The notes: a model not told the origin generated them from the sequence alone. Counted from the first letter of the stretch, positions 1 through 52,592 are shown. The stretch: DNA of 52,592 nucleotides from a virus (IMGVR_UViG_3300017760_000007:1-52592), one strand, 5' to 3'. Made by a program: numbers and translations.

Positions 1-180
1 ATACTGAGCCAAGTCATCTTCTTGGAAGATGTTGTCTCTAGAAGCAGGGTTTCTTGGAATATAGAAACAGTCAAGACCAAACATCTTGATAGACTCAATA
101 ACCAAGTCTTCTATAAGATCCTGCTCACCATGTACTCTATCTACAGAACCATAGTTGTTGAAATAAGAATTTGTAGCCAC
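1..180 (-). CDS. gp14: Neck protein gp14 (5' part only, runs off the window)
   Basis: Not in the ORF track. Manual translation from GTG at 180 gives MATNSYFNNYGSVDRVHGEQDLIEDLVIESIKMFGLDCFYIPRNPASRDNIFQEDDLAQY, matching the gp14 N-terminal pattern EQxLxxDLxxESIxxxGxDxxYIPR. It lies directly downstream of gp13. Confidence 0.9.
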   Translation of the reverse strand, partial: MATNSYFNNYGSVDRVHGEQDLIEDLVIESIKMFGLDCFYIPRNPASRDNIFQEDDLAQY

Positions 181-184
181 TCTA

Positions 185-1450
185 TTATCCTATCATATCG
201 ACTGCGGGCAAAGAATAACTTGAAGCCATTTCTTCTTCAAGTCTTTGAATCTCTTCTCGTGCATCGCTTAAAATTTGTTCTCCATTGAACTGAACACCAC
301 CGGGCAATGTCATGCCATTGAACTTGGTGAGATTTGAACCCCACTGATACTTGATCTTAGCCGATGCATAGTTTTGTAGGAAACGGTCTTTCCAAACATC
401 AGAACCATTTGACGTATCTACAGTTTTATATGCTTCAACAACAATATAGTTACCCAGTGAAAGTTGATCCCAATCTGTATCAATCTGAATCTTGTTTGTG
501 TGTCTATTGAATCTTAGTTGCTGTTTACCAACCAACATCTCATCTAAAAGAGATAGATGAGCCATTGACATATAGTAATGAGTTATGTTATAATTAACTA
601 TGTCGTGTAAGTTATGAAGAATAAACTGATACTTTGCGTTAAACATACCAGTACCAGTAGATACTTCTGATTCCATTGGGAATAGATTAGAAACACCAAT
701 GTATGGGTCTTCAATAGTCTCGAAAGTAAGACCAGTTGTTGCTCCACCACCTACAACAGTTGTTTCAGTAGAACCATCTGTATTCTTTAACTGAAAAGTT
801 CCACCACCAACTGAAGACGTAGATACTCTATAGTCACCAGTTGCTAGTGTTGCACCACCTGTTAACACACCAGATACTCTAACCAACTGACCAACTTCTG
901 GAACATTTCCAGTTGTAGCAAACGAAGCACTTGTATCAGTTATCGTTATTGCACCAGTCATCTTCGTCTTAACACTTAGATCAATGTAGCGAGTTTCGTA
1001 CAACCCTCTATATAAATCTGTTATTTGTCGTGCGCCATTAGCCCTATGCACACTTGTGAAAGTATCACTTGTAGCGAACTTACCTATAGTAAACTCACTT
1101 AGAGATGGTCTTTTGAAGAAAACTCTGTTGTTATCTACATCGACTGCAACTACAGTTGCTTTTGCTGTGGCTTCTTCAGCACCACCACTAGATGAAGATA
1201 CTTCTTTGATGACATCACCTACTTTGAAGTCACCCTCTGAAAGTGTGCTAAATTCGATATAAGAGTTCAGTACTCTGGCTTTATAATATACTTTTTCTAC
1301 ACCATCGAAGTGATAATCATGATAATACGCTAACGCCTCATCAACTCTATCTGTCACTTGATCATCAGAAACATTGATATCGATTACTGGTTTACCCAGT
1401 TTTCTGAGACAATATTCTTTAAATTCGGCTTTAGTTGTTGGCTCTGCCAT
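185..1450 (-). CDS. gp13: Neck protein gp13 with two internal domain insertions
   Basis: N-terminal CLRKLGKPVIDINVSDDQVTDRVDEAL..YHFDG and C-terminal KYQWGSNLTKF.GMTLPGGVQFNG are gp13 hallmarks. At 421 aa it is longer than T4 gp13 (~310 aa). Confidence 0.95.
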   Translation of the reverse strand: MAEPTTKAEFKEYCLRKLGKPVIDINVSDDQVTDRVDEALAYYHDYHFDGVEKVYYKARVLNSYIEFSTLSEGDFKVGDVIKEVSSSSGGAEEATAKATVVAVDVDNNRVFFKRPSLSEFTIGKFATSDTFTSVHRANGARQITDLYRGLYETRYIDLSVKTKMTGAITITDTSASFATTGNVPEVGQLVRVSGVLTGGATLATGDYRVSTSSVGGGTFQLKNTDGSTETTVVGGGATTGLTFETIEDPYIGVSNLFPMESEVSTGTGMFNAKYQFILHNLHDIVNYNITHYYMSMAHLSLLDEMLVGKQQLRFNRHTNKIQIDTDWDQLSLGNYIVVEAYKTVDTSNGSDVWKDRFLQNYASAKIKYQWGSNLTKFNGMTLPGGVQFNGEQILSDAREEIQRLEEEMASSYSLPAVDMIG

Positions 1451-1481
1451 GTTCGATTCCTAAATTATGTTGGTATAATAC

Positions 1482-1489
1482 TATTTATA
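1482..1489 (-). promoter_or_regulatory. T4-type late promoter (TATAAATA) for gp13-gp14
   Basis: TATTTATA on the + strand, about 30 nt upstream of the gp13 ATG. Confidence 0.8.
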
Positions 1490-1524
1490 AGCAATAGACT
1501 TGTGCTATTTCCAGATACAATGAG

Positions 1525-1542
1525 TATAAATATTTATAAATA
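1525..1542. promoter_or_regulatory. Overlapping bidirectional late promoter cluster
   Basis: TATAAATATTTATAAATA contains + strand TATAAATA at 1525-1532 and 1535-1542 and a - strand copy at 1531-1538. Positions 1525-1538 form a perfect palindrome. Confidence 0.75.
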
Positions 1543-1593
1543 AGTGATAACAGACTTCACTTAATTTCTATTGAAAAGGATAAAGGATTAAAA

Positions 1594-1983
1594 ATGAGCA
1601 TAACAATACCTAACGTATTCACTATACCTGCACTATCTGCTGATAGCGCCGTTCCAGTAAGCAGTGAGGGTCAAGTACATACATACGGATTTCCATATCA
1701 GGGTGGTAAAAGCACATTCGCATTCTATGGAACTTTTACCAACGTAACAAGTATTAAAATTCAAGCCGCATTTGATGGTGGTTCTGTAAATAACGGAAAC
1801 GACACCCCTGACGCAAATCCCGATCTTAACTTCATTGATCTAACCAATTCGGATGGAAACGCCGAACTAATCACCGCAAGCAACAGATTATTAACTGTTG
1901 ATATCGGTAAATGTATGTTGAGATTTCGTGTCGATGTGGGTGGCACAATGGCTGGCACAATTAATGTTGCAGTATCTTCTTAG
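1594..1983 (+). CDS. Small beta-rich (jelly-roll-like) virion protein, possible head decoration or spike base
   Basis: AAGGA RBS and late promoter upstream. Alternating beta-strand pattern (FYGTF..IKIQAAFDGG..LRFRV..INVAV). Function is inferred. Confidence 0.5.
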   Translation: MSITIPNVFTIPALSADSAVPVSSEGQVHTYGFPYQGGKSTFAFYGTFTNVTSIKIQAAFDGGSVNNGNDTPDANPDLNFIDLTNSDGNAELITASNRLLTVDIGKCMLRFRVDVGGTMAGTINVAVSS

Positions 1984-1991
1984 GAGTCTAA

Positions 1992-4742
1992 ATGGCTACA
2001 ATACTAAAGGGTACTGTTTCAAGAGGAACAGTATCTAAAAGTTTCAGCAAGGTTTCAGAATTTGCTACTCAGGCTGTTGCAGATGCTACAGGCCCAGTAT
2101 TTACTTCTGCAACATCTGGTCAAGTCTATTATAGAGTTGACGGAGTAGTAGGTCCAACTGTTTACACCGCTCAGGCAACTGATAGAAACGATATAACTTA
2201 TAGTTTGGGTGGAACTAACGCAAGCGATTTTGTAATCAATTCTACTACCGGTGCAGTTAGTTTAAACACTAGTGGATCGCCGTCAGTAGCCACAGATAAA
2301 ACATTCACTGTGACTGCAACAGACTCTGAAAATAACGCAACCACTACTAGCAACTTAACAATAAAAATCGTTGCTGATGTATACACTAAGTTCAACCCAG
2401 GTGGCACGGGCGACTTCAATTTAGCAATTAGCAAAATAGATATTAACGCACATAGAGGCACATCTACTGATGGATATCTTGGTGTTGGCTCTGATGACTT
2501 TAATATTAGATATCAATACTTTGGTGGGACACAAACCAATGGAGCCACTGTCGCCAAGACATTAGATATGGCTAGTGATGGTAAGGCTTATGGTAAACTA
2601 AAATTCGCTATTCGTGGTGGTGGTCAGGCGCCTAGAGTCACAAGACCAGATGAAAATGCTCCATATGACTTTACTACCGGTGATGAAATTGGTTTCGAAC
2701 TGGTTAGATTCAGTAGAGCAAACGGCTCTTCTACCAATCACTACAACACAGAAACATTTAACATCGATGCAGATCATGCAGGCTTTGTGGTAAGTGCGGC
2801 AGGGCAATCTGATGAGCAAAGAATGTATCTCAGTGATTATAATGGTGCCGAGGGAACTGGAGTACGAGACTCTGTACGACTAAGACACTCTTCTGACACT
2901 TCTGGTATTGCCGATATACAATCAACAACTCCAACAGGAACAGAAGTTGTTGTTGCTGTTGGGAGTTCTAGCAATATGCCTACAGGGCTAAAAACATCAA
3001 CTGAGTCTGATCTACTTGGTGAGCATAAGTTCGTAATCAATAATGGAGATGGTACAGTATCATTTGCAGACAGCCTAGCAGATGCTCAAGCAGGGGTTAA
3101 AGTACCTTTTGGTACTGATGTACCTAGTGGTATGAATAATATCATTCCACTAGGGTTGTATAAAATAACACACAGAGAGCCTTTCTATCTTGATGTTGTG
3201 GATGAAGGTCTTAGTTTCACAAACGCAACTGGTTTAACAGCTTCAAGCCCTGTTGTATATCAATCGGCTGTAGATAATACCACAGAATTTACATTTGCCA
3301 CACAAAACAGCGTTAGTGCAGACTACACCCCAATCAATAGCACTGGATTTAATGGCGAGAATGTAGCCACCGCTAGTGTAGTTAACGACTTAACTGGTGC
3401 GGTTAACTTAGGAAATTCTATATTTGGTGACGGTACACTAACAGTAAGAGCAGATTCTTTCTCCGGTATAAGCAAGACTCAAATAGTACACTTTGTAGAT
3501 TCGAGTGTTAGTATAACTTCTCCTCTTGGGCTTAGCTACATTTCTTCGGCTCAAAATTTTGTACCATACACATTTACTTGTACTTCCAACGGATCAAATT
3601 TTAGTATTAAAACTGGTAGTGTTACTGGTTTTGATGCGGCAGATGTATCAATAAATTCTTCTACTGGAGTAGTAACACTCGCTGGCGGAACAACAGGAGA
3701 TGGCTCATTTATAGTGCAATTTGAAAACTCGGGTACTGGTACATTACAAGACTCGCCAACTATTAATCTATATGTAGATACAGCACGATCTCTAAAAAAT
3801 TCATTTGAATATGCTAATATAAGACAAACAAGAGGTAGTGGTTTATCACTGACTCGTAATTGGGATGTCGTTGATATTAAATATACTGACGATATGGAAG
3901 AAACTGCTTTCTCAGATATACCTATTAGTGTTGCGTCTGTTCAAACTAATTCTGGTAATGCGGTTCTTGAGATGGCGTCAAATCACAATTTAACTGCCGG
4001 TGATAGAGTAAAAATTACAGACACCAGTGGAACTATTCCAAATGGTGAATATTTTATTAATGTAAATAGTGGCACTAGTTTTACTGCTCATGGGGCCGGA
4101 TATGATGGTACTCATCCAAACACAGGTGTATCTATACAAAAAGCCACAAACAAATTCCATTTAATGGTAAAATCTAAAACTGTTTCGGGTAGTACTAACT
4201 TCCATAATGATCATGCGATTGGTTGGATTCAAGTACTCAATCCAGATGGAACATTGTATAGTACTTTCAGCCCTAATGGAGGCGTGTCAGGTGAGTTTTC
4301 TCCAGGTGGTTTTTGGAAAACCTCTACTGCCAACGATGCTACCTATACAGATAGTATGTCAGCTACAACCGCAAGAGATAACTCTACTACAAATGTCGCC
4401 GCAGGCACATCAAGTCACAGATGGCTTTTAGATCACTCTGGTACACCAAGTGGTAATACGGGTCCTGCTGATGGATTCACTAACACTACTGGAAGTAATT
4501 CTATCTATAACACTCAAGTGTTACCAGTAGGTGATCAAATGATACCACAATTAGATTCAAGTCTTGCAAAATACTTATATAGAGAATCTTCTTCTACAAC
4601 AACCAATAGGGTCTCTTTCTTAAAAAGCGCCGCTACGACTTTCCCAAGCAATGGAATAATTAGAATGGGTGTCTTTGTTGCGGGTCAGACATTACCTACA
4701 GGTGACATCGAAGCACTTGCAGTAGCACTAGTAGAAGATTAA
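1992..4742 (+). CDS. Large fibre/adhesin-like virion protein with cadherin-like domain(s)
   Basis: GGAG RBS. Residues ~33-127 (PVFTS..VYTAQATD..ITYSLGGT.ASDFVINSTTGAVSL..FTVTATD) fit a cadherin-like domain, and a degenerate copy occurs later (VSINSSTGVVTL). An HNLTAGDRVKI module is also present. The protein is S/T/G-rich. Confidence 0.7.
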   Translation: MATILKGTVSRGTVSKSFSKVSEFATQAVADATGPVFTSATSGQVYYRVDGVVGPTVYTAQATDRNDITYSLGGTNASDFVINSTTGAVSLNTSGSPSVATDKTFTVTATDSENNATTTSNLTIKIVADVYTKFNPGGTGDFNLAISKIDINAHRGTSTDGYLGVGSDDFNIRYQYFGGTQTNGATVAKTLDMASDGKAYGKLKFAIRGGGQAPRVTRPDENAPYDFTTGDEIGFELVRFSRANGSSTNHYNTETFNIDADHAGFVVSAAGQSDEQRMYLSDYNGAEGTGVRDSVRLRHSSDTSGIADIQSTTPTGTEVVVAVGSSSNMPTGLKTSTESDLLGEHKFVINNGDGTVSFADSLADAQAGVKVPFGTDVPSGMNNIIPLGLYKITHREPFYLDVVDEGLSFTNATGLTASSPVVYQSAVDNTTEFTFATQNSVSADYTPINSTGFNGENVATASVVNDLTGAVNLGNSIFGDGTLTVRADSFSGISKTQIVHFVDSSVSITSPLGLSYISSAQNFVPYTFTCTSNGSNFSIKTGSVTGFDAADVSINSSTGVVTLAGGTTGDGSFIVQFENSGTGTLQDSPTINLYVDTARSLKNSFEYANIRQTRGSGLSLTRNWDVVDIKYTDDMEETAFSDIPISVASVQTNSGNAVLEMASNHNLTAGDRVKITDTSGTIPNGEYFINVNSGTSFTAHGAGYDGTHPNTGVSIQKATNKFHLMVKSKTVSGSTNFHNDHAIGWIQVLNPDGTLYSTFSPNGGVSGEFSPGGFWKTSTANDATYTDSMSATTARDNSTTNVAAGTSSHRWLLDHSGTPSGNTGPADGFTNTTGSNSIYNTQVLPVGDQMIPQLDSSLAKYLYRESSSTTTNRVSFLKSAATTFPSNGIIRMGVFVAGQTLPTGDIEALAVALVED

Positions 4743-4753
4743 GGAGAACGATA

Positions 4754-5074
4754 ATGTCTTTAAGTTTAGTACAAAACAAAGAAGAAATAATCTCTTGGTT
4801 GACTGAGGGTGAAAATATAGTCGTGTTTGATACGCATTATTCTGAAGAAGTAAAAGCGACTTTAACCATGCAAGCAGATTTAGTGCCAGATACTGAGAAT
4901 GAAATTAAACAGACAAAACTAGAAGAAACATGGCATGACGAATTGCCAGAAGACAGAGAAAACGATGTCTCTACTGCAATATCTGTTTACAACACAAAGG
5001 GTAGTTATTGGATGGGCATCTGCTGTACGAGAATCAAATCGATAAATGGTGTATCCATAACATATTCTAATTGA
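4754..5074 (+). CDS. Hypothetical protein, possibly a divergent WYL_2/DUF2693 SH3-like barrel
   Basis: AAGGAG RBS. The layout L.EG..VVF...T....LVP..(linker)..VY......W.....I resembles that phage family, but the typical basic residues are absent. Confidence 0.4.
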   Translation: MSLSLVQNKEEIISWLTEGENIVVFDTHYSEEVKATLTMQADLVPDTENEIKQTKLEETWHDELPEDRENDVSTAISVYNTKGSYWMGICCTRIKSINGVSITYSN

Positions 5075-5088
5075 TATTATCGTGCAAC

Positions 5089-5096
5089 TATAAATA
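5089..5096 (+). promoter_or_regulatory. T4-type late promoter
   Basis: Exact TATAAATA about 30 nt upstream of the ATG at 5128. Confidence 0.8.
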
Positions 5097-5127
5097 GTAT
5101 GATAACACATGAACCTAAGAGAATCGC

Positions 5128-8100
5128 ATGGCTACTACTAGAAAATATTTAAAATTTGGTTTAAGAGCAGACAAAAATCTTGCTGACATGAGTGATCAGT
5201 CAGAGGGTCTTGGCAACCTTTTAAATAATCTAGATAGAGATGTCAGAGATGTTCATGGAAATCTTGTAGGATTTAGAGTAGATGATGTTGTTTCTTTACA
5301 ACAACTCAGCCAAACAGATATTGCTAATACTGCACCCACTCCCGGGGCTATACCAGAAGCATGGACATGGTTAAGAGAAAACATTTCTTTTCAGACAGTA
5401 AATGGAAGAAACGTAAACATTCAGCCTCTTGTAACAATACAAGACGAAATAAACAAAGGAAAGATAGTGTTGGGCGATCCACCTTTTGTGAGTGGTGGAA
5501 CAGGTCCAATAACAACATATATCCCATCAGCTAGATTTGCTCCATACATTCCAAACAGTGGCTTGGAAAATGAAAAAGTTGCGGCAAATAAAATTCGACA
5601 AGGAAATAGATACAGAATAGAAAGTCTTGGCTCGCCTGCAATATCAGACGGATTATGGAACAATGTATCTACCACAACTGACACTGGTTACACCGCAGGT
5701 GACATATTCACAGCATCAACCAATAGCACACACGAGTTTTCATTAGATAATATGTCCGATGGAACAGATGGTTCTATTCAGCTAGAAGTGGGTAATGGAT
5801 TATTGGCGGGTATGCAAGTAAGATATCTGGAAACAGACTCTACATATTCCCCAAGCAACTTAACTCATAATACTGTATACTTTATTCATTCTGTAAATGC
5901 GGGCGGACAACAAGGATCAATAAAACTAACCCTACAAGTGGGTGGTAGTCCTATAGCATTTACTAAGCCAACTATTGAAGATGTCGATGATCCAAATCGA
6001 ACAGTTAGAAGTGCTGATAATTTTAAACTGGTGTTAGAGGGATATGACAATGGGGAAATTAGAAATGTAACTATGCCATCAGGAAAATTCGCCACTGAAG
6101 CTGAAGGCTTAGACCCAGATGAATTAAACTCTACATTATTGTACACTAAAAAAGTAGACCCCACTGGGGCTATAGGTGATGATCTACAAAATGATGATGA
6201 GTTTTGGAGTGAAAGTGGGTTTTCGTTATCTACACCATTTTATCCAGTATTTCCAGATAACTTTGGTGGAGTTCAGTTTGAAGGATATCTAGAAGATGGA
6301 TTTAATCCAACATTCGAAACAAATGGATTTCTTGTAGTGGAGCAAGACTTACAAGAAGATGGGACAGATAATAATTGGGAACTTATCAAAGGTGTTAATA
6401 CTGATAGATTAAGACCAATATATCCAGTGTCTTGGGGAGTTGACCCAAATGATTCTAACAAAACAAGACTTACATTTGGTAGTAATGGAGAAGACATAAA
6501 GAGACTTGCAGTAGGTATGCTAGTTACAGTAAGGCCTGATGAACACGCTGCCGCACAAGCCGCAAGTGATGCCGATCCAAACGATCAAGCACTATTTAAT
6601 GCAGTAAATGATGTTGGAAAGGTGTCTCGAACAATATCTTCTATAGATGTTGAAAACAACTTTATTACTGTACAAAAAATGCAATATATTGATAGTAGTG
6701 GTAATACACAAAACGCTACTGCAAGTTCATCTTTTGATCTTACCATTGAGTGGAGCATGGGTGGAAGCGACAGAATAAGTTTTCCGACAACAATATCTAA
6801 GCCAGTTGGTAGAAGACGAAGAGTAAGAATTACTTGTTGGTGGCCGCAAAGAAATCTGGGCAATAGAGATTTAGGGCAGTCAGATAAGGTATTTTCTGAT
6901 ATTTCTAGCAATAGAACCAATCTGAAAATAGGAAACTTTTATAAAGGTCAAAACAACCAAGATTTTAGTAATAAAAAATATAGTTTCCCATTCTATAGAG
7001 ATAGAAGAGCAAGTGCAACACAGCAAGAATCTCAAAATCAAATTAAAGTTGAGTATACTGCAAGAAACATTTACGAGCCTGTTAGATACGCTAAAGATAC
7101 TACAGACTACTATGACGCAACAACATATGGAGCCGAGGGTAGAATGGGGGTAATTCCTCTTGAGTTGGGTCCCAATGGTCTGATGAAATACTCTACGATA
7201 GGTAGCGATTTAGATAAGCCCTTTGAAGTAAAGCCTCCACATAATAATATTGCATTCATTGGTAATGTGGGTGATATAGTCATTACACATAATGATTCAA
7301 CTGGAACATATCACGCATTTAAGATAACATTTAATGACTTAAATGAGGGAGCCTTCTTGGTTGATTCTAGTTACTCAACGGTCACTGGTATAGCAGAGGG
7401 CACAGTTCATAGAGTTTTACTTGTTAGAAATAAAGGTCTGCATGGAATATATTCTACTACACACGATGGTTCTGATCATACTTTGACTCAACTGTCTACA
7501 AGTGATGCATCATATTCTTATCATGTCAATCAAGTTAAAAAAGAAGATTTTATCTATAAAGTCGAGTATGATAATATAAGTTCTTTAAACGAACATTTAT
7601 ATTCTGGTCGAAACCGTACTTATGCACCCATGAACCAGATTGCATTTAAATTAGAAACTATTGATCACGAAGATACCCGCAATCCAAGTACAACTAGTGC
7701 GAACTTTACAGTTTCTGCACACCCTCAAGCAAGTGGGGGTGTATTCACAACATCACAGGCTCTTTCTACGAATAACGGCATAATATTAGCATATTCATCA
7801 AAGGGTCTAAACGATAGATCGGCTATAACAGAGTGTACAGATGTTTTTGGTCACGAAGTTTCAGCAACAGCATCCGCTCCAACTAATGTACTTACACTAA
7901 AAAGTGTAGAAGGTATAAGTGGTGGCGATATAGTTTATCTAGATGGAACTATTCCATATAGTGAAACTGATCCAACTATTGTTGGAGTTGTTAACGGTGG
8001 AGCAAAAACAATTACTCTTGTTAATCAGAATGGAAACGTGAATATAACTAAAGAAGCCCCTCCAGGTACAACCATAGTATTTGTGCCTGCAACAGCAGGT

Positions 8101-8340
8101 CCTGATAGTGATGGTTGGGCCAAGCAAAATAAAGAATATTGTGTGACTCCACTTAATACCGCTCCACCTTGGGCAGGTACAACTGAAGGTCTAGAGACAA
8201 CAGATAGCAATCCAAGCATAGTTGCAAAGCAATTAAAATTTACTGATTTGACTTTCTTAGATGTCCCTACAAACCAAATTTCTGATCTTTCTGGAACGAC
8301 ACTAGCAAACGGATATTTTGATATAACTTATAACGACTAA
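5128..8340 (+). CDS. Large virion structural protein (possible PA14-like sandwich; carries modules A and B)
   Basis: 1070 aa, with its own late promoter. N-terminal GLRADKNLAD..LGNL fibre-type motif. GGVQFEGYL..NGFLVVE..RVRITCWW resembles a PA14-type domain. Confidence 0.65.
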   Translation: MATTRKYLKFGLRADKNLADMSDQSEGLGNLLNNLDRDVRDVHGNLVGFRVDDVVSLQQLSQTDIANTAPTPGAIPEAWTWLRENISFQTVNGRNVNIQPLVTIQDEINKGKIVLGDPPFVSGGTGPITTYIPSARFAPYIPNSGLENEKVAANKIRQGNRYRIESLGSPAISDGLWNNVSTTTDTGYTAGDIFTASTNSTHEFSLDNMSDGTDGSIQLEVGNGLLAGMQVRYLETDSTYSPSNLTHNTVYFIHSVNAGGQQGSIKLTLQVGGSPIAFTKPTIEDVDDPNRTVRSADNFKLVLEGYDNGEIRNVTMPSGKFATEAEGLDPDELNSTLLYTKKVDPTGAIGDDLQNDDEFWSESGFSLSTPFYPVFPDNFGGVQFEGYLEDGFNPTFETNGFLVVEQDLQEDGTDNNWELIKGVNTDRLRPIYPVSWGVDPNDSNKTRLTFGSNGEDIKRLAVGMLVTVRPDEHAAAQAASDADPNDQALFNAVNDVGKVSRTISSIDVENNFITVQKMQYIDSSGNTQNATASSSFDLTIEWSMGGSDRISFPTTISKPVGRRRRVRITCWWPQRNLGNRDLGQSDKVFSDISSNRTNLKIGNFYKGQNNQDFSNKKYSFPFYRDRRASATQQESQNQIKVEYTARNIYEPVRYAKDTTDYYDATTYGAEGRMGVIPLELGPNGLMKYSTIGSDLDKPFEVKPPHNNIAFIGNVGDIVITHNDSTGTYHAFKITFNDLNEGAFLVDSSYSTVTGIAEGTVHRVLLVRNKGLHGIYSTTHDGSDHTLTQLSTSDASYSYHVNQVKKEDFIYKVEYDNISSLNEHLYSGRNRTYAPMNQIAFKLETIDHEDTRNPSTTSANFTVSAHPQASGGVFTTSQALSTNNGIILAYSSKGLNDRSAITECTDVFGHEVSATASAPTNVLTLKSVEGISGGDIVYLDGTIPYSETDPTIVGVVNGGAKTITLVNQNGNVNITKEAPPGTTIVFVPATAGPDSDGWAKQNKEYCVTPLNTAPPWAGTTEGLETTDSNPSIVAKQLKFTDLTFLDVPTNQISDLSGTTLANGYFDITYND

Positions 8341-10538
8341 GCAACAGTTAAAATTCTGTAAGTACCAACTCCATTATCATCTATACCACTGTGAGTAGAC
8401 GCATTGTAACTTAGATTTGCTACTCCACCAGATACTGTAGGTGGCTGTATACCATTATCACCCTTAACCAGAATATAATAAGTCTCCCCATTAATGTTTA
8501 TTGGTATGGTGTGCGTATAATCTGCAATAAGATCGTTTCCGTAGCTACCTTGAACTGTTTTAAATGCGCCCGAGTCAAAAGCATCTTGTGCAGTATTTGA
8601 TAGTATTATTTTTGGTGAACCAAGAGCAAGTCCACCGCTACCTGCGGTAAGCGTACTACCATTGACTGCGGCTGTAAATACGCTACCTTCTTGAACTAAA
8701 CCTTGAACTCCAAGCCCCGCCCAATCTCTTCCAACACCAACACTGGTAATTGTAAACTTCTCTCCTGCAACAATATCTGCAAAAGCAGTACTTGCTTTTC
8801 TTTGGAATATAAAGTTTTGCGACTGTGCTAAAAGAGACTCAGTTTTTAAAGCAGGGAAAGATAAACTTCCTATCGTATTTGCCGGTTGAGCCCCACCGCC
8901 TCCAACTTCAGACCAAGGATTGCTTGGATCAGTAAATGCACGAATTGCTCTGTCGTCAGCAGGGTTTAAAATATATAGACCGGGCGCTTCTAATGGTTTA
9001 ACAAAACCATTGGTGCTTGGTATTGCGCCAAACGTCTTAGCTGTTGCCTCAAATTGTGCAAGTTTAACTTTACCATTACCAATGGTAGAAGTAGAAGAGT
9101 TTGCTTTGAAGTAACTACCAACTATGTATGTATTAGCTGTTGTATTCGCTATAGTATTCCATCTTAACTGTGTATCTACAACAAAAGTAAAGCTAGAATG
9201 AGTTCCAGTACCATTAGGCGATATTTCAATTATAGAGTTAGCAGATTCGGCAAGACCTAAAGTTATCTCGTCTCCATTTACCGCTTGAACATAATACACA
9301 CCTTCATTGACAATACCAGAAATATTATTGTCGCCCGCTTCATTTTCGAAATACTGTACCTTATCATTGACGACAAGACCATGAGAAGCACCAAGATTTA
9401 TTTCATGCGAATTCGAATCTATCTGACCAGTTGAAAATGTAAATATTCCGTCATTGTTAGGCCCAATATTAGCAACACCTAAACTTTCTATTCGGTAAAT
9501 CTTTCCAGTAACAATATCCGCACTACCAGTAGTTAGTTCAGGTGAAGATGACAGAATAACATTCGAACCTACAGAATCCCATTGACTTTTAACTACATTC
9601 CCTAACTCTACAATTTCATATGGCTCACCTACAACCAATTGACCGAAAGGTGTGTTTCCGCCTATTGTTACTGTGTGTTGTGCATCTCCATTATTAACTA
9701 TTCTAACAGTACCATCAAACCTAATACCAGACTCTGTGCCTTCATTAGAAAAATCGTCTGGTAAATATGTAAGAATTGTTTTTGACTTTTTAGCAGGTAA
9801 ACTACTTAGATTTTGCTGAACTACTGATGCTCTATCAAAAGGCTCGTTAAGCACTTCTTCATCTAGGGTGCTACCAGTAGTCGCTGTTCTTTCTACATAC
9901 AAATTCTTTAGATTGTCTGTCGTAACTTCATCATTTCTAGTGATGGTCATGCTACTAACATCACTCATATCAAGTAATTGTTGTGTTGTAATATTTTCTA
10001 ACTGAAAGCGTCTATCGCCATCACTATTCACAACTTTATGACTATAACTTACTCCTTTATTGAGGGATACGATAGTACCCTCAGTGAAAGCAACTTTAGC
10101 TTTACTGACATTGGTAAACGCTGTCCATCCCTCACCATCAACGAAAACTGAAGTGAAGTCTTCTCTACCGATAACCTCTAATGCGGCTCCACCTGCACCA
10201 GACTCTCCTGCACCAGAAGCAATTGCAGTAAATATATCTCCAACATCAGCACTAGATAAATCTGAGCCACCCACAGCTACCCAGTTGCGAGGGTTTAAAG
10301 TGTCACCAATATTAGTTATTCTATATCGCTTGCCGGGTACAAATGAACCATAGAATATTGGAGTGTCGTCAGTAAAATTTGGATTATTTATAAGCGCAGA
10401 TTTAAACTGAGTGTTACCTATGAATAGCTGTATGTCTCTACTTATTCCTGTGCCACCAAGATTATCAAGTGCGTTTCTATCTGAAACAACTGATGAACTT
10501 TCTTGTAAATTTAGATTTGTTACAAAACCTTGTGCCAT
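8337..10538 (-). CDS. Virion structural protein with four module-A copies and a nested module B
   Basis: 733 aa, last gene of the minus-strand tail operon, TAATG-coupled to the upstream gene. N-terminal NL.E...NALDNLGG; near the C-terminus THTIPININGETYYILV. Confidence 0.65.
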   Translation of the reverse strand: MAQGFVTNLNLQESSSVVSDRNALDNLGGTGISRDIQLFIGNTQFKSALINNPNFTDDTPIFYGSFVPGKRYRITNIGDTLNPRNWVAVGGSDLSSADVGDIFTAIASGAGESGAGGAALEVIGREDFTSVFVDGEGWTAFTNVSKAKVAFTEGTIVSLNKGVSYSHKVVNSDGDRRFQLENITTQQLLDMSDVSSMTITRNDEVTTDNLKNLYVERTATTGSTLDEEVLNEPFDRASVVQQNLSSLPAKKSKTILTYLPDDFSNEGTESGIRFDGTVRIVNNGDAQHTVTIGGNTPFGQLVVGEPYEIVELGNVVKSQWDSVGSNVILSSSPELTTGSADIVTGKIYRIESLGVANIGPNNDGIFTFSTGQIDSNSHEINLGASHGLVVNDKVQYFENEAGDNNISGIVNEGVYYVQAVNGDEITLGLAESANSIIEISPNGTGTHSSFTFVVDTQLRWNTIANTTANTYIVGSYFKANSSTSTIGNGKVKLAQFEATAKTFGAIPSTNGFVKPLEAPGLYILNPADDRAIRAFTDPSNPWSEVGGGGAQPANTIGSLSFPALKTESLLAQSQNFIFQRKASTAFADIVAGEKFTITSVGVGRDWAGLGVQGLVQEGSVFTAAVNGSTLTAGSGGLALGSPKIILSNTAQDAFDSGAFKTVQGSYGNDLIADYTHTIPININGETYYILVKGDNGIQPPTVSGGVANLSYNASTHSGIDDNGVGTYRILTVA

Positions 10539-13500
10539 TATACTTTACCATCCATTTTTACTTCCCAACCTCTATTTTCTATGGCTTGAATTGTAGAATA
10601 AATTGAATTTGGGTCTGTGCTATAACTAGTATCTAACTGAATAATCTGAGTGTAATTTAATCCAGTTGGTGTGTTGCTAATACTACCATCAGCAGGATTA
10701 GTCACGGCAACCATTATTTGATTTTGCAAATCAACATAGTACTTTGCCGAATCTGGTACGAACTGTCTATTGTTAACTGCTGTAAGTACATCTTCAAAAA
10801 ATGCTTTTATTGCATTCCAATCTGAACTGTTCTTTGACTGAAGTTCAGGGAACCTGTTATTCTTCAAATCAAGAGAGTGAAAACTGATTGCAGATGAAAA
10901 ATTACCAGAAGTATAACTAGACAAATTATTGAAACTAAAGTCATACTCTTCACAATCTGAGATACCAGTCATTGACGGTATAGTTCCCACCAACTGATTA
11001 TTGTTTAATAGTATTTTTGATATAGAAGTGCCAGCAATTATGTTAGGGATATTTCCAGTCAGCGTATTAAAAGACAAATCTATTTCTTCGAGACTAGTTA
11101 GTCCTGTTAGTGTAGGGACATTACCAAAAAACCCTAGACTAGTCAAATCTGTGCCATCAGTAGCATTGAACTGAGTAGAATTTCTTCTTGCGACTAATCC
11201 AGTACCAAAATCTTTTGGCTTTTCACTCGCAGGGAAGTTAGCATCAACATTACTGGAATCATGTTCTGATGGTAAAATCTTTCGAGCATACATTCCATAA
11301 TCATTAACGAAAAACGGAGTACCGCCAGCACGAATAAGACCATTTTGAGTTGCTTCAAAAGTCACGCCTTCATACCATTGCCAGGGATTGTCTGATAGAC
11401 CTTGTCGATTCCAAGGCGTATTGACCAAAAATCCGAGCATCGCCGGGTATGACTTCATTACTCTATAAAAACAACCTTGCTCTAAATCGTGTACTTCTTG
11501 TGTATTTGATTCATCACTTCCTCTGAATTTATCACCTACTTTGGGCGTAGACCCTGTACCAAATTCTGCGCTATTTGCCACCCAACCTAAGTCTGTCCAA
11601 TCTTGAGTTGTGGTAGTTCCTAAGTCCTTGATAATATAAACAAAGTGTTGAACAACTTGATTAGCGGTCAAATCTCTGAACATAAAAAGATCACCCTCTT
11701 TAACATGAGTTCCGTGCTGAGTTGCGTTGTTGTCTAAGTCTGCACTATTAGAAGGTATACCACCAAATTCCCAATTGTATGTTCCATTTGGTATAATTTT
11801 ATCAACTACAGCCGCATTACTAGTCGCATATTCTTGAGCAGTTGTATCTAACCCTCTATGTGTCGCTAGTGATGTGGCATGAGAAGAATTGCCACTAATA
11901 TCGCCCTCTGTAGTATCATTACCCGGGTACCAACCCATATCTTCATACTCAAATGTCAATAGTTTTATCTGATTTGGGTCACTAACTACATTCATCTGAA
12001 CTGACCCAACATTAGCACCAAATGCATCTTTTTGTACTTGATATATTCCGCCCTTTTTCATCGACTGAAATGGAACAGAAATTGACGAGCCTGTCATTAG
12101 TATTTTTTCTAGGTTTGTCATTCCCGCCAAACTTGGTATTGCGCCTACATTACCACCAGAAATAGATAACTCTTCTAGAGCGGCTAAATTACCAAGAGGG
12201 AAAGTAATGACATTATTAACATCATCAGAGTTTACCAATCTACCGCCACCCCAAGGCGAAACATCTATATCTAATTTTAATAGAGAATTTTGAACTGTGG
12301 ATAACGCTTGCCCAGTTCTACCTGAAGTTCCATCAACACCCCAGAAATCACTATATGCGGCAACAGGAGACAATGTATCACCATCTCTATTTCTTATAGT
12401 AATGTACTTTAACTTGTTGTCATTTAGATCGTTATTACCTGCATTAAATGTGTTGTTTGCAAATGTAAAAGCAATCCCACTTAAATTGATCAACTCTAAA
12501 GTTTCTAAATTAGGCTTATCGTTAAATGCTGATGACAGATCACCTGTACCACACAAAACATTGCTGTGAGATATACCAAAATCATGGAACTTGAAAGAGG
12601 TCAATGCTGTAAGATTTTGAAATAAATTGTGATCTACATTTCTTAACGCTTCTGTTGTGATTGCAGAATCGATCTTATTACTATCAAGACTTAATCCAGA
12701 TAGCTGAGTGTTTCCACTAAAGTTTGGTATATTGGAAAAAGTATCGTGATAATATACAGTATTTTTAAGAGAATTAGTATCAAATTTAACTGATGCTTGC
12801 CAGTCAGACTCTTCTTTTTTACTGGCTGTAGAATTATCTCTATATGGATAATTAGAAGTTTTAAATGGATTTGTTCTCATGTCTAGACCTTCCAATCGAG
12901 TGCTATCTAATACTTCATTTGGAATTATTGTATAAGAACTATTACCTACTTTGTATACCTCAACACTTTTCTCTTGCCCGTCATTGCCATTTCGTTTATA
13001 TGGAGTGCCATCTGCGTTGACTCTAACTAATTCGTGATGAGTACCAACCATAGTACCACTATACGAAGTAATTGCAGTACCACCCGGATAAGTTTTTAAT
13101 GTGAATAACGCACCACCACCACTAGTAGTAGCCACTTCATATATGGTGTTATTGGCACCCGGGATTGCTGATGACGATGTAAGTTCATTGATGCCTCCGG
13201 CAAGAGTATTGGTGCTATCAACTCTTTCCCAATACTGAACATAGTCTCCTGCTTGCAAGCCATGATCAGTAATGGTGAAAACGCCGGCACTGGTAAAAGT
13301 GGAGGGTTGCGTAGCAGGAGCGAATTTTACTATTTGACTAGGCCCACGAACAATTGGAGCAGTACCACCATTAGCATTAATACTACCATAACCAGGTGCA
13401 GGACCAATTCTTTGACTGTCACTCGTTCCTGCGGGCTGACCAAAGAGTAGTTTTTCAAGATTTTGTAATCTAGTAAAATCTATATTTACTACATTATCGC

Positions 13501-15016
13501 CTTTTAATGATTCTCTCAAATCCAAAAAATCTAAAGTTGTTGGCAACCTACTAAGTATGTCGTCATAACTTACTTCAAACTGGCTCGTCTCTGGATTAAA
13601 AGAGTTTGTGTTTTCTGAAGATAGATTATTACCTTTCATTCTAAGTCTTTTTAGAACAGGAGCCTTGACGTTAAAGTCTGGTAAAATTGGAAGAGCATTT
13701 CCATTAAAATTTAGACTAGTAAGATTTAGAAGTGTGGGAAGACTATATGTATCTATATTCAGTCCAAACTCGTCGCCAATTTCACCTTCACCAGTAAGTC
13801 TTAAATAGTTAATTTTTTCTGGAATATAAAATATCTTAAAGTTAGAGACATCAGACAAGTCGGTCTGATTGTATCGTGCGGCTTTATTACCATTCTCTAA
13901 ACTATCACTATCGTCTACTGCGGTTGGTGAAGAATCTAAAACTTCCACAGTATTTGCAGGATCATTCGGAAACTGTCTTTCAAATGTTACTGGTATAGTT
14001 CCTATACTATCGAATAGAAAGCCTTGACTACCATCAGCTTGCTGAACATCTTTGTTTACTCCAACACGAAAATCTAGTGCATTACCAACACCTGGAGCAG
14101 GCATACCAGACAAAGTTATCGGCAAGCCCTTTACAGCAGGTACTTTTTTATACGCACCGTTTATATACAACTCTATGATGTGTGTAGGTTGCTCTGATCT
14201 ATACTTTTTAACAAGAGGTGCTGTAGTTAAACTTAACGAAGATACCGATAAAAACTCTCCATTGTTTTTTAACTGACCACCATATAAAATATGATCATCT
14301 GGGTTTTGTGGAGCAACACCCACAGGAGACCAAGAAGAAACTCTAGATGTTGATATATCTGCCGATACATAATTCCAGTATTGATACAGTGTGAATGTAC
14401 CGCTTCCAAAACTTGTTATTGTGCCACCATTAGTTGCATCTGCACTAAGTGTGAATGTTTTAGGTTGAGTATCAGTCTGTGCTATAACTGTATAATTACC
14501 ATCATTAAGAGTTGACTGTGACCCGCCTATGGTTAACTTATCACCAACAGAAATTTCTACTTCAACACCACTAGCATCCTGAAAGACTGTATTAGCAGTA
14601 AAGACAGTATTGGCTATTGATGCAACAGATGATGGGTCTATTGTTTTTTGAACACCATTAGTATCGAAATTTGTAAAATTGTATTTAATCGCACCCGCTA
14701 CCAATCTATCGTCTAGATTCAAGTTGAACTCTTGAGCAACTGGTGTTATTCCTGGTCCTGCAGTTGCACTAGGGATATCTTCAATTATTGAACTAACTTC
14801 AGCAGACGCACTGACTAGGTTAGATAGTATTTTATCTTGGTTATCAGTTAACCCAGAAACCAAGTGCAACTCGTCTAAGTTAATTATTTCAGTAAGGCCA
14901 ACATTCTTAATGACGTTAAGATCCTTTGGGTTTAGACCCAAATTGTTTAGTGCGAGAGTCTTATCTTCGACATCACCTAGATCGTTAGCTATATTAAGAC
15001 CGTAAATAAAAGGCAT
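10538..15016 (-). CDS. Leucine-rich-repeat virion/tail-associated protein
   Basis: LRRs include LLNLTSLNFNGNALPILP, LKRLRMKGNNLS, LTSLEEIDLSFNTLTGNIP and ISKILLNNNQLVGTIP. N-terminal GLNIANDLGDV..ALNNLG. TAATG overlaps at both ends. Confidence 0.8.
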   Translation of the reverse strand: MPFIYGLNIANDLGDVEDKTLALNNLGLNPKDLNVIKNVGLTEIINLDELHLVSGLTDNQDKILSNLVSASAEVSSIIEDIPSATAGPGITPVAQEFNLNLDDRLVAGAIKYNFTNFDTNGVQKTIDPSSVASIANTVFTANTVFQDASGVEVEISVGDKLTIGGSQSTLNDGNYTVIAQTDTQPKTFTLSADATNGGTITSFGSGTFTLYQYWNYVSADISTSRVSSWSPVGVAPQNPDDHILYGGQLKNNGEFLSVSSLSLTTAPLVKKYRSEQPTHIIELYINGAYKKVPAVKGLPITLSGMPAPGVGNALDFRVGVNKDVQQADGSQGFLFDSIGTIPVTFERQFPNDPANTVEVLDSSPTAVDDSDSLENGNKAARYNQTDLSDVSNFKIFYIPEKINYLRLTGEGEIGDEFGLNIDTYSLPTLLNLTSLNFNGNALPILPDFNVKAPVLKRLRMKGNNLSSENTNSFNPETSQFEVSYDDILSRLPTTLDFLDLRESLKGDNVVNIDFTRLQNLEKLLFGQPAGTSDSQRIGPAPGYGSINANGGTAPIVRGPSQIVKFAPATQPSTFTSAGVFTITDHGLQAGDYVQYWERVDSTNTLAGGINELTSSSAIPGANNTIYEVATTSGGGALFTLKTYPGGTAITSYSGTMVGTHHELVRVNADGTPYKRNGNDGQEKSVEVYKVGNSSYTIIPNEVLDSTRLEGLDMRTNPFKTSNYPYRDNSTASKKEESDWQASVKFDTNSLKNTVYYHDTFSNIPNFSGNTQLSGLSLDSNKIDSAITTEALRNVDHNLFQNLTALTSFKFHDFGISHSNVLCGTGDLSSAFNDKPNLETLELINLSGIAFTFANNTFNAGNNDLNDNKLKYITIRNRDGDTLSPVAAYSDFWGVDGTSGRTGQALSTVQNSLLKLDIDVSPWGGGRLVNSDDVNNVITFPLGNLAALEELSISGGNVGAIPSLAGMTNLEKILMTGSSISVPFQSMKKGGIYQVQKDAFGANVGSVQMNVVSDPNQIKLLTFEYEDMGWYPGNDTTEGDISGNSSHATSLATHRGLDTTAQEYATSNAAVVDKIIPNGTYNWEFGGIPSNSADLDNNATQHGTHVKEGDLFMFRDLTANQVVQHFVYIIKDLGTTTTQDWTDLGWVANSAEFGTGSTPKVGDKFRGSDESNTQEVHDLEQGCFYRVMKSYPAMLGFLVNTPWNRQGLSDNPWQWYEGVTFEATQNGLIRAGGTPFFVNDYGMYARKILPSEHDSSNVDANFPASEKPKDFGTGLVARRNSTQFNATDGTDLTSLGFFGNVPTLTGLTSLEEIDLSFNTLTGNIPNIIAGTSISKILLNNNQLVGTIPSMTGISDCEEYDFSFNNLSSYTSGNFSSAISFHSLDLKNNRFPELQSKNSSDWNAIKAFFEDVLTAVNNRQFVPDSAKYYVDLQNQIMVAVTNPADGSISNTPTGLNYTQIIQLDTSYSTDPNSIYSTIQAIENRGWEVKMDGKV

Positions 15017-18000
15017 TATTGTTCCTTACTGGTTAAAGATAGTTGTATATTACCATTTCCAAGAGCAGAGTCTATCGATGTTGCTGTTATAAAGACTCCT
15101 TTATTATTTAGTGCGCCTCTTTGAATACCCTTTCTATCTCTAGCAAATACATTATCTAATTCTACTGTTGTTGTATCATTAGCATCCACAAATATGGAGT
15201 AAATTATATTACCCGGTCTCAGGGGATTTAATGTTGAAAAGTCATATCTACAGGCAGAGGTTAAATCACTTTTTATAACATTAAAAGCACTTGGTGTTTT
15301 ATTATTAGCTGAAGATTGTGGTTGCACGATAGATATAGATGTATTCCAGTTATCATCTTCTGTTAAAAAATTAGGCGTATGAGTTCTTATCTCTCCAGTC
15401 TCACTAATCTCTTCAATAACAACACAGTTTATACGAGAAAAGTCTGCAAGAGCAAAAACTGGATATAGTGGTTGCGTATTGAAACTTACCGCTTTAGATA
15501 TTTTAAATGATTTATTTTGAAATCTTTCTCTTTCATCTTCTGTCGCTGTTGCGGAGGCAAATGTTGTTGCTCTCCAATCATCTTTTATGGTTATAGTTTT
15601 GGTTTGTATTACAATCTCTGCAACTCCGTTAGTGAGTGTATTAAAATGCCCAGTTGAGGAATCACCTGCGGAATCATTGTCTATAAAAACATAAGGTTTG
15701 GCATCAGACCCAACTGGTGGATAAACCACTTGACTCTGAAACTTAACTGGTGAACCACCAGTATTACCCACACCAGAATTTAGAACCGCAAAGTTAAATC
15801 CAACTTCAGAAACATCTGGTACGATTTCAGTCACCGATGGAGCAGAGTCCGCAAATACAATCTTAATTCTATTTGAACCACTATCTGGATCAAGCACATC
15901 TCTATCTATAGATTCTACCACATAAGTATTTACATCAACATTACACTCTACTGTGGATGCGTCTCCATTTGCATTGGCTTCACCTGCGTGAGATTTAGGA
16001 GTATTGGTACTAAGATTTAATCTTGGATCGATGTTTAATCTATTACCATAAGAGTCGTCAGACTCTCTTTCTACAAGTCTTGTACGAGCGTTAAATCTAG
16101 TTCCATGATGAGCATATTCAATAGTAGGAAACTCGTCTCTATCAAATTGAACTAGTTGACCATACTTATTAAACTTCACTTCTGGGTCTTCATCAAGATT
16201 TCTTGTTGAATCGTCAGGTCCGATTGGTTTGTGTGGAGTAACGCCTACCGAGAACTCAGCAAAGTGTTTTAGACCAAAATTAGAGCCAGGATCTTGAGCA
16301 TCTGGATTTAAAAAATGTATTTTAAACTTATTACTGTGTATTGGAACGTCAGAAGCAACAACAGTATGATAAGAAGATAATACTGCATTAAAAATTCCAC
16401 TCTCATCTGTTGTGGATAAAGTAGACGATCTGAAATCAGAAGAGTTTAGGATTCCTGTGGCTGATTCGACTGCCTGTGAGTCAACTAGATCATATGCATT
16501 TTCTTGATTGCCACCCCTTCTCTGAAGAAGATTACTAGTTTCACTATCCACATATCTACCATAAACCCCATTTGCTATAATGTGTGCATTTTTATCAGAC
16601 GGGTTGTATTTGTAAATAAGATTAGCACGTTGATTTAAAGCATTTCCACCTGTTGATGTTTCTAGTGTGAGTTCAGTCTCACCAGTACTGGAAGACTGAT
16701 TGTTACCGAAATATTTAATAACATAATCAGTAGCACCTATTCTCAAAGAGTCACCAACTTGAAGAGAGTCGAAGCTAGTGGGAAACTCTCTTAGTAGAGA
16801 GATTGTCATTCCGTCAATGGTAGTACCAGATACTCCTAAAGCACCACCAGATTCCGTTCCATTAAGAGTTCTTAATGTAAAGCTAGTTTTGCTGGCTAAA
16901 GGATTGCTGACAAGATAGTCGCCTGCTTGCAAATTAGCCGTTCCAGAGTTAACTCCAGAAACTCTTACATAAGAACCATTTGGTACAGGACCATAATCCT
17001 TTATGTCGTTTGTTATTGTAATTGTACCAAATGCGTCAATGCTAAGGCTACCTGTTATTGGATTACCTTCATACATATCGTCTACTTGAAAATTATTTGG
17101 AGCAGTAATGCTACCAATGGCTAATACCGATCCCGTGGCATTGACTTTAAATCCATGTTCTGTATATGTTTCACCAACAAGAAAATCATTAAATCCTAAA
17201 GTACTATTTGTTCTTGCTGGCTGTACTGGAATGATTGCACTATTGCCAGTTAAATTTCCACCTGTTGAATATTGTAATTTTAGTGTTCTTGATTTAGGAT
17301 TTCTACCATTCATTCTTATTGTTGGAGAATAGTTGAAGTGTACACCTTGTGGTGAACCTAAAATTTCTTCAAAATCCAGTCTACACGACTTATCAGAAGT
17401 TACTGATAATGTTGATGGGTAACTCTTTTTCTGATTGATATTAGGCGTTCCTACAGTATTTTTAATATTTTCTTTTGGAAGAATGCCCAAAATAGGAGTT
17501 CTTGTGTTGAACTGTTTAGTGTCTGCACTTACTGTCGATAGACGCAAAGTACCCTCATCGCCACCATCGATGTAGCAACTACTACCATACTTGTAAAGAA
17601 ACATTGGGGCACGAATGTTTTCTGTGTTTGCAGTATGAACTAGATATCTGAATCTAAAATCTGGATTTTCTAATACTGGCTCACCAAGACCGTTTTCAAT
17701 CACAAACGTATGCATAAGAACCCATCTACACTCACCAACACCAATTGGCACATACGCATAGAATTTTGCACCGATAGCACCATACCAAGAAAATTCTATC
17801 TTGTACATCGTAACATCTTCAAATCCAGTTAGAATGTAACCAGAAGGTCCGTTACCATCAAGACTATCGCCATTAAATTTATTTCTAGGTATGATTGTTT
17901 CCCAGAGTTCTTCAGTCTTACCAATACCCTTTATTCTTACTGGATTTTCTCTTGGATTATTAGATTGATAGTTCTCTGGTGGTGTGAGTCCTTGCCTGGT

Positions 18001-19254
18001 CAGCAAGTCGTCTGGCATTTTTTTAGTGCTTCGTCTAACGATGTTGAACGTGCTACCCTTGAGTTGAAACATATACATATCGGTGTCGTTAGCACATCCC
18101 CACTCAGCAGTTTGGTCCTGTCTGTTTTTGTCACCTGCAACAACTCTAGTACCAAATGTAAAGCCACTTACTCGACCTGGTTGATATCTAAAAGTTCTCT
18201 TACTCTGAAGAACTCCATAATATTCAACCAAAGAACTTCTACCAGGTCTAGTTGCTTCAGTGTCTGCCAAGAACGCTCTTATTAAAAAGAACTCACCAAA
18301 TGCGGGATATCCTTGTCTTCTAATCTCTTCACCACGAGTTTCATCTACCCTATTTACTTCAAGTTCTTCAGTATCGCTAGTGACTCTAGGAAATGGGAAA
18401 GGAAGTCTGTCTTTAATTTTGTCGTATGCTACTGTCCATCTTTCTATAGCATCAAAGGAATCTTGGATATTTGATCGGCTATACTTAACATCGAATGGAT
18501 TAAGCATACCAGTGCCAGACCAACTTAATGTATTGCCTGTAATAGAAATTTGTAAATCATCAGATACAATTTCGTCAAGGTCATTTATTACACTAGCATC
18601 TTCTCTAGAGATAAAGTGCGTCTTTGCAAATTGTTCTTGACCCTCTGCAACCCAAAAATCGTAAAGATATCTTCCGACAGCAATAAAGTTCATATATGCT
18701 ATCATATAACTAGAGTCTGGTTCGTTTCTATTTAACTCTTTAGGTCCTGCAGGGTAAGAATATTGTGTGGGGAAACCTTTTATGTATAATGCTTGCTCGT
18801 CAGATCCCTCGTAAAATCTGACACTTGATCTTCTGCCATAAACTGGGTGTTCTTTATTATACCACTCGTATGGAGATTGGTTTGTGCCTGTAAAGAAATC
18901 ACTAGCATCCCAGTTATCTTCATCAAGACCATAGGTTGCAACATCAGAGAAAAGACTTAATTGCTCTTCTGCTCGTTGCACACCAAGCAAAGAAGAACTA
19001 ACTTCAGAGAACTCTTTAAATTGTTCTTCAATAGCGATGGCGCCACCGCCACCAGGGTCCATTGAATTATTAACGTGAACGCTTAACGCATTAGCTGATA
19101 ATAAAGTCCCGGTGGCTACAGCATCATCTTCAGTTACAAGAGGATTACCGGCATCATCAAATAGTAATGTACCGTCTACATCTATAAGTTGTTGGAATAC
19201 CTTTGTGACTGGAGCCGGTGTTTTGTCGAATCCAATCTTTATTTGCTTTGCCAT
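15016..19254 (-). CDS. Large virion structural protein, paralogue of 19258-24165
   Basis: Shares SKRxFRYQPGRVS, VTMxKIEFSWYGAxGA, YVPxGxGExRWV, KYGxSxYIDGGDxGTxRL and a C-terminal xEQ with the neighbouring gene. Confidence 0.7.
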   Translation of the reverse strand: MAKQIKIGFDKTPAPVTKVFQQLIDVDGTLLFDDAGNPLVTEDDAVATGTLLSANALSVHVNNSMDPGGGGAIAIEEQFKEFSEVSSSLLGVQRAEEQLSLFSDVATYGLDEDNWDASDFFTGTNQSPYEWYNKEHPVYGRRSSVRFYEGSDEQALYIKGFPTQYSYPAGPKELNRNEPDSSYMIAYMNFIAVGRYLYDFWVAEGQEQFAKTHFISREDASVINDLDEIVSDDLQISITGNTLSWSGTGMLNPFDVKYSRSNIQDSFDAIERWTVAYDKIKDRLPFPFPRVTSDTEELEVNRVDETRGEEIRRQGYPAFGEFFLIRAFLADTEATRPGRSSLVEYYGVLQSKRTFRYQPGRVSGFTFGTRVVAGDKNRQDQTAEWGCANDTDMYMFQLKGSTFNIVRRSTKKMPDDLLTRQGLTPPENYQSNNPRENPVRIKGIGKTEELWETIIPRNKFNGDSLDGNGPSGYILTGFEDVTMYKIEFSWYGAIGAKFYAYVPIGVGECRWVLMHTFVIENGLGEPVLENPDFRFRYLVHTANTENIRAPMFLYKYGSSCYIDGGDEGTLRLSTVSADTKQFNTRTPILGILPKENIKNTVGTPNINQKKSYPSTLSVTSDKSCRLDFEEILGSPQGVHFNYSPTIRMNGRNPKSRTLKLQYSTGGNLTGNSAIIPVQPARTNSTLGFNDFLVGETYTEHGFKVNATGSVLAIGSITAPNNFQVDDMYEGNPITGSLSIDAFGTITITNDIKDYGPVPNGSYVRVSGVNSGTANLQAGDYLVSNPLASKTSFTLRTLNGTESGGALGVSGTTIDGMTISLLREFPTSFDSLQVGDSLRIGATDYVIKYFGNNQSSSTGETELTLETSTGGNALNQRANLIYKYNPSDKNAHIIANGVYGRYVDSETSNLLQRRGGNQENAYDLVDSQAVESATGILNSSDFRSSTLSTTDESGIFNAVLSSYHTVVASDVPIHSNKFKIHFLNPDAQDPGSNFGLKHFAEFSVGVTPHKPIGPDDSTRNLDEDPEVKFNKYGQLVQFDRDEFPTIEYAHHGTRFNARTRLVERESDDSYGNRLNIDPRLNLSTNTPKSHAGEANANGDASTVECNVDVNTYVVESIDRDVLDPDSGSNRIKIVFADSAPSVTEIVPDVSEVGFNFAVLNSGVGNTGGSPVKFQSQVVYPPVGSDAKPYVFIDNDSAGDSSTGHFNTLTNGVAEIVIQTKTITIKDDWRATTFASATATEDERERFQNKSFKISKAVSFNTQPLYPVFALADFSRINCVVIEEISETGEIRTHTPNFLTEDDNWNTSISIVQPQSSANNKTPSAFNVIKSDLTSACRYDFSTLNPLRPGNIIYSIFVDANDTTTVELDNVFARDRKGIQRGALNNKGVFITATSIDSALGNGNIQLSLTSKEQ

Positions 19255-19257
19255 ATA

Positions 19258-22200
19258 CTATTGCTCTTCCCATGTTACACCCAAGCTAATTTCGTCAGTG
19301 TTTGTACTTGCTGTATCTGAATCTACAGCGAAGTACAAAGTGTCTGCAATGTCTGTTAGAGGGAACGACAAATATTCCTTATTGTAGTCGAAGTATGTGT
19401 CAAGGTCAAACTGTTCTGTACCAGATCGCAAGTAAAGCGTAGCAACATTCACACCAGTATTTGGAATAGGTACAACACTATTGGATGCAATTTTAACAGA
19501 ACTCAGTCCCTCTTTCTCGTAAGCAGTCTTGTACACAGTAGTCGAATATGCGACTTTAGTGCCATCTGCTAAGAACTTACAATCTGGCATAAATGTACTA
19601 CCATTCACTAGTGTAACAGAGCCTTCATAGCTTTCAAGCAACTGGAAATAGTAATTGTCGGCTTCTCTATGTAGTCTACCAAAAACAGTGATAAACTCTG
19701 AGCCTATTCTTCCTCTAAACCAACCATAAGTCCCTTCACCATTATTTAGGTAGCCTCCACTATTGTTATTATTTATTGGCAAGAAATTATTACTGGTGTC
19801 GATATCAAAGTCTGCTGTCAGAGTGAAAGTACCAGTTGGATTATCATTGGTTTGGAAGGTTGGTGTCTTCTTGAAACGAAGCCTTACATTGGTATTATCA
19901 GTAGTCAAGTTGGCAGTAGAAAGTTTAGTTGGATATACCTGAACTCTGTTTCTTACAGCATTCTGTTCACGAGTGCTAAGAATTGTTTTCTTGGTTTCAA
20001 TGCCATATACGGAAGCCGATCTATCAGCTAGTAAACTAACTCCAGTTAGTGTAGTAGGTGTACCAGTCAGATATACTCTACCCGCTTCAGTCAGTCCCGT
20101 ACCAGTAGTTTCAGCCCAACACGCTTTAATGTTCTGATCTAAAGCATTATCAGTTTTTAATTTTGCACCAATATAGAATGTTGGATCAATGAGTTTACGA
20201 TGAGTCAAAGTACCAGTAATAAGACCTGCAGTTCGAGCAGTCGTAGTTGGGTTACCTGTAGTAAACTGACCATCACTTAGCTGTATTGATGTGTCGCTTG
20301 CTCTAGTCTTAACTCTATAGATTCCATCAGCAATATCAATATTAGTATTTTTAACCTCAACATATTCGCCTAATGCTGGCGCAGGACTCACTAATCCAGT
20401 TATAGTACCAGTACCATTAATTGCCGCACTACTCAAGTCTAGAGTTGCTACAGGGTATGTCTCTGTAACTTCTAGATATGGAGTTGCATTTGTTTCTGAA
20501 TCAATAGTATCAGTAGAGACTGAAGTGGGTAAATCTACAATAGCAAATCTCTTGCCTCTAGCAGATACTGTGTCATCGTTGTTATGGCTGTATAGACGAA
20601 CAGTACCACGGTCACCACCATCGATGTAATACGAAGCACCATACTTAACAATATTGTGCGAATTAGTTTGATAGTCACTTTGATAAGTAGTGTCTTCACC
20701 ATCACCTAGACAGTATTCTGATCCACCACCATAAGTAGTGTAAGTAATTGGTAGTGTTGCGTTACCAAGAGATGCAATCTTCAACTGATTCGATGCTCTT
20801 AGGTGATGTACTCGTACCCATCGTGCTTCACCGTTACCGACTGGAACATATGCTAAGAACAATGCACCAACAGCACCATACCACGAGAACTCAATTTTAA
20901 GCATCGTTACTTTAGTGAAGTCATATCTGTATAAACTGTTCTGATATACTGGTACGCCAGGTATTTCTGTAAAGTTTTCACCTGGTCTAACTGTACCTGT
21001 AGAACCAGTAGCAACATCACTGTATACACGAGTTCTCTTACCTCGTGTATTATTAAATGCCTTATCTGTGGCTTGACCTGAAATACCATCTAAAGCATCG
21101 TGGCTAAATCTTGAACGAGGTACACGATACTCGTAAACGCCCCAGTATTCTGGTTTAACATTATTCTTAATCCAGTTTACATATTCTGGATAGAAGTTTA
21201 TATTGTCAATCTGTGATCTAATGATATCAACATTCTCTGTGCTACCTGGGTTTAGTGCTGTATTGACGAATCCAATATAGCTATTTTCCATACCACCATC
21301 AAGTAGATTATCATTGATAGCATACATATATGGGAACATTGCTCCTCTTGGAACAGCACCAGTTACAGTAGTCTGACCAAGTGTTCTAAATTCTCTCTGA
21401 GCATTTAGGCCAGGGTTTACACCAACTGTATATCCACTAGCATTGTTCACTAGAGTTTGATATGTAGTATCAATTTCTGATACAAAATTTGATCCATCAG
21501 CATTATTACCTATACTAGAAACAATATCATAATCTTTAGGGAATATAAATGGAACAACAGTGTCTATATAGAAAGTACCAACTGTAGTCGCATTGTTAAT
21601 ATCTGTGTCGCTTAAACGTACAGAAGTAAATGCATTATTTACTGGAGTTCTATCCTCTTTAACCAAAGTAAACTCGTTACCTTTAGGACCTATTACTCTA
21701 CGAACTCTTAAAACTTCTCCTTTGAAAATCTTGATACCAGAAGTTTCACCACATTGTAACTCAGTAGCAGTACCTGTCCAACTAATTTTAACGTGCTGAC
21801 TAAAAGTAACCGTACCTTCTGTTAGCTTGAATACAGCTAGTGCCGAATCAGCACCAATCGCACCAGATATTCCAGTAGCAATTGCTTTAACTGGTTTAGA
21901 GTCTTTCAAAAGAGATGGATCGTACACAGCCCCATGAGTATGCACCAATCCATCACGAAGAACAACTAAGTTGCCTGGGAAGCCTTTGTTACCAATTTCT
22001 ATCGCAGTTTGATTTTCAGTCGTGAAGTTGCCTATAATTTTATCGGCAAGATTTTTAAATAAACCACTATCATCAGAAGGATTAGTGCTAACAATTTCTG
22101 CACTGGCGCCAAATGCTCTTAAATCTTTTGCGATAATGTCTCTTAGGTAAGCGTGTCTTGAAATTTCGCTTAGAGTTTCTGCCGCACCACTACCTACAGT

Positions 22201-24165
22201 CTGCGAGTAAACTGAAAGACCAGTACCACGAACAAACATAGAAGCATTGTAAGTAGTTTCAGCGTTACCACCGCCAGCCAAGTCATTCTTATAACCATCA
22301 ACGATATATCCAACATCACGTTGACATTTATTCTTAATAACTTCTTGTAGCTGTGCTTCAGTCAATCCTGCAAATGGTGCTAAAGCAGTTCCAGTGACAT
22401 TACCACTAGTACCACCTGATTGATTCGAACCGACTCCACCGGGCATGGTATACTTAATTGTTTCTGCAACCACAGTTCCACTAAAAGAATTACTGATAGT
22501 TGCATTACCATTCGCTACAAAAGTATGACCAACAAAACTAGCGGCATTTATTCCACCCACACCGCTAAGATTATTATTGCCTGCTAGAACTGTATAAGTT
22601 TTACCTGATTCTATAGTGTTTATTGCTGTTGCATTCGTTCCATCAAAATCATCTGCTCTTTTGACTGTAACATAGTAAGACCAGAAGTTTCTTTTGGTTG
22701 TCATAAATGTTTCTATTTTTTCACTTGCAGATGTTCTTACACCATAATCAGTGGGAATTACAACATCAAATGTATTATCATATGTTGGGTCGACACCATC
22801 ACCTGCTGTGCCAGCCGCATTACCGAAAGAGTTAGCAACAGTTGTTTGTAGTGCTTGAAGTCTTGTTAAACCATCAGCAGATAAACTTAGAAGCGTGTTA
22901 TGATGAATAGTATCGAGAAGAATTTTATGAATAAGCGACTCAAATTGTGAGATTCTTGGGAATACGCCAACCTGAGTGCCAACACTCCAAGTGCCTGTCG
23001 CCCCACTAGATAAGCCAAAGTTTGTTGTGTTCCACTTAGTATGTGCATCTCCACCATATTCAAGATCGAGCAAGAAATTATCGATCCAGTAATCTAAATC
23101 ACGTTTACACTTAGCTTCCATCTGCTCTGCTGATACAAGATAGTCGGTTGTCGATGTAACTGGATTACCGCCAACATGATATGCTAGTTCTGCGTTATAG
23201 GCAGCCGCTAAATCGGCATAAAAGACGCTAGTTGAAGTATATGTTTTACCGCCTGCGGTTTGTTGGTTAGAAAGAGTACCTCTGGCATTAATTCTAGTAC
23301 TATGTGCGTAGCCCGCAATCATTTCTGCACCACTAGTTGTAACAGCCGCATCACTACTAACAGCTTTAGTCAATACTGCATCAACCAGTTCAAATCTTTT
23401 TTCTTTAAGTTTGCTTCTATCGCTAAGAAGAGTTTCTACTACATCGGCTCTTTCTCTTTCACCAAAACCAACTATTCTATAGTCATCTAATTGAGTTTCG
23501 CTTATTCTATCCAGACTTGAACTCTGACTTTCCTTTAGGTTCTTTTCCCCTCTTAATACAGTACCACTATCACCACCTACTCCATACGGACTTATAGGTG
23601 CGTATTGTAATGACTGTGTTCTTCTTACAACAGCGAAGTTATCCTCTTCGCCATCGTTTCTAGTTTCCCAATAGTATCCATCATACTTGTCATAGATACC
23701 AAACTTACGAACAGATGGATTTTGAGAAAAAGTAGCATTAGATACAGATGACTTGATACCGAATGTAGCCGCAGATACACGACCAGGCTGATATCTGAAA
23801 AAACGCTTAGATGTCAGTACAGCAACTTTGTTACGAGATGCTTCTACAAGCGCACCCGCTTCAGTTGGAAGATGCTTAATACCATCACCACTAACATGAT
23901 ATTCTGGCTTCATAGACCATTCAGATGGATTAACATCGTAGGTATTAACGTCAGCAAAGATACCAAGTGCAATCTCTGCTCTTGGAATACCTAGAAGCGA
24001 TAGTGCAACTTCCGACTGTACTTTATTCTGCTCAACAACAGGGATAGAAGTCTGATCAGTTGCCATTACAACAGGAATAGACTTGTCCGCTATTTGTGCG
24101 CCGGGAGTAACTGGAGTAGTTCTACCTACGTTAACTACACTTGTGTTTTGATTAATACTTGTCAT
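19258..24165 (-). CDS. Large virion structural protein with two KCxRD helical repeats
   Basis: 1635 aa. Has the same conserved blocks as 15016-19254 plus a large central insertion carrying the KCxRD repeats and a module-A copy. Confidence 0.7.
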   Translation of the reverse strand: MTSINQNTSVVNVGRTTPVTPGAQIADKSIPVVMATDQTSIPVVEQNKVQSEVALSLLGIPRAEIALGIFADVNTYDVNPSEWSMKPEYHVSGDGIKHLPTEAGALVEASRNKVAVLTSKRFFRYQPGRVSAATFGIKSSVSNATFSQNPSVRKFGIYDKYDGYYWETRNDGEEDNFAVVRRTQSLQYAPISPYGVGGDSGTVLRGEKNLKESQSSSLDRISETQLDDYRIVGFGERERADVVETLLSDRSKLKEKRFELVDAVLTKAVSSDAAVTTSGAEMIAGYAHSTRINARGTLSNQQTAGGKTYTSTSVFYADLAAAYNAELAYHVGGNPVTSTTDYLVSAEQMEAKCKRDLDYWIDNFLLDLEYGGDAHTKWNTTNFGLSSGATGTWSVGTQVGVFPRISQFESLIHKILLDTIHHNTLLSLSADGLTRLQALQTTVANSFGNAAGTAGDGVDPTYDNTFDVVIPTDYGVRTSASEKIETFMTTKRNFWSYYVTVKRADDFDGTNATAINTIESGKTYTVLAGNNNLSGVGGINAASFVGHTFVANGNATISNSFSGTVVAETIKYTMPGGVGSNQSGGTSGNVTGTALAPFAGLTEAQLQEVIKNKCQRDVGYIVDGYKNDLAGGGNAETTYNASMFVRGTGLSVYSQTVGSGAAETLSEISRHAYLRDIIAKDLRAFGASAEIVSTNPSDDSGLFKNLADKIIGNFTTENQTAIEIGNKGFPGNLVVLRDGLVHTHGAVYDPSLLKDSKPVKAIATGISGAIGADSALAVFKLTEGTVTFSQHVKISWTGTATELQCGETSGIKIFKGEVLRVRRVIGPKGNEFTLVKEDRTPVNNAFTSVRLSDTDINNATTVGTFYIDTVVPFIFPKDYDIVSSIGNNADGSNFVSEIDTTYQTLVNNASGYTVGVNPGLNAQREFRTLGQTTVTGAVPRGAMFPYMYAINDNLLDGGMENSYIGFVNTALNPGSTENVDIIRSQIDNINFYPEYVNWIKNNVKPEYWGVYEYRVPRSRFSHDALDGISGQATDKAFNNTRGKRTRVYSDVATGSTGTVRPGENFTEIPGVPVYQNSLYRYDFTKVTMLKIEFSWYGAVGALFLAYVPVGNGEARWVRVHHLRASNQLKIASLGNATLPITYTTYGGGSEYCLGDGEDTTYQSDYQTNSHNIVKYGASYYIDGGDRGTVRLYSHNNDDTVSARGKRFAIVDLPTSVSTDTIDSETNATPYLEVTETYPVATLDLSSAAINGTGTITGLVSPAPALGEYVEVKNTNIDIADGIYRVKTRASDTSIQLSDGQFTTGNPTTTARTAGLITGTLTHRKLIDPTFYIGAKLKTDNALDQNIKACWAETTGTGLTEAGRVYLTGTPTTLTGVSLLADRSASVYGIETKKTILSTREQNAVRNRVQVYPTKLSTANLTTDNTNVRLRFKKTPTFQTNDNPTGTFTLTADFDIDTSNNFLPINNNNSGGYLNNGEGTYGWFRGRIGSEFITVFGRLHREADNYYFQLLESYEGSVTLVNGSTFMPDCKFLADGTKVAYSTTVYKTAYEKEGLSSVKIASNSVVPIPNTGVNVATLYLRSGTEQFDLDTYFDYNKEYLSFPLTDIADTLYFAVDSDTASTNTDEISLGVTWEEQ

Positions 24166-24174
24166 TAATTTTTC

Positions 24175-27100
24175 CTATTTAATAATACCTTTCGCCAATA
24201 CAAAGTCGTCTACCATATTTATAGTACCAAATGCCCCTGTTGTGGCTACGCTTGGATTAGGTGCATCACTATCACCAACTGAATTGTCGTCATTGTACTT
24301 TGTACCAAAAAATCTTACTGTTACTGTATTTGGAGTTGTGTTTCTATCTATATCAGTCACAAGTCCATACTCTGAGAATATGTTAGACCCGAAACTGATT
24401 GTGTGACCATCAATACTAACATAATAGTTACCGTCATCATCAATGTGATTTAAATTGTTAACCTGACAGGTAAAGTCTACATAGTATCTATATGCGTTCA
24501 TTGGATCGGTGTCGCCTGTTAAATAGACATTTTTAGCTGTCGCATCTGCGGCGTCTAATCCACTAGCATTATAGCTACCGACTGTACCCCAACTACCATA
24601 AGATGCAATGTCAGCAACCTTAACATTATGTCTATAGTTTGCTGTCCAAGCTACACCAACATGATAAGAGTTGTGTGGATGAATCTTGCCTGCGGTCGCA
24701 TCACTTATCGAAGCCTTTTTCTTACTGTTAAATAATGTAGCTAATGCGCCACGAGTATAAGCCCCATCAGCATCGATCAAGTTTGATAATGAATTGTGTG
24801 TTCCACGAACGTCATCTGAATTGACTACCTTAAACTGGAATCCACCATTTTCTCGTGTAATGTTTGCATTTCCAGTATGATCTGTAAGCACAATATCTGA
24901 AAGTTTAGTACCACCGTCATTAGTGTATCCTTCAAACTGCTTTCTAGTAACGTATCCAGTAGTTGACACAGTTTCATTAACAGAGTTTCTATCTGCTGAA
25001 GTGTTGTTCTTTTGAACTAGTTTTTGGTTTCCGGCACTGTTGTATGTAAATGTTACGCCCACTTTGTTAATTGGTGCGCCAACTTTTGTCCAGTCTGTAT
25101 TACCAACTTCTCCAATCTCATATTTCTCACCAGGTATCAAATATGAACTTTGAGTAGCAAATTTTTGTGCGGGACTACTAGTGTTTGTATACGAAACTGT
25201 TGTCTGTGCATTAGCATCTAGTTGTTCTGGTCCTGTCTTATTACCATATTCTTCTTCTGACTGTATTTCAATAATAGTGCCATCACCAGTATTATTCTGG
25301 AAGTATCCACGAATAAGTTTAGTTCTGTAAACTATATCACCCGAAGAAGTGACAGAATCTTGAGTTAAGTCAAACACATTACCATTTTCTTGATATATGA
25401 ATGGATCACTCAAGAATATACCACCAGGACCATCTGTTTCTGATCTAATCTGACTTCTCAATATATTAACAGAATCATAGTCACTGTTAAGAACATCAGG
25501 ACTTTGTAAACTTTCATTAGCAGGGCCTACAAGAACATTTGGGCTACTGATAAAGAAAGTAGAACCAAATATATCAAGACCAGATGCACAATTTTTAATA
25601 ACATTATTTGCCACAATAGACCCGTCTCTCGTAACTGTACAATCTATGGGTGCTGTAAAGTTTCTAAATACATTGTTGGTTATCATTGTGTTCTGACCAC
25701 CATCGGCAGTCAATGGTGCAAATGTTTCGTATCTATCAGTTATACCACCATTAGTAACTTCACAATTACTCATTTTAAGATTGGTCGGGCTACTTGCGTA
25801 GATACCACCACCAATCATATTAGTAAACTTACAGTTTTCTAATGTCACATCAACTGAACCAATACCAAGTCTAACCAAAACATTTGTATCTTCGTCAGTA
25901 CCTTGAGCATCATCTAAAAGATATTGATTGGTGTGAGAACCGTCAATATTAATACCAGATAAAGTTACTACTGATGGCGATAAGTTACTTATTGTTCTCA
26001 CCACAGAAGCATCTTTATTACTACCCACTAAGTTGCGATACCCACTCCAAGGCAACTTTTTGAGAGTGGTAAGACCGGTAACTCCAGTTAATGCAAAGTT
26101 ACTAGGAACAGAAATGTTGGAAACATTATATGTTTTTGCATTAAGTGCTAGTGAGTTACTTCCAATGTCAATTTTTTGATTAATAGCATCTTGAATATCA
26201 ATAGTGCTATTATGAGCAAACGAACAAGTTCCATCAATATTAACATATAGAGTTTCGGTTTCGTCAAAGATTATATCAAAACCACCGCCGTCTGCATTAA
26301 GAACATCTTGAATAGTAACGTCTGCCCAACCACGAAGATTTTTAGCATCGTCTTCAGCAGAAACTTCGCCAGATATTGTCGCAGGAAAGTGTGTAAGTGT
26401 TTCCGCTATGTATGAATTATCTAGTGAACTCTTTCCAGACCAAGAGGTATAATCAAACATATAATAATCTTTATATGCAATAGCGATATCTTTAGGACCC
26501 AAGACTGCTATAAGTTTAAATGGATTAGTGTTTATTGTTGCATCTTTTCTATACACCAAAACACCCTGATTTGCATCATTTGTTGCTATGTTTAGACTAA
26601 TAAATTTATCTTCATTAAATGAATTCAATACGTCTTGCACATCAACAGCGCCCGGAGAAGTAAACGATATGGTGTTTTCCCCTACAGGGTCTGCTTGTGT
26701 TGCAGACCTTACTCCAATAGCACCAGTTTTAAGATCAAACCTCGCAACCTTATATTGGAAACTCACTACTGGCTCACTGCTTTGTGGATCAGGGAATTGT
26801 ACGTCATTCTTAGAAACAGTTAATGAGGGCGGAGTATCAAATGATATATTGCCTGTGTCTCCACCATATACCCTGATTCTATCACCAGATTTAACTATTG
26901 GATTTTCGCCAGTTGGTGCAGTAAATAAATTATCTTGATCAACAACTTTAAGACTTCTCGCTCTTTTTGGTGCATTGGCATCGTTATTAGAAATGATGTT
27001 GAATGCGCCAGGTATATCGATAACGGCATCTTTAACATTACCACCATCAAAAGAAGTACTATACTTATTGAACAGCCCTTCAAAACTTGTTTCAATTGCA

Positions 27101-27636
27101 CCATCAACAGAGGCTTGGTTAAAGAATAGGTTGTTTGATCCACTATCAATCATGTCTGCATTAATAGTAAACTGAGCGGTGATTGGTTGCCCCTCGTCTT
27201 CAACTGCAGGCACTGGTATATTACGAACGACTAGTTTCTGATTACCATTAACTTGAGTAACGCCCGCAAACTCCATGTAGTTTTCAAGTCTATCGTTTCT
27301 GGTGATTGCTGTAGGAGCATCTGGTATTCTTTTGTACTGAAAAACTGAATTAAAGTCTTCATATGTACTACCAAAAAATACCTTAGATGCCATCAATCCA
27401 TTAGCGAGAAATGTTTGCGAGTCCCCAGATGGATTTCCTTTACTGTTGATGGCATTGATTATACTATTTGTATTAGTTGCTTCACCAACAACAGACGAAC
27501 TGAATACAAAATCAGATATTTTCTCAGCAGTTACCTTTTTACTGACAAGTTGACCCTCATCATCAACCACAGCAAATATGTCACCTGCTGTTAAGTTGGT
27601 TAAATTGGGGAGTTCTGAAAACTTTTTTGTTGACAT
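24175..27636 (-). CDS. Tailspike-like protein with a right-handed beta-helix (pectin-lyase-like)
   Basis: N-terminal KKFSELP..AGDIFAVVD..SKKVT fibre anchor. IQDAIN cap followed by VTLSGINIDG, VTLENCKFTN, MSNCEVTN, ITNNVFRN and VANNVIKN rungs (~25530-26200). Confidence 0.75.
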   Translation of the reverse strand: MSTKKFSELPNLTNLTAGDIFAVVDDEGQLVSKKVTAEKISDFVFSSSVVGEATNTNSIINAINSKGNPSGDSQTFLANGLMASKVFFGSTYEDFNSVFQYKRIPDAPTAITRNDRLENYMEFAGVTQVNGNQKLVVRNIPVPAVEDEGQPITAQFTINADMIDSGSNNLFFNQASVDGAIETSFEGLFNKYSTSFDGGNVKDAVIDIPGAFNIISNNDANAPKRARSLKVVDQDNLFTAPTGENPIVKSGDRIRVYGGDTGNISFDTPPSLTVSKNDVQFPDPQSSEPVVSFQYKVARFDLKTGAIGVRSATQADPVGENTISFTSPGAVDVQDVLNSFNEDKFISLNIATNDANQGVLVYRKDATINTNPFKLIAVLGPKDIAIAYKDYYMFDYTSWSGKSSLDNSYIAETLTHFPATISGEVSAEDDAKNLRGWADVTIQDVLNADGGGFDIIFDETETLYVNIDGTCSFAHNSTIDIQDAINQKIDIGSNSLALNAKTYNVSNISVPSNFALTGVTGLTTLKKLPWSGYRNLVGSNKDASVVRTISNLSPSVVTLSGINIDGSHTNQYLLDDAQGTDEDTNVLVRLGIGSVDVTLENCKFTNMIGGGIYASSPTNLKMSNCEVTNGGITDRYETFAPLTADGGQNTMITNNVFRNFTAPIDCTVTRDGSIVANNVIKNCASGLDIFGSTFFISSPNVLVGPANESLQSPDVLNSDYDSVNILRSQIRSETDGPGGIFLSDPFIYQENGNVFDLTQDSVTSSGDIVYRTKLIRGYFQNNTGDGTIIEIQSEEEYGNKTGPEQLDANAQTTVSYTNTSSPAQKFATQSSYLIPGEKYEIGEVGNTDWTKVGAPINKVGVTFTYNSAGNQKLVQKNNTSADRNSVNETVSTTGYVTRKQFEGYTNDGGTKLSDIVLTDHTGNANITRENGGFQFKVVNSDDVRGTHNSLSNLIDADGAYTRGALATLFNSKKKASISDATAGKIHPHNSYHVGVAWTANYRHNVKVADIASYGSWGTVGSYNASGLDAADATAKNVYLTGDTDPMNAYRYYVDFTCQVNNLNHIDDDGNYYVSIDGHTISFGSNIFSEYGLVTDIDRNTTPNTVTVRFFGTKYNDDNSVGDSDAPNPSVATTGAFGTINMVDDFVLAKGIIK

Positions 27637-27664
27637 TTTTAATTGTATCCTTAGTAATTTATAC

Positions 27665-27672
27665 TATTTATC
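27665..27672 (-). promoter_or_regulatory. Probable late promoter variant (GATAAATA)
   Basis: One mismatch to TATAAATA, about 30 nt upstream of the ATG at 27636, in an intergenic gap. Confidence 0.5.
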
Positions 27673-27683
27673 TATAAGTCAGA

Positions 27684-29204
27684 TTAAGTAAGAGATGTTC
27701 TTCTCCATGCTCTCACTACTTGATATGGTTGTAAGAGTGAGAAAGAATCAGTACCACCATTATTATTACCACCTGTATAGTTGGTGTAATAATCCGGGCC
27801 GTCATACGTTGCTCTATCTGGGTATTTACCATTTTTAGTATAGGCGTTGGGATTATTTGCTCTCGAATCTGATATACTGTGTCTATGTCTAGGCATTTGA
27901 GAAAGATTCAATGTGTGATTATAATTACCACCACTATTCACATTCTTAAATGCATTTCCAGTATTTGAATATCCACTTAGTGCCTTTCCCTGTGCATATC
28001 TTTCCCATGTGCCAGGGAAGCCAAGATTTGTGGGTGTTGTATCACCAGATGTCAAATAAATCGAGTTTACTGGATATATGAGATCAAATATGGCAGTCTG
28101 TCCGGTGGCTGTTAATCCCTCTGCTGAACTAGCAGTTGCTGTTAGTGTTCCAGTAACTTCTGCACTAGCTAAAGTAGCCTTACCGCTTGTGGCTAATGTA
28201 GTGAATCCACCAGTACTTGCTGTAGTTGCACCAATTGGAACATCGTTTATAGAAGAAAAAGTAGCACCACTTCCTAAATCTGTAGCTACCGCACTTTTCA
28301 CAGCAGACAAGGCAGCGTCTGTTAATCCATCTGCTGAACTAGCAATTGCTGATAATGTTCCAGTAACAGTTGCACTAGCTAAAGTAGCCGCACCGCTAGT
28401 GGTTAGTGTGGTAAATGCACCAGTGTTTGCTGTGCTTGCTCCGATTGGAACATTGTTTATTGCACTATCTCCACCACCAGTTGCTATTAGCGCAGTAAAT
28501 GAGCCAGCCGCTCTATTTGCCGCATCGCCACCACCGATTGTTGTGTTAGTTATTGAACTATTATTTCCACCAGTTGCATTAAACGTAGTAAACGAACCAG
28601 TACCCGCAGTACTAGCACCAATATTTACATTTTCTATAGTACCTGTAGATGCACCAGTGCAGTCTAGTTTTGTAAATTTACCAGTGCCTGGATTAGTATT
28701 ACCTACAGTTACTCCATTGAAGACACCGCCATCTACCATAGAAACTGGTATAACTATGTCGGTAGATCCCTGAGAACTAATGTTACCGTCTCCACCTACC
28801 TGTAACGAAACATTACCTTTCGAGAATCTTAAATTAGCATGAGTACTATTTGTTGCCATTGACCAAGTATTGGTTTTATCAGTACCAGAAGTCATTTGAA
28901 CAACACTTTCGACATTGCCACTATTAACTGTCTGATTCACATATAGAACACCCTCAACATCTGTGTTCTTTTTTACCTTTAAGTCAACACTACCCGATGT
29001 ATCTACTATATCAAAAGTAGCTTCTTTACCTGCACTTAGACTGAAGTCACCGTCAATAGTAACATCACCAGTGTTGGAACTACTTTCGCCTGATCCGAAC
29101 GTAACAGATTTTTTAGCAACATCAATTAACTCATTGGTTCTTTGTCTCCAATCACCAAATGTGTTTGAGTTTGTTATGTCTGCTAGACTAGATTTTTGTG
29201 TCAT
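27684..29204 (-). CDS. Short tail fibre/baseplate protein with a gp10-like C-terminal domain
   Basis: N-terminal NTFGDWRQRTNEL. Central (I/F)xxVxIGxxxxxTGxFTxL repeats. C-terminal IYPVNSIY..PGTWER..GG..HTL..QMPRHRH..QPYQVVRAWRRT is typical of gp10/gp12-type C-terminal domains. Confidence 0.75.
   Translation of the reverse strand: MTQKSSLADITNSNTFGDWRQRTNELIDVAKKSVTFGSGESSSNTGDVTIDGDFSLSAGKEATFDIVDTSGSVDLKVKKNTDVEGVLYVNQTVNSGNVESVVQMTSGTDKTNTWSMATNSTHANLRFSKGNVSLQVGGDGNISSQGSTDIVIPVSMVDGGVFNGVTVGNTNPGTGKFTKLDCTGASTGTIENVNIGASTAGTGSFTTFNATGGNNSSITNTTIGGGDAANRAAGSFTALIATGGGDSAINNVPIGASTANTGAFTTLTTSGAATLASATVTGTLSAIASSADGLTDAALSAVKSAVATDLGSGATFSSINDVPIGATTASTGGFTTLATSGKATLASAEVTGTLTATASSAEGLTATGQTAIFDLIYPVNSIYLTSGDTTPTNLGFPGTWERYAQGKALSGYSNTGNAFKNVNSGGNYNHTLNLSQMPRHRHSISDSRANNPNAYTKNGKYPDRATYDGPDYYTNYTGGNNNGGTDSFSLLQPYQVVRAWRRTSLT
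28111..28460. repeat. Imperfect 140-bp direct repeat (28111-28250 and 28321-28460, period 210 bp)
   Basis: Manual alignment gives 22 mismatches over 140 bp (~84% identity), ungapped and in frame within the fibre gene. Confidence 0.9.
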
Positions 29205-29383
29205 TTTGATATCTCTTTAACTGTATTCTCTAATAATGTCATGGCAGATTCTAATTTCTCTATTCTCTGCTCAAGACTCCTTAAATATTTAGCTTGCTCT
29301 CTTTTGGCAATTGCTTTATGATAAGCACTTGCATCAGTATTAATAACGCCAACGCCACTATCTGATTTCACAAAAGTTTCCAT
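29201..29383 (-). CDS. Small coiled-coil protein downstream of the VrlC-like gene
   Basis: VINTD..AY motif followed by heptads (LEQRIEKLESAMTLLENTVKEI). ATGA overlap with the next gene. Confidence 0.7.
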   Translation of the reverse strand: METFVKSDSGVGVINTDASAYHKAIAKREQAKYLRSLEQRIEKLESAMTLLENTVKEISK

Positions 29384-29385
29384 AA

Positions 29386-32300
29386 TTATCCTGTCAACGC
29401 TATTGCTGTTATGCTATACAAATGAGGGAATAAATTAACATCGGGTGTTATATCTCTCAATTCTGGTGGCTGTAGTTCTGCCGAATTGCTATGTCTGAAT
29501 ACTATTTTTAACTGGAAAGTATTATATTTAGGCGGAACTGCGCTTTCAGCTAAATCATATTCATAATCTCTATAATCATAGATGTTACCAGATATAGAAA
29601 ACTCTTTTGGATTAGAAAGAACAAGTTCTTCCCAAGCACTTACAATTTCAGAGTTGTCCTGTCTAACAAATCTAGAATATACATCAATCTCAGTGCCAGC
29701 AGGCCTATATGCACTTAATCTCACCTTCAAACCTTCGGCGGGCAACTCGTCTTTTAGAATAACTTCTTTAGTGACCCAAGTAGAAGTATTGTCCTCATCA
29801 TCAGTTATCTTATACTCGTAAGCATTTATACTTGATAATTCCGAATCAATAATAGGCGTGACTGCTTGAAAACCATTGTTGTTCAAAGATGCTCTTAAAA
29901 CAAAGTCTTCTGAATCGCCATTTCTCAATCTTTCACTTTTACTAGTAATTCCTTTAGGCTCATCAAGACAATATATATTTGAACTTTTCTCAATAGTCTT
30001 ATCGGAAATTAAATCAGCACCACTTTTCTTGAATAATTCAATATCCGTAGATGTGTTAGAAGTATTATCCACCATAATTTCTGACTGGAAGTATGACAAC
30101 TTTTGCACATCTGTACTAGTGATCGTTGCTGATGCTCCACTGGTCATACCATATATCTTATGAGAGTTTTCTCTAGCTGTACCATTATGCCCAGGTAATG
30201 TTGTGCTATTACCAGTTCCTGTTGCAACAAATATAGTTCCAACTTGAGGAATGACACTACCTGGAACACCAACCTCTCTCCATGCCGTTGTTCTATCAGC
30301 GCCTGCATCACCTAAATTAGTGATAGTATATGTTTTACCTGCTATAAATCTATTCGCTAGATCATCACTAAACACGCTGTTGGGTAAATTATCAATAAAA
30401 TTAGTTGCTGTAGCAGAACTATTTTTAAGATGTATCTTAGATTGTTTTCTAGGATTGTAGTAAGAAACCTCTCCATAGACACACAATTGAACATTAACAT
30501 TACCTGTTGTGAAGAATGGAGTATCTATTAAGATGTCTGTAGTACCTTCAGTAGCACCATCAGAAAAGTTTTCAATCTGTGCAACAATTTTTTCATTTGG
30601 ATCATCGTTTGCAACAATAAACAAGTAGTCGCCATCAGCAAATGGGAAATTATCAGTACCTAAACTAACTGCTATGTTTAGTGTTGTAAGTTCTCCTGGC
30701 TGAACAACAGCAGTTGTTATGTTTCCAGATTCCGGCAAGATGTAAACAGACTCATCATTTTGGAAATGAAGAGTTTTTCTGGTGTTTACTCCACCGCTAT
30801 TAGAATCACTCGCCGTTACTTTAGCGTTGTCTCGTATTGTCAAAAACTCAACATCATTAGGAACTAAATCAACAGTACCAGAAGATTCTGAGAAGTTAAA
30901 TCTATTAATACAGAACTTGAGGTCTTCGTCTTGATAAGATTTCCAAGCACTATCGTTTGTTGAAGTGAATAATACACCGTCACCCCAGTCATTGACTACT
31001 GGCAATTGAGATGCTACAGCACCCTTAGACAAACTTGTTGATCCAACCTTAGCTGTAAATATCAAATACTCTGGCGAGTTACCATCTGGAATGACAACAA
31101 AACAGTATTCAGTATCCGCTTTCAATTTAACAGGATTGTCAAATGCAAATTTTGTTGCAGAAGTACCATTTGCAGACACCAATACATCTTGACTCTCTAG
31201 GTGTTTAACGCCAAATGGTAAAACTTTTGATGTTGGATAGCCATTGAGAACTTCTCGTAACTGTAGTGTCACACCAACTGAAGTATCCTTTCTCTTGAAG
31301 TACACATCAACATCACTAATGAAAGTAAAGTTTGCTCCATTTGTATCTGAGGACTTAATTCTAAATGTTTGTGCAATAGGATCAACAGTTTTTACTTGGA
31401 ACTGTCTTTCAATTATGTTGGTAGAAACATCAAAATCAACCGTTCGTGTTGTGACATTAATTTCAGACTTATTGAGTGCAAAGTTGTATCCTCTATAAGT
31501 CGCTTTAGCGTAAGAAGTTGATGCTGATTCTATTGAACTGTATTGATCAACATCTACAATCTCTAAATCATTTTCACCAACAAAGAACTTACCTGCTGGC
31601 ATCTCAAAAACTGCCCTTAGTTGTCCTTTACTGTTTGTATATACAGCTTTACCCTTTACTCTTCTTTCGGTTCTTAAACTGCCGAATCTATATCTACCTG
31701 TCTGATATCTAGCACTACTTCTTCTACCACTAGTATTATATTTTGCCAAATCTTTTAGAGGAATTACGTCATCATTAACATCAGTTTCGTCAAAGAAGAA
31801 ATAGTGTCTAGTATTTGGTCTTAAACCTGCAACAAAAATTCTTATTGCTGTAGATGGAAGATATGGCTTCATTCTAACATCAGTTACAAAATTACCGAAT
31901 GTTTGCTCTTCAGTTCTTGGTGTAGCCGTTAAACTCTGCATCTCTATACTTTCTGCGAAGTTTTGAGTACGCACCGTTCTAGTTACATTTCGTGTTCCTC
32001 TGCGGCCAGCACTTACTTCCACTTGTTCTCTTGCCCAAGATTGGTTAATAAGTCTTGGATCACCAACTGTTCCCTTCTCTCTAGTTAAGGGCATAAATTC
32101 TTGAATACCATCAACCAAATCCAATAAAGGACCTTGTAGATCAATATCAAAATTGACAGCAGGGTTTTGAATGACATCTCTGTCAGAACTAAATTTAGGA
32201 TAAATGTCTGCTTGACCCTGATAACTATAATAGTTAGATACACAACTTCTAAAGTTTGTAGCATATGGTTGATCAATAATTTTAACTCGTGTTGCGTCTG

Positions 32301-35253
32301 GAACAAGAGAAAGAATATCATCAAAGCCAGTCTCGGCAGTAGACACATTAGCGTTTACGAGAAGTGTTGATGCAGGATCTATCTTTAAATCTACAGGGAA
32401 CTCTCTGATTGCAGGCATTGCAACAGTTCTAGTTTCATCAATCGCCGAACTAAATTCTGGATCAAATAACTGCGCTCCACGAAATGACTGAAACTTATCA
32501 ACTAGAATACCGTTTTTGAATCTTTCGTTGCCATCAGCATTTCTTACGATCAAAGATTTTGCTTGAACTTCAGCAAGAGATAATTGAACAATATTAGAAA
32601 GATTCTCGACTTTCATCTCAAGTTCTTCAATATCTTTCATCGTGTAAGTCTTATTCTTTTTATCCAAAACAGTAATTGGGTTTGAACCATTAACTTTAGC
32701 AGTGTTGCCTGGTACAAATATAGAAGAAATAGGATACTGTCTATCTAGTTGTGGTGCTTGAGGCGATTCAGACTCATCACCCTTAACAATAGATATTTCT
32801 CCGTACTCATTTATAACAACACTATCAGTTCTGGATAGAGTGTAATTGTATGTACTGTTAATAACACTAGAGTTTCCAAATAATGTTTTACCTAGCACTT
32901 CAACTTCAGATGATAGTGAGTCAGCGTATTCTAGGGTTCCACCATTACCCACTAGAGAAGTGGCGGCTCCTGCATTTGCTCTGCTATTAGCAGGGTCAAC
33001 GATATTTCTTTTATACGGTCTCATATCATAAGAATCTAAAAGACTATATAAATCTAAACTTTTTGATGAGTAGTCATTGATCAGATGTCTTAAACTTGTT
33101 ACACTAGAGTAGCTACTAGCAGTTAAATAGCCGTTACCATTTGCACTACTTCTAGATAGATACTTGAACTCAACCAATAATATAGCATTATCTGCTACTG
33201 GTTCTTCTCCAGATTTTAACTGAATATATGATAGGTCATAATGTGTATCTGTCTGATTATTTACAAGCCTAAATTTAGAAGTAACATCTATGATGTCAGC
33301 ATCTGGTGTACTCTTACCCTCAGATGCATCGGTTAATCCAACACTAACCAATTGAATAGTATTTGGTACACCAAGAGTGGCTTTTTTATTGGTCAGATCA
33401 AACTTGGTATATACCATAGCATTTTCTTCAGCTAAAGTATCAGCGGCAGTGTCCTTAACTACTTCTTGATAATGTACAACAGCAGATGCTGGCGCACTTG
33501 AACCAAAAGTAACTGTCATTGAAGTGAACCCAGAAGCATTTGGAGAAGTGTTCATCTGGACACTTGATGCAGGGTATATCAGATCATTGTTGATGGCAAA
33601 TATAGTACTTGCGTCTGCAATTGGTTGCGTAATGAGAGTTGCGGGTATAGTAACAACTCTATCAACAGTTTGTAAGTCAACATCTGTACTTGTTTTTGCC
33701 CTTCGAACTAGATTAGTATCTGTGATAGAATTTAAGTTGCTTTGACCAGTTTTAAAAATGTAACAACCCTTTGTTCGCTCTTGTAAAACTCCACCGTTTG
33801 TTAGTGTAACTTTTGATGCTGTGGCGATATTAAATCCACCCAGTAAAGTTGGAGCATTTGGAAGAATGTGAGTTGGTACAGCAGTTGAACTTTTTACGAT
33901 GTTAAAAACATATATTCTTCCGGGCTCAACACTAGCCACATTACAAGAACCAACTTTTTGAGTGCTAGAATATAGAGCCATCTTTGGATATATCACATTA
34001 GGCTCTAAATTAAAATCTATAACTGCTTGTCCTGCCGCCGAATTAAACGTAAAGTATTGACCATAATCAACACTAGTTCTTTGTGATAGTTTAGTTTTGG
34101 TAGTAGTAACAGGATCAATATTAAGTTTCTTCGTAGTCACATTAGTAACTTCTCTACCAAAGACATACGCTTTACCTGGTTGTACTTCTGCTTGAGCAGT
34201 AGTAATCTCTTGATCGACATCATTCGTACTTGTCACGGTGTTAAGTGAAGTCGCTAAACCATTGACAACATAGTTACCAGATTCTTCATATGTTCTTCTT
34301 GCAAGTTCGTCACCGATAACATTAAACTCAGTGAAGTTTCTTAGTCGAGTTGCATTACCATCAACATATCTAATTAAAGCAAAAAACTCTGCTGGCTCTG
34401 ATGCAGTTGCCACTGAAGTTAAAACGGGTACGAGTTGTAATCTGTCTGCTCCAGGTGCGTTCTGGTTATTGAATCCAGTTGCATTATCTAAAAGACTACT
34501 ATCAAGATTAGAGTCAATTATATTTTCATTAACAGCGAAACCAACAGATACGTTTTCTGGCGAATTAGTATATCGAGAAACAATAACTAGTTGTCTTTCA
34601 ACAAATATGAAATGCCCTTTTTGATATATGACACCCTCTTCACAAGACACACCAAACGAATCACCTGCGTAGTCGTCACTAGAGTTGTCAGCAGTAAAAG
34701 TGACATTAACATTATCGACCTTTACTTGTTCGAATACACCGCTACCATTATCTGGTTTTAGTAAGTTTAATTTTTCACCTTTGATGAATTTCTTTTGACC
34801 GGTTTCTAAATTAGCATTTAAGTAATTAATAAAAAATGTTTTTAGATTAGGTGCTTGAGTTTCGAAACCACCCAAACCCTTTACAATTTCTGCTCGTATG
34901 TTACTTGATTGACCTTCAAGAATAAATCGACTAGTCGATCCAAAGTTTGCGTCATTAGTATCAGTGATCTCAAACTCATCATATATTGATGGGTCAGTAA
35001 ATCCAACCTGATCTTGAAGTTTGATATATTTTAAATCACTTCTAGAAGTCAAGTTGATACCACTAATGATAGTACCTTCTTTATATACATTTGACCCAAA
35101 CCTTTCTACTTGCTTTTGTAGAATAGTTTGTAGCTGAGTTAATTCTCTCGCTTGAACAGCCCTAGATGGTTTAAACAAAACACGGTTAAACTGTTTTGTT
35201 TCGTCAAAATCATCGTAGTACGGATCTACATTTAAGTCTTTGTTGATACTCAT
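29386..35253 (-). CDS. VrlC-like / DUF4815 large baseplate-associated structural protein
   Basis: N-terminal DLNVDPYYDDFD..RVLFKP..AVQARELTQLQ.ILQ.Q. Also APGADRL, LARRTYEESGNY, RFKNGILVDKF and DPIAQTF. Confidence 0.88.
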   Translation of the reverse strand: MSINKDLNVDPYYDDFDETKQFNRVLFKPSRAVQARELTQLQTILQKQVERFGSNVYKEGTIISGINLTSRSDLKYIKLQDQVGFTDPSIYDEFEITDTNDANFGSTSRFILEGQSSNIRAEIVKGLGGFETQAPNLKTFFINYLNANLETGQKKFIKGEKLNLLKPDNGSGVFEQVKVDNVNVTFTADNSSDDYAGDSFGVSCEEGVIYQKGHFIFVERQLVIVSRYTNSPENVSVGFAVNENIIDSNLDSSLLDNATGFNNQNAPGADRLQLVPVLTSVATASEPAEFFALIRYVDGNATRLRNFTEFNVIGDELARRTYEESGNYVVNGLATSLNTVTSTNDVDQEITTAQAEVQPGKAYVFGREVTNVTTKKLNIDPVTTTKTKLSQRTSVDYGQYFTFNSAAGQAVIDFNLEPNVIYPKMALYSSTQKVGSCNVASVEPGRIYVFNIVKSSTAVPTHILPNAPTLLGGFNIATASKVTLTNGGVLQERTKGCYIFKTGQSNLNSITDTNLVRRAKTSTDVDLQTVDRVVTIPATLITQPIADASTIFAINNDLIYPASSVQMNTSPNASGFTSMTVTFGSSAPASAVVHYQEVVKDTAADTLAEENAMVYTKFDLTNKKATLGVPNTIQLVSVGLTDASEGKSTPDADIIDVTSKFRLVNNQTDTHYDLSYIQLKSGEEPVADNAILLVEFKYLSRSSANGNGYLTASSYSSVTSLRHLINDYSSKSLDLYSLLDSYDMRPYKRNIVDPANSRANAGAATSLVGNGGTLEYADSLSSEVEVLGKTLFGNSSVINSTYNYTLSRTDSVVINEYGEISIVKGDESESPQAPQLDRQYPISSIFVPGNTAKVNGSNPITVLDKKNKTYTMKDIEELEMKVENLSNIVQLSLAEVQAKSLIVRNADGNERFKNGILVDKFQSFRGAQLFDPEFSSAIDETRTVAMPAIREFPVDLKIDPASTLLVNANVSTAETGFDDILSLVPDATRVKIIDQPYATNFRSCVSNYYSYQGQADIYPKFSSDRDVIQNPAVNFDIDLQGPLLDLVDGIQEFMPLTREKGTVGDPRLINQSWAREQVEVSAGRRGTRNVTRTVRTQNFAESIEMQSLTATPRTEEQTFGNFVTDVRMKPYLPSTAIRIFVAGLRPNTRHYFFFDETDVNDDVIPLKDLAKYNTSGRRSSARYQTGRYRFGSLRTERRVKGKAVYTNSKGQLRAVFEMPAGKFFVGENDLEIVDVDQYSSIESASTSYAKATYRGYNFALNKSEINVTTRTVDFDVSTNIIERQFQVKTVDPIAQTFRIKSSDTNGANFTFISDVDVYFKRKDTSVGVTLQLREVLNGYPTSKVLPFGVKHLESQDVLVSANGTSATKFAFDNPVKLKADTEYCFVVIPDGNSPEYLIFTAKVGSTSLSKGAVASQLPVVNDWGDGVLFTSTNDSAWKSYQDEDLKFCINRFNFSESSGTVDLVPNDVEFLTIRDNAKVTASDSNSGGVNTRKTLHFQNDESVYILPESGNITTAVVQPGELTTLNIAVSLGTDNFPFADGDYLFIVANDDPNEKIVAQIENFSDGATEGTTDILIDTPFFTTGNVNVQLCVYGEVSYYNPRKQSKIHLKNSSATATNFIDNLPNSVFSDDLANRFIAGKTYTITNLGDAGADRTTAWREVGVPGSVIPQVGTIFVATGTGNSTTLPGHNGTARENSHKIYGMTSGASATITSTDVQKLSYFQSEIMVDNTSNTSTDIELFKKSGADLISDKTIEKSSNIYCLDEPKGITSKSERLRNGDSEDFVLRASLNNNGFQAVTPIIDSELSSINAYEYKITDDEDNTSTWVTKEVILKDELPAEGLKVRLSAYRPAGTEIDVYSRFVRQDNSEIVSAWEELVLSNPKEFSISGNIYDYRDYEYDLAESAVPPKYNTFQLKIVFRHSNSAELQPPELRDITPDVNLFPHLYSITAIALTG

Positions 35254-35271
35254 GTTTTATTCTCTTTTCCT

Positions 35272-37257
35272 TTAAAAGTCAAACGTGAACTTTATCGTTT
35301 CATTCTTGTCTGGTGATCTTGGTATTGGAGAAAAATCTATAAAGTGTAGAAGTTCCCCACTGTATGGGTCTAAAGACCCATGCACAACTGTGTCTGCTAT
35401 CATATTATTTATAAACGTAATAGATGTAGGTAATGTTTTAACGTAGAATTTACCCGGCATAAATCTATTACTATGTCCACCATCATAGTCTACTACAAAA
35501 ATGCTAGTGACATTATTCTCATATTTCACTTCGTGTATTCTACCACGAATTATTTCTAGACGATAGTCATATCCTGCTTCTGTTGTATCAACCGCATCTC
35601 TAGCAAAAGACAGCTTTGCGTATAGAGTAGAGTCTATTTCAGCAGTTCTTTGAGAAACAAAAATGCTACCAACACTTTCTGATGTTGCTCCTATCAACGA
35701 CCATACATTAGTCTCAACATTTCCTTTATCGACAATAGTATATGTTACTCCGTCAACAGCATCTTGTATATCAATTGTCTCGACATACTGTTCAATATAA
35801 TTGTTTTCCTGTCCACCATTTGCTAATGCACTACCACTAATGAGAGCCCCACCAACATCATTTATCTGTAAGATGGTTCTATTATCAAACTCATGCGACT
35901 CGTTTTCAGATGGAACAAATGGATCGCCTGTCGATGAGTCAGTGAAAGTAGGGTTCTTTAAAAGACCAACCATAGAGTATGTATTACCATTTGGTATTGC
36001 AGGTCTTTCTCCATTGAAAACAGAAACCAAAGTAATTTTACTTGTAGCCATTTCGTTAATCGGGTCTGAACCATGACCACCCTTCGGAGAAACGATTGCA
36101 CGAAGAACAGTTGGATTATCCAGTACTGATGTGCTACCCTTTAGATTCGGTGGATAGATAATATTTGCTTCTGCGTATTTGTATTCTGTTCCTCTAGTTT
36201 CAAACCCAATAGCTACAAGAGTTCCAAATCTATCCAGTTTACCATATGCTTTACATCTAGTACCAGTTAATGTGCTAGGAGTAACATCGACTTTCACAAC
36301 TAATTGATAAATCTCTTGAGCGTTAAACGTGTCTTCAGTTTCAATATCCAATACAATAGAGTTAGCCGCAAGAAGAGTTCTAGAGGCTTTAACTTCATAT
36401 AACTTACCATCGTTGATACCACTCTTTGCTCTTAGATACATATTTTTATAAGCGTCATTAGATATGTAAAGTGATCTACCAGAAACAACACTGGTGCTGA
36501 CCACAACTTGCTTAGTTTTTCCTGTTACCAATGACGCATCTGGATTTTCAATCTTAACATCAGACGCATCATGTATTGATGTTGCAGGACCGAATAGATA
36601 CTGATTGAACTGACTGGGCCGAGTGCTTTCTATTACAATTCTAGAAACAGATTCTTCTGCATTAGAAACAACATTGAAATCACCATAGCCACCAGAACCT
36701 TTAGTAAATTCCGAAACAGGTAGACTCCCTGATGTTCTATAATCAATGGCATCTTGTGCTGTAACAGTAAACATAACGTGCCAGACATATCCATCAGAAC
36801 CAGTAAAGAAGCCATAGCTTTCTGGATCAATTTCTGCGGCAATATCTCTTGATACTGCTCCATTATTATTGTCGATACATTTTAGAATGATATAATCATT
36901 TCCGTCAGCTACCTGTACACTGACAATCATGTTAAGTTTTTCGACATCTTTTGTATCATCGTAAGCATCATAGACTCTTCCCTCTTCCCACGGGTTGTCT
37001 AAGAACATATATTTCGCTTCATTGGTCGATCCAGTACCACCGACTCCTCTTGTGGCAACATCTATTCGTTTACCAAATACTATTTTTCTCTGAAAGTCTC
37101 TTTTTGAGACCTGAGTATTTGTGATTGGATCAACACCTAAATTTTCAGTTTTAGTAATACTTCGAGACGCCACGGCGTAGTAGTCATCAGTCTCTAAACT
37201 GTCAACTAAGTTTTTGGTTACGCCTACTCTAAAGTTTTCTGTTATAATTTTCGTCAT
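35272..37257 (-). CDS. gp8: Baseplate wedge protein gp8-like (expanded)
   Basis: W..GRVYDAYDD, KCIDNNNGA.S, DGYVW, AIVSPKGGHGSDPINE and terminal GELLHFID..PI.RSPD..E.IK..FDF. 661 aa. Confidence 0.8.
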   Translation of the reverse strand: MTKIITENFRVGVTKNLVDSLETDDYYAVASRSITKTENLGVDPITNTQVSKRDFQRKIVFGKRIDVATRGVGGTGSTNEAKYMFLDNPWEEGRVYDAYDDTKDVEKLNMIVSVQVADGNDYIILKCIDNNNGAVSRDIAAEIDPESYGFFTGSDGYVWHVMFTVTAQDAIDYRTSGSLPVSEFTKGSGGYGDFNVVSNAEESVSRIVIESTRPSQFNQYLFGPATSIHDASDVKIENPDASLVTGKTKQVVVSTSVVSGRSLYISNDAYKNMYLRAKSGINDGKLYEVKASRTLLAANSIVLDIETEDTFNAQEIYQLVVKVDVTPSTLTGTRCKAYGKLDRFGTLVAIGFETRGTEYKYAEANIIYPPNLKGSTSVLDNPTVLRAIVSPKGGHGSDPINEMATSKITLVSVFNGERPAIPNGNTYSMVGLLKNPTFTDSSTGDPFVPSENESHEFDNRTILQINDVGGALISGSALANGGQENNYIEQYVETIDIQDAVDGVTYTIVDKGNVETNVWSLIGATSESVGSIFVSQRTAEIDSTLYAKLSFARDAVDTTEAGYDYRLEIIRGRIHEVKYENNVTSIFVVDYDGGHSNRFMPGKFYVKTLPTSITFINNMIADTVVHGSLDPYSGELLHFIDFSPIPRSPDKNETIKFTFDF

Positions 37258-37272
37258 TTCTTTTTCGATCCT

Positions 37273-38265
37273 CTATAGAGATCGTCTCTCCTTTGTAGTT
37301 GGTCCTATCACATATGGATACTCTGGTTCGTCAAGTTCATCTAGTGTTATGAAGTATGCATAAGTTCCTTTTTTATAGTCTGGAGTTATGCAAAATCTAC
37401 CATTATGTTCGTCTAAAAAGGCGCCTGAATTATTAGCGTGTTTACTAGCATTATACGAGTAATCTTCTATGAAGTTACCCATTGAGTAAGTATTTCCTAA
37501 TGATTTTCTATTTTCAGTTTCATCATTAATATTTCTTTTAACATAACTGCTTCTCATCTTAACTACAGCACTAGCACTATTGAATGGGCTTGCATATCCA
37601 TAGGGTCCGTAAATTGGAAATCCATCAAAAGCAAAACCTAATATTTTTGAGTGCCCAGAAGTAAAATTTTTATTATCAAAAATGCCACCGGCGTGTCTCA
37701 AAAAGTCACCAAAAAATGGTTCATTGAATGGCTTTTCTAAATTGAAATATGCACTACTTTGCTTTAGTTTGCTTACATTATTCCATCCATTTAAGTAGAA
37801 TGCTCCACTTCTATATCTATACTCTCCATTTGCTTCTGGTCTTCCACCACAAGCATCAGTTGGATACTGGCTAACTAATAACTCTGGAACATTGAATGTT
37901 CTTAAACCAGAACTTGTTCCATTATTATCTTGTTGTACCCCAGGTGGAAAGAGAGCAACACCATTTGCCATGACACCTATTGCGTTTAATTCGAACAACC
38001 CCTCATCGTTTATATAAACATCGTGTGGACTAGAATCAACAAGGTCTGCTCCAATATATCCAGTATTATCAGCATTATTCTGTAGTATTCCACCTTGACC
38101 GCCACGATAATCTATCGAATAAGTTTTATCCTGATCAGCAATAACTGCCCCACCAGAAAAAAGTCTAGATCCTATATTTTTAGGTAAACCAGACCCATCA
38201 AGATTAGAACCGCCAGCTAAAGCAGGAAATGGATCACCGTCTGTAGTAACTTTTAATACTGTCAT
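37273..38265 (-). CDS. YHYH-domain family protein with the motif changed to YRYR
   Basis: GVMANGVALF, HSKILGFAFDGFPIYGPYG, FIEDY.Y, LDEHNGRF..TP.Y..GTYAYFIT and YPYVIG are YHYH-family blocks. Confidence 0.85.
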   Translation of the reverse strand: MTVLKVTTDGDPFPALAGGSNLDGSGLPKNIGSRLFSGGAVIADQDKTYSIDYRGGQGGILQNNADNTGYIGADLVDSSPHDVYINDEGLFELNAIGVMANGVALFPPGVQQDNNGTSSGLRTFNVPELLVSQYPTDACGGRPEANGEYRYRSGAFYLNGWNNVSKLKQSSAYFNLEKPFNEPFFGDFLRHAGGIFDNKNFTSGHSKILGFAFDGFPIYGPYGYASPFNSASAVVKMRSSYVKRNINDETENRKSLGNTYSMGNFIEDYSYNASKHANNSGAFLDEHNGRFCITPDYKKGTYAYFITLDELDEPEYPYVIGPTTKERRSL

Positions 38266-38278
38266 TTATTTACCTATA

Positions 38279-41200
38279 TTATTCTGCTACCGAACCTTCT
38301 CGGCTCACTTGAGTAGCTTGTAACTGCTCGTCAGCTTCTGTAACTAAGTTATCTCCACTTGCCTGTACAGGGGTTCTGGTGACAACCTCGAATGTTAATC
38401 CGGCTAGTGTACCAGAAGTTGTAAACACAATTTCATCCGATTCTGTTACCAATGTCAAGCTAGTTGGTGAAACCTGTGATAACTTATAAATCTTAGGTAG
38501 CGGAGCCAATGAATCATCAGTTGCAAACTCTTCTAATGGTAAGTTACCAACTCCAGTATTATTACCACTAACTCTAATTAAAGTCCCTATTGTGAGACTA
38601 CCAAAACCAGACCCAGAGAGTATACCAATACTATTAATAGTCGTAACTGTACCGGGCATAGCACTGTAAGTTTCTGAATATGTACCACTACCACCTTCTG
38701 TTACCAAGTCAATTCTATCAACATCAAAGAATACTATCTCTGAACTTAAATTAGTTTCAACTCTATTTACACTATTTATCAAAGGCGTACTAAACAGTTT
38801 TGTACCGGAAATACCAACAACATCGTCTACAAAACTTTTGTATATTTCTGGGCCGGTTGTCGCCTTAATATCATATGAATATTCTTGATAGTAATCGTTG
38901 TCATGTATTATGGCTGACGAATCGTTCAAGAATGATGATTTAGTTTTCCATCTACCCAAAGTGTTTCCCTGTCCAAATGACTCAATACTTGCTGTGGCAA
39001 CTTCTTGATCAAAGTTGGGGCTTTCTGTATTTTTATTTACGATATCAACAGTCGCACCTGTTACATACTTATACCCTGTGTGAGTTATAGCGACCTCTTC
39101 GATCTGACCAGAAGCATACGAGGCATTACCTCTAACTATAGCATTTGCTCCCATTGGTTGAGATTCTTGATCTTGTTTCAAACTTGTTATTGTCCTATCA
39201 ATAGATCGAATCGTAATAGTTTCATTATCATCAAATGTGTAAAAACTCATTGGTCTAAAGTAAAAGTCTTTGCCGTCTTGTTTTAAGAATTTTGCTCTAA
39301 CTGTATACTCTCTTGGAGCAACAGAGAATGTGGTTACGCTATTGCCATACGGAGTATCTACTCCCAGTGAATCAATCGAAGTACCGATAGTAGCTAAACT
39401 TGCCGCAGAAATGTTATTGACTTCATCTATTTGTTCAGTTGGTAAAATAATTTCTTGCGTTATGATCTCATCTTTTTCTAATTTGAACCCAGAGTTATCA
39501 AAGTTCAATATAATATCTTTTTTATTCAAAGACTCTATCAATTTATTTACAACTCTAACACCAACATCATTTTGATAATTTATACCCGGGTTATTCTCAA
39601 CGAGAGTCTCTAAACTTCCTATTCTGAACGTAACTGAGCCAAAAGCATTTCCCAATAAAGTGTTGATATTTTCTACGTCGGCAACACCCAACATATCATA
39701 GTTACCATCAGCATATGGACTATTGACATCAAAAAGGCCTGCGCTTTGTGGATCGAGAATCTCTCTATAATAGTCACCAATCTTATCTCTTGATAATGTA
39801 ACAATCTCTGCATCGTCAATAGAATCTAATTCAAACGAAGAAGATTCATTTAAAGAACTTATAGAAGAACATTTTACTACATTAGTGTGACTACCATTCA
39901 CAAAAGCATCGAATACGCCATTAGCAAGAACAGATTCTGGTGGAGTTCTGACTTCATTACCTTGATCTAATATTGGATTAACAAATACTCCACCAGTTGT
40001 CCAAACAGAAGTGCTAACCGATGCGTCATTATTATTAGTATCGGTTAATGTACCACTAACATTATTATAGTCAACACACACTCCAGTTTTACCCACAAGC
40101 GAGTATCCATCAGGTAAGGCTGTAGCAGTAAATGTAGTAACGTAATAAGTATGTACTGCCGCTATATCAAAAACAGCACCGTTTGTTCCTGGCGCAGATG
40201 GAATTGTAGCTGGCATAGTAATAGTATCACCCACTTGAGAGTCTGCTGATCCGCCCAACAAACTCCAATCAGTATTACCCAGTGTATGTATCATATAACT
40301 ACGACCAGGTTTCAACTCTGCATACTCACTCGAAATACTATGTATACCTAACCCACCATCAGTGAACGCACTAATATCAAATCCTAAATTAATCCAATCT
40401 GTATAAGTTGTGTTTCCAAAGTCTACTATACCATATAGTCTGCCAGGTACAAGGTCTTGCACGTTGGTAAAATAGCTATCGTATGCGCCGGGAGTCGATG
40501 CAGTTTCAAATGCAGTACCAACTGTCAACTTAGGAAGAATACCTTGTTGCACCAAGTAATGTAAGAGTAAAGCATATACTTGTTTTGCAGGAGTAAAGAT
40601 AGCATCATGGTTTTCAATAGAAGCAGTATTGTCATTAATCTGATCTAACAATTGACTGTTAAACAAAAAGTCTTCACCCGCATATCCTGCTCTAGCACCA
40701 ATTTTAACCCAGTCATCTGTACCTAATGTGGTGCCTGGATATATGACAGTATAGTATTGACCATTTTTTAGTTGATTCAGTGTTAAGTTAGGAAGGCCTG
40801 TAGCTTGTGTTGCCGGTATAAATGGAGAAATGGTTGGAGTTCTGTCTATAAGATCAGTCTCTTCTGAACCAGAGCCTTGCGCCCCGGAGTCTTCAAGTGG
40901 GTTTTGTTCAGTTCCTATCCAATCATCATTATCACCTGCTCCATCATAGAAACCATTATTAAGACCAAGCATATACGACTTTAATATTTTGATGTCAGCA
41001 TTTTGAACTCTCATTGACTTTCGAGTCAAATCGCCAAGATGATCACTATCCAATGTACCAGTAACTTCTGAGCCGGCTTGTGCAAATTCAGCAGTGATAG
41101 TATTGTTAACTGTATCTAGTGCTGTAATCTTTGCTCTATTACCAGTTGTACCACCTACTAATATCTCACCCAAAGCGAATGCGTTTGCTCCATTTTCTGG

Positions 41201-42790
41201 AACAGAGTATACACCATTGCTAACACCAGTAACAACAACAGTATCGTTATCAGCTTCTGATGTGAGAGTTTCGCCTGTTTCAAATACTTTTACTGTAAGT
41301 CTTTTGTTGGGGACGTCAATAGCTACTATATTTGCTCTACCAGAAAAGGCACCGCTAGATACAACCGTTTCGCCAATCTCAAAATATTCAACTACATTAT
41401 CATCTGTTAATGTTAAGACATGATGGTTTGTGCCTGTACCACTTGATACACTACTTGATAATGAGTTCTGACCAGTAAAGTTACCCAGAATACCACCATT
41501 CTCTGACGACTCAGTAATAACTTTCATCAATTCAACATCATCGACATCATAGATCGGGTTAGTAATACTACCCTTTCTTTCTGTTTTATATGCATTGTAG
41601 AAAGAGTCATATAATTTGTTTCTGTATGCGGTGCCCTGTACATATGTGTCAGATAAAAACTCAAATAACTCAGACTTATTTTTCTCAGTATTTAAGAATA
41701 CAAGAGGGTGTTGATATGATGTAACAATGCCCGCACCAGTTAATCCATATCTTACTTTCTTACGACCATCACCATTGTCTTCTTCTATGCCTGCGTAATC
41801 AAGGGTAGAGCCTGGAAAAATAAACGAGTCTCCTGGGTTGATGTCTTGAACTTCAGTTCCCTCAAGAATAACTACTTGATTACTAATTTTTATAGTCTGC
41901 TCATCAGCAAATTGTGCTTGCGATCCACCAACTCTAATTGACGATGGATCAATATATCCAAATCCACCATCTTCAATAGTGTACTCTATAGTACCAATTT
42001 GTTCTGTAGATACTCTAGTTACAACACCCTTAGCACCAACTCCATTCTCTCTTGATTTTATTTGTACTGGGTCTCCTACAGCCTGACCCGGCACTCTTAA
42101 TCTTGCATCTATCGAAATATTCGTTAAAGAGCCAGCAATTACTTTACCAACATTCTTTAGAAACTCATTACCATTCTCATCAGCACCACGAACTTCTAAT
42201 GAATCTTCAGCAGTAAATGTTCCTCTCTGTTGTGAAAGATACATGATGGGGGTGAGTGATCCGCCAAAGTTTACAAATACAATACCATCAACAAATGCTT
42301 GGGCTTTTGAAAGATCACCAATAATTGTATTACCACGTTGTATTGGATATTCTAATACGTCATATACACTCATCATCTCAATAAAAGATTCGCCACCCCA
42401 TACAGAGTCAGATGATTTTAAGATGTGACCACCAGGGTAAAAGATTTCAATATCTTCATCAAAGAATGTCTTGAACAATAATTCAAGAGACTCTTTAGTA
42501 CCCTTTCTTGTGTATAGATTAGTAATATGTTTTAGAACAAAACGAATGTCCATAGCGGGTTGAGTTGCAAGTGGTAGACCCGCCATGTGTTTATTTCTAT
42601 AATGAATAAGGAAAGCAGATAACGTACTATCAATGTCTCTTATTTTTGGAAGATCACGATCTAGCTTACTATCAAGATGCTCATAGTATGCCTCGATGAA
42701 TCCAACAAGGAAGTCGCTATTGTCTTGATAGACAGCCGGAAACTGACTTGCAACATCAGTGTGAATACTGTCCCTTATTTCAATTGCCAT
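38279..42790 (-). CDS. gp7: Baseplate wedge initiator gp7-like (expanded)
   Basis: Lies after gp6. QFPAVY..FIEAYYE, LYTRKGTKES..LF..FF, and C-terminal IHDNDYYQEYSY. Confidence 0.75.
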   Translation of the reverse strand: MAIEIRDSIHTDVASQFPAVYQDNSDFLVGFIEAYYEHLDSKLDRDLPKIRDIDSTLSAFLIHYRNKHMAGLPLATQPAMDIRFVLKHITNLYTRKGTKESLELLFKTFFDEDIEIFYPGGHILKSSDSVWGGESFIEMMSVYDVLEYPIQRGNTIIGDLSKAQAFVDGIVFVNFGGSLTPIMYLSQQRGTFTAEDSLEVRGADENGNEFLKNVGKVIAGSLTNISIDARLRVPGQAVGDPVQIKSRENGVGAKGVVTRVSTEQIGTIEYTIEDGGFGYIDPSSIRVGGSQAQFADEQTIKISNQVVILEGTEVQDINPGDSFIFPGSTLDYAGIEEDNGDGRKKVRYGLTGAGIVTSYQHPLVFLNTEKNKSELFEFLSDTYVQGTAYRNKLYDSFYNAYKTERKGSITNPIYDVDDVELMKVITESSENGGILGNFTGQNSLSSSVSSGTGTNHHVLTLTDDNVVEYFEIGETVVSSGAFSGRANIVAIDVPNKRLTVKVFETGETLTSEADNDTVVVTGVSNGVYSVPENGANAFALGEILVGGTTGNRAKITALDTVNNTITAEFAQAGSEVTGTLDSDHLGDLTRKSMRVQNADIKILKSYMLGLNNGFYDGAGDNDDWIGTEQNPLEDSGAQGSGSEETDLIDRTPTISPFIPATQATGLPNLTLNQLKNGQYYTVIYPGTTLGTDDWVKIGARAGYAGEDFLFNSQLLDQINDNTASIENHDAIFTPAKQVYALLLHYLVQQGILPKLTVGTAFETASTPGAYDSYFTNVQDLVPGRLYGIVDFGNTTYTDWINLGFDISAFTDGGLGIHSISSEYAELKPGRSYMIHTLGNTDWSLLGGSADSQVGDTITMPATIPSAPGTNGAVFDIAAVHTYYVTTFTATALPDGYSLVGKTGVCVDYNNVSGTLTDTNNNDASVSTSVWTTGGVFVNPILDQGNEVRTPPESVLANGVFDAFVNGSHTNVVKCSSISSLNESSSFELDSIDDAEIVTLSRDKIGDYYREILDPQSAGLFDVNSPYADGNYDMLGVADVENINTLLGNAFGSVTFRIGSLETLVENNPGINYQNDVGVRVVNKLIESLNKKDIILNFDNSGFKLEKDEIITQEIILPTEQIDEVNNISAASLATIGTSIDSLGVDTPYGNSVTTFSVAPREYTVRAKFLKQDGKDFYFRPMSFYTFDDNETITIRSIDRTITSLKQDQESQPMGANAIVRGNASYASGQIEEVAITHTGYKYVTGATVDIVNKNTESPNFDQEVATASIESFGQGNTLGRWKTKSSFLNDSSAIIHDNDYYQEYSYDIKATTGPEIYKSFVDDVVGISGTKLFSTPLINSVNRVETNLSSEIVFFDVDRIDLVTEGGSGTYSETYSAMPGTVTTINSIGILSGSGFGSLTIGTLIRVSGNNTGVGNLPLEEFATDDSLAPLPKIYKLSQVSPTSLTLVTESDEIVFTTSGTLAGLTFEVVTRTPVQASGDNLVTEADEQLQATQVSREGSVAE

Positions 42791-42793
42791 ATA

Positions 42794-44554
42794 TTATGAT
42801 TCCAATGGTGTTACGGTTACAGTGACATCTTCACCACGAACTACTATCACTCTATCTTTAGGTGGAACAATATCTTTGGTTTGTGTATTGGCAGTAAACT
42901 TAATTTCACTGTTTACAAAAGACTCGACATTCAAGTCACTAAACTTAACAGAGCCTGTTGCATAATCAACAGTACCAACAGACGGCTTAAATACTGACTC
43001 TTCATCACCACCAAATGTCACTAGCATCAGATTGCCATTACCATCGTCTTGTACTGTTACAAGTTGACTACTTACAGTAAATGCTGTTGACGATATTGCG
43101 GGCTTATAAGTTTCAAACCCTCTTGTCGCATCAAATCCATAAGGCTGAACTAATTGTGTTTCAAATGAGAACGCAGGTGATCTTGATACGCCTAAGTCTG
43201 GAACATACTCAATGATTGGTTTAGCAAGAATATCAGTAGATATAATAGATACATCAGTAGCATCAAGAGTTGCCGCAAGTCGTGATTGTCTAAACGTCTT
43301 ATTAAAGTCATTTAGATTCTTATCTTGATAGTCAATCACAGCCGCATTAATTTCTGTTTGAATCTGTGAAGCAGACTTACTTGTCATATTAGGATCGTAA
43401 GTCACATTAATATTTGTATTCACAAACATGAACTTCGCAGGCACAAAGATAGGCTCAATTGTTAATGGAGTCTTATCAGATAGATAGCGTTGAAAGTTTG
43501 CAATCTCATAGTCAGCAACACCTTCACCACCAATTACATCTACAGAGATAATGACCTTACCAAACTGTGGGGGTGTTACCTCGTCTCCACCATATACACT
43601 AATTGCTTGAATGTTAGGAAAACGAGAACGCAATAGAGTCTCATAGTCTCTTCTTGTAATTGCTCTCTCTTGTATCTGAGCCGCCTTTGGCGCAAAAGTA
43701 CGAATTGATTCAATGTCTTCCGCTTCTCTTCCGCCCGAAGACTGTGCAGTTACTACCACGCTGATTGAACTTGCGCCAGCAAAAGCGCCCAAAGTCAAAG
43801 AAGTCACACCATTAGCGGAAGCGCCAGACGCTACTCTATAGGTCGCTACAATAGTATCAGTGATTGTTGGTTGAGTCCCAAAACGATCTTCACCAAACTG
43901 TATAGAATACTTACCATCGTTCTCGGGCTGTAAATAGAATACTTTATCTCTTTCACCAGTACCATAGATATCGCTTCTATATGTGAATGACTCACCATTT
44001 ACAACCACTCGTAGGCTTCGTGTGTCTATTCCTGCATTTGATAGTAGTGTATCAGAGATAGTAAGAGTCTCATTTATAATACGCCCTTCATATATGTCTA
44101 CATCATTGACAGTAAAGAGAGAATCATTAGTACTTGATCTTACAGCACTATATGCCTGATCTGTAAGGAAGTTATATGTCTTATTACCACATCGACCAAT
44201 AAATGCTGTGCCTTCTGGAATAGAGAAATAGTTGCTATCACTATTAGGATATGTTACACTTACGTTTACCTTTGCGGCTGAACTACGTCTACTAGTAGGA
44301 AGATAGTTTAACTCTTTGGCATGAGAGATAACACTATTACGCTGTGTAGCACTATCCAGAAACATCTCAGATATCGCCATATTATAGTAATATGTGTTAT
44401 AGAATGTATTATATGATAGTACATCTAGTAGTACATTCATGTTAGAGCCTTCGTAATCGAAGTCTTTGAATCTGTCTTGATTCTTTAGAAACGTCTTGAG
44501 TTCTTCTTTGGTAGCAAAGAAATCAGGCGTTGTTACTGGTGATATATCTGTCAT
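42794..44554 (-). CDS. gp6: Baseplate wedge subunit gp6
   Basis: FKDFDYEGSNMNVLLDVLSYNT, EMFLDSATQRNSVISHAKELNY, QERAITRRDYE, GTVDYATG. Confidence 0.95.
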   Translation of the reverse strand: MTDISPVTTPDFFATKEELKTFLKNQDRFKDFDYEGSNMNVLLDVLSYNTFYNTYYYNMAISEMFLDSATQRNSVISHAKELNYLPTSRRSSAAKVNVSVTYPNSDSNYFSIPEGTAFIGRCGNKTYNFLTDQAYSAVRSSTNDSLFTVNDVDIYEGRIINETLTISDTLLSNAGIDTRSLRVVVNGESFTYRSDIYGTGERDKVFYLQPENDGKYSIQFGEDRFGTQPTITDTIVATYRVASGASANGVTSLTLGAFAGASSISVVVTAQSSGGREAEDIESIRTFAPKAAQIQERAITRRDYETLLRSRFPNIQAISVYGGDEVTPPQFGKVIISVDVIGGEGVADYEIANFQRYLSDKTPLTIEPIFVPAKFMFVNTNINVTYDPNMTSKSASQIQTEINAAVIDYQDKNLNDFNKTFRQSRLAATLDATDVSIISTDILAKPIIEYVPDLGVSRSPAFSFETQLVQPYGFDATRGFETYKPAISSTAFTVSSQLVTVQDDGNGNLMLVTFGGDEESVFKPSVGTVDYATGSVKFSDLNVESFVNSEIKFTANTQTKDIVPPKDRVIVVRGEDVTVTVTPLES

Positions 44555-44962
44555 TTATCTTACCCTACTAAGATCGATTGTGAGTGATAGATTTCTGTTA
44601 GTATTTATTACACTGAATATAATCTTTACAAACACTTCATGTCGATCTATATTAGCGTTTACTATAATGTCTTTTACAATACATCGAGGCTCGTATTGTC
44701 TTATTGTAGACTTGATGTTTTCTTTTAATATAAGAATGGTATTCTGATCTATATTCTCGAAGAGACTACCTCTTATATCACAACCAATGTCGGGCTGAAA
44801 GAGTCTTTCTCCACGATCAGTTAATACTAAATTGCGTATACTATCTCGTACTGCTTGCTCATTTACTCTACGAGCAATGTCTTCACGCCCAGGAATACGC
44901 TCTAGATTCGATTCAAAGTCTGAAAAGAAATCTTTATTTCGTGTTATTGGTGTTAGTGCCAT
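44555..44962 (-). CDS. gp25: Baseplate wedge subunit gp25
   Basis: AVRDSIRNLVLT..GERLFQPDIG..LFEN, YEPR. 135 aa. Confidence 0.95.
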   Translation of the reverse strand: MALTPITRNKDFFSDFESNLERIPGREDIARRVNEQAVRDSIRNLVLTDRGERLFQPDIGCDIRGSLFENIDQNTILILKENIKSTIRQYEPRCIVKDIIVNANIDRHEVFVKIIFSVINTNRNLSLTIDLSRVR

Positions 44963-44987
44963 GTCGTCTTCCTATAGTCGTATTATA

Positions 44988-44995
44988 TATTTATG
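44988..44995 (-). promoter_or_regulatory. Probable late promoter variant (CATAAATA) upstream of gp25
   Basis: One mismatch to TATAAATA, about 25 nt upstream of the gp25 ATG. Confidence 0.55.
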
Positions 44996-45000
44996 CGTTA

Positions 45001-46890
45001 CTACGAGCGTTTTTTCCTAAAGCCATCTATTTCATGCTTATCTAATATGGCTTGTATGTCTTCATAATCTTGTCCACGATCTTCAAAGCCCTTCTGAAAT
45101 CCTCTACGGGCACCTAGATCAAGATGTATAAACTGTGGATTTACACCAATACCAGTAAAGCCTACTTGACTAGCCGCTACAATAAGGTCTTGTCGATTAA
45201 ACTCATCTGCTGAAATATCTACTGCCCATCCAGTATTATGCATAGTCACATTCATTGCGCCTTTAGTATCACCAATAGTTTCCATGATAAGGCGAGGAGA
45301 AGTGCCTGCTACGATATCAAAGTCCTCGTCTGCTTGCTCTGACATACGAATAACTCTGGCTAATACAAGTGGATTAGTATCTCGTATTTCATCTACTTCT
45401 TTGCCACCAAACATTGCGATTCTATCAGAATAACCAATACGCTCAGTAAGTCGAGTAGTGCCAACAAAACCATTTGAAAGGGCATCCATTATAATCTGTT
45501 GTTCTTCAGGTGTTTCTTTTCGCTCAGTTATTATATCTGCTTCTCGTTCAACAGGCTTAATCTCTTTTTGCTTCTTCTGCTCTTTTACTATCTCTTTAGA
45601 TTTCTCTATAACCTTTTCTTTCTTCTCTACTTTTACTTTCTCTTCTACTCGTATAGCACCGGCTTTAACTGCTTTCTGTGTAGTCTGTGCCTCTTGTGAT
45701 TTAAGTACTGTGACTTCAGCGGCAATACTATTTGCTGTACGATTTAGCTTCTGAGCAGGTGCCATAAGTTGACCTTGAAGGTCTTGTGCTTTCTGGCACA
45801 TTTTAAACATAAGATTAGAGACTGCTTCTGGAGTAAGTCTTTCAAATGAACTTGCTAGATTTGCTACAACTCCTTCAATGTCTTTAACGATATTACCAGT
45901 ATTTGCTTCACTCATAGCTTCAGTTATATTAGATACTTCCTTTGATATCTTTTTCATTACAGTACTAGCGGCATCACCAAGTCCTTTTATCGCAAGTAAT
46001 GTACCCCCAACAGCGGCTAAAGCAATGTTCTTAGCGGCTTCAAGTGCTTTCTTTACTACATTCTCTATAACACCAACAAGTGTTTCAAGTGTGGCACGTT
46101 GCTTCATTTGCTCTAATAGCTTCTTAGGGTCTTTCTCTAGTATATTAGTTACGTCTTGAACAAGTACTTTAGTATTATCAATAACAGCAAATGCCTTTGT
46201 TATCTTACTACTGACATCGTTAAATGCAGAGCATAAGGCATCTGTTAGCTTTGATCCAATGTTATTAGCGAAGTTAAAGTCTAGATTTTTCAATAACTTA
46301 GCAAGCAGATCAGGCAGTATTTCAAGTTTAAATGGTATTCTTCCAGAGAGTAAACCCGTTAGATTAGACGCTCTTTGTATCTCAGCAAGCAAATCAGTGG
46401 GTGGTTTTGTACTAATTTTACTACCACCAACAGGCGTACTTGCTCCAGAACCAGTGTCAAATGTCGAAACAGTCGAAGATGGTGTGCTAATTGGCTGTCC
46501 AGTTATGTCAGAAATAACGCCTAAGTCAGCATTTGTTGCGGCTCCATTAGGTAAATTAGCGTTAAATTTGACTAGTTCATCCTTGAGTTCAGTCATATTT
46601 ACGCCATTCGAAACAGCAAATTCAGCTAAATCAGTGTATGTAATACCATCATCACTATCAAATTTTGCCTGTAGTGAGTCAAGTTCACTTAAATCCATGT
46701 TAGATAATATGTTGTTTAGGGCGTTAGTAGACACCACTACAGTGTTACGATCAAGCACATCAAGGCTATTTTGATTTGCTAGAATGTCTAAATCAATGAT
46801 AGCCTCTTGTAAAGCGGCTGCCGATTCAGTTAATATTTCACTTGCACCCTTGCTTGCTAATGGTGTTGTGTTGTCACATATCTGACTCAT
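45001..46890 (-). CDS. Coiled-coil protein with a C-terminal peptidase M15-like Zn cell-wall hydrolase
   Basis: C-terminal HNTGWAVDI (HxxxxxxD) and GFTGIGV..FIHLD. Long helical N-terminal region and a K/E-rich linker. TAATG-coupled to gp5. Confidence 0.75.
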   Translation of the reverse strand: MSQICDNTTPLASKGASEILTESAAALQEAIIDLDILANQNSLDVLDRNTVVVSTNALNNILSNMDLSELDSLQAKFDSDDGITYTDLAEFAVSNGVNMTELKDELVKFNANLPNGAATNADLGVISDITGQPISTPSSTVSTFDTGSGASTPVGGSKISTKPPTDLLAEIQRASNLTGLLSGRIPFKLEILPDLLAKLLKNLDFNFANNIGSKLTDALCSAFNDVSSKITKAFAVIDNTKVLVQDVTNILEKDPKKLLEQMKQRATLETLVGVIENVVKKALEAAKNIALAAVGGTLLAIKGLGDAASTVMKKISKEVSNITEAMSEANTGNIVKDIEGVVANLASSFERLTPEAVSNLMFKMCQKAQDLQGQLMAPAQKLNRTANSIAAEVTVLKSQEAQTTQKAVKAGAIRVEEKVKVEKKEKVIEKSKEIVKEQKKQKEIKPVEREADIITERKETPEEQQIIMDALSNGFVGTTRLTERIGYSDRIAMFGGKEVDEIRDTNPLVLARVIRMSEQADEDFDIVAGTSPRLIMETIGDTKGAMNVTMHNTGWAVDISADEFNRQDLIVAASQVGFTGIGVNPQFIHLDLGARRGFQKGFEDRGQDYEDIQAILDKHEIDGFRKKRS

Positions 46891-48407
46891 TACTCATCTC
46901 CAGTTGGCATTACGCCTGTAATATTTGGTCTAAGTCGTCTCACTACTGGTAAAACTTTTGCTTTACTTGCCGGCAATACGCCTGGTGAGACAACACTTAC
47001 CACTTCTGTCTCACTTACATACGAACTCTTGTTTGGTTTTTGCGTACTTCTAGCACCATCTGTAGTGCCAAATGTGCTATTAGAAGTGCTTGTTCCATCA
47101 CCATTTGCCATTTTAACGAAGTCATCTATACCAACTGTACCACCACCAGTACTGGCAATACCAATATCACCGGCTGATTTGATACCAATGACACCCCCAT
47201 TGAGGCTTAATGCAGTCGTTCCATCTGCTGATAAGTGCTTGGCATCAAGATGAAGTGTTGATAATGTATTGATTTCAATACCATGATGACCCGCATCTGC
47301 ATAAGGAACTGCCTGTTCCGACACTGCCGGCGTGCCGTTACTACTAATCTTAGTGTATGTTTCAGTGAATATGTTCGCCTTATACGAGTCTAAGTGCATA
47401 TCTCCATGTAGTGATTGTACATAGAAACCACCTTTTGTATCTTCAGTACCGGCTTTTATCTTGATATTTCCTACTGCACCCACGTTAATATCGTCTCCTG
47501 AGGCAAGTACAGAGATGCCATTTGCACTGACGTTCGTTTTTACCCCAGCATGAAGATTCATATTTGCCCGTGCTGTGACGTTAAAGTTCTCACATTCGAT
47601 GTCAAGATCACCATTAATATAGACCTTACCAGAGCCTGTTTCTACTTTCAGTGACCAATCTTCTTGTACATTTGTGTGTGAAGAACCTGTAACATAGGTT
47701 GACAAGACCCCATCAGTTGTGTTATACTGATCACCAAAGGACTTAACAAATATAGTGCCGTTCGGATCAATCTGAAACACGGAGCCCGAACTGTGGGACA
47801 TCAAAATGTAATCACTGGCTTCGCCTTCAGAGTTATCTCCCATCACAATAAAGTTATCGCCACTCTTAGAAGCAAAGACTCTATTATCAAAGTTATTCTC
47901 AGGCATAGCAATAGGTGGCTCATCAAACGTATCATCACTAAGTGCTTGTTTTATAAAAGATTCTTGAGACGCTCTCTGTATGAGTGTCTGCCCCTTGAGA
48001 ATGTCTTCACCCCCAATATAACGATGAAGTTCTGGCTTACCATAGTTGTGTATTGCTTCTGGTGGTAGATAACCATCTTCACCTGCTTCACCAGACTGCC
48101 CTGGTACGTTAAGATGCTGACCTGGTAATCTTCCCATAATCATAGGCTGTTGTGCTTCTGCTCCATCAATAAAGAAACCAAATACCCAATCACCTACGCT
48201 GGGAATAACTGGCGCAACACCATAAGAACCATCTAGTACAGTTGCCCAAGGCAAATCTTGTGTTGGAACACTATCTTCAATATCTTCACTAATACGAGGC
48301 GGATGTATACCAAAGGCACGAACACGAACTCGCCCGGCATTTGTCTTATCATAGATGTCTTCTACAACACCTACGAAATGCATCATATTATTAAATCCAC
48401 CGCTCAT
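46890..48407 (-). CDS. gp5: Baseplate central spike gp5 (OB-fold plus beta-helix, no lysozyme domain)
   Basis: FVGVVED..GRVRVRAFGIHP..LPWA..GDWVFGFFIDG..QQP, then H.SGS..QIDPNG and beta-helix repeats. GAGG RBS; start at ATG 48407 (or GTG 48410). Confidence 0.9.
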   Translation of the reverse strand: MSGGFNNMMHFVGVVEDIYDKTNAGRVRVRAFGIHPPRISEDIEDSVPTQDLPWATVLDGSYGVAPVIPSVGDWVFGFFIDGAEAQQPMIMGRLPGQHLNVPGQSGEAGEDGYLPPEAIHNYGKPELHRYIGGEDILKGQTLIQRASQESFIKQALSDDTFDEPPIAMPENNFDNRVFASKSGDNFIVMGDNSEGEASDYILMSHSSGSVFQIDPNGTIFVKSFGDQYNTTDGVLSTYVTGSSHTNVQEDWSLKVETGSGKVYINGDLDIECENFNVTARANMNLHAGVKTNVSANGISVLASGDDINVGAVGNIKIKAGTEDTKGGFYVQSLHGDMHLDSYKANIFTETYTKISSNGTPAVSEQAVPYADAGHHGIEINTLSTLHLDAKHLSADGTTALSLNGGVIGIKSAGDIGIASTGGGTVGIDDFVKMANGDGTSTSNSTFGTTDGARSTQKPNKSSYVSETEVVSVVSPGVLPASKAKVLPVVRRLRPNITGVMPTGDE

Positions 48408-48493
48408 CACTTATCCTCTAGTACACAATAGATACTATAACCTATTGATATTATTAAACATAATCCAAGAAAGTCGTTCCAAATCAAATCCAT
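48407..48493 (-). CDS. Unannotated 28-aa hydrophobic peptide MDLIWNDFLGLCLIISIGYSIYCVLEDK
   Basis: Fills the gap exactly: its ATG overlaps the hub stop (TAATG) and its TGA overlaps the gp5 ATG (TGATG). One TM-like segment. Confidence 0.65.
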   Translation of the reverse strand: MDLIWNDFLGLCLIISIGYSIYCVLEDK

Positions 48494-49845
48494 TACGTTA
48501 GTCCGCCCTTGGTAATCACAATCTGTTGCTTAAAGCTGTCTTCATGAAAGCCATTCACCATCTCGGTAACAATGTATTTACCTGTTCTCTCATGATCAAT
48601 CTCTCTCGTGCCTGTAACAGTATTGCTAATCTTATATAGTTCAAGGTTTATGACTCGCCCAGGATACAACTTAATACGCCCATTAATCTCTAGAGCCATA
48701 GAGTTAACACCAAAGTGATAGTCAACAATAGGCTTAGCCGTATAGTTCTCATAGAAGTGTTGATAAGGCTTTCGCATATTCTGTTGCCCCGTAGACTGCC
48801 CAATCTGTGGAAAGTCTGTAATCAAATAAGACTCAGGCTGTGTAGAGGCAGCCATGTATGTGTCAAGAAAGGTCTGTGTATGCGTTAGCTTGACCTTCGT
48901 AGGCATCTCCTTGTCCTGATACTCTGTTGAGTAATCATAGTCTCGTTGGATTCGGGTCCTCGTTGTCGGATCGAGTTCCGTTATGGTCCTGCGATACATT
49001 CCCTCTTTCATATCACGAAACGTGTCGACCTTTGTGCCGTAACTGAAGTCGTTTACAGACTGTTGGGCAATCTTCTGACCCATTCCTGTGTTGTCTTCCA
49101 ACGTGTTGTAGATAAAATAAAGCGGGTTTTTATCATCCTCTTCTAGGCTCTCAATATCGCCGTATTTTTCGACCAGGTACTCAGGTGTACAAAAATAATA
49201 CTTCTCTCTTGTCTCAAAGAATCTATATAAAGATGTTTTATTCTTACTAGAGTAGGCTCTTCTAGATAAAAATTGCATTGCGGCATCGCCTCGTAGGTTT
49301 GGTATCACGAGAGATTGTTCTCCATCTGTTTCTTCTATGTCAATCTCTTTATCATAGTCTTCATTGCCTGTTAACATGAAGGTATCATAGATATCTCTTG
49401 CAATATCTGATATCTTTGTGTTATTATAGGACTTTCTTATTGATCTTTGATCGCCTTGTAGCTTTGATACTGAGCAGAATCTTACTGTGTACTTCATCAT
49501 TCTATCGTTTGTAGATGATGCGGGACCGATATCTTCGATGGCATATAGAAAAAATTTGTGCGTGGCGCTTTCACCATAGAAATCTGTATAGGTTAGTTCT
49601 ATTTCTTCTTCCCCAATCAACGGAACATTTTCTAATAGATTATCAGATTCATTAATAACAGCAAAGCCCGAGATAAATGGGCTTGACATTGATTCGTTCA
49701 AACCCCATGTTGAGATTGTCTTCGTGAGTTCAACATATTCTGGAAAGGAATTATTCTCGCTATCCGAATTAATGTTCTCGTCTAATAGAGGCTTTACCTT
49801 AAATGATTTAAGAGTATAGAAGCCTGCTTGAGTTGCTTTATCCAT
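48493..49845 (-). CDS. Baseplate hub protein (gp27-like)
   Basis: Lies between gp53 and gp5. ES..SPFISG, PLIGEE.I, YRFFET, L.I.G...LYPGRVINL, TGKYIVT. Confidence 0.7.
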   Translation of the reverse strand: MDKATQAGFYTLKSFKVKPLLDENINSDSENNSFPEYVELTKTISTWGLNESMSSPFISGFAVINESDNLLENVPLIGEEEIELTYTDFYGESATHKFFLYAIEDIGPASSTNDRMMKYTVRFCSVSKLQGDQRSIRKSYNNTKISDIARDIYDTFMLTGNEDYDKEIDIEETDGEQSLVIPNLRGDAAMQFLSRRAYSSKNKTSLYRFFETREKYYFCTPEYLVEKYGDIESLEEDDKNPLYFIYNTLEDNTGMGQKIAQQSVNDFSYGTKVDTFRDMKEGMYRRTITELDPTTRTRIQRDYDYSTEYQDKEMPTKVKLTHTQTFLDTYMAASTQPESYLITDFPQIGQSTGQQNMRKPYQHFYENYTAKPIVDYHFGVNSMALEINGRIKLYPGRVINLELYKISNTVTGTREIDHERTGKYIVTEMVNGFHEDSFKQQIVITKGGLT

Positions 49846-50617
49846 CGGTTAATATCGTCTCAAGTTGATCTTTTAATGTGGAAACATACCCTTTATTCAC
49901 TAATTGTATCTCTCGTTTTGCTTCGTTCTTATTTAATTCATAGTCATATGCACGAACGGCAAAGAATTCACGAGCAGGATTACTTAATGATGAGCCTCGA
50001 ACTGAAATTGTTTCAGCGTCTTCAACGATTGATCCATCAACTGCGGCAGTAAATGTAAGTCCATTTGATGCTACAAATGTACTCGTAAAGGTTAATCCAG
50101 TTAATGTTTCAAGATTTGCGGTAGAAATTGTTGTACCAAGTTCAAGAATGGTATATTCTTTTCCGGCTTCAATCTTATCTCCAGTCGTTGTGGTACTATT
50201 ACCAAGAGCAATAAATGATGCACGATTTAATGTTATTTCGTCATCGACTGCGCTTTTATAATGAATAATATTTGCTGAGATTGTAGCATTCTTTGCCCAA
50301 TCAAGTACTGCTGTGCCTGATGTACCAGACCTTACGGCATACTTATTAATAATACTTGACTCTACTTGATCATTTGTCAAGGGCCATTCACTATAAACAT
50401 CAACAATATCATTTGACATAAGCACTAACCAAGCAAGAGATGGGTCATCGTAATAATTATATGCGATATCTTCTGCTCTTTCGCCGTCTTGTATCGTGTA
50501 TGACATATAATCAAGGGCAGAATCAGATATTACTTTGTTTAATTTAGCTTTGCGTGTGATATCAGCAACAGATTTATTATCATAAATTGTTTGTGGAAAA
50601 TATTTAAAATAACTCAT
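49838..50617 (-). CDS. gp53: Baseplate wedge subunit gp53 with a module-A insertion
   Basis: MSYFKYFP, YTIQDGERAEDIAY.YYDDP.L.WLVL..N.I.D...WP, and YDYELNKNEAKREI. Confidence 0.92.
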   Translation of the reverse strand: MSYFKYFPQTIYDNKSVADITRKAKLNKVISDSALDYMSYTIQDGERAEDIAYNYYDDPSLAWLVLMSNDIVDVYSEWPLTNDQVESSIINKYAVRSGTSGTAVLDWAKNATISANIIHYKSAVDDEITLNRASFIALGNSTTTTGDKIEAGKEYTILELGTTISTANLETLTGLTFTSTFVASNGLTFTAAVDGSIVEDAETISVRGSSLSNPAREFFAVRAYDYELNKNEAKREIQLVNKGYVSTLKDQLETILTDG

Positions 50618-51861
50618 ATTACTTGACTCCCTACTGAACCACGCCTACCACGCCTTAATCGTACATTCTGACCAGGTATTTCACCAGAATCTATTACTGC
50701 GTCTGTGATACCATTCTCATTTAATTCGCTGGCTAATATTGTGGTTGTGGTTGTCGTTCCATCTTGCAATTCTTGCGTGATTTCCACTTCATCTTGCGCT
50801 ACACTATCATGGAAATCTTCTTGTGCGTTGTATGTTTCGTCTACATTTACTGGTGAAGTAGTGTCTCTATCTTCACTATCACCTGTTAATTGTTCGGGTA
50901 CTTCGTCTTGAATTAATTCTGCTTCTACATGGTCATCAGCAGTATGAATATAGGCTTCATTTAATGTCATTGTAAGACGAACAGCATTTGGCTTACCACC
51001 TTTATTGACTGCTAATCCATTAGGAGTGTAGTCAACATTAAATTGTGAGATCATTGATGTCTTAAATTTAAAATAATAATTCTGATCTAGACCCTGAAGA
51101 TAAATATTTACCATCGCAGGATACTTTAATAGACCCTTATCGATTGCTGTCAAACCAAATTCGCTGTTCTCTCCCAATGGATTTTGCGTTGTGGGTAGTA
51201 CCATGCGTTGTATTGTTTGAATAATTTCTTTTAATTGGTCTTGTTCTTGCTCTGTCTCTGGTGATAATAACCACTCAAGTGAATGCACTTTAAGATCAAT
51301 GCCTTTAAATACAAGTGTCGCAAATGGATTTACTGCTGTACCACGACCAACACCAATACCATTAGCAATATCTGCTGAGATTTTAGATAGACCTGCTGTT
51401 GTTAAAAAGCCTGCGGCATCTGTTGTCTTACCAAGACCTTCTTGAAACTTAGTAAAATCTCCTAATACTGCGCTCTTAGCGGCATCATAGGCACCTTCAC
51501 CAACCTGCGCTGTTGCGCCTGCTAAATTTTTAAGTGCAGTTCCCACACCACCTTCACCACCACCGGCTGAGCCAGCAATCTGTGAGGCAATTGATCCAGT
51601 CAATCCGAGTTCATCACCACCAACATTAATCTTAAATGAGTCTTGAATTTGTTTTGGAAGTGGTAATAATACTTCTGCTAGTTTCTGTTCTTTTGATCCC
51701 TTTGCGCCCCCATAGGTATATTGAAAGAATCGCATAAGAGTAGCGTGTGCGCCAAGATTTGCGGGGAATGAAAGTATTTCACTCGACGGGCTTCTCTCAT
51801 TTTTTCTTTGTGCTATGTGTTGTGCGGGACTCACTTTTAGCAGTGCATCTGTTGTAGCCAT
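50614..51861 (-). CDS. gp48: Baseplate tail-tube cap gp48-like
   Basis: LPLPKQIQD, NPF..LVFKG.DL..H..EW.L.P, YP....I, VDYTP.G, P..V.LT.TL.E. Acidic C-terminal extension. Confidence 0.8.
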   Translation of the reverse strand: MATTDALLKVSPAQHIAQRKNERSPSSEILSFPANLGAHATLMRFFQYTYGGAKGSKEQKLAEVLLPLPKQIQDSFKINVGGDELGLTGSIASQIAGSAGGGEGGVGTALKNLAGATAQVGEGAYDAAKSAVLGDFTKFQEGLGKTTDAAGFLTTAGLSKISADIANGIGVGRGTAVNPFATLVFKGIDLKVHSLEWLLSPETEQEQDQLKEIIQTIQRMVLPTTQNPLGENSEFGLTAIDKGLLKYPAMVNIYLQGLDQNYYFKFKTSMISQFNVDYTPNGLAVNKGGKPNAVRLTMTLNEAYIHTADDHVEAELIQDEVPEQLTGDSEDRDTTSPVNVDETYNAQEDFHDSVAQDEVEITQELQDGTTTTTTILASELNENGITDAVIDSGEIPGQNVRLRRGRRGSVGSQVI

Positions 51862-51874
51862 TTTTCTACCTTTA

Positions 51875-51882
51875 TATAAATA
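51875..51882 (+). promoter_or_regulatory. Late promoter for gp4
   Basis: Exact TATAAATA upstream of the ATG at 51926. Confidence 0.75.
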
Positions 51883-51904
51883 AAATAAGTTAGTCTATGA
51901 CAAT

Positions 51905-51912
51905 TATTTATA
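51905..51912 (-). promoter_or_regulatory. Late promoter for the gp48-baseplate operon
   Basis: TATTTATA on the + strand, upstream of the ATG at 51861. Confidence 0.75.
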
Positions 51913-51925
51913 TGAGTTCTATAAG

Positions 51926-52378
51926 ATGGCAAAATATAATCAGGGTAGGTTTAGACCAAGAAACCCGACAAAGTATAAAGGCGACCCAACTAATATAGTA
52001 TATCGTAGTGGTTGGGAATTAAAATTGATGAATTATTTAGATAAGCATCCACACGTTACGTTGTGGAATAGCGAAGAAATAGTCGTGCCATATCGTTCAC
52101 CAATTGATGGTAAGATGCATAGGTATTTTCCAGACTTTTATGTTGAGAAAGTATTTAAGGGTAAAAGAGAGAAGATATTAATCGAAGTCAAGCCGTATGC
52201 ACAGACGAAACCACCTACTGTACAGAATACTAAGAAGAATAAACCTACCAAGCGTTACTTAAATGAAGTCAAGACTTGGGGTACTAACTCAGCTAAGTGG
52301 AATGCGGCGGCTGAGTACTGTAAAGATAGAGGTTGGAAGTTTTCTATTATAACAGAGAATGAATTAGGAATCAAGTGA
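51926..52378 (+). CDS. gp4: Head completion nuclease gp4 (TnsA-like PD-(D/E)xK)
   Basis: GRFRPRNPTKYKGDPTNIVYRSGWE, HRYFPDF, IEVKP, N.AKW.AA, FSIITE. 150 aa. Confidence 0.95.
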   Translation: MAKYNQGRFRPRNPTKYKGDPTNIVYRSGWELKLMNYLDKHPHVTLWNSEEIVVPYRSPIDGKMHRYFPDFYVEKVFKGKREKILIEVKPYAQTKPPTVQNTKKNKPTKRYLNEVKTWGTNSAKWNAAAEYCKDRGWKFSIITENELGIK

Positions 52379-52383
52379 TAGTG

Positions 52384-52391
52384 TATAAATA
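52384..52391 (+). promoter_or_regulatory. Late promoter
   Basis: Exact TATAAATA followed by an AAGGA RBS and the ATG at 52418. Confidence 0.75.
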
Positions 52392-52417
52392 GATAACAAA
52401 CACAAGGAAATTTAACA

Positions 52418-52592
52418 ATGTATGATTATAAATGTAATGTAGTTAAGATAGTAGATGGTGATACTGTAGATGTGGACATCGATCTAGGTTTTGGTATCTG
52501 GATGAGAAACGAAAGAGTTCGTATCATGGGCATCGACACACCTGAATCAAGAACAAGAGATTTAGTAGAGAAGAAGTTTGGTCTAGCCGCAA
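52418..52592 (+). CDS. Thermonuclease/SNase-family nuclease (partial)
   Basis: Not in the ORF track. Manual translation gives MYDYKCNVVKIVDGDTVDVDIDLGFGIWMRNERVRIMGIDTPESRTRDLVEKKFGLAA, with the DGDT and RxxGIDTPE SNase motifs. Confidence 0.88.
   Translation, partial: MYDYKCNVVKIVDGDTVDVDIDLGFGIWMRNERVRIMGIDTPESRTRDLVEKKFGLAA

What the first reader, a model, noticed from the sequence alone, without database searches (positions are those of the whole stretch)
5590..50173. A ~40-aa module inserted about 16 times in-frame into 9 virion genes, including core baseplate proteins
Seen: consensus (I/L/F)xxGxxYxIxxxG-(N/T)..W..(I/L/V)G...VGxxFxA, often followed by a closing (N/T)GxV strand. Copies: 5590-5718; 8667-8774, two within ~9000-9638, and 10218-10343; three within ~11180-12062 (LRR gene); 22510-22614; 25039-25140 (tailspike, PGEKYEIGEVGNTDWTKVGAPINKVGVTFTY); 30211-30348 (VrlC); 35650-35760 (gp8); 40658-40771 and two within 40070-40453 (gp7); 50030-50173 (gp53). 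A few copies lack the Trp. The host proteins are unrelated, and gp53, gp7 and gp8 are longer than their T4 counterparts. Inference: a mobile mini-domain with a conserved Tyr/Trp/Phe core has colonised the tail apparatus, giving a highly multivalent surface coat (glycan or surface binding, analogous to phage Ig-like domains), or it spreads as a selfish coding insert. I cannot name a family for it, and novelty is untested.
Basis: partly seen in the sequence, partly recalled or inferred. Interest (0 to 1): 0.82.

Follow-up and report, generated by a model that had tools for sequence, protein, structure and literature searches.

The report
Unnamed small domain decorating phage tails
A small protein domain of about 46-60 residues, absent from the family and structure libraries searched here, sits at about 14 places in nine tail and baseplate genes of an uncultured marine T4-like phage, and it also occurs in hundreds of other phage tail proteins and a few bacterial pilus adhesins.

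Summary
The window is the tail and baseplate block of an uncultured marine T4-like myovirus. A module marked by GxxYxI, G-(T/N)-T-(D/N)-(W/F), (I/V)G and VGxxFxA occurs in all nine named genes. I support 14 copies: 11 full and 3 partial.

A profile built only from copies in unrelated viral contigs recovers 10 window copies above all but one of the decoy scores. A profile of the window copies finds 718 cluster representatives (E<=0.001) among 1.84 billion proteins, often in tandem.

Orthologues show clean presence or absence in gp53 and the VrlC-like protein, shifting sites in gp7, and fixation in gp8. The copies share no DNA similarity and a median of 24% amino-acid identity, so this is old domain shuffling and not a selfish DNA insert.

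Best reading: a dispensable accessory surface domain, probably an adhesion or binding module, comparable in role to phage Ig-like domains. Function is untested.

The parts
5572..5730 (+). Module copy in the 1070-aa protein of unknown family (ORF 5128-8340), aa 149-201
   Evidence: 34.7 bits with the A3 profile. 11.9 bits with the external-only profile, against decoy scores of 12.0 and 6.5. Leave-one-out 8.5, marginal.
10179..10364 (-). Module copy 1 of ORF 8337-10538 (733 aa), aa 59-120. This copy was folded alone.
   Evidence: External-only profile 37.8 bits. Leave-one-out 32.8. AlphaFold model mbcc6d18413f2.
9567..9656 (-). Partial copy (N-terminal half) in ORF 8337-10538, aa 295-324
   Evidence: E 2.8e-4 in the six-frame scan. 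15.7 bits with A3. 10.1 bits external-only.
9423..9533 (-). Compact or partial copy in ORF 8337-10538, aa 336-372
   Evidence: E 0.0018. 7.4 bits with A3. 4.1 bits external-only, within decoy range. The sequence read shows GxxYxI and GxxFxF but lacks the Trp segment.
8631..8798 (-). Module copy in ORF 8337-10538, aa 581-636
   Evidence: Leave-one-out 16.8 bits. External-only 9.5.
11507..11671 (-). The single supported copy in ORF 10538-15016 (1492 aa), aa 1116-1170
Evidence: 33.9 bits with A3, by construction. External-only 6.5, a tie with the second decoy.
22459..22638 (-). Doubtful, degenerate copy without Trp in ORF 19258-24165 (1635 aa), aa 510-569
   Evidence: Leave-one-out 6.6 against a decoy maximum of 8.6. 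External-only 2.0. The motif is visible by eye.
25027..25164 (-). Module copy in the beta-helix tailspike-like protein (ORF 24175-27636), aa 825-870
   Evidence: Best external-only score, 44.8 bits. The host protein has Pfam Beta_helix at aa 560-704.
30199..30357 (-). Module copy in the DUF4815/VrlC-like protein (ORF 29386-35253), aa 1633-1685
   Evidence: External-only 28.4 bits. 35 of 62 homologues carry it at this site and 27 do not.
35605..35778 (-). Module copy in the gp8-like baseplate wedge protein (ORF 35272-37257), aa 494-551
   Evidence: External-only 21.3 bits. Present at the same site in 39 of 39 close orthologues. Absent from gp8 of Caulobacter phage Cr30.
40649..40789 (-). gp7-like protein (ORF 38279-42790), copy 1, aa 668-714
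   Evidence: 36.8 bits with A3. External-only 10.8. Leave-one-out 5.8, marginal. Conserved in the 16 of 45 orthologues that hold the whole triple.
40382..40468 (-). gp7-like protein, copy 2 (partial), aa 775-803
   Evidence: E 7.6e-6 in the six-frame scan. 12.8 bits with A3. External-only 4.2, within decoy range.
40169..40333 (-). gp7-like protein, copy 3, aa 820-874
   Evidence: External-only 20.8 bits. Found as a non-seed hit by the first 9-seed profile, 19.1 bits.
49982..50203 (-). Insert of about 70 aa in gp53 (ORF 49838-50617), aa 139-212. It holds one module without Trp.
   Evidence: Leave-one-out 21.7 bits. External-only 7.6. The alignment of orthologues shows clean presence and absence. 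In the AlphaFold model the insert is a separate domain with block pLDDT 84-92.

Best explanation
The module is an autonomous small globular domain. The core is about 46 residues, and window copies reach 55-70 with loops. Its order is strand, short helix, strand, strand, and it is probably an SH3-like small barrel.

It belongs to a large family that has no name in Pfam, NCBIfam or the PDB. Over long evolutionary time, domain shuffling has added it to loops and linkers of phage tail, baseplate and fibre proteins. It has also been added to some bacterial surface proteins such as PilY1-type pilus tip adhesins.

In this phage it decorates nine virion proteins. The host proteins still assemble without it, because natural gp53, gp7 and VrlC-like variants lacking it are common.

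Most likely it is an accessory surface module that makes weak, multivalent contacts with host envelope polymers and so aids adsorption. That is the role proposed for Ig-like, FN3 and BACON domains on other phages.

- Shown here: the family is real, it is widespread, it is modular, it is gained and lost, it lies outside the curated families searched, and it has a predicted compact fold.
- Inferred: the SH3-like fold class, exposure on the virion surface, and the binding function.
For: **A real family.**
- Leave-one-out and external-only profiles recover the copies above shuffled controls.
- A profile of 11 window copies finds 718 proteins at E<=0.001, 145 at E<=1e-10 and 7 at E<=1e-30 among 1.84 billion cluster representatives, with up to 11 matched stretches per protein.
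- A second profile finds 1329 proteins at E<=1e-5 among the 8000 candidates scored.
- Across 596 strong instances, Tyr, Ile and Phe are 99-100% conserved and five glycines 91-97%.

**Modular.**
- Of 240 proteins with a hit of at least 12 bits, 238 carry 2-11 copies, most often spaced 40-70 residues apart.
- Partner domains in the 120 best hits include Mtd_N (30 of 120 by my count), Beta_helix, PilY1 propeller, PPC, Phage-tail_3, Baseplate_wedge, tail Collar, CHB_HEX_C and fn3.
- In a Rhodoferax PilC/PilY protein, four copies lie at aa 174-479, ahead of the propeller at aa 890-1262.

**Dispensable and shuffled.**
- gp53: 46 of 64 homologues carry the insert, 14 lack it and 4 hold a remnant. The fewest changes on the gp53 tree is 2.
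- VrlC-like protein: 35 of 62 carry it at the same site, 27 do not, and 2 carry it elsewhere.
- gp7: 16 of 45 orthologues hold the triple, 16 of 45 have no residues at these three sites, and some orthologues carry copies at window positions 339, 721, 1189 and 1368-1395.

**Fold.**
- The gp53 insert is modelled as a separate domain, with pLDDT 84-92 in 10-residue blocks.
- The isolated copy has mean pLDDT 70.5 and the same order of elements.
- The best BFVD matches are unnamed proteins of uncultured phages, TM 0.59-0.72.
Against: - No binding was tested, and no conserved site that looks like a ligand site has been shown. The invariant aromatic residues look like core residues.
- The isolated-module model is only moderately confident.
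- gp53 lies in the inner baseplate of T4 (recalled), so its insert need not face outward. I could not map the insert on a baseplate model.
- In gp8 the module is fixed in 39 of 39 orthologues, so there it may be structurally required.
- Window copies are much more divergent than the wider family, which may mean relaxed or different constraints: a variable loop, Trp in place of Phe, and three copies scoring within the decoy range with the external profile.
Confidence: 0.6

Rival explanations
1. The modules are structural buttresses. They dock on each other or on neighbouring subunits and build an extra layer that stabilises an enlarged baseplate and long fibres. They have no role in binding the host.
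For: - The modules sit in three wedge proteins that are neighbours in T4 (gp53, gp7, gp8; the neighbourhood is recalled).
- The gp8 copy is fixed in 39 of 39 orthologues.
- On the gp6 tree, every clade-A phage for which both genes are known carries the gp53 insert and the gp7 triple together.
- The strongly conserved glycines and core residues fit a rigid spacer.
Against: - The co-occurrence is confounded by descent. It breaks in clade B, where L100 and L103 have the gp53 insert without the gp7 triple.
- Many related phages do without the gp53, gp7 or VrlC copies.
- The same domain occurs in tailspikes, podovirus-type Mtd_N fibres and PilY1 adhesins. None of these shares a baseplate lattice, but all meet cell surfaces.
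Confidence: 0.22
2. It is the repeat unit of a fibrous, oligomeric shaft, like the repeats of T4 long tail fibres. The single inserts would be vestiges of such shafts.
For: - Tandem arrays of up to 11 copies with a period of 40-70 residues.
- Frequent placement in fibre-like proteins with Mtd_N or tail collar domains.
- A Gly/Thr-rich tail follows each unit.
Against: - Single copies are inserted in non-fibrous proteins: gp53, gp8 and a beta-helix tailspike.
- Two monomer models give a compact domain containing a helix.
- Insert boundaries in gp53 and the VrlC-like protein are clean, as expected of a self-folding unit.
Confidence: 0.1
3. It is a selfish DNA element that inserts in frame, like Rickettsia palindromic elements, and has recently spread through the tail genes.
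For: Many copies in one genome, always in frame, in unrelated genes.
Against: - The 14 copies share no DNA similarity beyond exact words of 12 bases or fewer.
- No repeat family covers them.
- Amino-acid identity among the 11 full copies is 16-38%, median 24%.
- Orthologous copies stay at the same site across homologues down to about 37% protein identity.
Confidence: 0.03
4. It is a chance or low-complexity motif with no common origin.
For: - Three seed copies are marginal in leave-one-out.
- The Gly/Thr-rich tail draws spurious YjbE hits in 14 of 57 modules.
Against: - The external-only profile scores 20.8-44.8 bits for five copies, against a decoy maximum of 12.0 in a database 50 times larger.
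- 145 database proteins match at E<=1e-10.
Confidence: 0.02

Closest known systems
Ig-like, FN3 and BACON accessory domains on phage virion proteins. Fraser et al. 2006 is recalled. For the BACON repeats of crAssphage (PMC6949934) I saw only the search listing and the start of the abstract.
   Same: A small self-folding domain added to many unrelated structural proteins, often in tandem, and dispensable for assembly to judge from natural variants. It shares architectures with receptor-binding and glycan-active domains. The proposed role is weak, multivalent surface binding.
   Different: The fold and size differ: 46-60 residues with one helix, not an 80-100 residue beta-sandwich. No Pfam Ig, FN3 or BACON model matches the module. 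It is inserted inside core baseplate proteins (gp53, gp7, gp8), not only at the ends of decoration, fibre or major tail proteins. Binding is untested.
FeoA and the C-terminal SH3-like domain of the DtxR family (IdeR, ScaR)
   Same: They are the only recurring structural neighbours of two independently modelled copies. They have a similar size and a small barrel carrying a helix. About 55-62 residues align at 3.0-4.1 A rmsd.
Bacterial SH3b cell-wall-binding domains of endolysins and lysostaphin (recalled, not tested)
   Same: Small SH3-like modules used by phage and bacterial proteins to bind envelope polymers, sometimes in tandem.
   Different: No sequence match to any Pfam SH3 family. None of them appears among the listed structural neighbours, which does not exclude the fold.
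T4 gp53 baseplate wedge protein (the host protein, not the module)
   Different: It carries an extra domain of about 70 residues at aa 139-212. That domain is absent from T4 gp53 (193-residue chain), from Cr30 gp53 (201 aa) and from 14 of 64 marine homologues.

Membership tests
Any curated Pfam-A or NCBIfam family | The module region reaches a family model's threshold | tested here: not met
   - No family covers the module in the 9 window host proteins.
- None in 10 module-rich proteins at E<=0.1. The only row is a sub-threshold Big_14 hit in one protein.
- In 57 isolated modules at E<=10, the only recurring hit is YjbE on the Gly/Thr tail, in 14 of 57.
- NCBIfam gives only chance rows far below their cut-offs.
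Proteins with a solved structure (PDB) | Sequence similarity to a deposited chain | tested here: not met
   phmmer with an 11-copy protein gave 0 hits at E<=1. The profile of 57 modules gave a best E of 0.15, a chance match to a reaction-centre chain.
FeoA / DtxR-C SH3-like fold | Structural superposition clearly above background | tested here: inconclusive
FeoA (Pfam PF04023, accession recalled) | Sequence match to the family model | tested here: not met
   No FeoA row for any of the 57 modules at E<=10.
Phage Ig-like accessory domains | Ig-type beta-sandwich of about 80-100 residues recognised by Ig, FN3 or Big models | tested here: not met
   The predicted elements are strand, helix, strand, strand within 46-70 residues. 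No Ig, FN3 or Big model matches the module.
Phage Ig-like accessory domains | Added to diverse virion proteins and dispensable for assembly | tested here: met
   Nine host genes here. Natural variants lacking the insert exist for gp53 (14 of 64), the VrlC-like protein (27 of 62) and gp7 (16 of 45). Dispensability is inferred from these natural variants, not from experiment.
Phage Ig-like accessory domains | Binds carbohydrate or a cell surface | not testable with these tools
   Needs binding assays.
In-frame selfish repeat elements (Rickettsia RPE type) | Copies recognisably similar at the DNA level | tested here: not met
   Only exact words of 12 bases or fewer are shared. No repeat family lies at the modules.
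LysM | Beta-alpha-alpha-beta fold and the LysM sequence profile | tested here: inconclusive
   No LysM Pfam hit on the module. One Foldseek row to a LysM effector at E 8.1. The LysM-type neighbours of the gp53 model start in its N-terminal part (model residues 25-38), and none is confined to the insert.

The most novel reading that the evidence does not exclude
The module founds a new, globally distributed family of SH3-like envelope-binding domains. Abundant marine myoviruses display a dozen or more copies around the baseplate and fibres as a multivalent adhesive coat. Podovirus fibres and bacterial type IV pilus tip adhesins use the same domain, so phages and their hosts would share one adhesion module. 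Gain and loss of copies in gp53, gp7 and the VrlC-like protein would then tune adsorption and host range in the ocean.
Probability: 0.3. Interest if true: 0.72.

Novelty: new member of a known kind. Interest (0 to 1): 0.55.

Why it matters
- **Annotation.** Much of the sequence of environmental phage tail proteins has no annotation. A defined domain that marks at least 718 protein clusters would annotate part of it and flag likely host-interaction proteins in viromes. These clusters include tail fibres, tailspikes and baseplate proteins.
- **Tolerance of insertions.** The insertion into gp53, gp7 and gp8 shows that the conserved T4-type wedge tolerates whole-domain insertions at defined sites. 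That is useful for structural work and for display or engineering in laboratory phages.
- **Shared parts.** The presence of the module in PilY1-type pilus adhesins hints that phage and host adhesion parts draw on a common pool.
- **Built-in comparison.** If the module binds envelope polymers, the natural presence and absence series in related marine phages is a ready-made comparison for testing what such decoration does for adsorption.

Tried and rejected
- **Complex prediction.** I tested the gp7 middle region (aa 655-885, 10-row alignment) against the gp53 insert (aa 139-212). The verdict was 'no answer', score 0.00. This is not evidence either way.
- **DNA search of cultured phages.** Window 44001-52000 gave only a 131-base match to Sinorhizobium phiM phages, so there is no close cultured relative.
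- **Protein searches of the GenBank phage collection with module-rich proteins.** These found 3 records and 2 records. One is a virion structural protein of cyanophage S-TIM54. BLAST's low-complexity filter and single-sequence sensitivity limit this result.
- **Prokaryote genome scans.** Two scans with P0173 and P0161 found no relative. These scans rely on a few exact peptide patterns, so they do not show absence from cells. One search does list PilC/PilY proteins.
- **Viral contig scan with the alignment.** I used a single protein instead.
- **ESM Atlas.** Best scores were 0.76-0.82, below the level the tool treats as meaningful.
- **Literature.**
  - Six short motif words searched anywhere in the text gave 0 papers.
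  - Two keyword searches on inserted domains in T4-like or marine phages, and on SH3-like or FeoA-like domains in tails, listed nothing whose title or abstract start describes this module. I read listings and abstract starts only.
  - Supplements were closed and not consulted.
  - This is weak evidence that the module is undescribed. InterPro member databases other than Pfam and NCBIfam, and AlphaFold DB, could not be searched.
- **Link between the gp53 insert and the gp7 triple.** I considered a functional link and dropped it. The association follows the two main gp6 clades and breaks in L100 and L103.
- **Nested insertion in ORF 8337-10538 (aa 295-510).** Reading the sequence suggests separate compact or degenerate copies, but their scores are within the decoy range. 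This is unresolved.


Full report
**1. What the window is**

The 52.6-kb window is an IMG/VR viral contig fragment estimated at 31% complete. No further genome is held for it. It encodes a long run of minus-strand virion genes.

| ORF | Assignment | Basis |
|---|---|---|
| 49838-50617 | gp53 | Pfam Phage_gp53, E 8e-13; phrog_232 |
| 42794-44554 | gp6-type wedge protein | phrog_219, E 8e-148 |
| 38279-42790 | gp7-like protein, 1503 aa | phrog_17744 |
| 35272-37257 | gp8-like wedge protein | phrog_438 |
| 29386-35253 | DUF4815/VrlC-like protein, 1955 aa | |
| 24175-27636 | beta-helix protein | |

Several large proteins have no family. No cultured phage is close. The best gp53 matches in the GenBank phage collection reach at most 35% identity, to Caulobacter Cr30 and Sinorhizobium phiM phages. 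Homologues carry Tara and other marine metagenome labels.

**2. Is the module there, and is it more than chance?**

All nine explicitly listed coordinates translate to the stated motif inside the long ORFs.

- *Leave-one-out.* Six of nine left-out copies score 13.9-32.8 bits. That is above every decoy in a 50-fold locally shuffled copy of all 23 window proteins (decoy maxima 8.4-10.8). Three are marginal: 5590 at 8.5, 22510 at 6.6 and 40658 at 5.8.
- *Six-frame scan.* A profile of 11 window copies (alignment A2) gives 14 matches at E<=0.002, all in the named ORFs. Three were not in the profile: 40370-40465, 9567-9653 and 9468-9530.
- *External-only profile.* This is the cleanest test. It uses 46 copies taken from unrelated viral contigs. 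Those contigs were found with a database protein and the copies were selected.
  - Five window copies score 20.8-44.8 bits.
  - Five more score 7.6-11.9.
  - The two best decoys in the 50-fold database score 12.0 and 6.5.
  - The copy in ORF 10538-15016 ties the second decoy at 6.5.
  - The copy in ORF 19258-24165 scores 2.0.
- *Not supported.* The two further copies claimed in ORF 10538-15016 are not supported. I could not confirm that gene's 'LRR' label.

I therefore accept 14 copies (11 full, 3 partial or compact) in nine genes. One full copy is doubtful.

**3. It belongs to a large family**

The A2 profile finds 718 proteins at E<=0.001, 145 at E<=1e-10 and 7 at E<=1e-30 among 1.84 billion cluster representatives. 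Up to 11 stretches match per protein, and some proteins exceed 6,000 residues.

The external copies are far more uniform than the window's. In 596 strong instances the Tyr and Ile of GxxYxI and the Phe of VGxxF are 99-100% conserved. Five glycines are 91-97% conserved. The aromatic residue after G-T-T-D is Phe in 79% and Trp in 16%. Each unit ends in a Gly/Thr-rich GxGxGTGTA-like tail. Window copies are a divergent variant, with Trp and a variable loop before it.

Of the 240 proteins with a hit of at least 12 bits, 238 have 2-11 copies, most often 40-70 residues apart.

A second search lists 1329 proteins at E<=1e-5 among the 8000 candidates scored. Among the 120 best, by my count:

| Partner domain | Proteins of 120 |
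|---|---|
| Mtd_N (PF18454), mostly proteins of about 741 aa | 30 |
| Beta_helix | 3 |
| PPC | 3 |
| Phage-tail_3 | 3 |
| PilY1 propeller | 3 |
| Baseplate_wedge | 2 |

Other partners are tail Collar, CHB_HEX_C with Fn3_assoc, fn3, He_PIG and GEVED. One PilY1-type protein is named in nr as a PilC/PilY type IV pilus protein of a Rhodoferax species. It has four copies at aa 174-479, ahead of the propeller at aa 890-1262. So the family is mostly viral but not only viral. Two pattern-based scans of prokaryote genomes found nothing, which is weak evidence.

**4. It has no name in the libraries I could search**

- Pfam finds nothing over the module in the nine host proteins.
- Pfam finds nothing in ten module-rich proteins at E<=0.1.
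- In 57 isolated modules at E<=10, the only recurring hit is YjbE on the Gly/Thr tail, in 14 of 57.
- NCBIfam gives nothing meaningful.
- PDB sequences give no match by phmmer or by profile.
- The best BFVD matches are 'Uncharacterized protein' entries of uncultured phages, TM 0.59-0.72 and 26-34% identity.
- Three literature searches found no description. I saw listings and abstract starts only.

**5. Fold**

A different copy (aa 58-124 of ORF 8337-10538) was folded alone with a 57-row alignment. It gives the same order of elements at mean pLDDT 70.5.

**6. Evolutionary behaviour**

- *gp53.* An alignment of database homologues shows a clean gap of about 70 residues in some proteins of 46-55% identity. 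Of 64 unique homologues, 46 hold at least 45 residues at the site, 14 hold 3 or fewer, and 4 hold 26-31. On a gp53 tree built without the insert columns, the forms lacking the insert fall in one clade (SH-aLRT 93). A subclade bearing the insert nests inside that clade. The fewest changes is 2. Cr30 gp53 (201 aa) lacks the module.
- *gp8.* The module is at the same site in 39 of 39 orthologues of 37-91% identity. Many of these loci are duplicates from different samples. It is absent from Cr30 gp8.
- *gp7 (45 orthologues).*

| Occupancy at the three window sites (aa 668-874) | Orthologues |
|---|---|
| All three sites filled | 16 |
| Shortened, unrecognisable version | 2 |
| Third site only | 8 |
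| Scraps | 3 |
| No residues | 16 |

  Some orthologues carry copies at other places: window positions 339, 721, 1189, 1368-1395 and 1437-1456. This middle region varies from 231 to 648 residues among ten orthologues.
- *VrlC-like protein.* 35 of 62 homologues have the module at the same site and 27 do not. Of those 27, 26 have no residues there and 2 carry a copy at window position 1934.
- *gp6 tree.* The relatives split into two clades, each with support 100. The window's clade carries the gp53 insert and the gp7 triple wherever both are known. The other clade mostly lacks them, with exceptions.
- *DNA level.* The 14 copies share only exact words of 12 bases or fewer, and no repeat family covers them. 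Amino-acid identity among the 11 full copies is 16-38%, median 24%.

Together this is old, occasional domain gain and loss, followed by vertical inheritance. It is not the spread of a DNA element.

**7. How it most likely works**

- *Shown:* a self-contained domain that tolerates many contexts, and that several host proteins can do without.
- *Inferred:*
  - It sits on the outside of the tail apparatus.
  - It makes weak contacts with host envelope polymers, and these add up over a dozen or more copies.

The inference rests on the company the domain keeps: tailspikes, fibres, tail collar domains, carbohydrate-related domains and pilus tip adhesins. It also rests on the analogy with Ig-like and BACON domains.

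The conserved polar positions Thr-Thr-Asp and Asn, next to the helix, are the best candidates for a functional patch. The invariant aromatics are probably core residues.

The main rival is a purely structural buttress role. The fixed gp8 copy and the inner-baseplate position of gp53 in T4 (recalled) speak for it. A complex prediction between the gp7 modules and the gp53 insert gave no answer, and I do not count it.

**8. Verdict**

The 'mobile mini-domain' reading is right in the evolutionary sense. The 'selfish insert' reading is rejected. The binding function is plausible but untested.

It is a new domain family within a known phenomenon, accessory domains on phage virion proteins. Its notable features are its breadth, its insertion into core wedge proteins and its presence in PilY1-type adhesins.

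Noticed in passing
window 28109-28486: Two copies of a 168-nt unit at 80% identity, spaced 210 nt apart, inside ORF 27684-29204 (506 aa). This is an internal protein repeat unrelated to the module.
   Followed up: no
window 15016-19254 and 19258-24165: The two adjacent giant ORFs (1412 and 1635 aa) are paralogues. Both match phrog_1645. They share DNA segments of 71-75% identity offset by about 3.05-3.1 kb. Only the longer one has the extra N-terminal part that holds the doubtful module copy.
   Followed up: partly
window 40136-40828 (gp7-like aa 655-885) and loci L082-L141: This middle region of gp7 varies strongly in length among orthologues, from 231 to 648 residues in ten relatives. It looks like a hotspot for domain insertion.
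   Followed up: partly
window 9000-9660 (ORF 8337-10538, aa 295-510): An N-terminal half copy, a compact copy lacking the Trp segment, and a possible degenerate copy near aa 445-495 lie close together. Whether these are nested insertions or decayed tandem copies is unresolved.
   Followed up: partly
protein P0021 (gp53 homologue, 213 aa): It is identical to P0009 over the columns kept for the tree, but it lacks about 40 residues inside the module. This is either a recent internal deletion or an assembly artefact.
   Followed up: no
window 37273-38265: The 330-aa ORF between gp7 and gp8 matches internal segments of several very large 'virion structural protein' and baseplate wedge PHROG families, with profiles of 587-6136 positions. 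It looks like a free-standing version of a domain usually fused into giant proteins.
   Followed up: no
proteins P0209, P0206 and P0264: Bacterial PilC/PilY1-type pilus proteins carry 3-4 modules ahead of the beta-propeller. I could not check whether these are chromosomal genes of free-living bacteria or lie in prophage or mis-binned contigs.
   Followed up: partly
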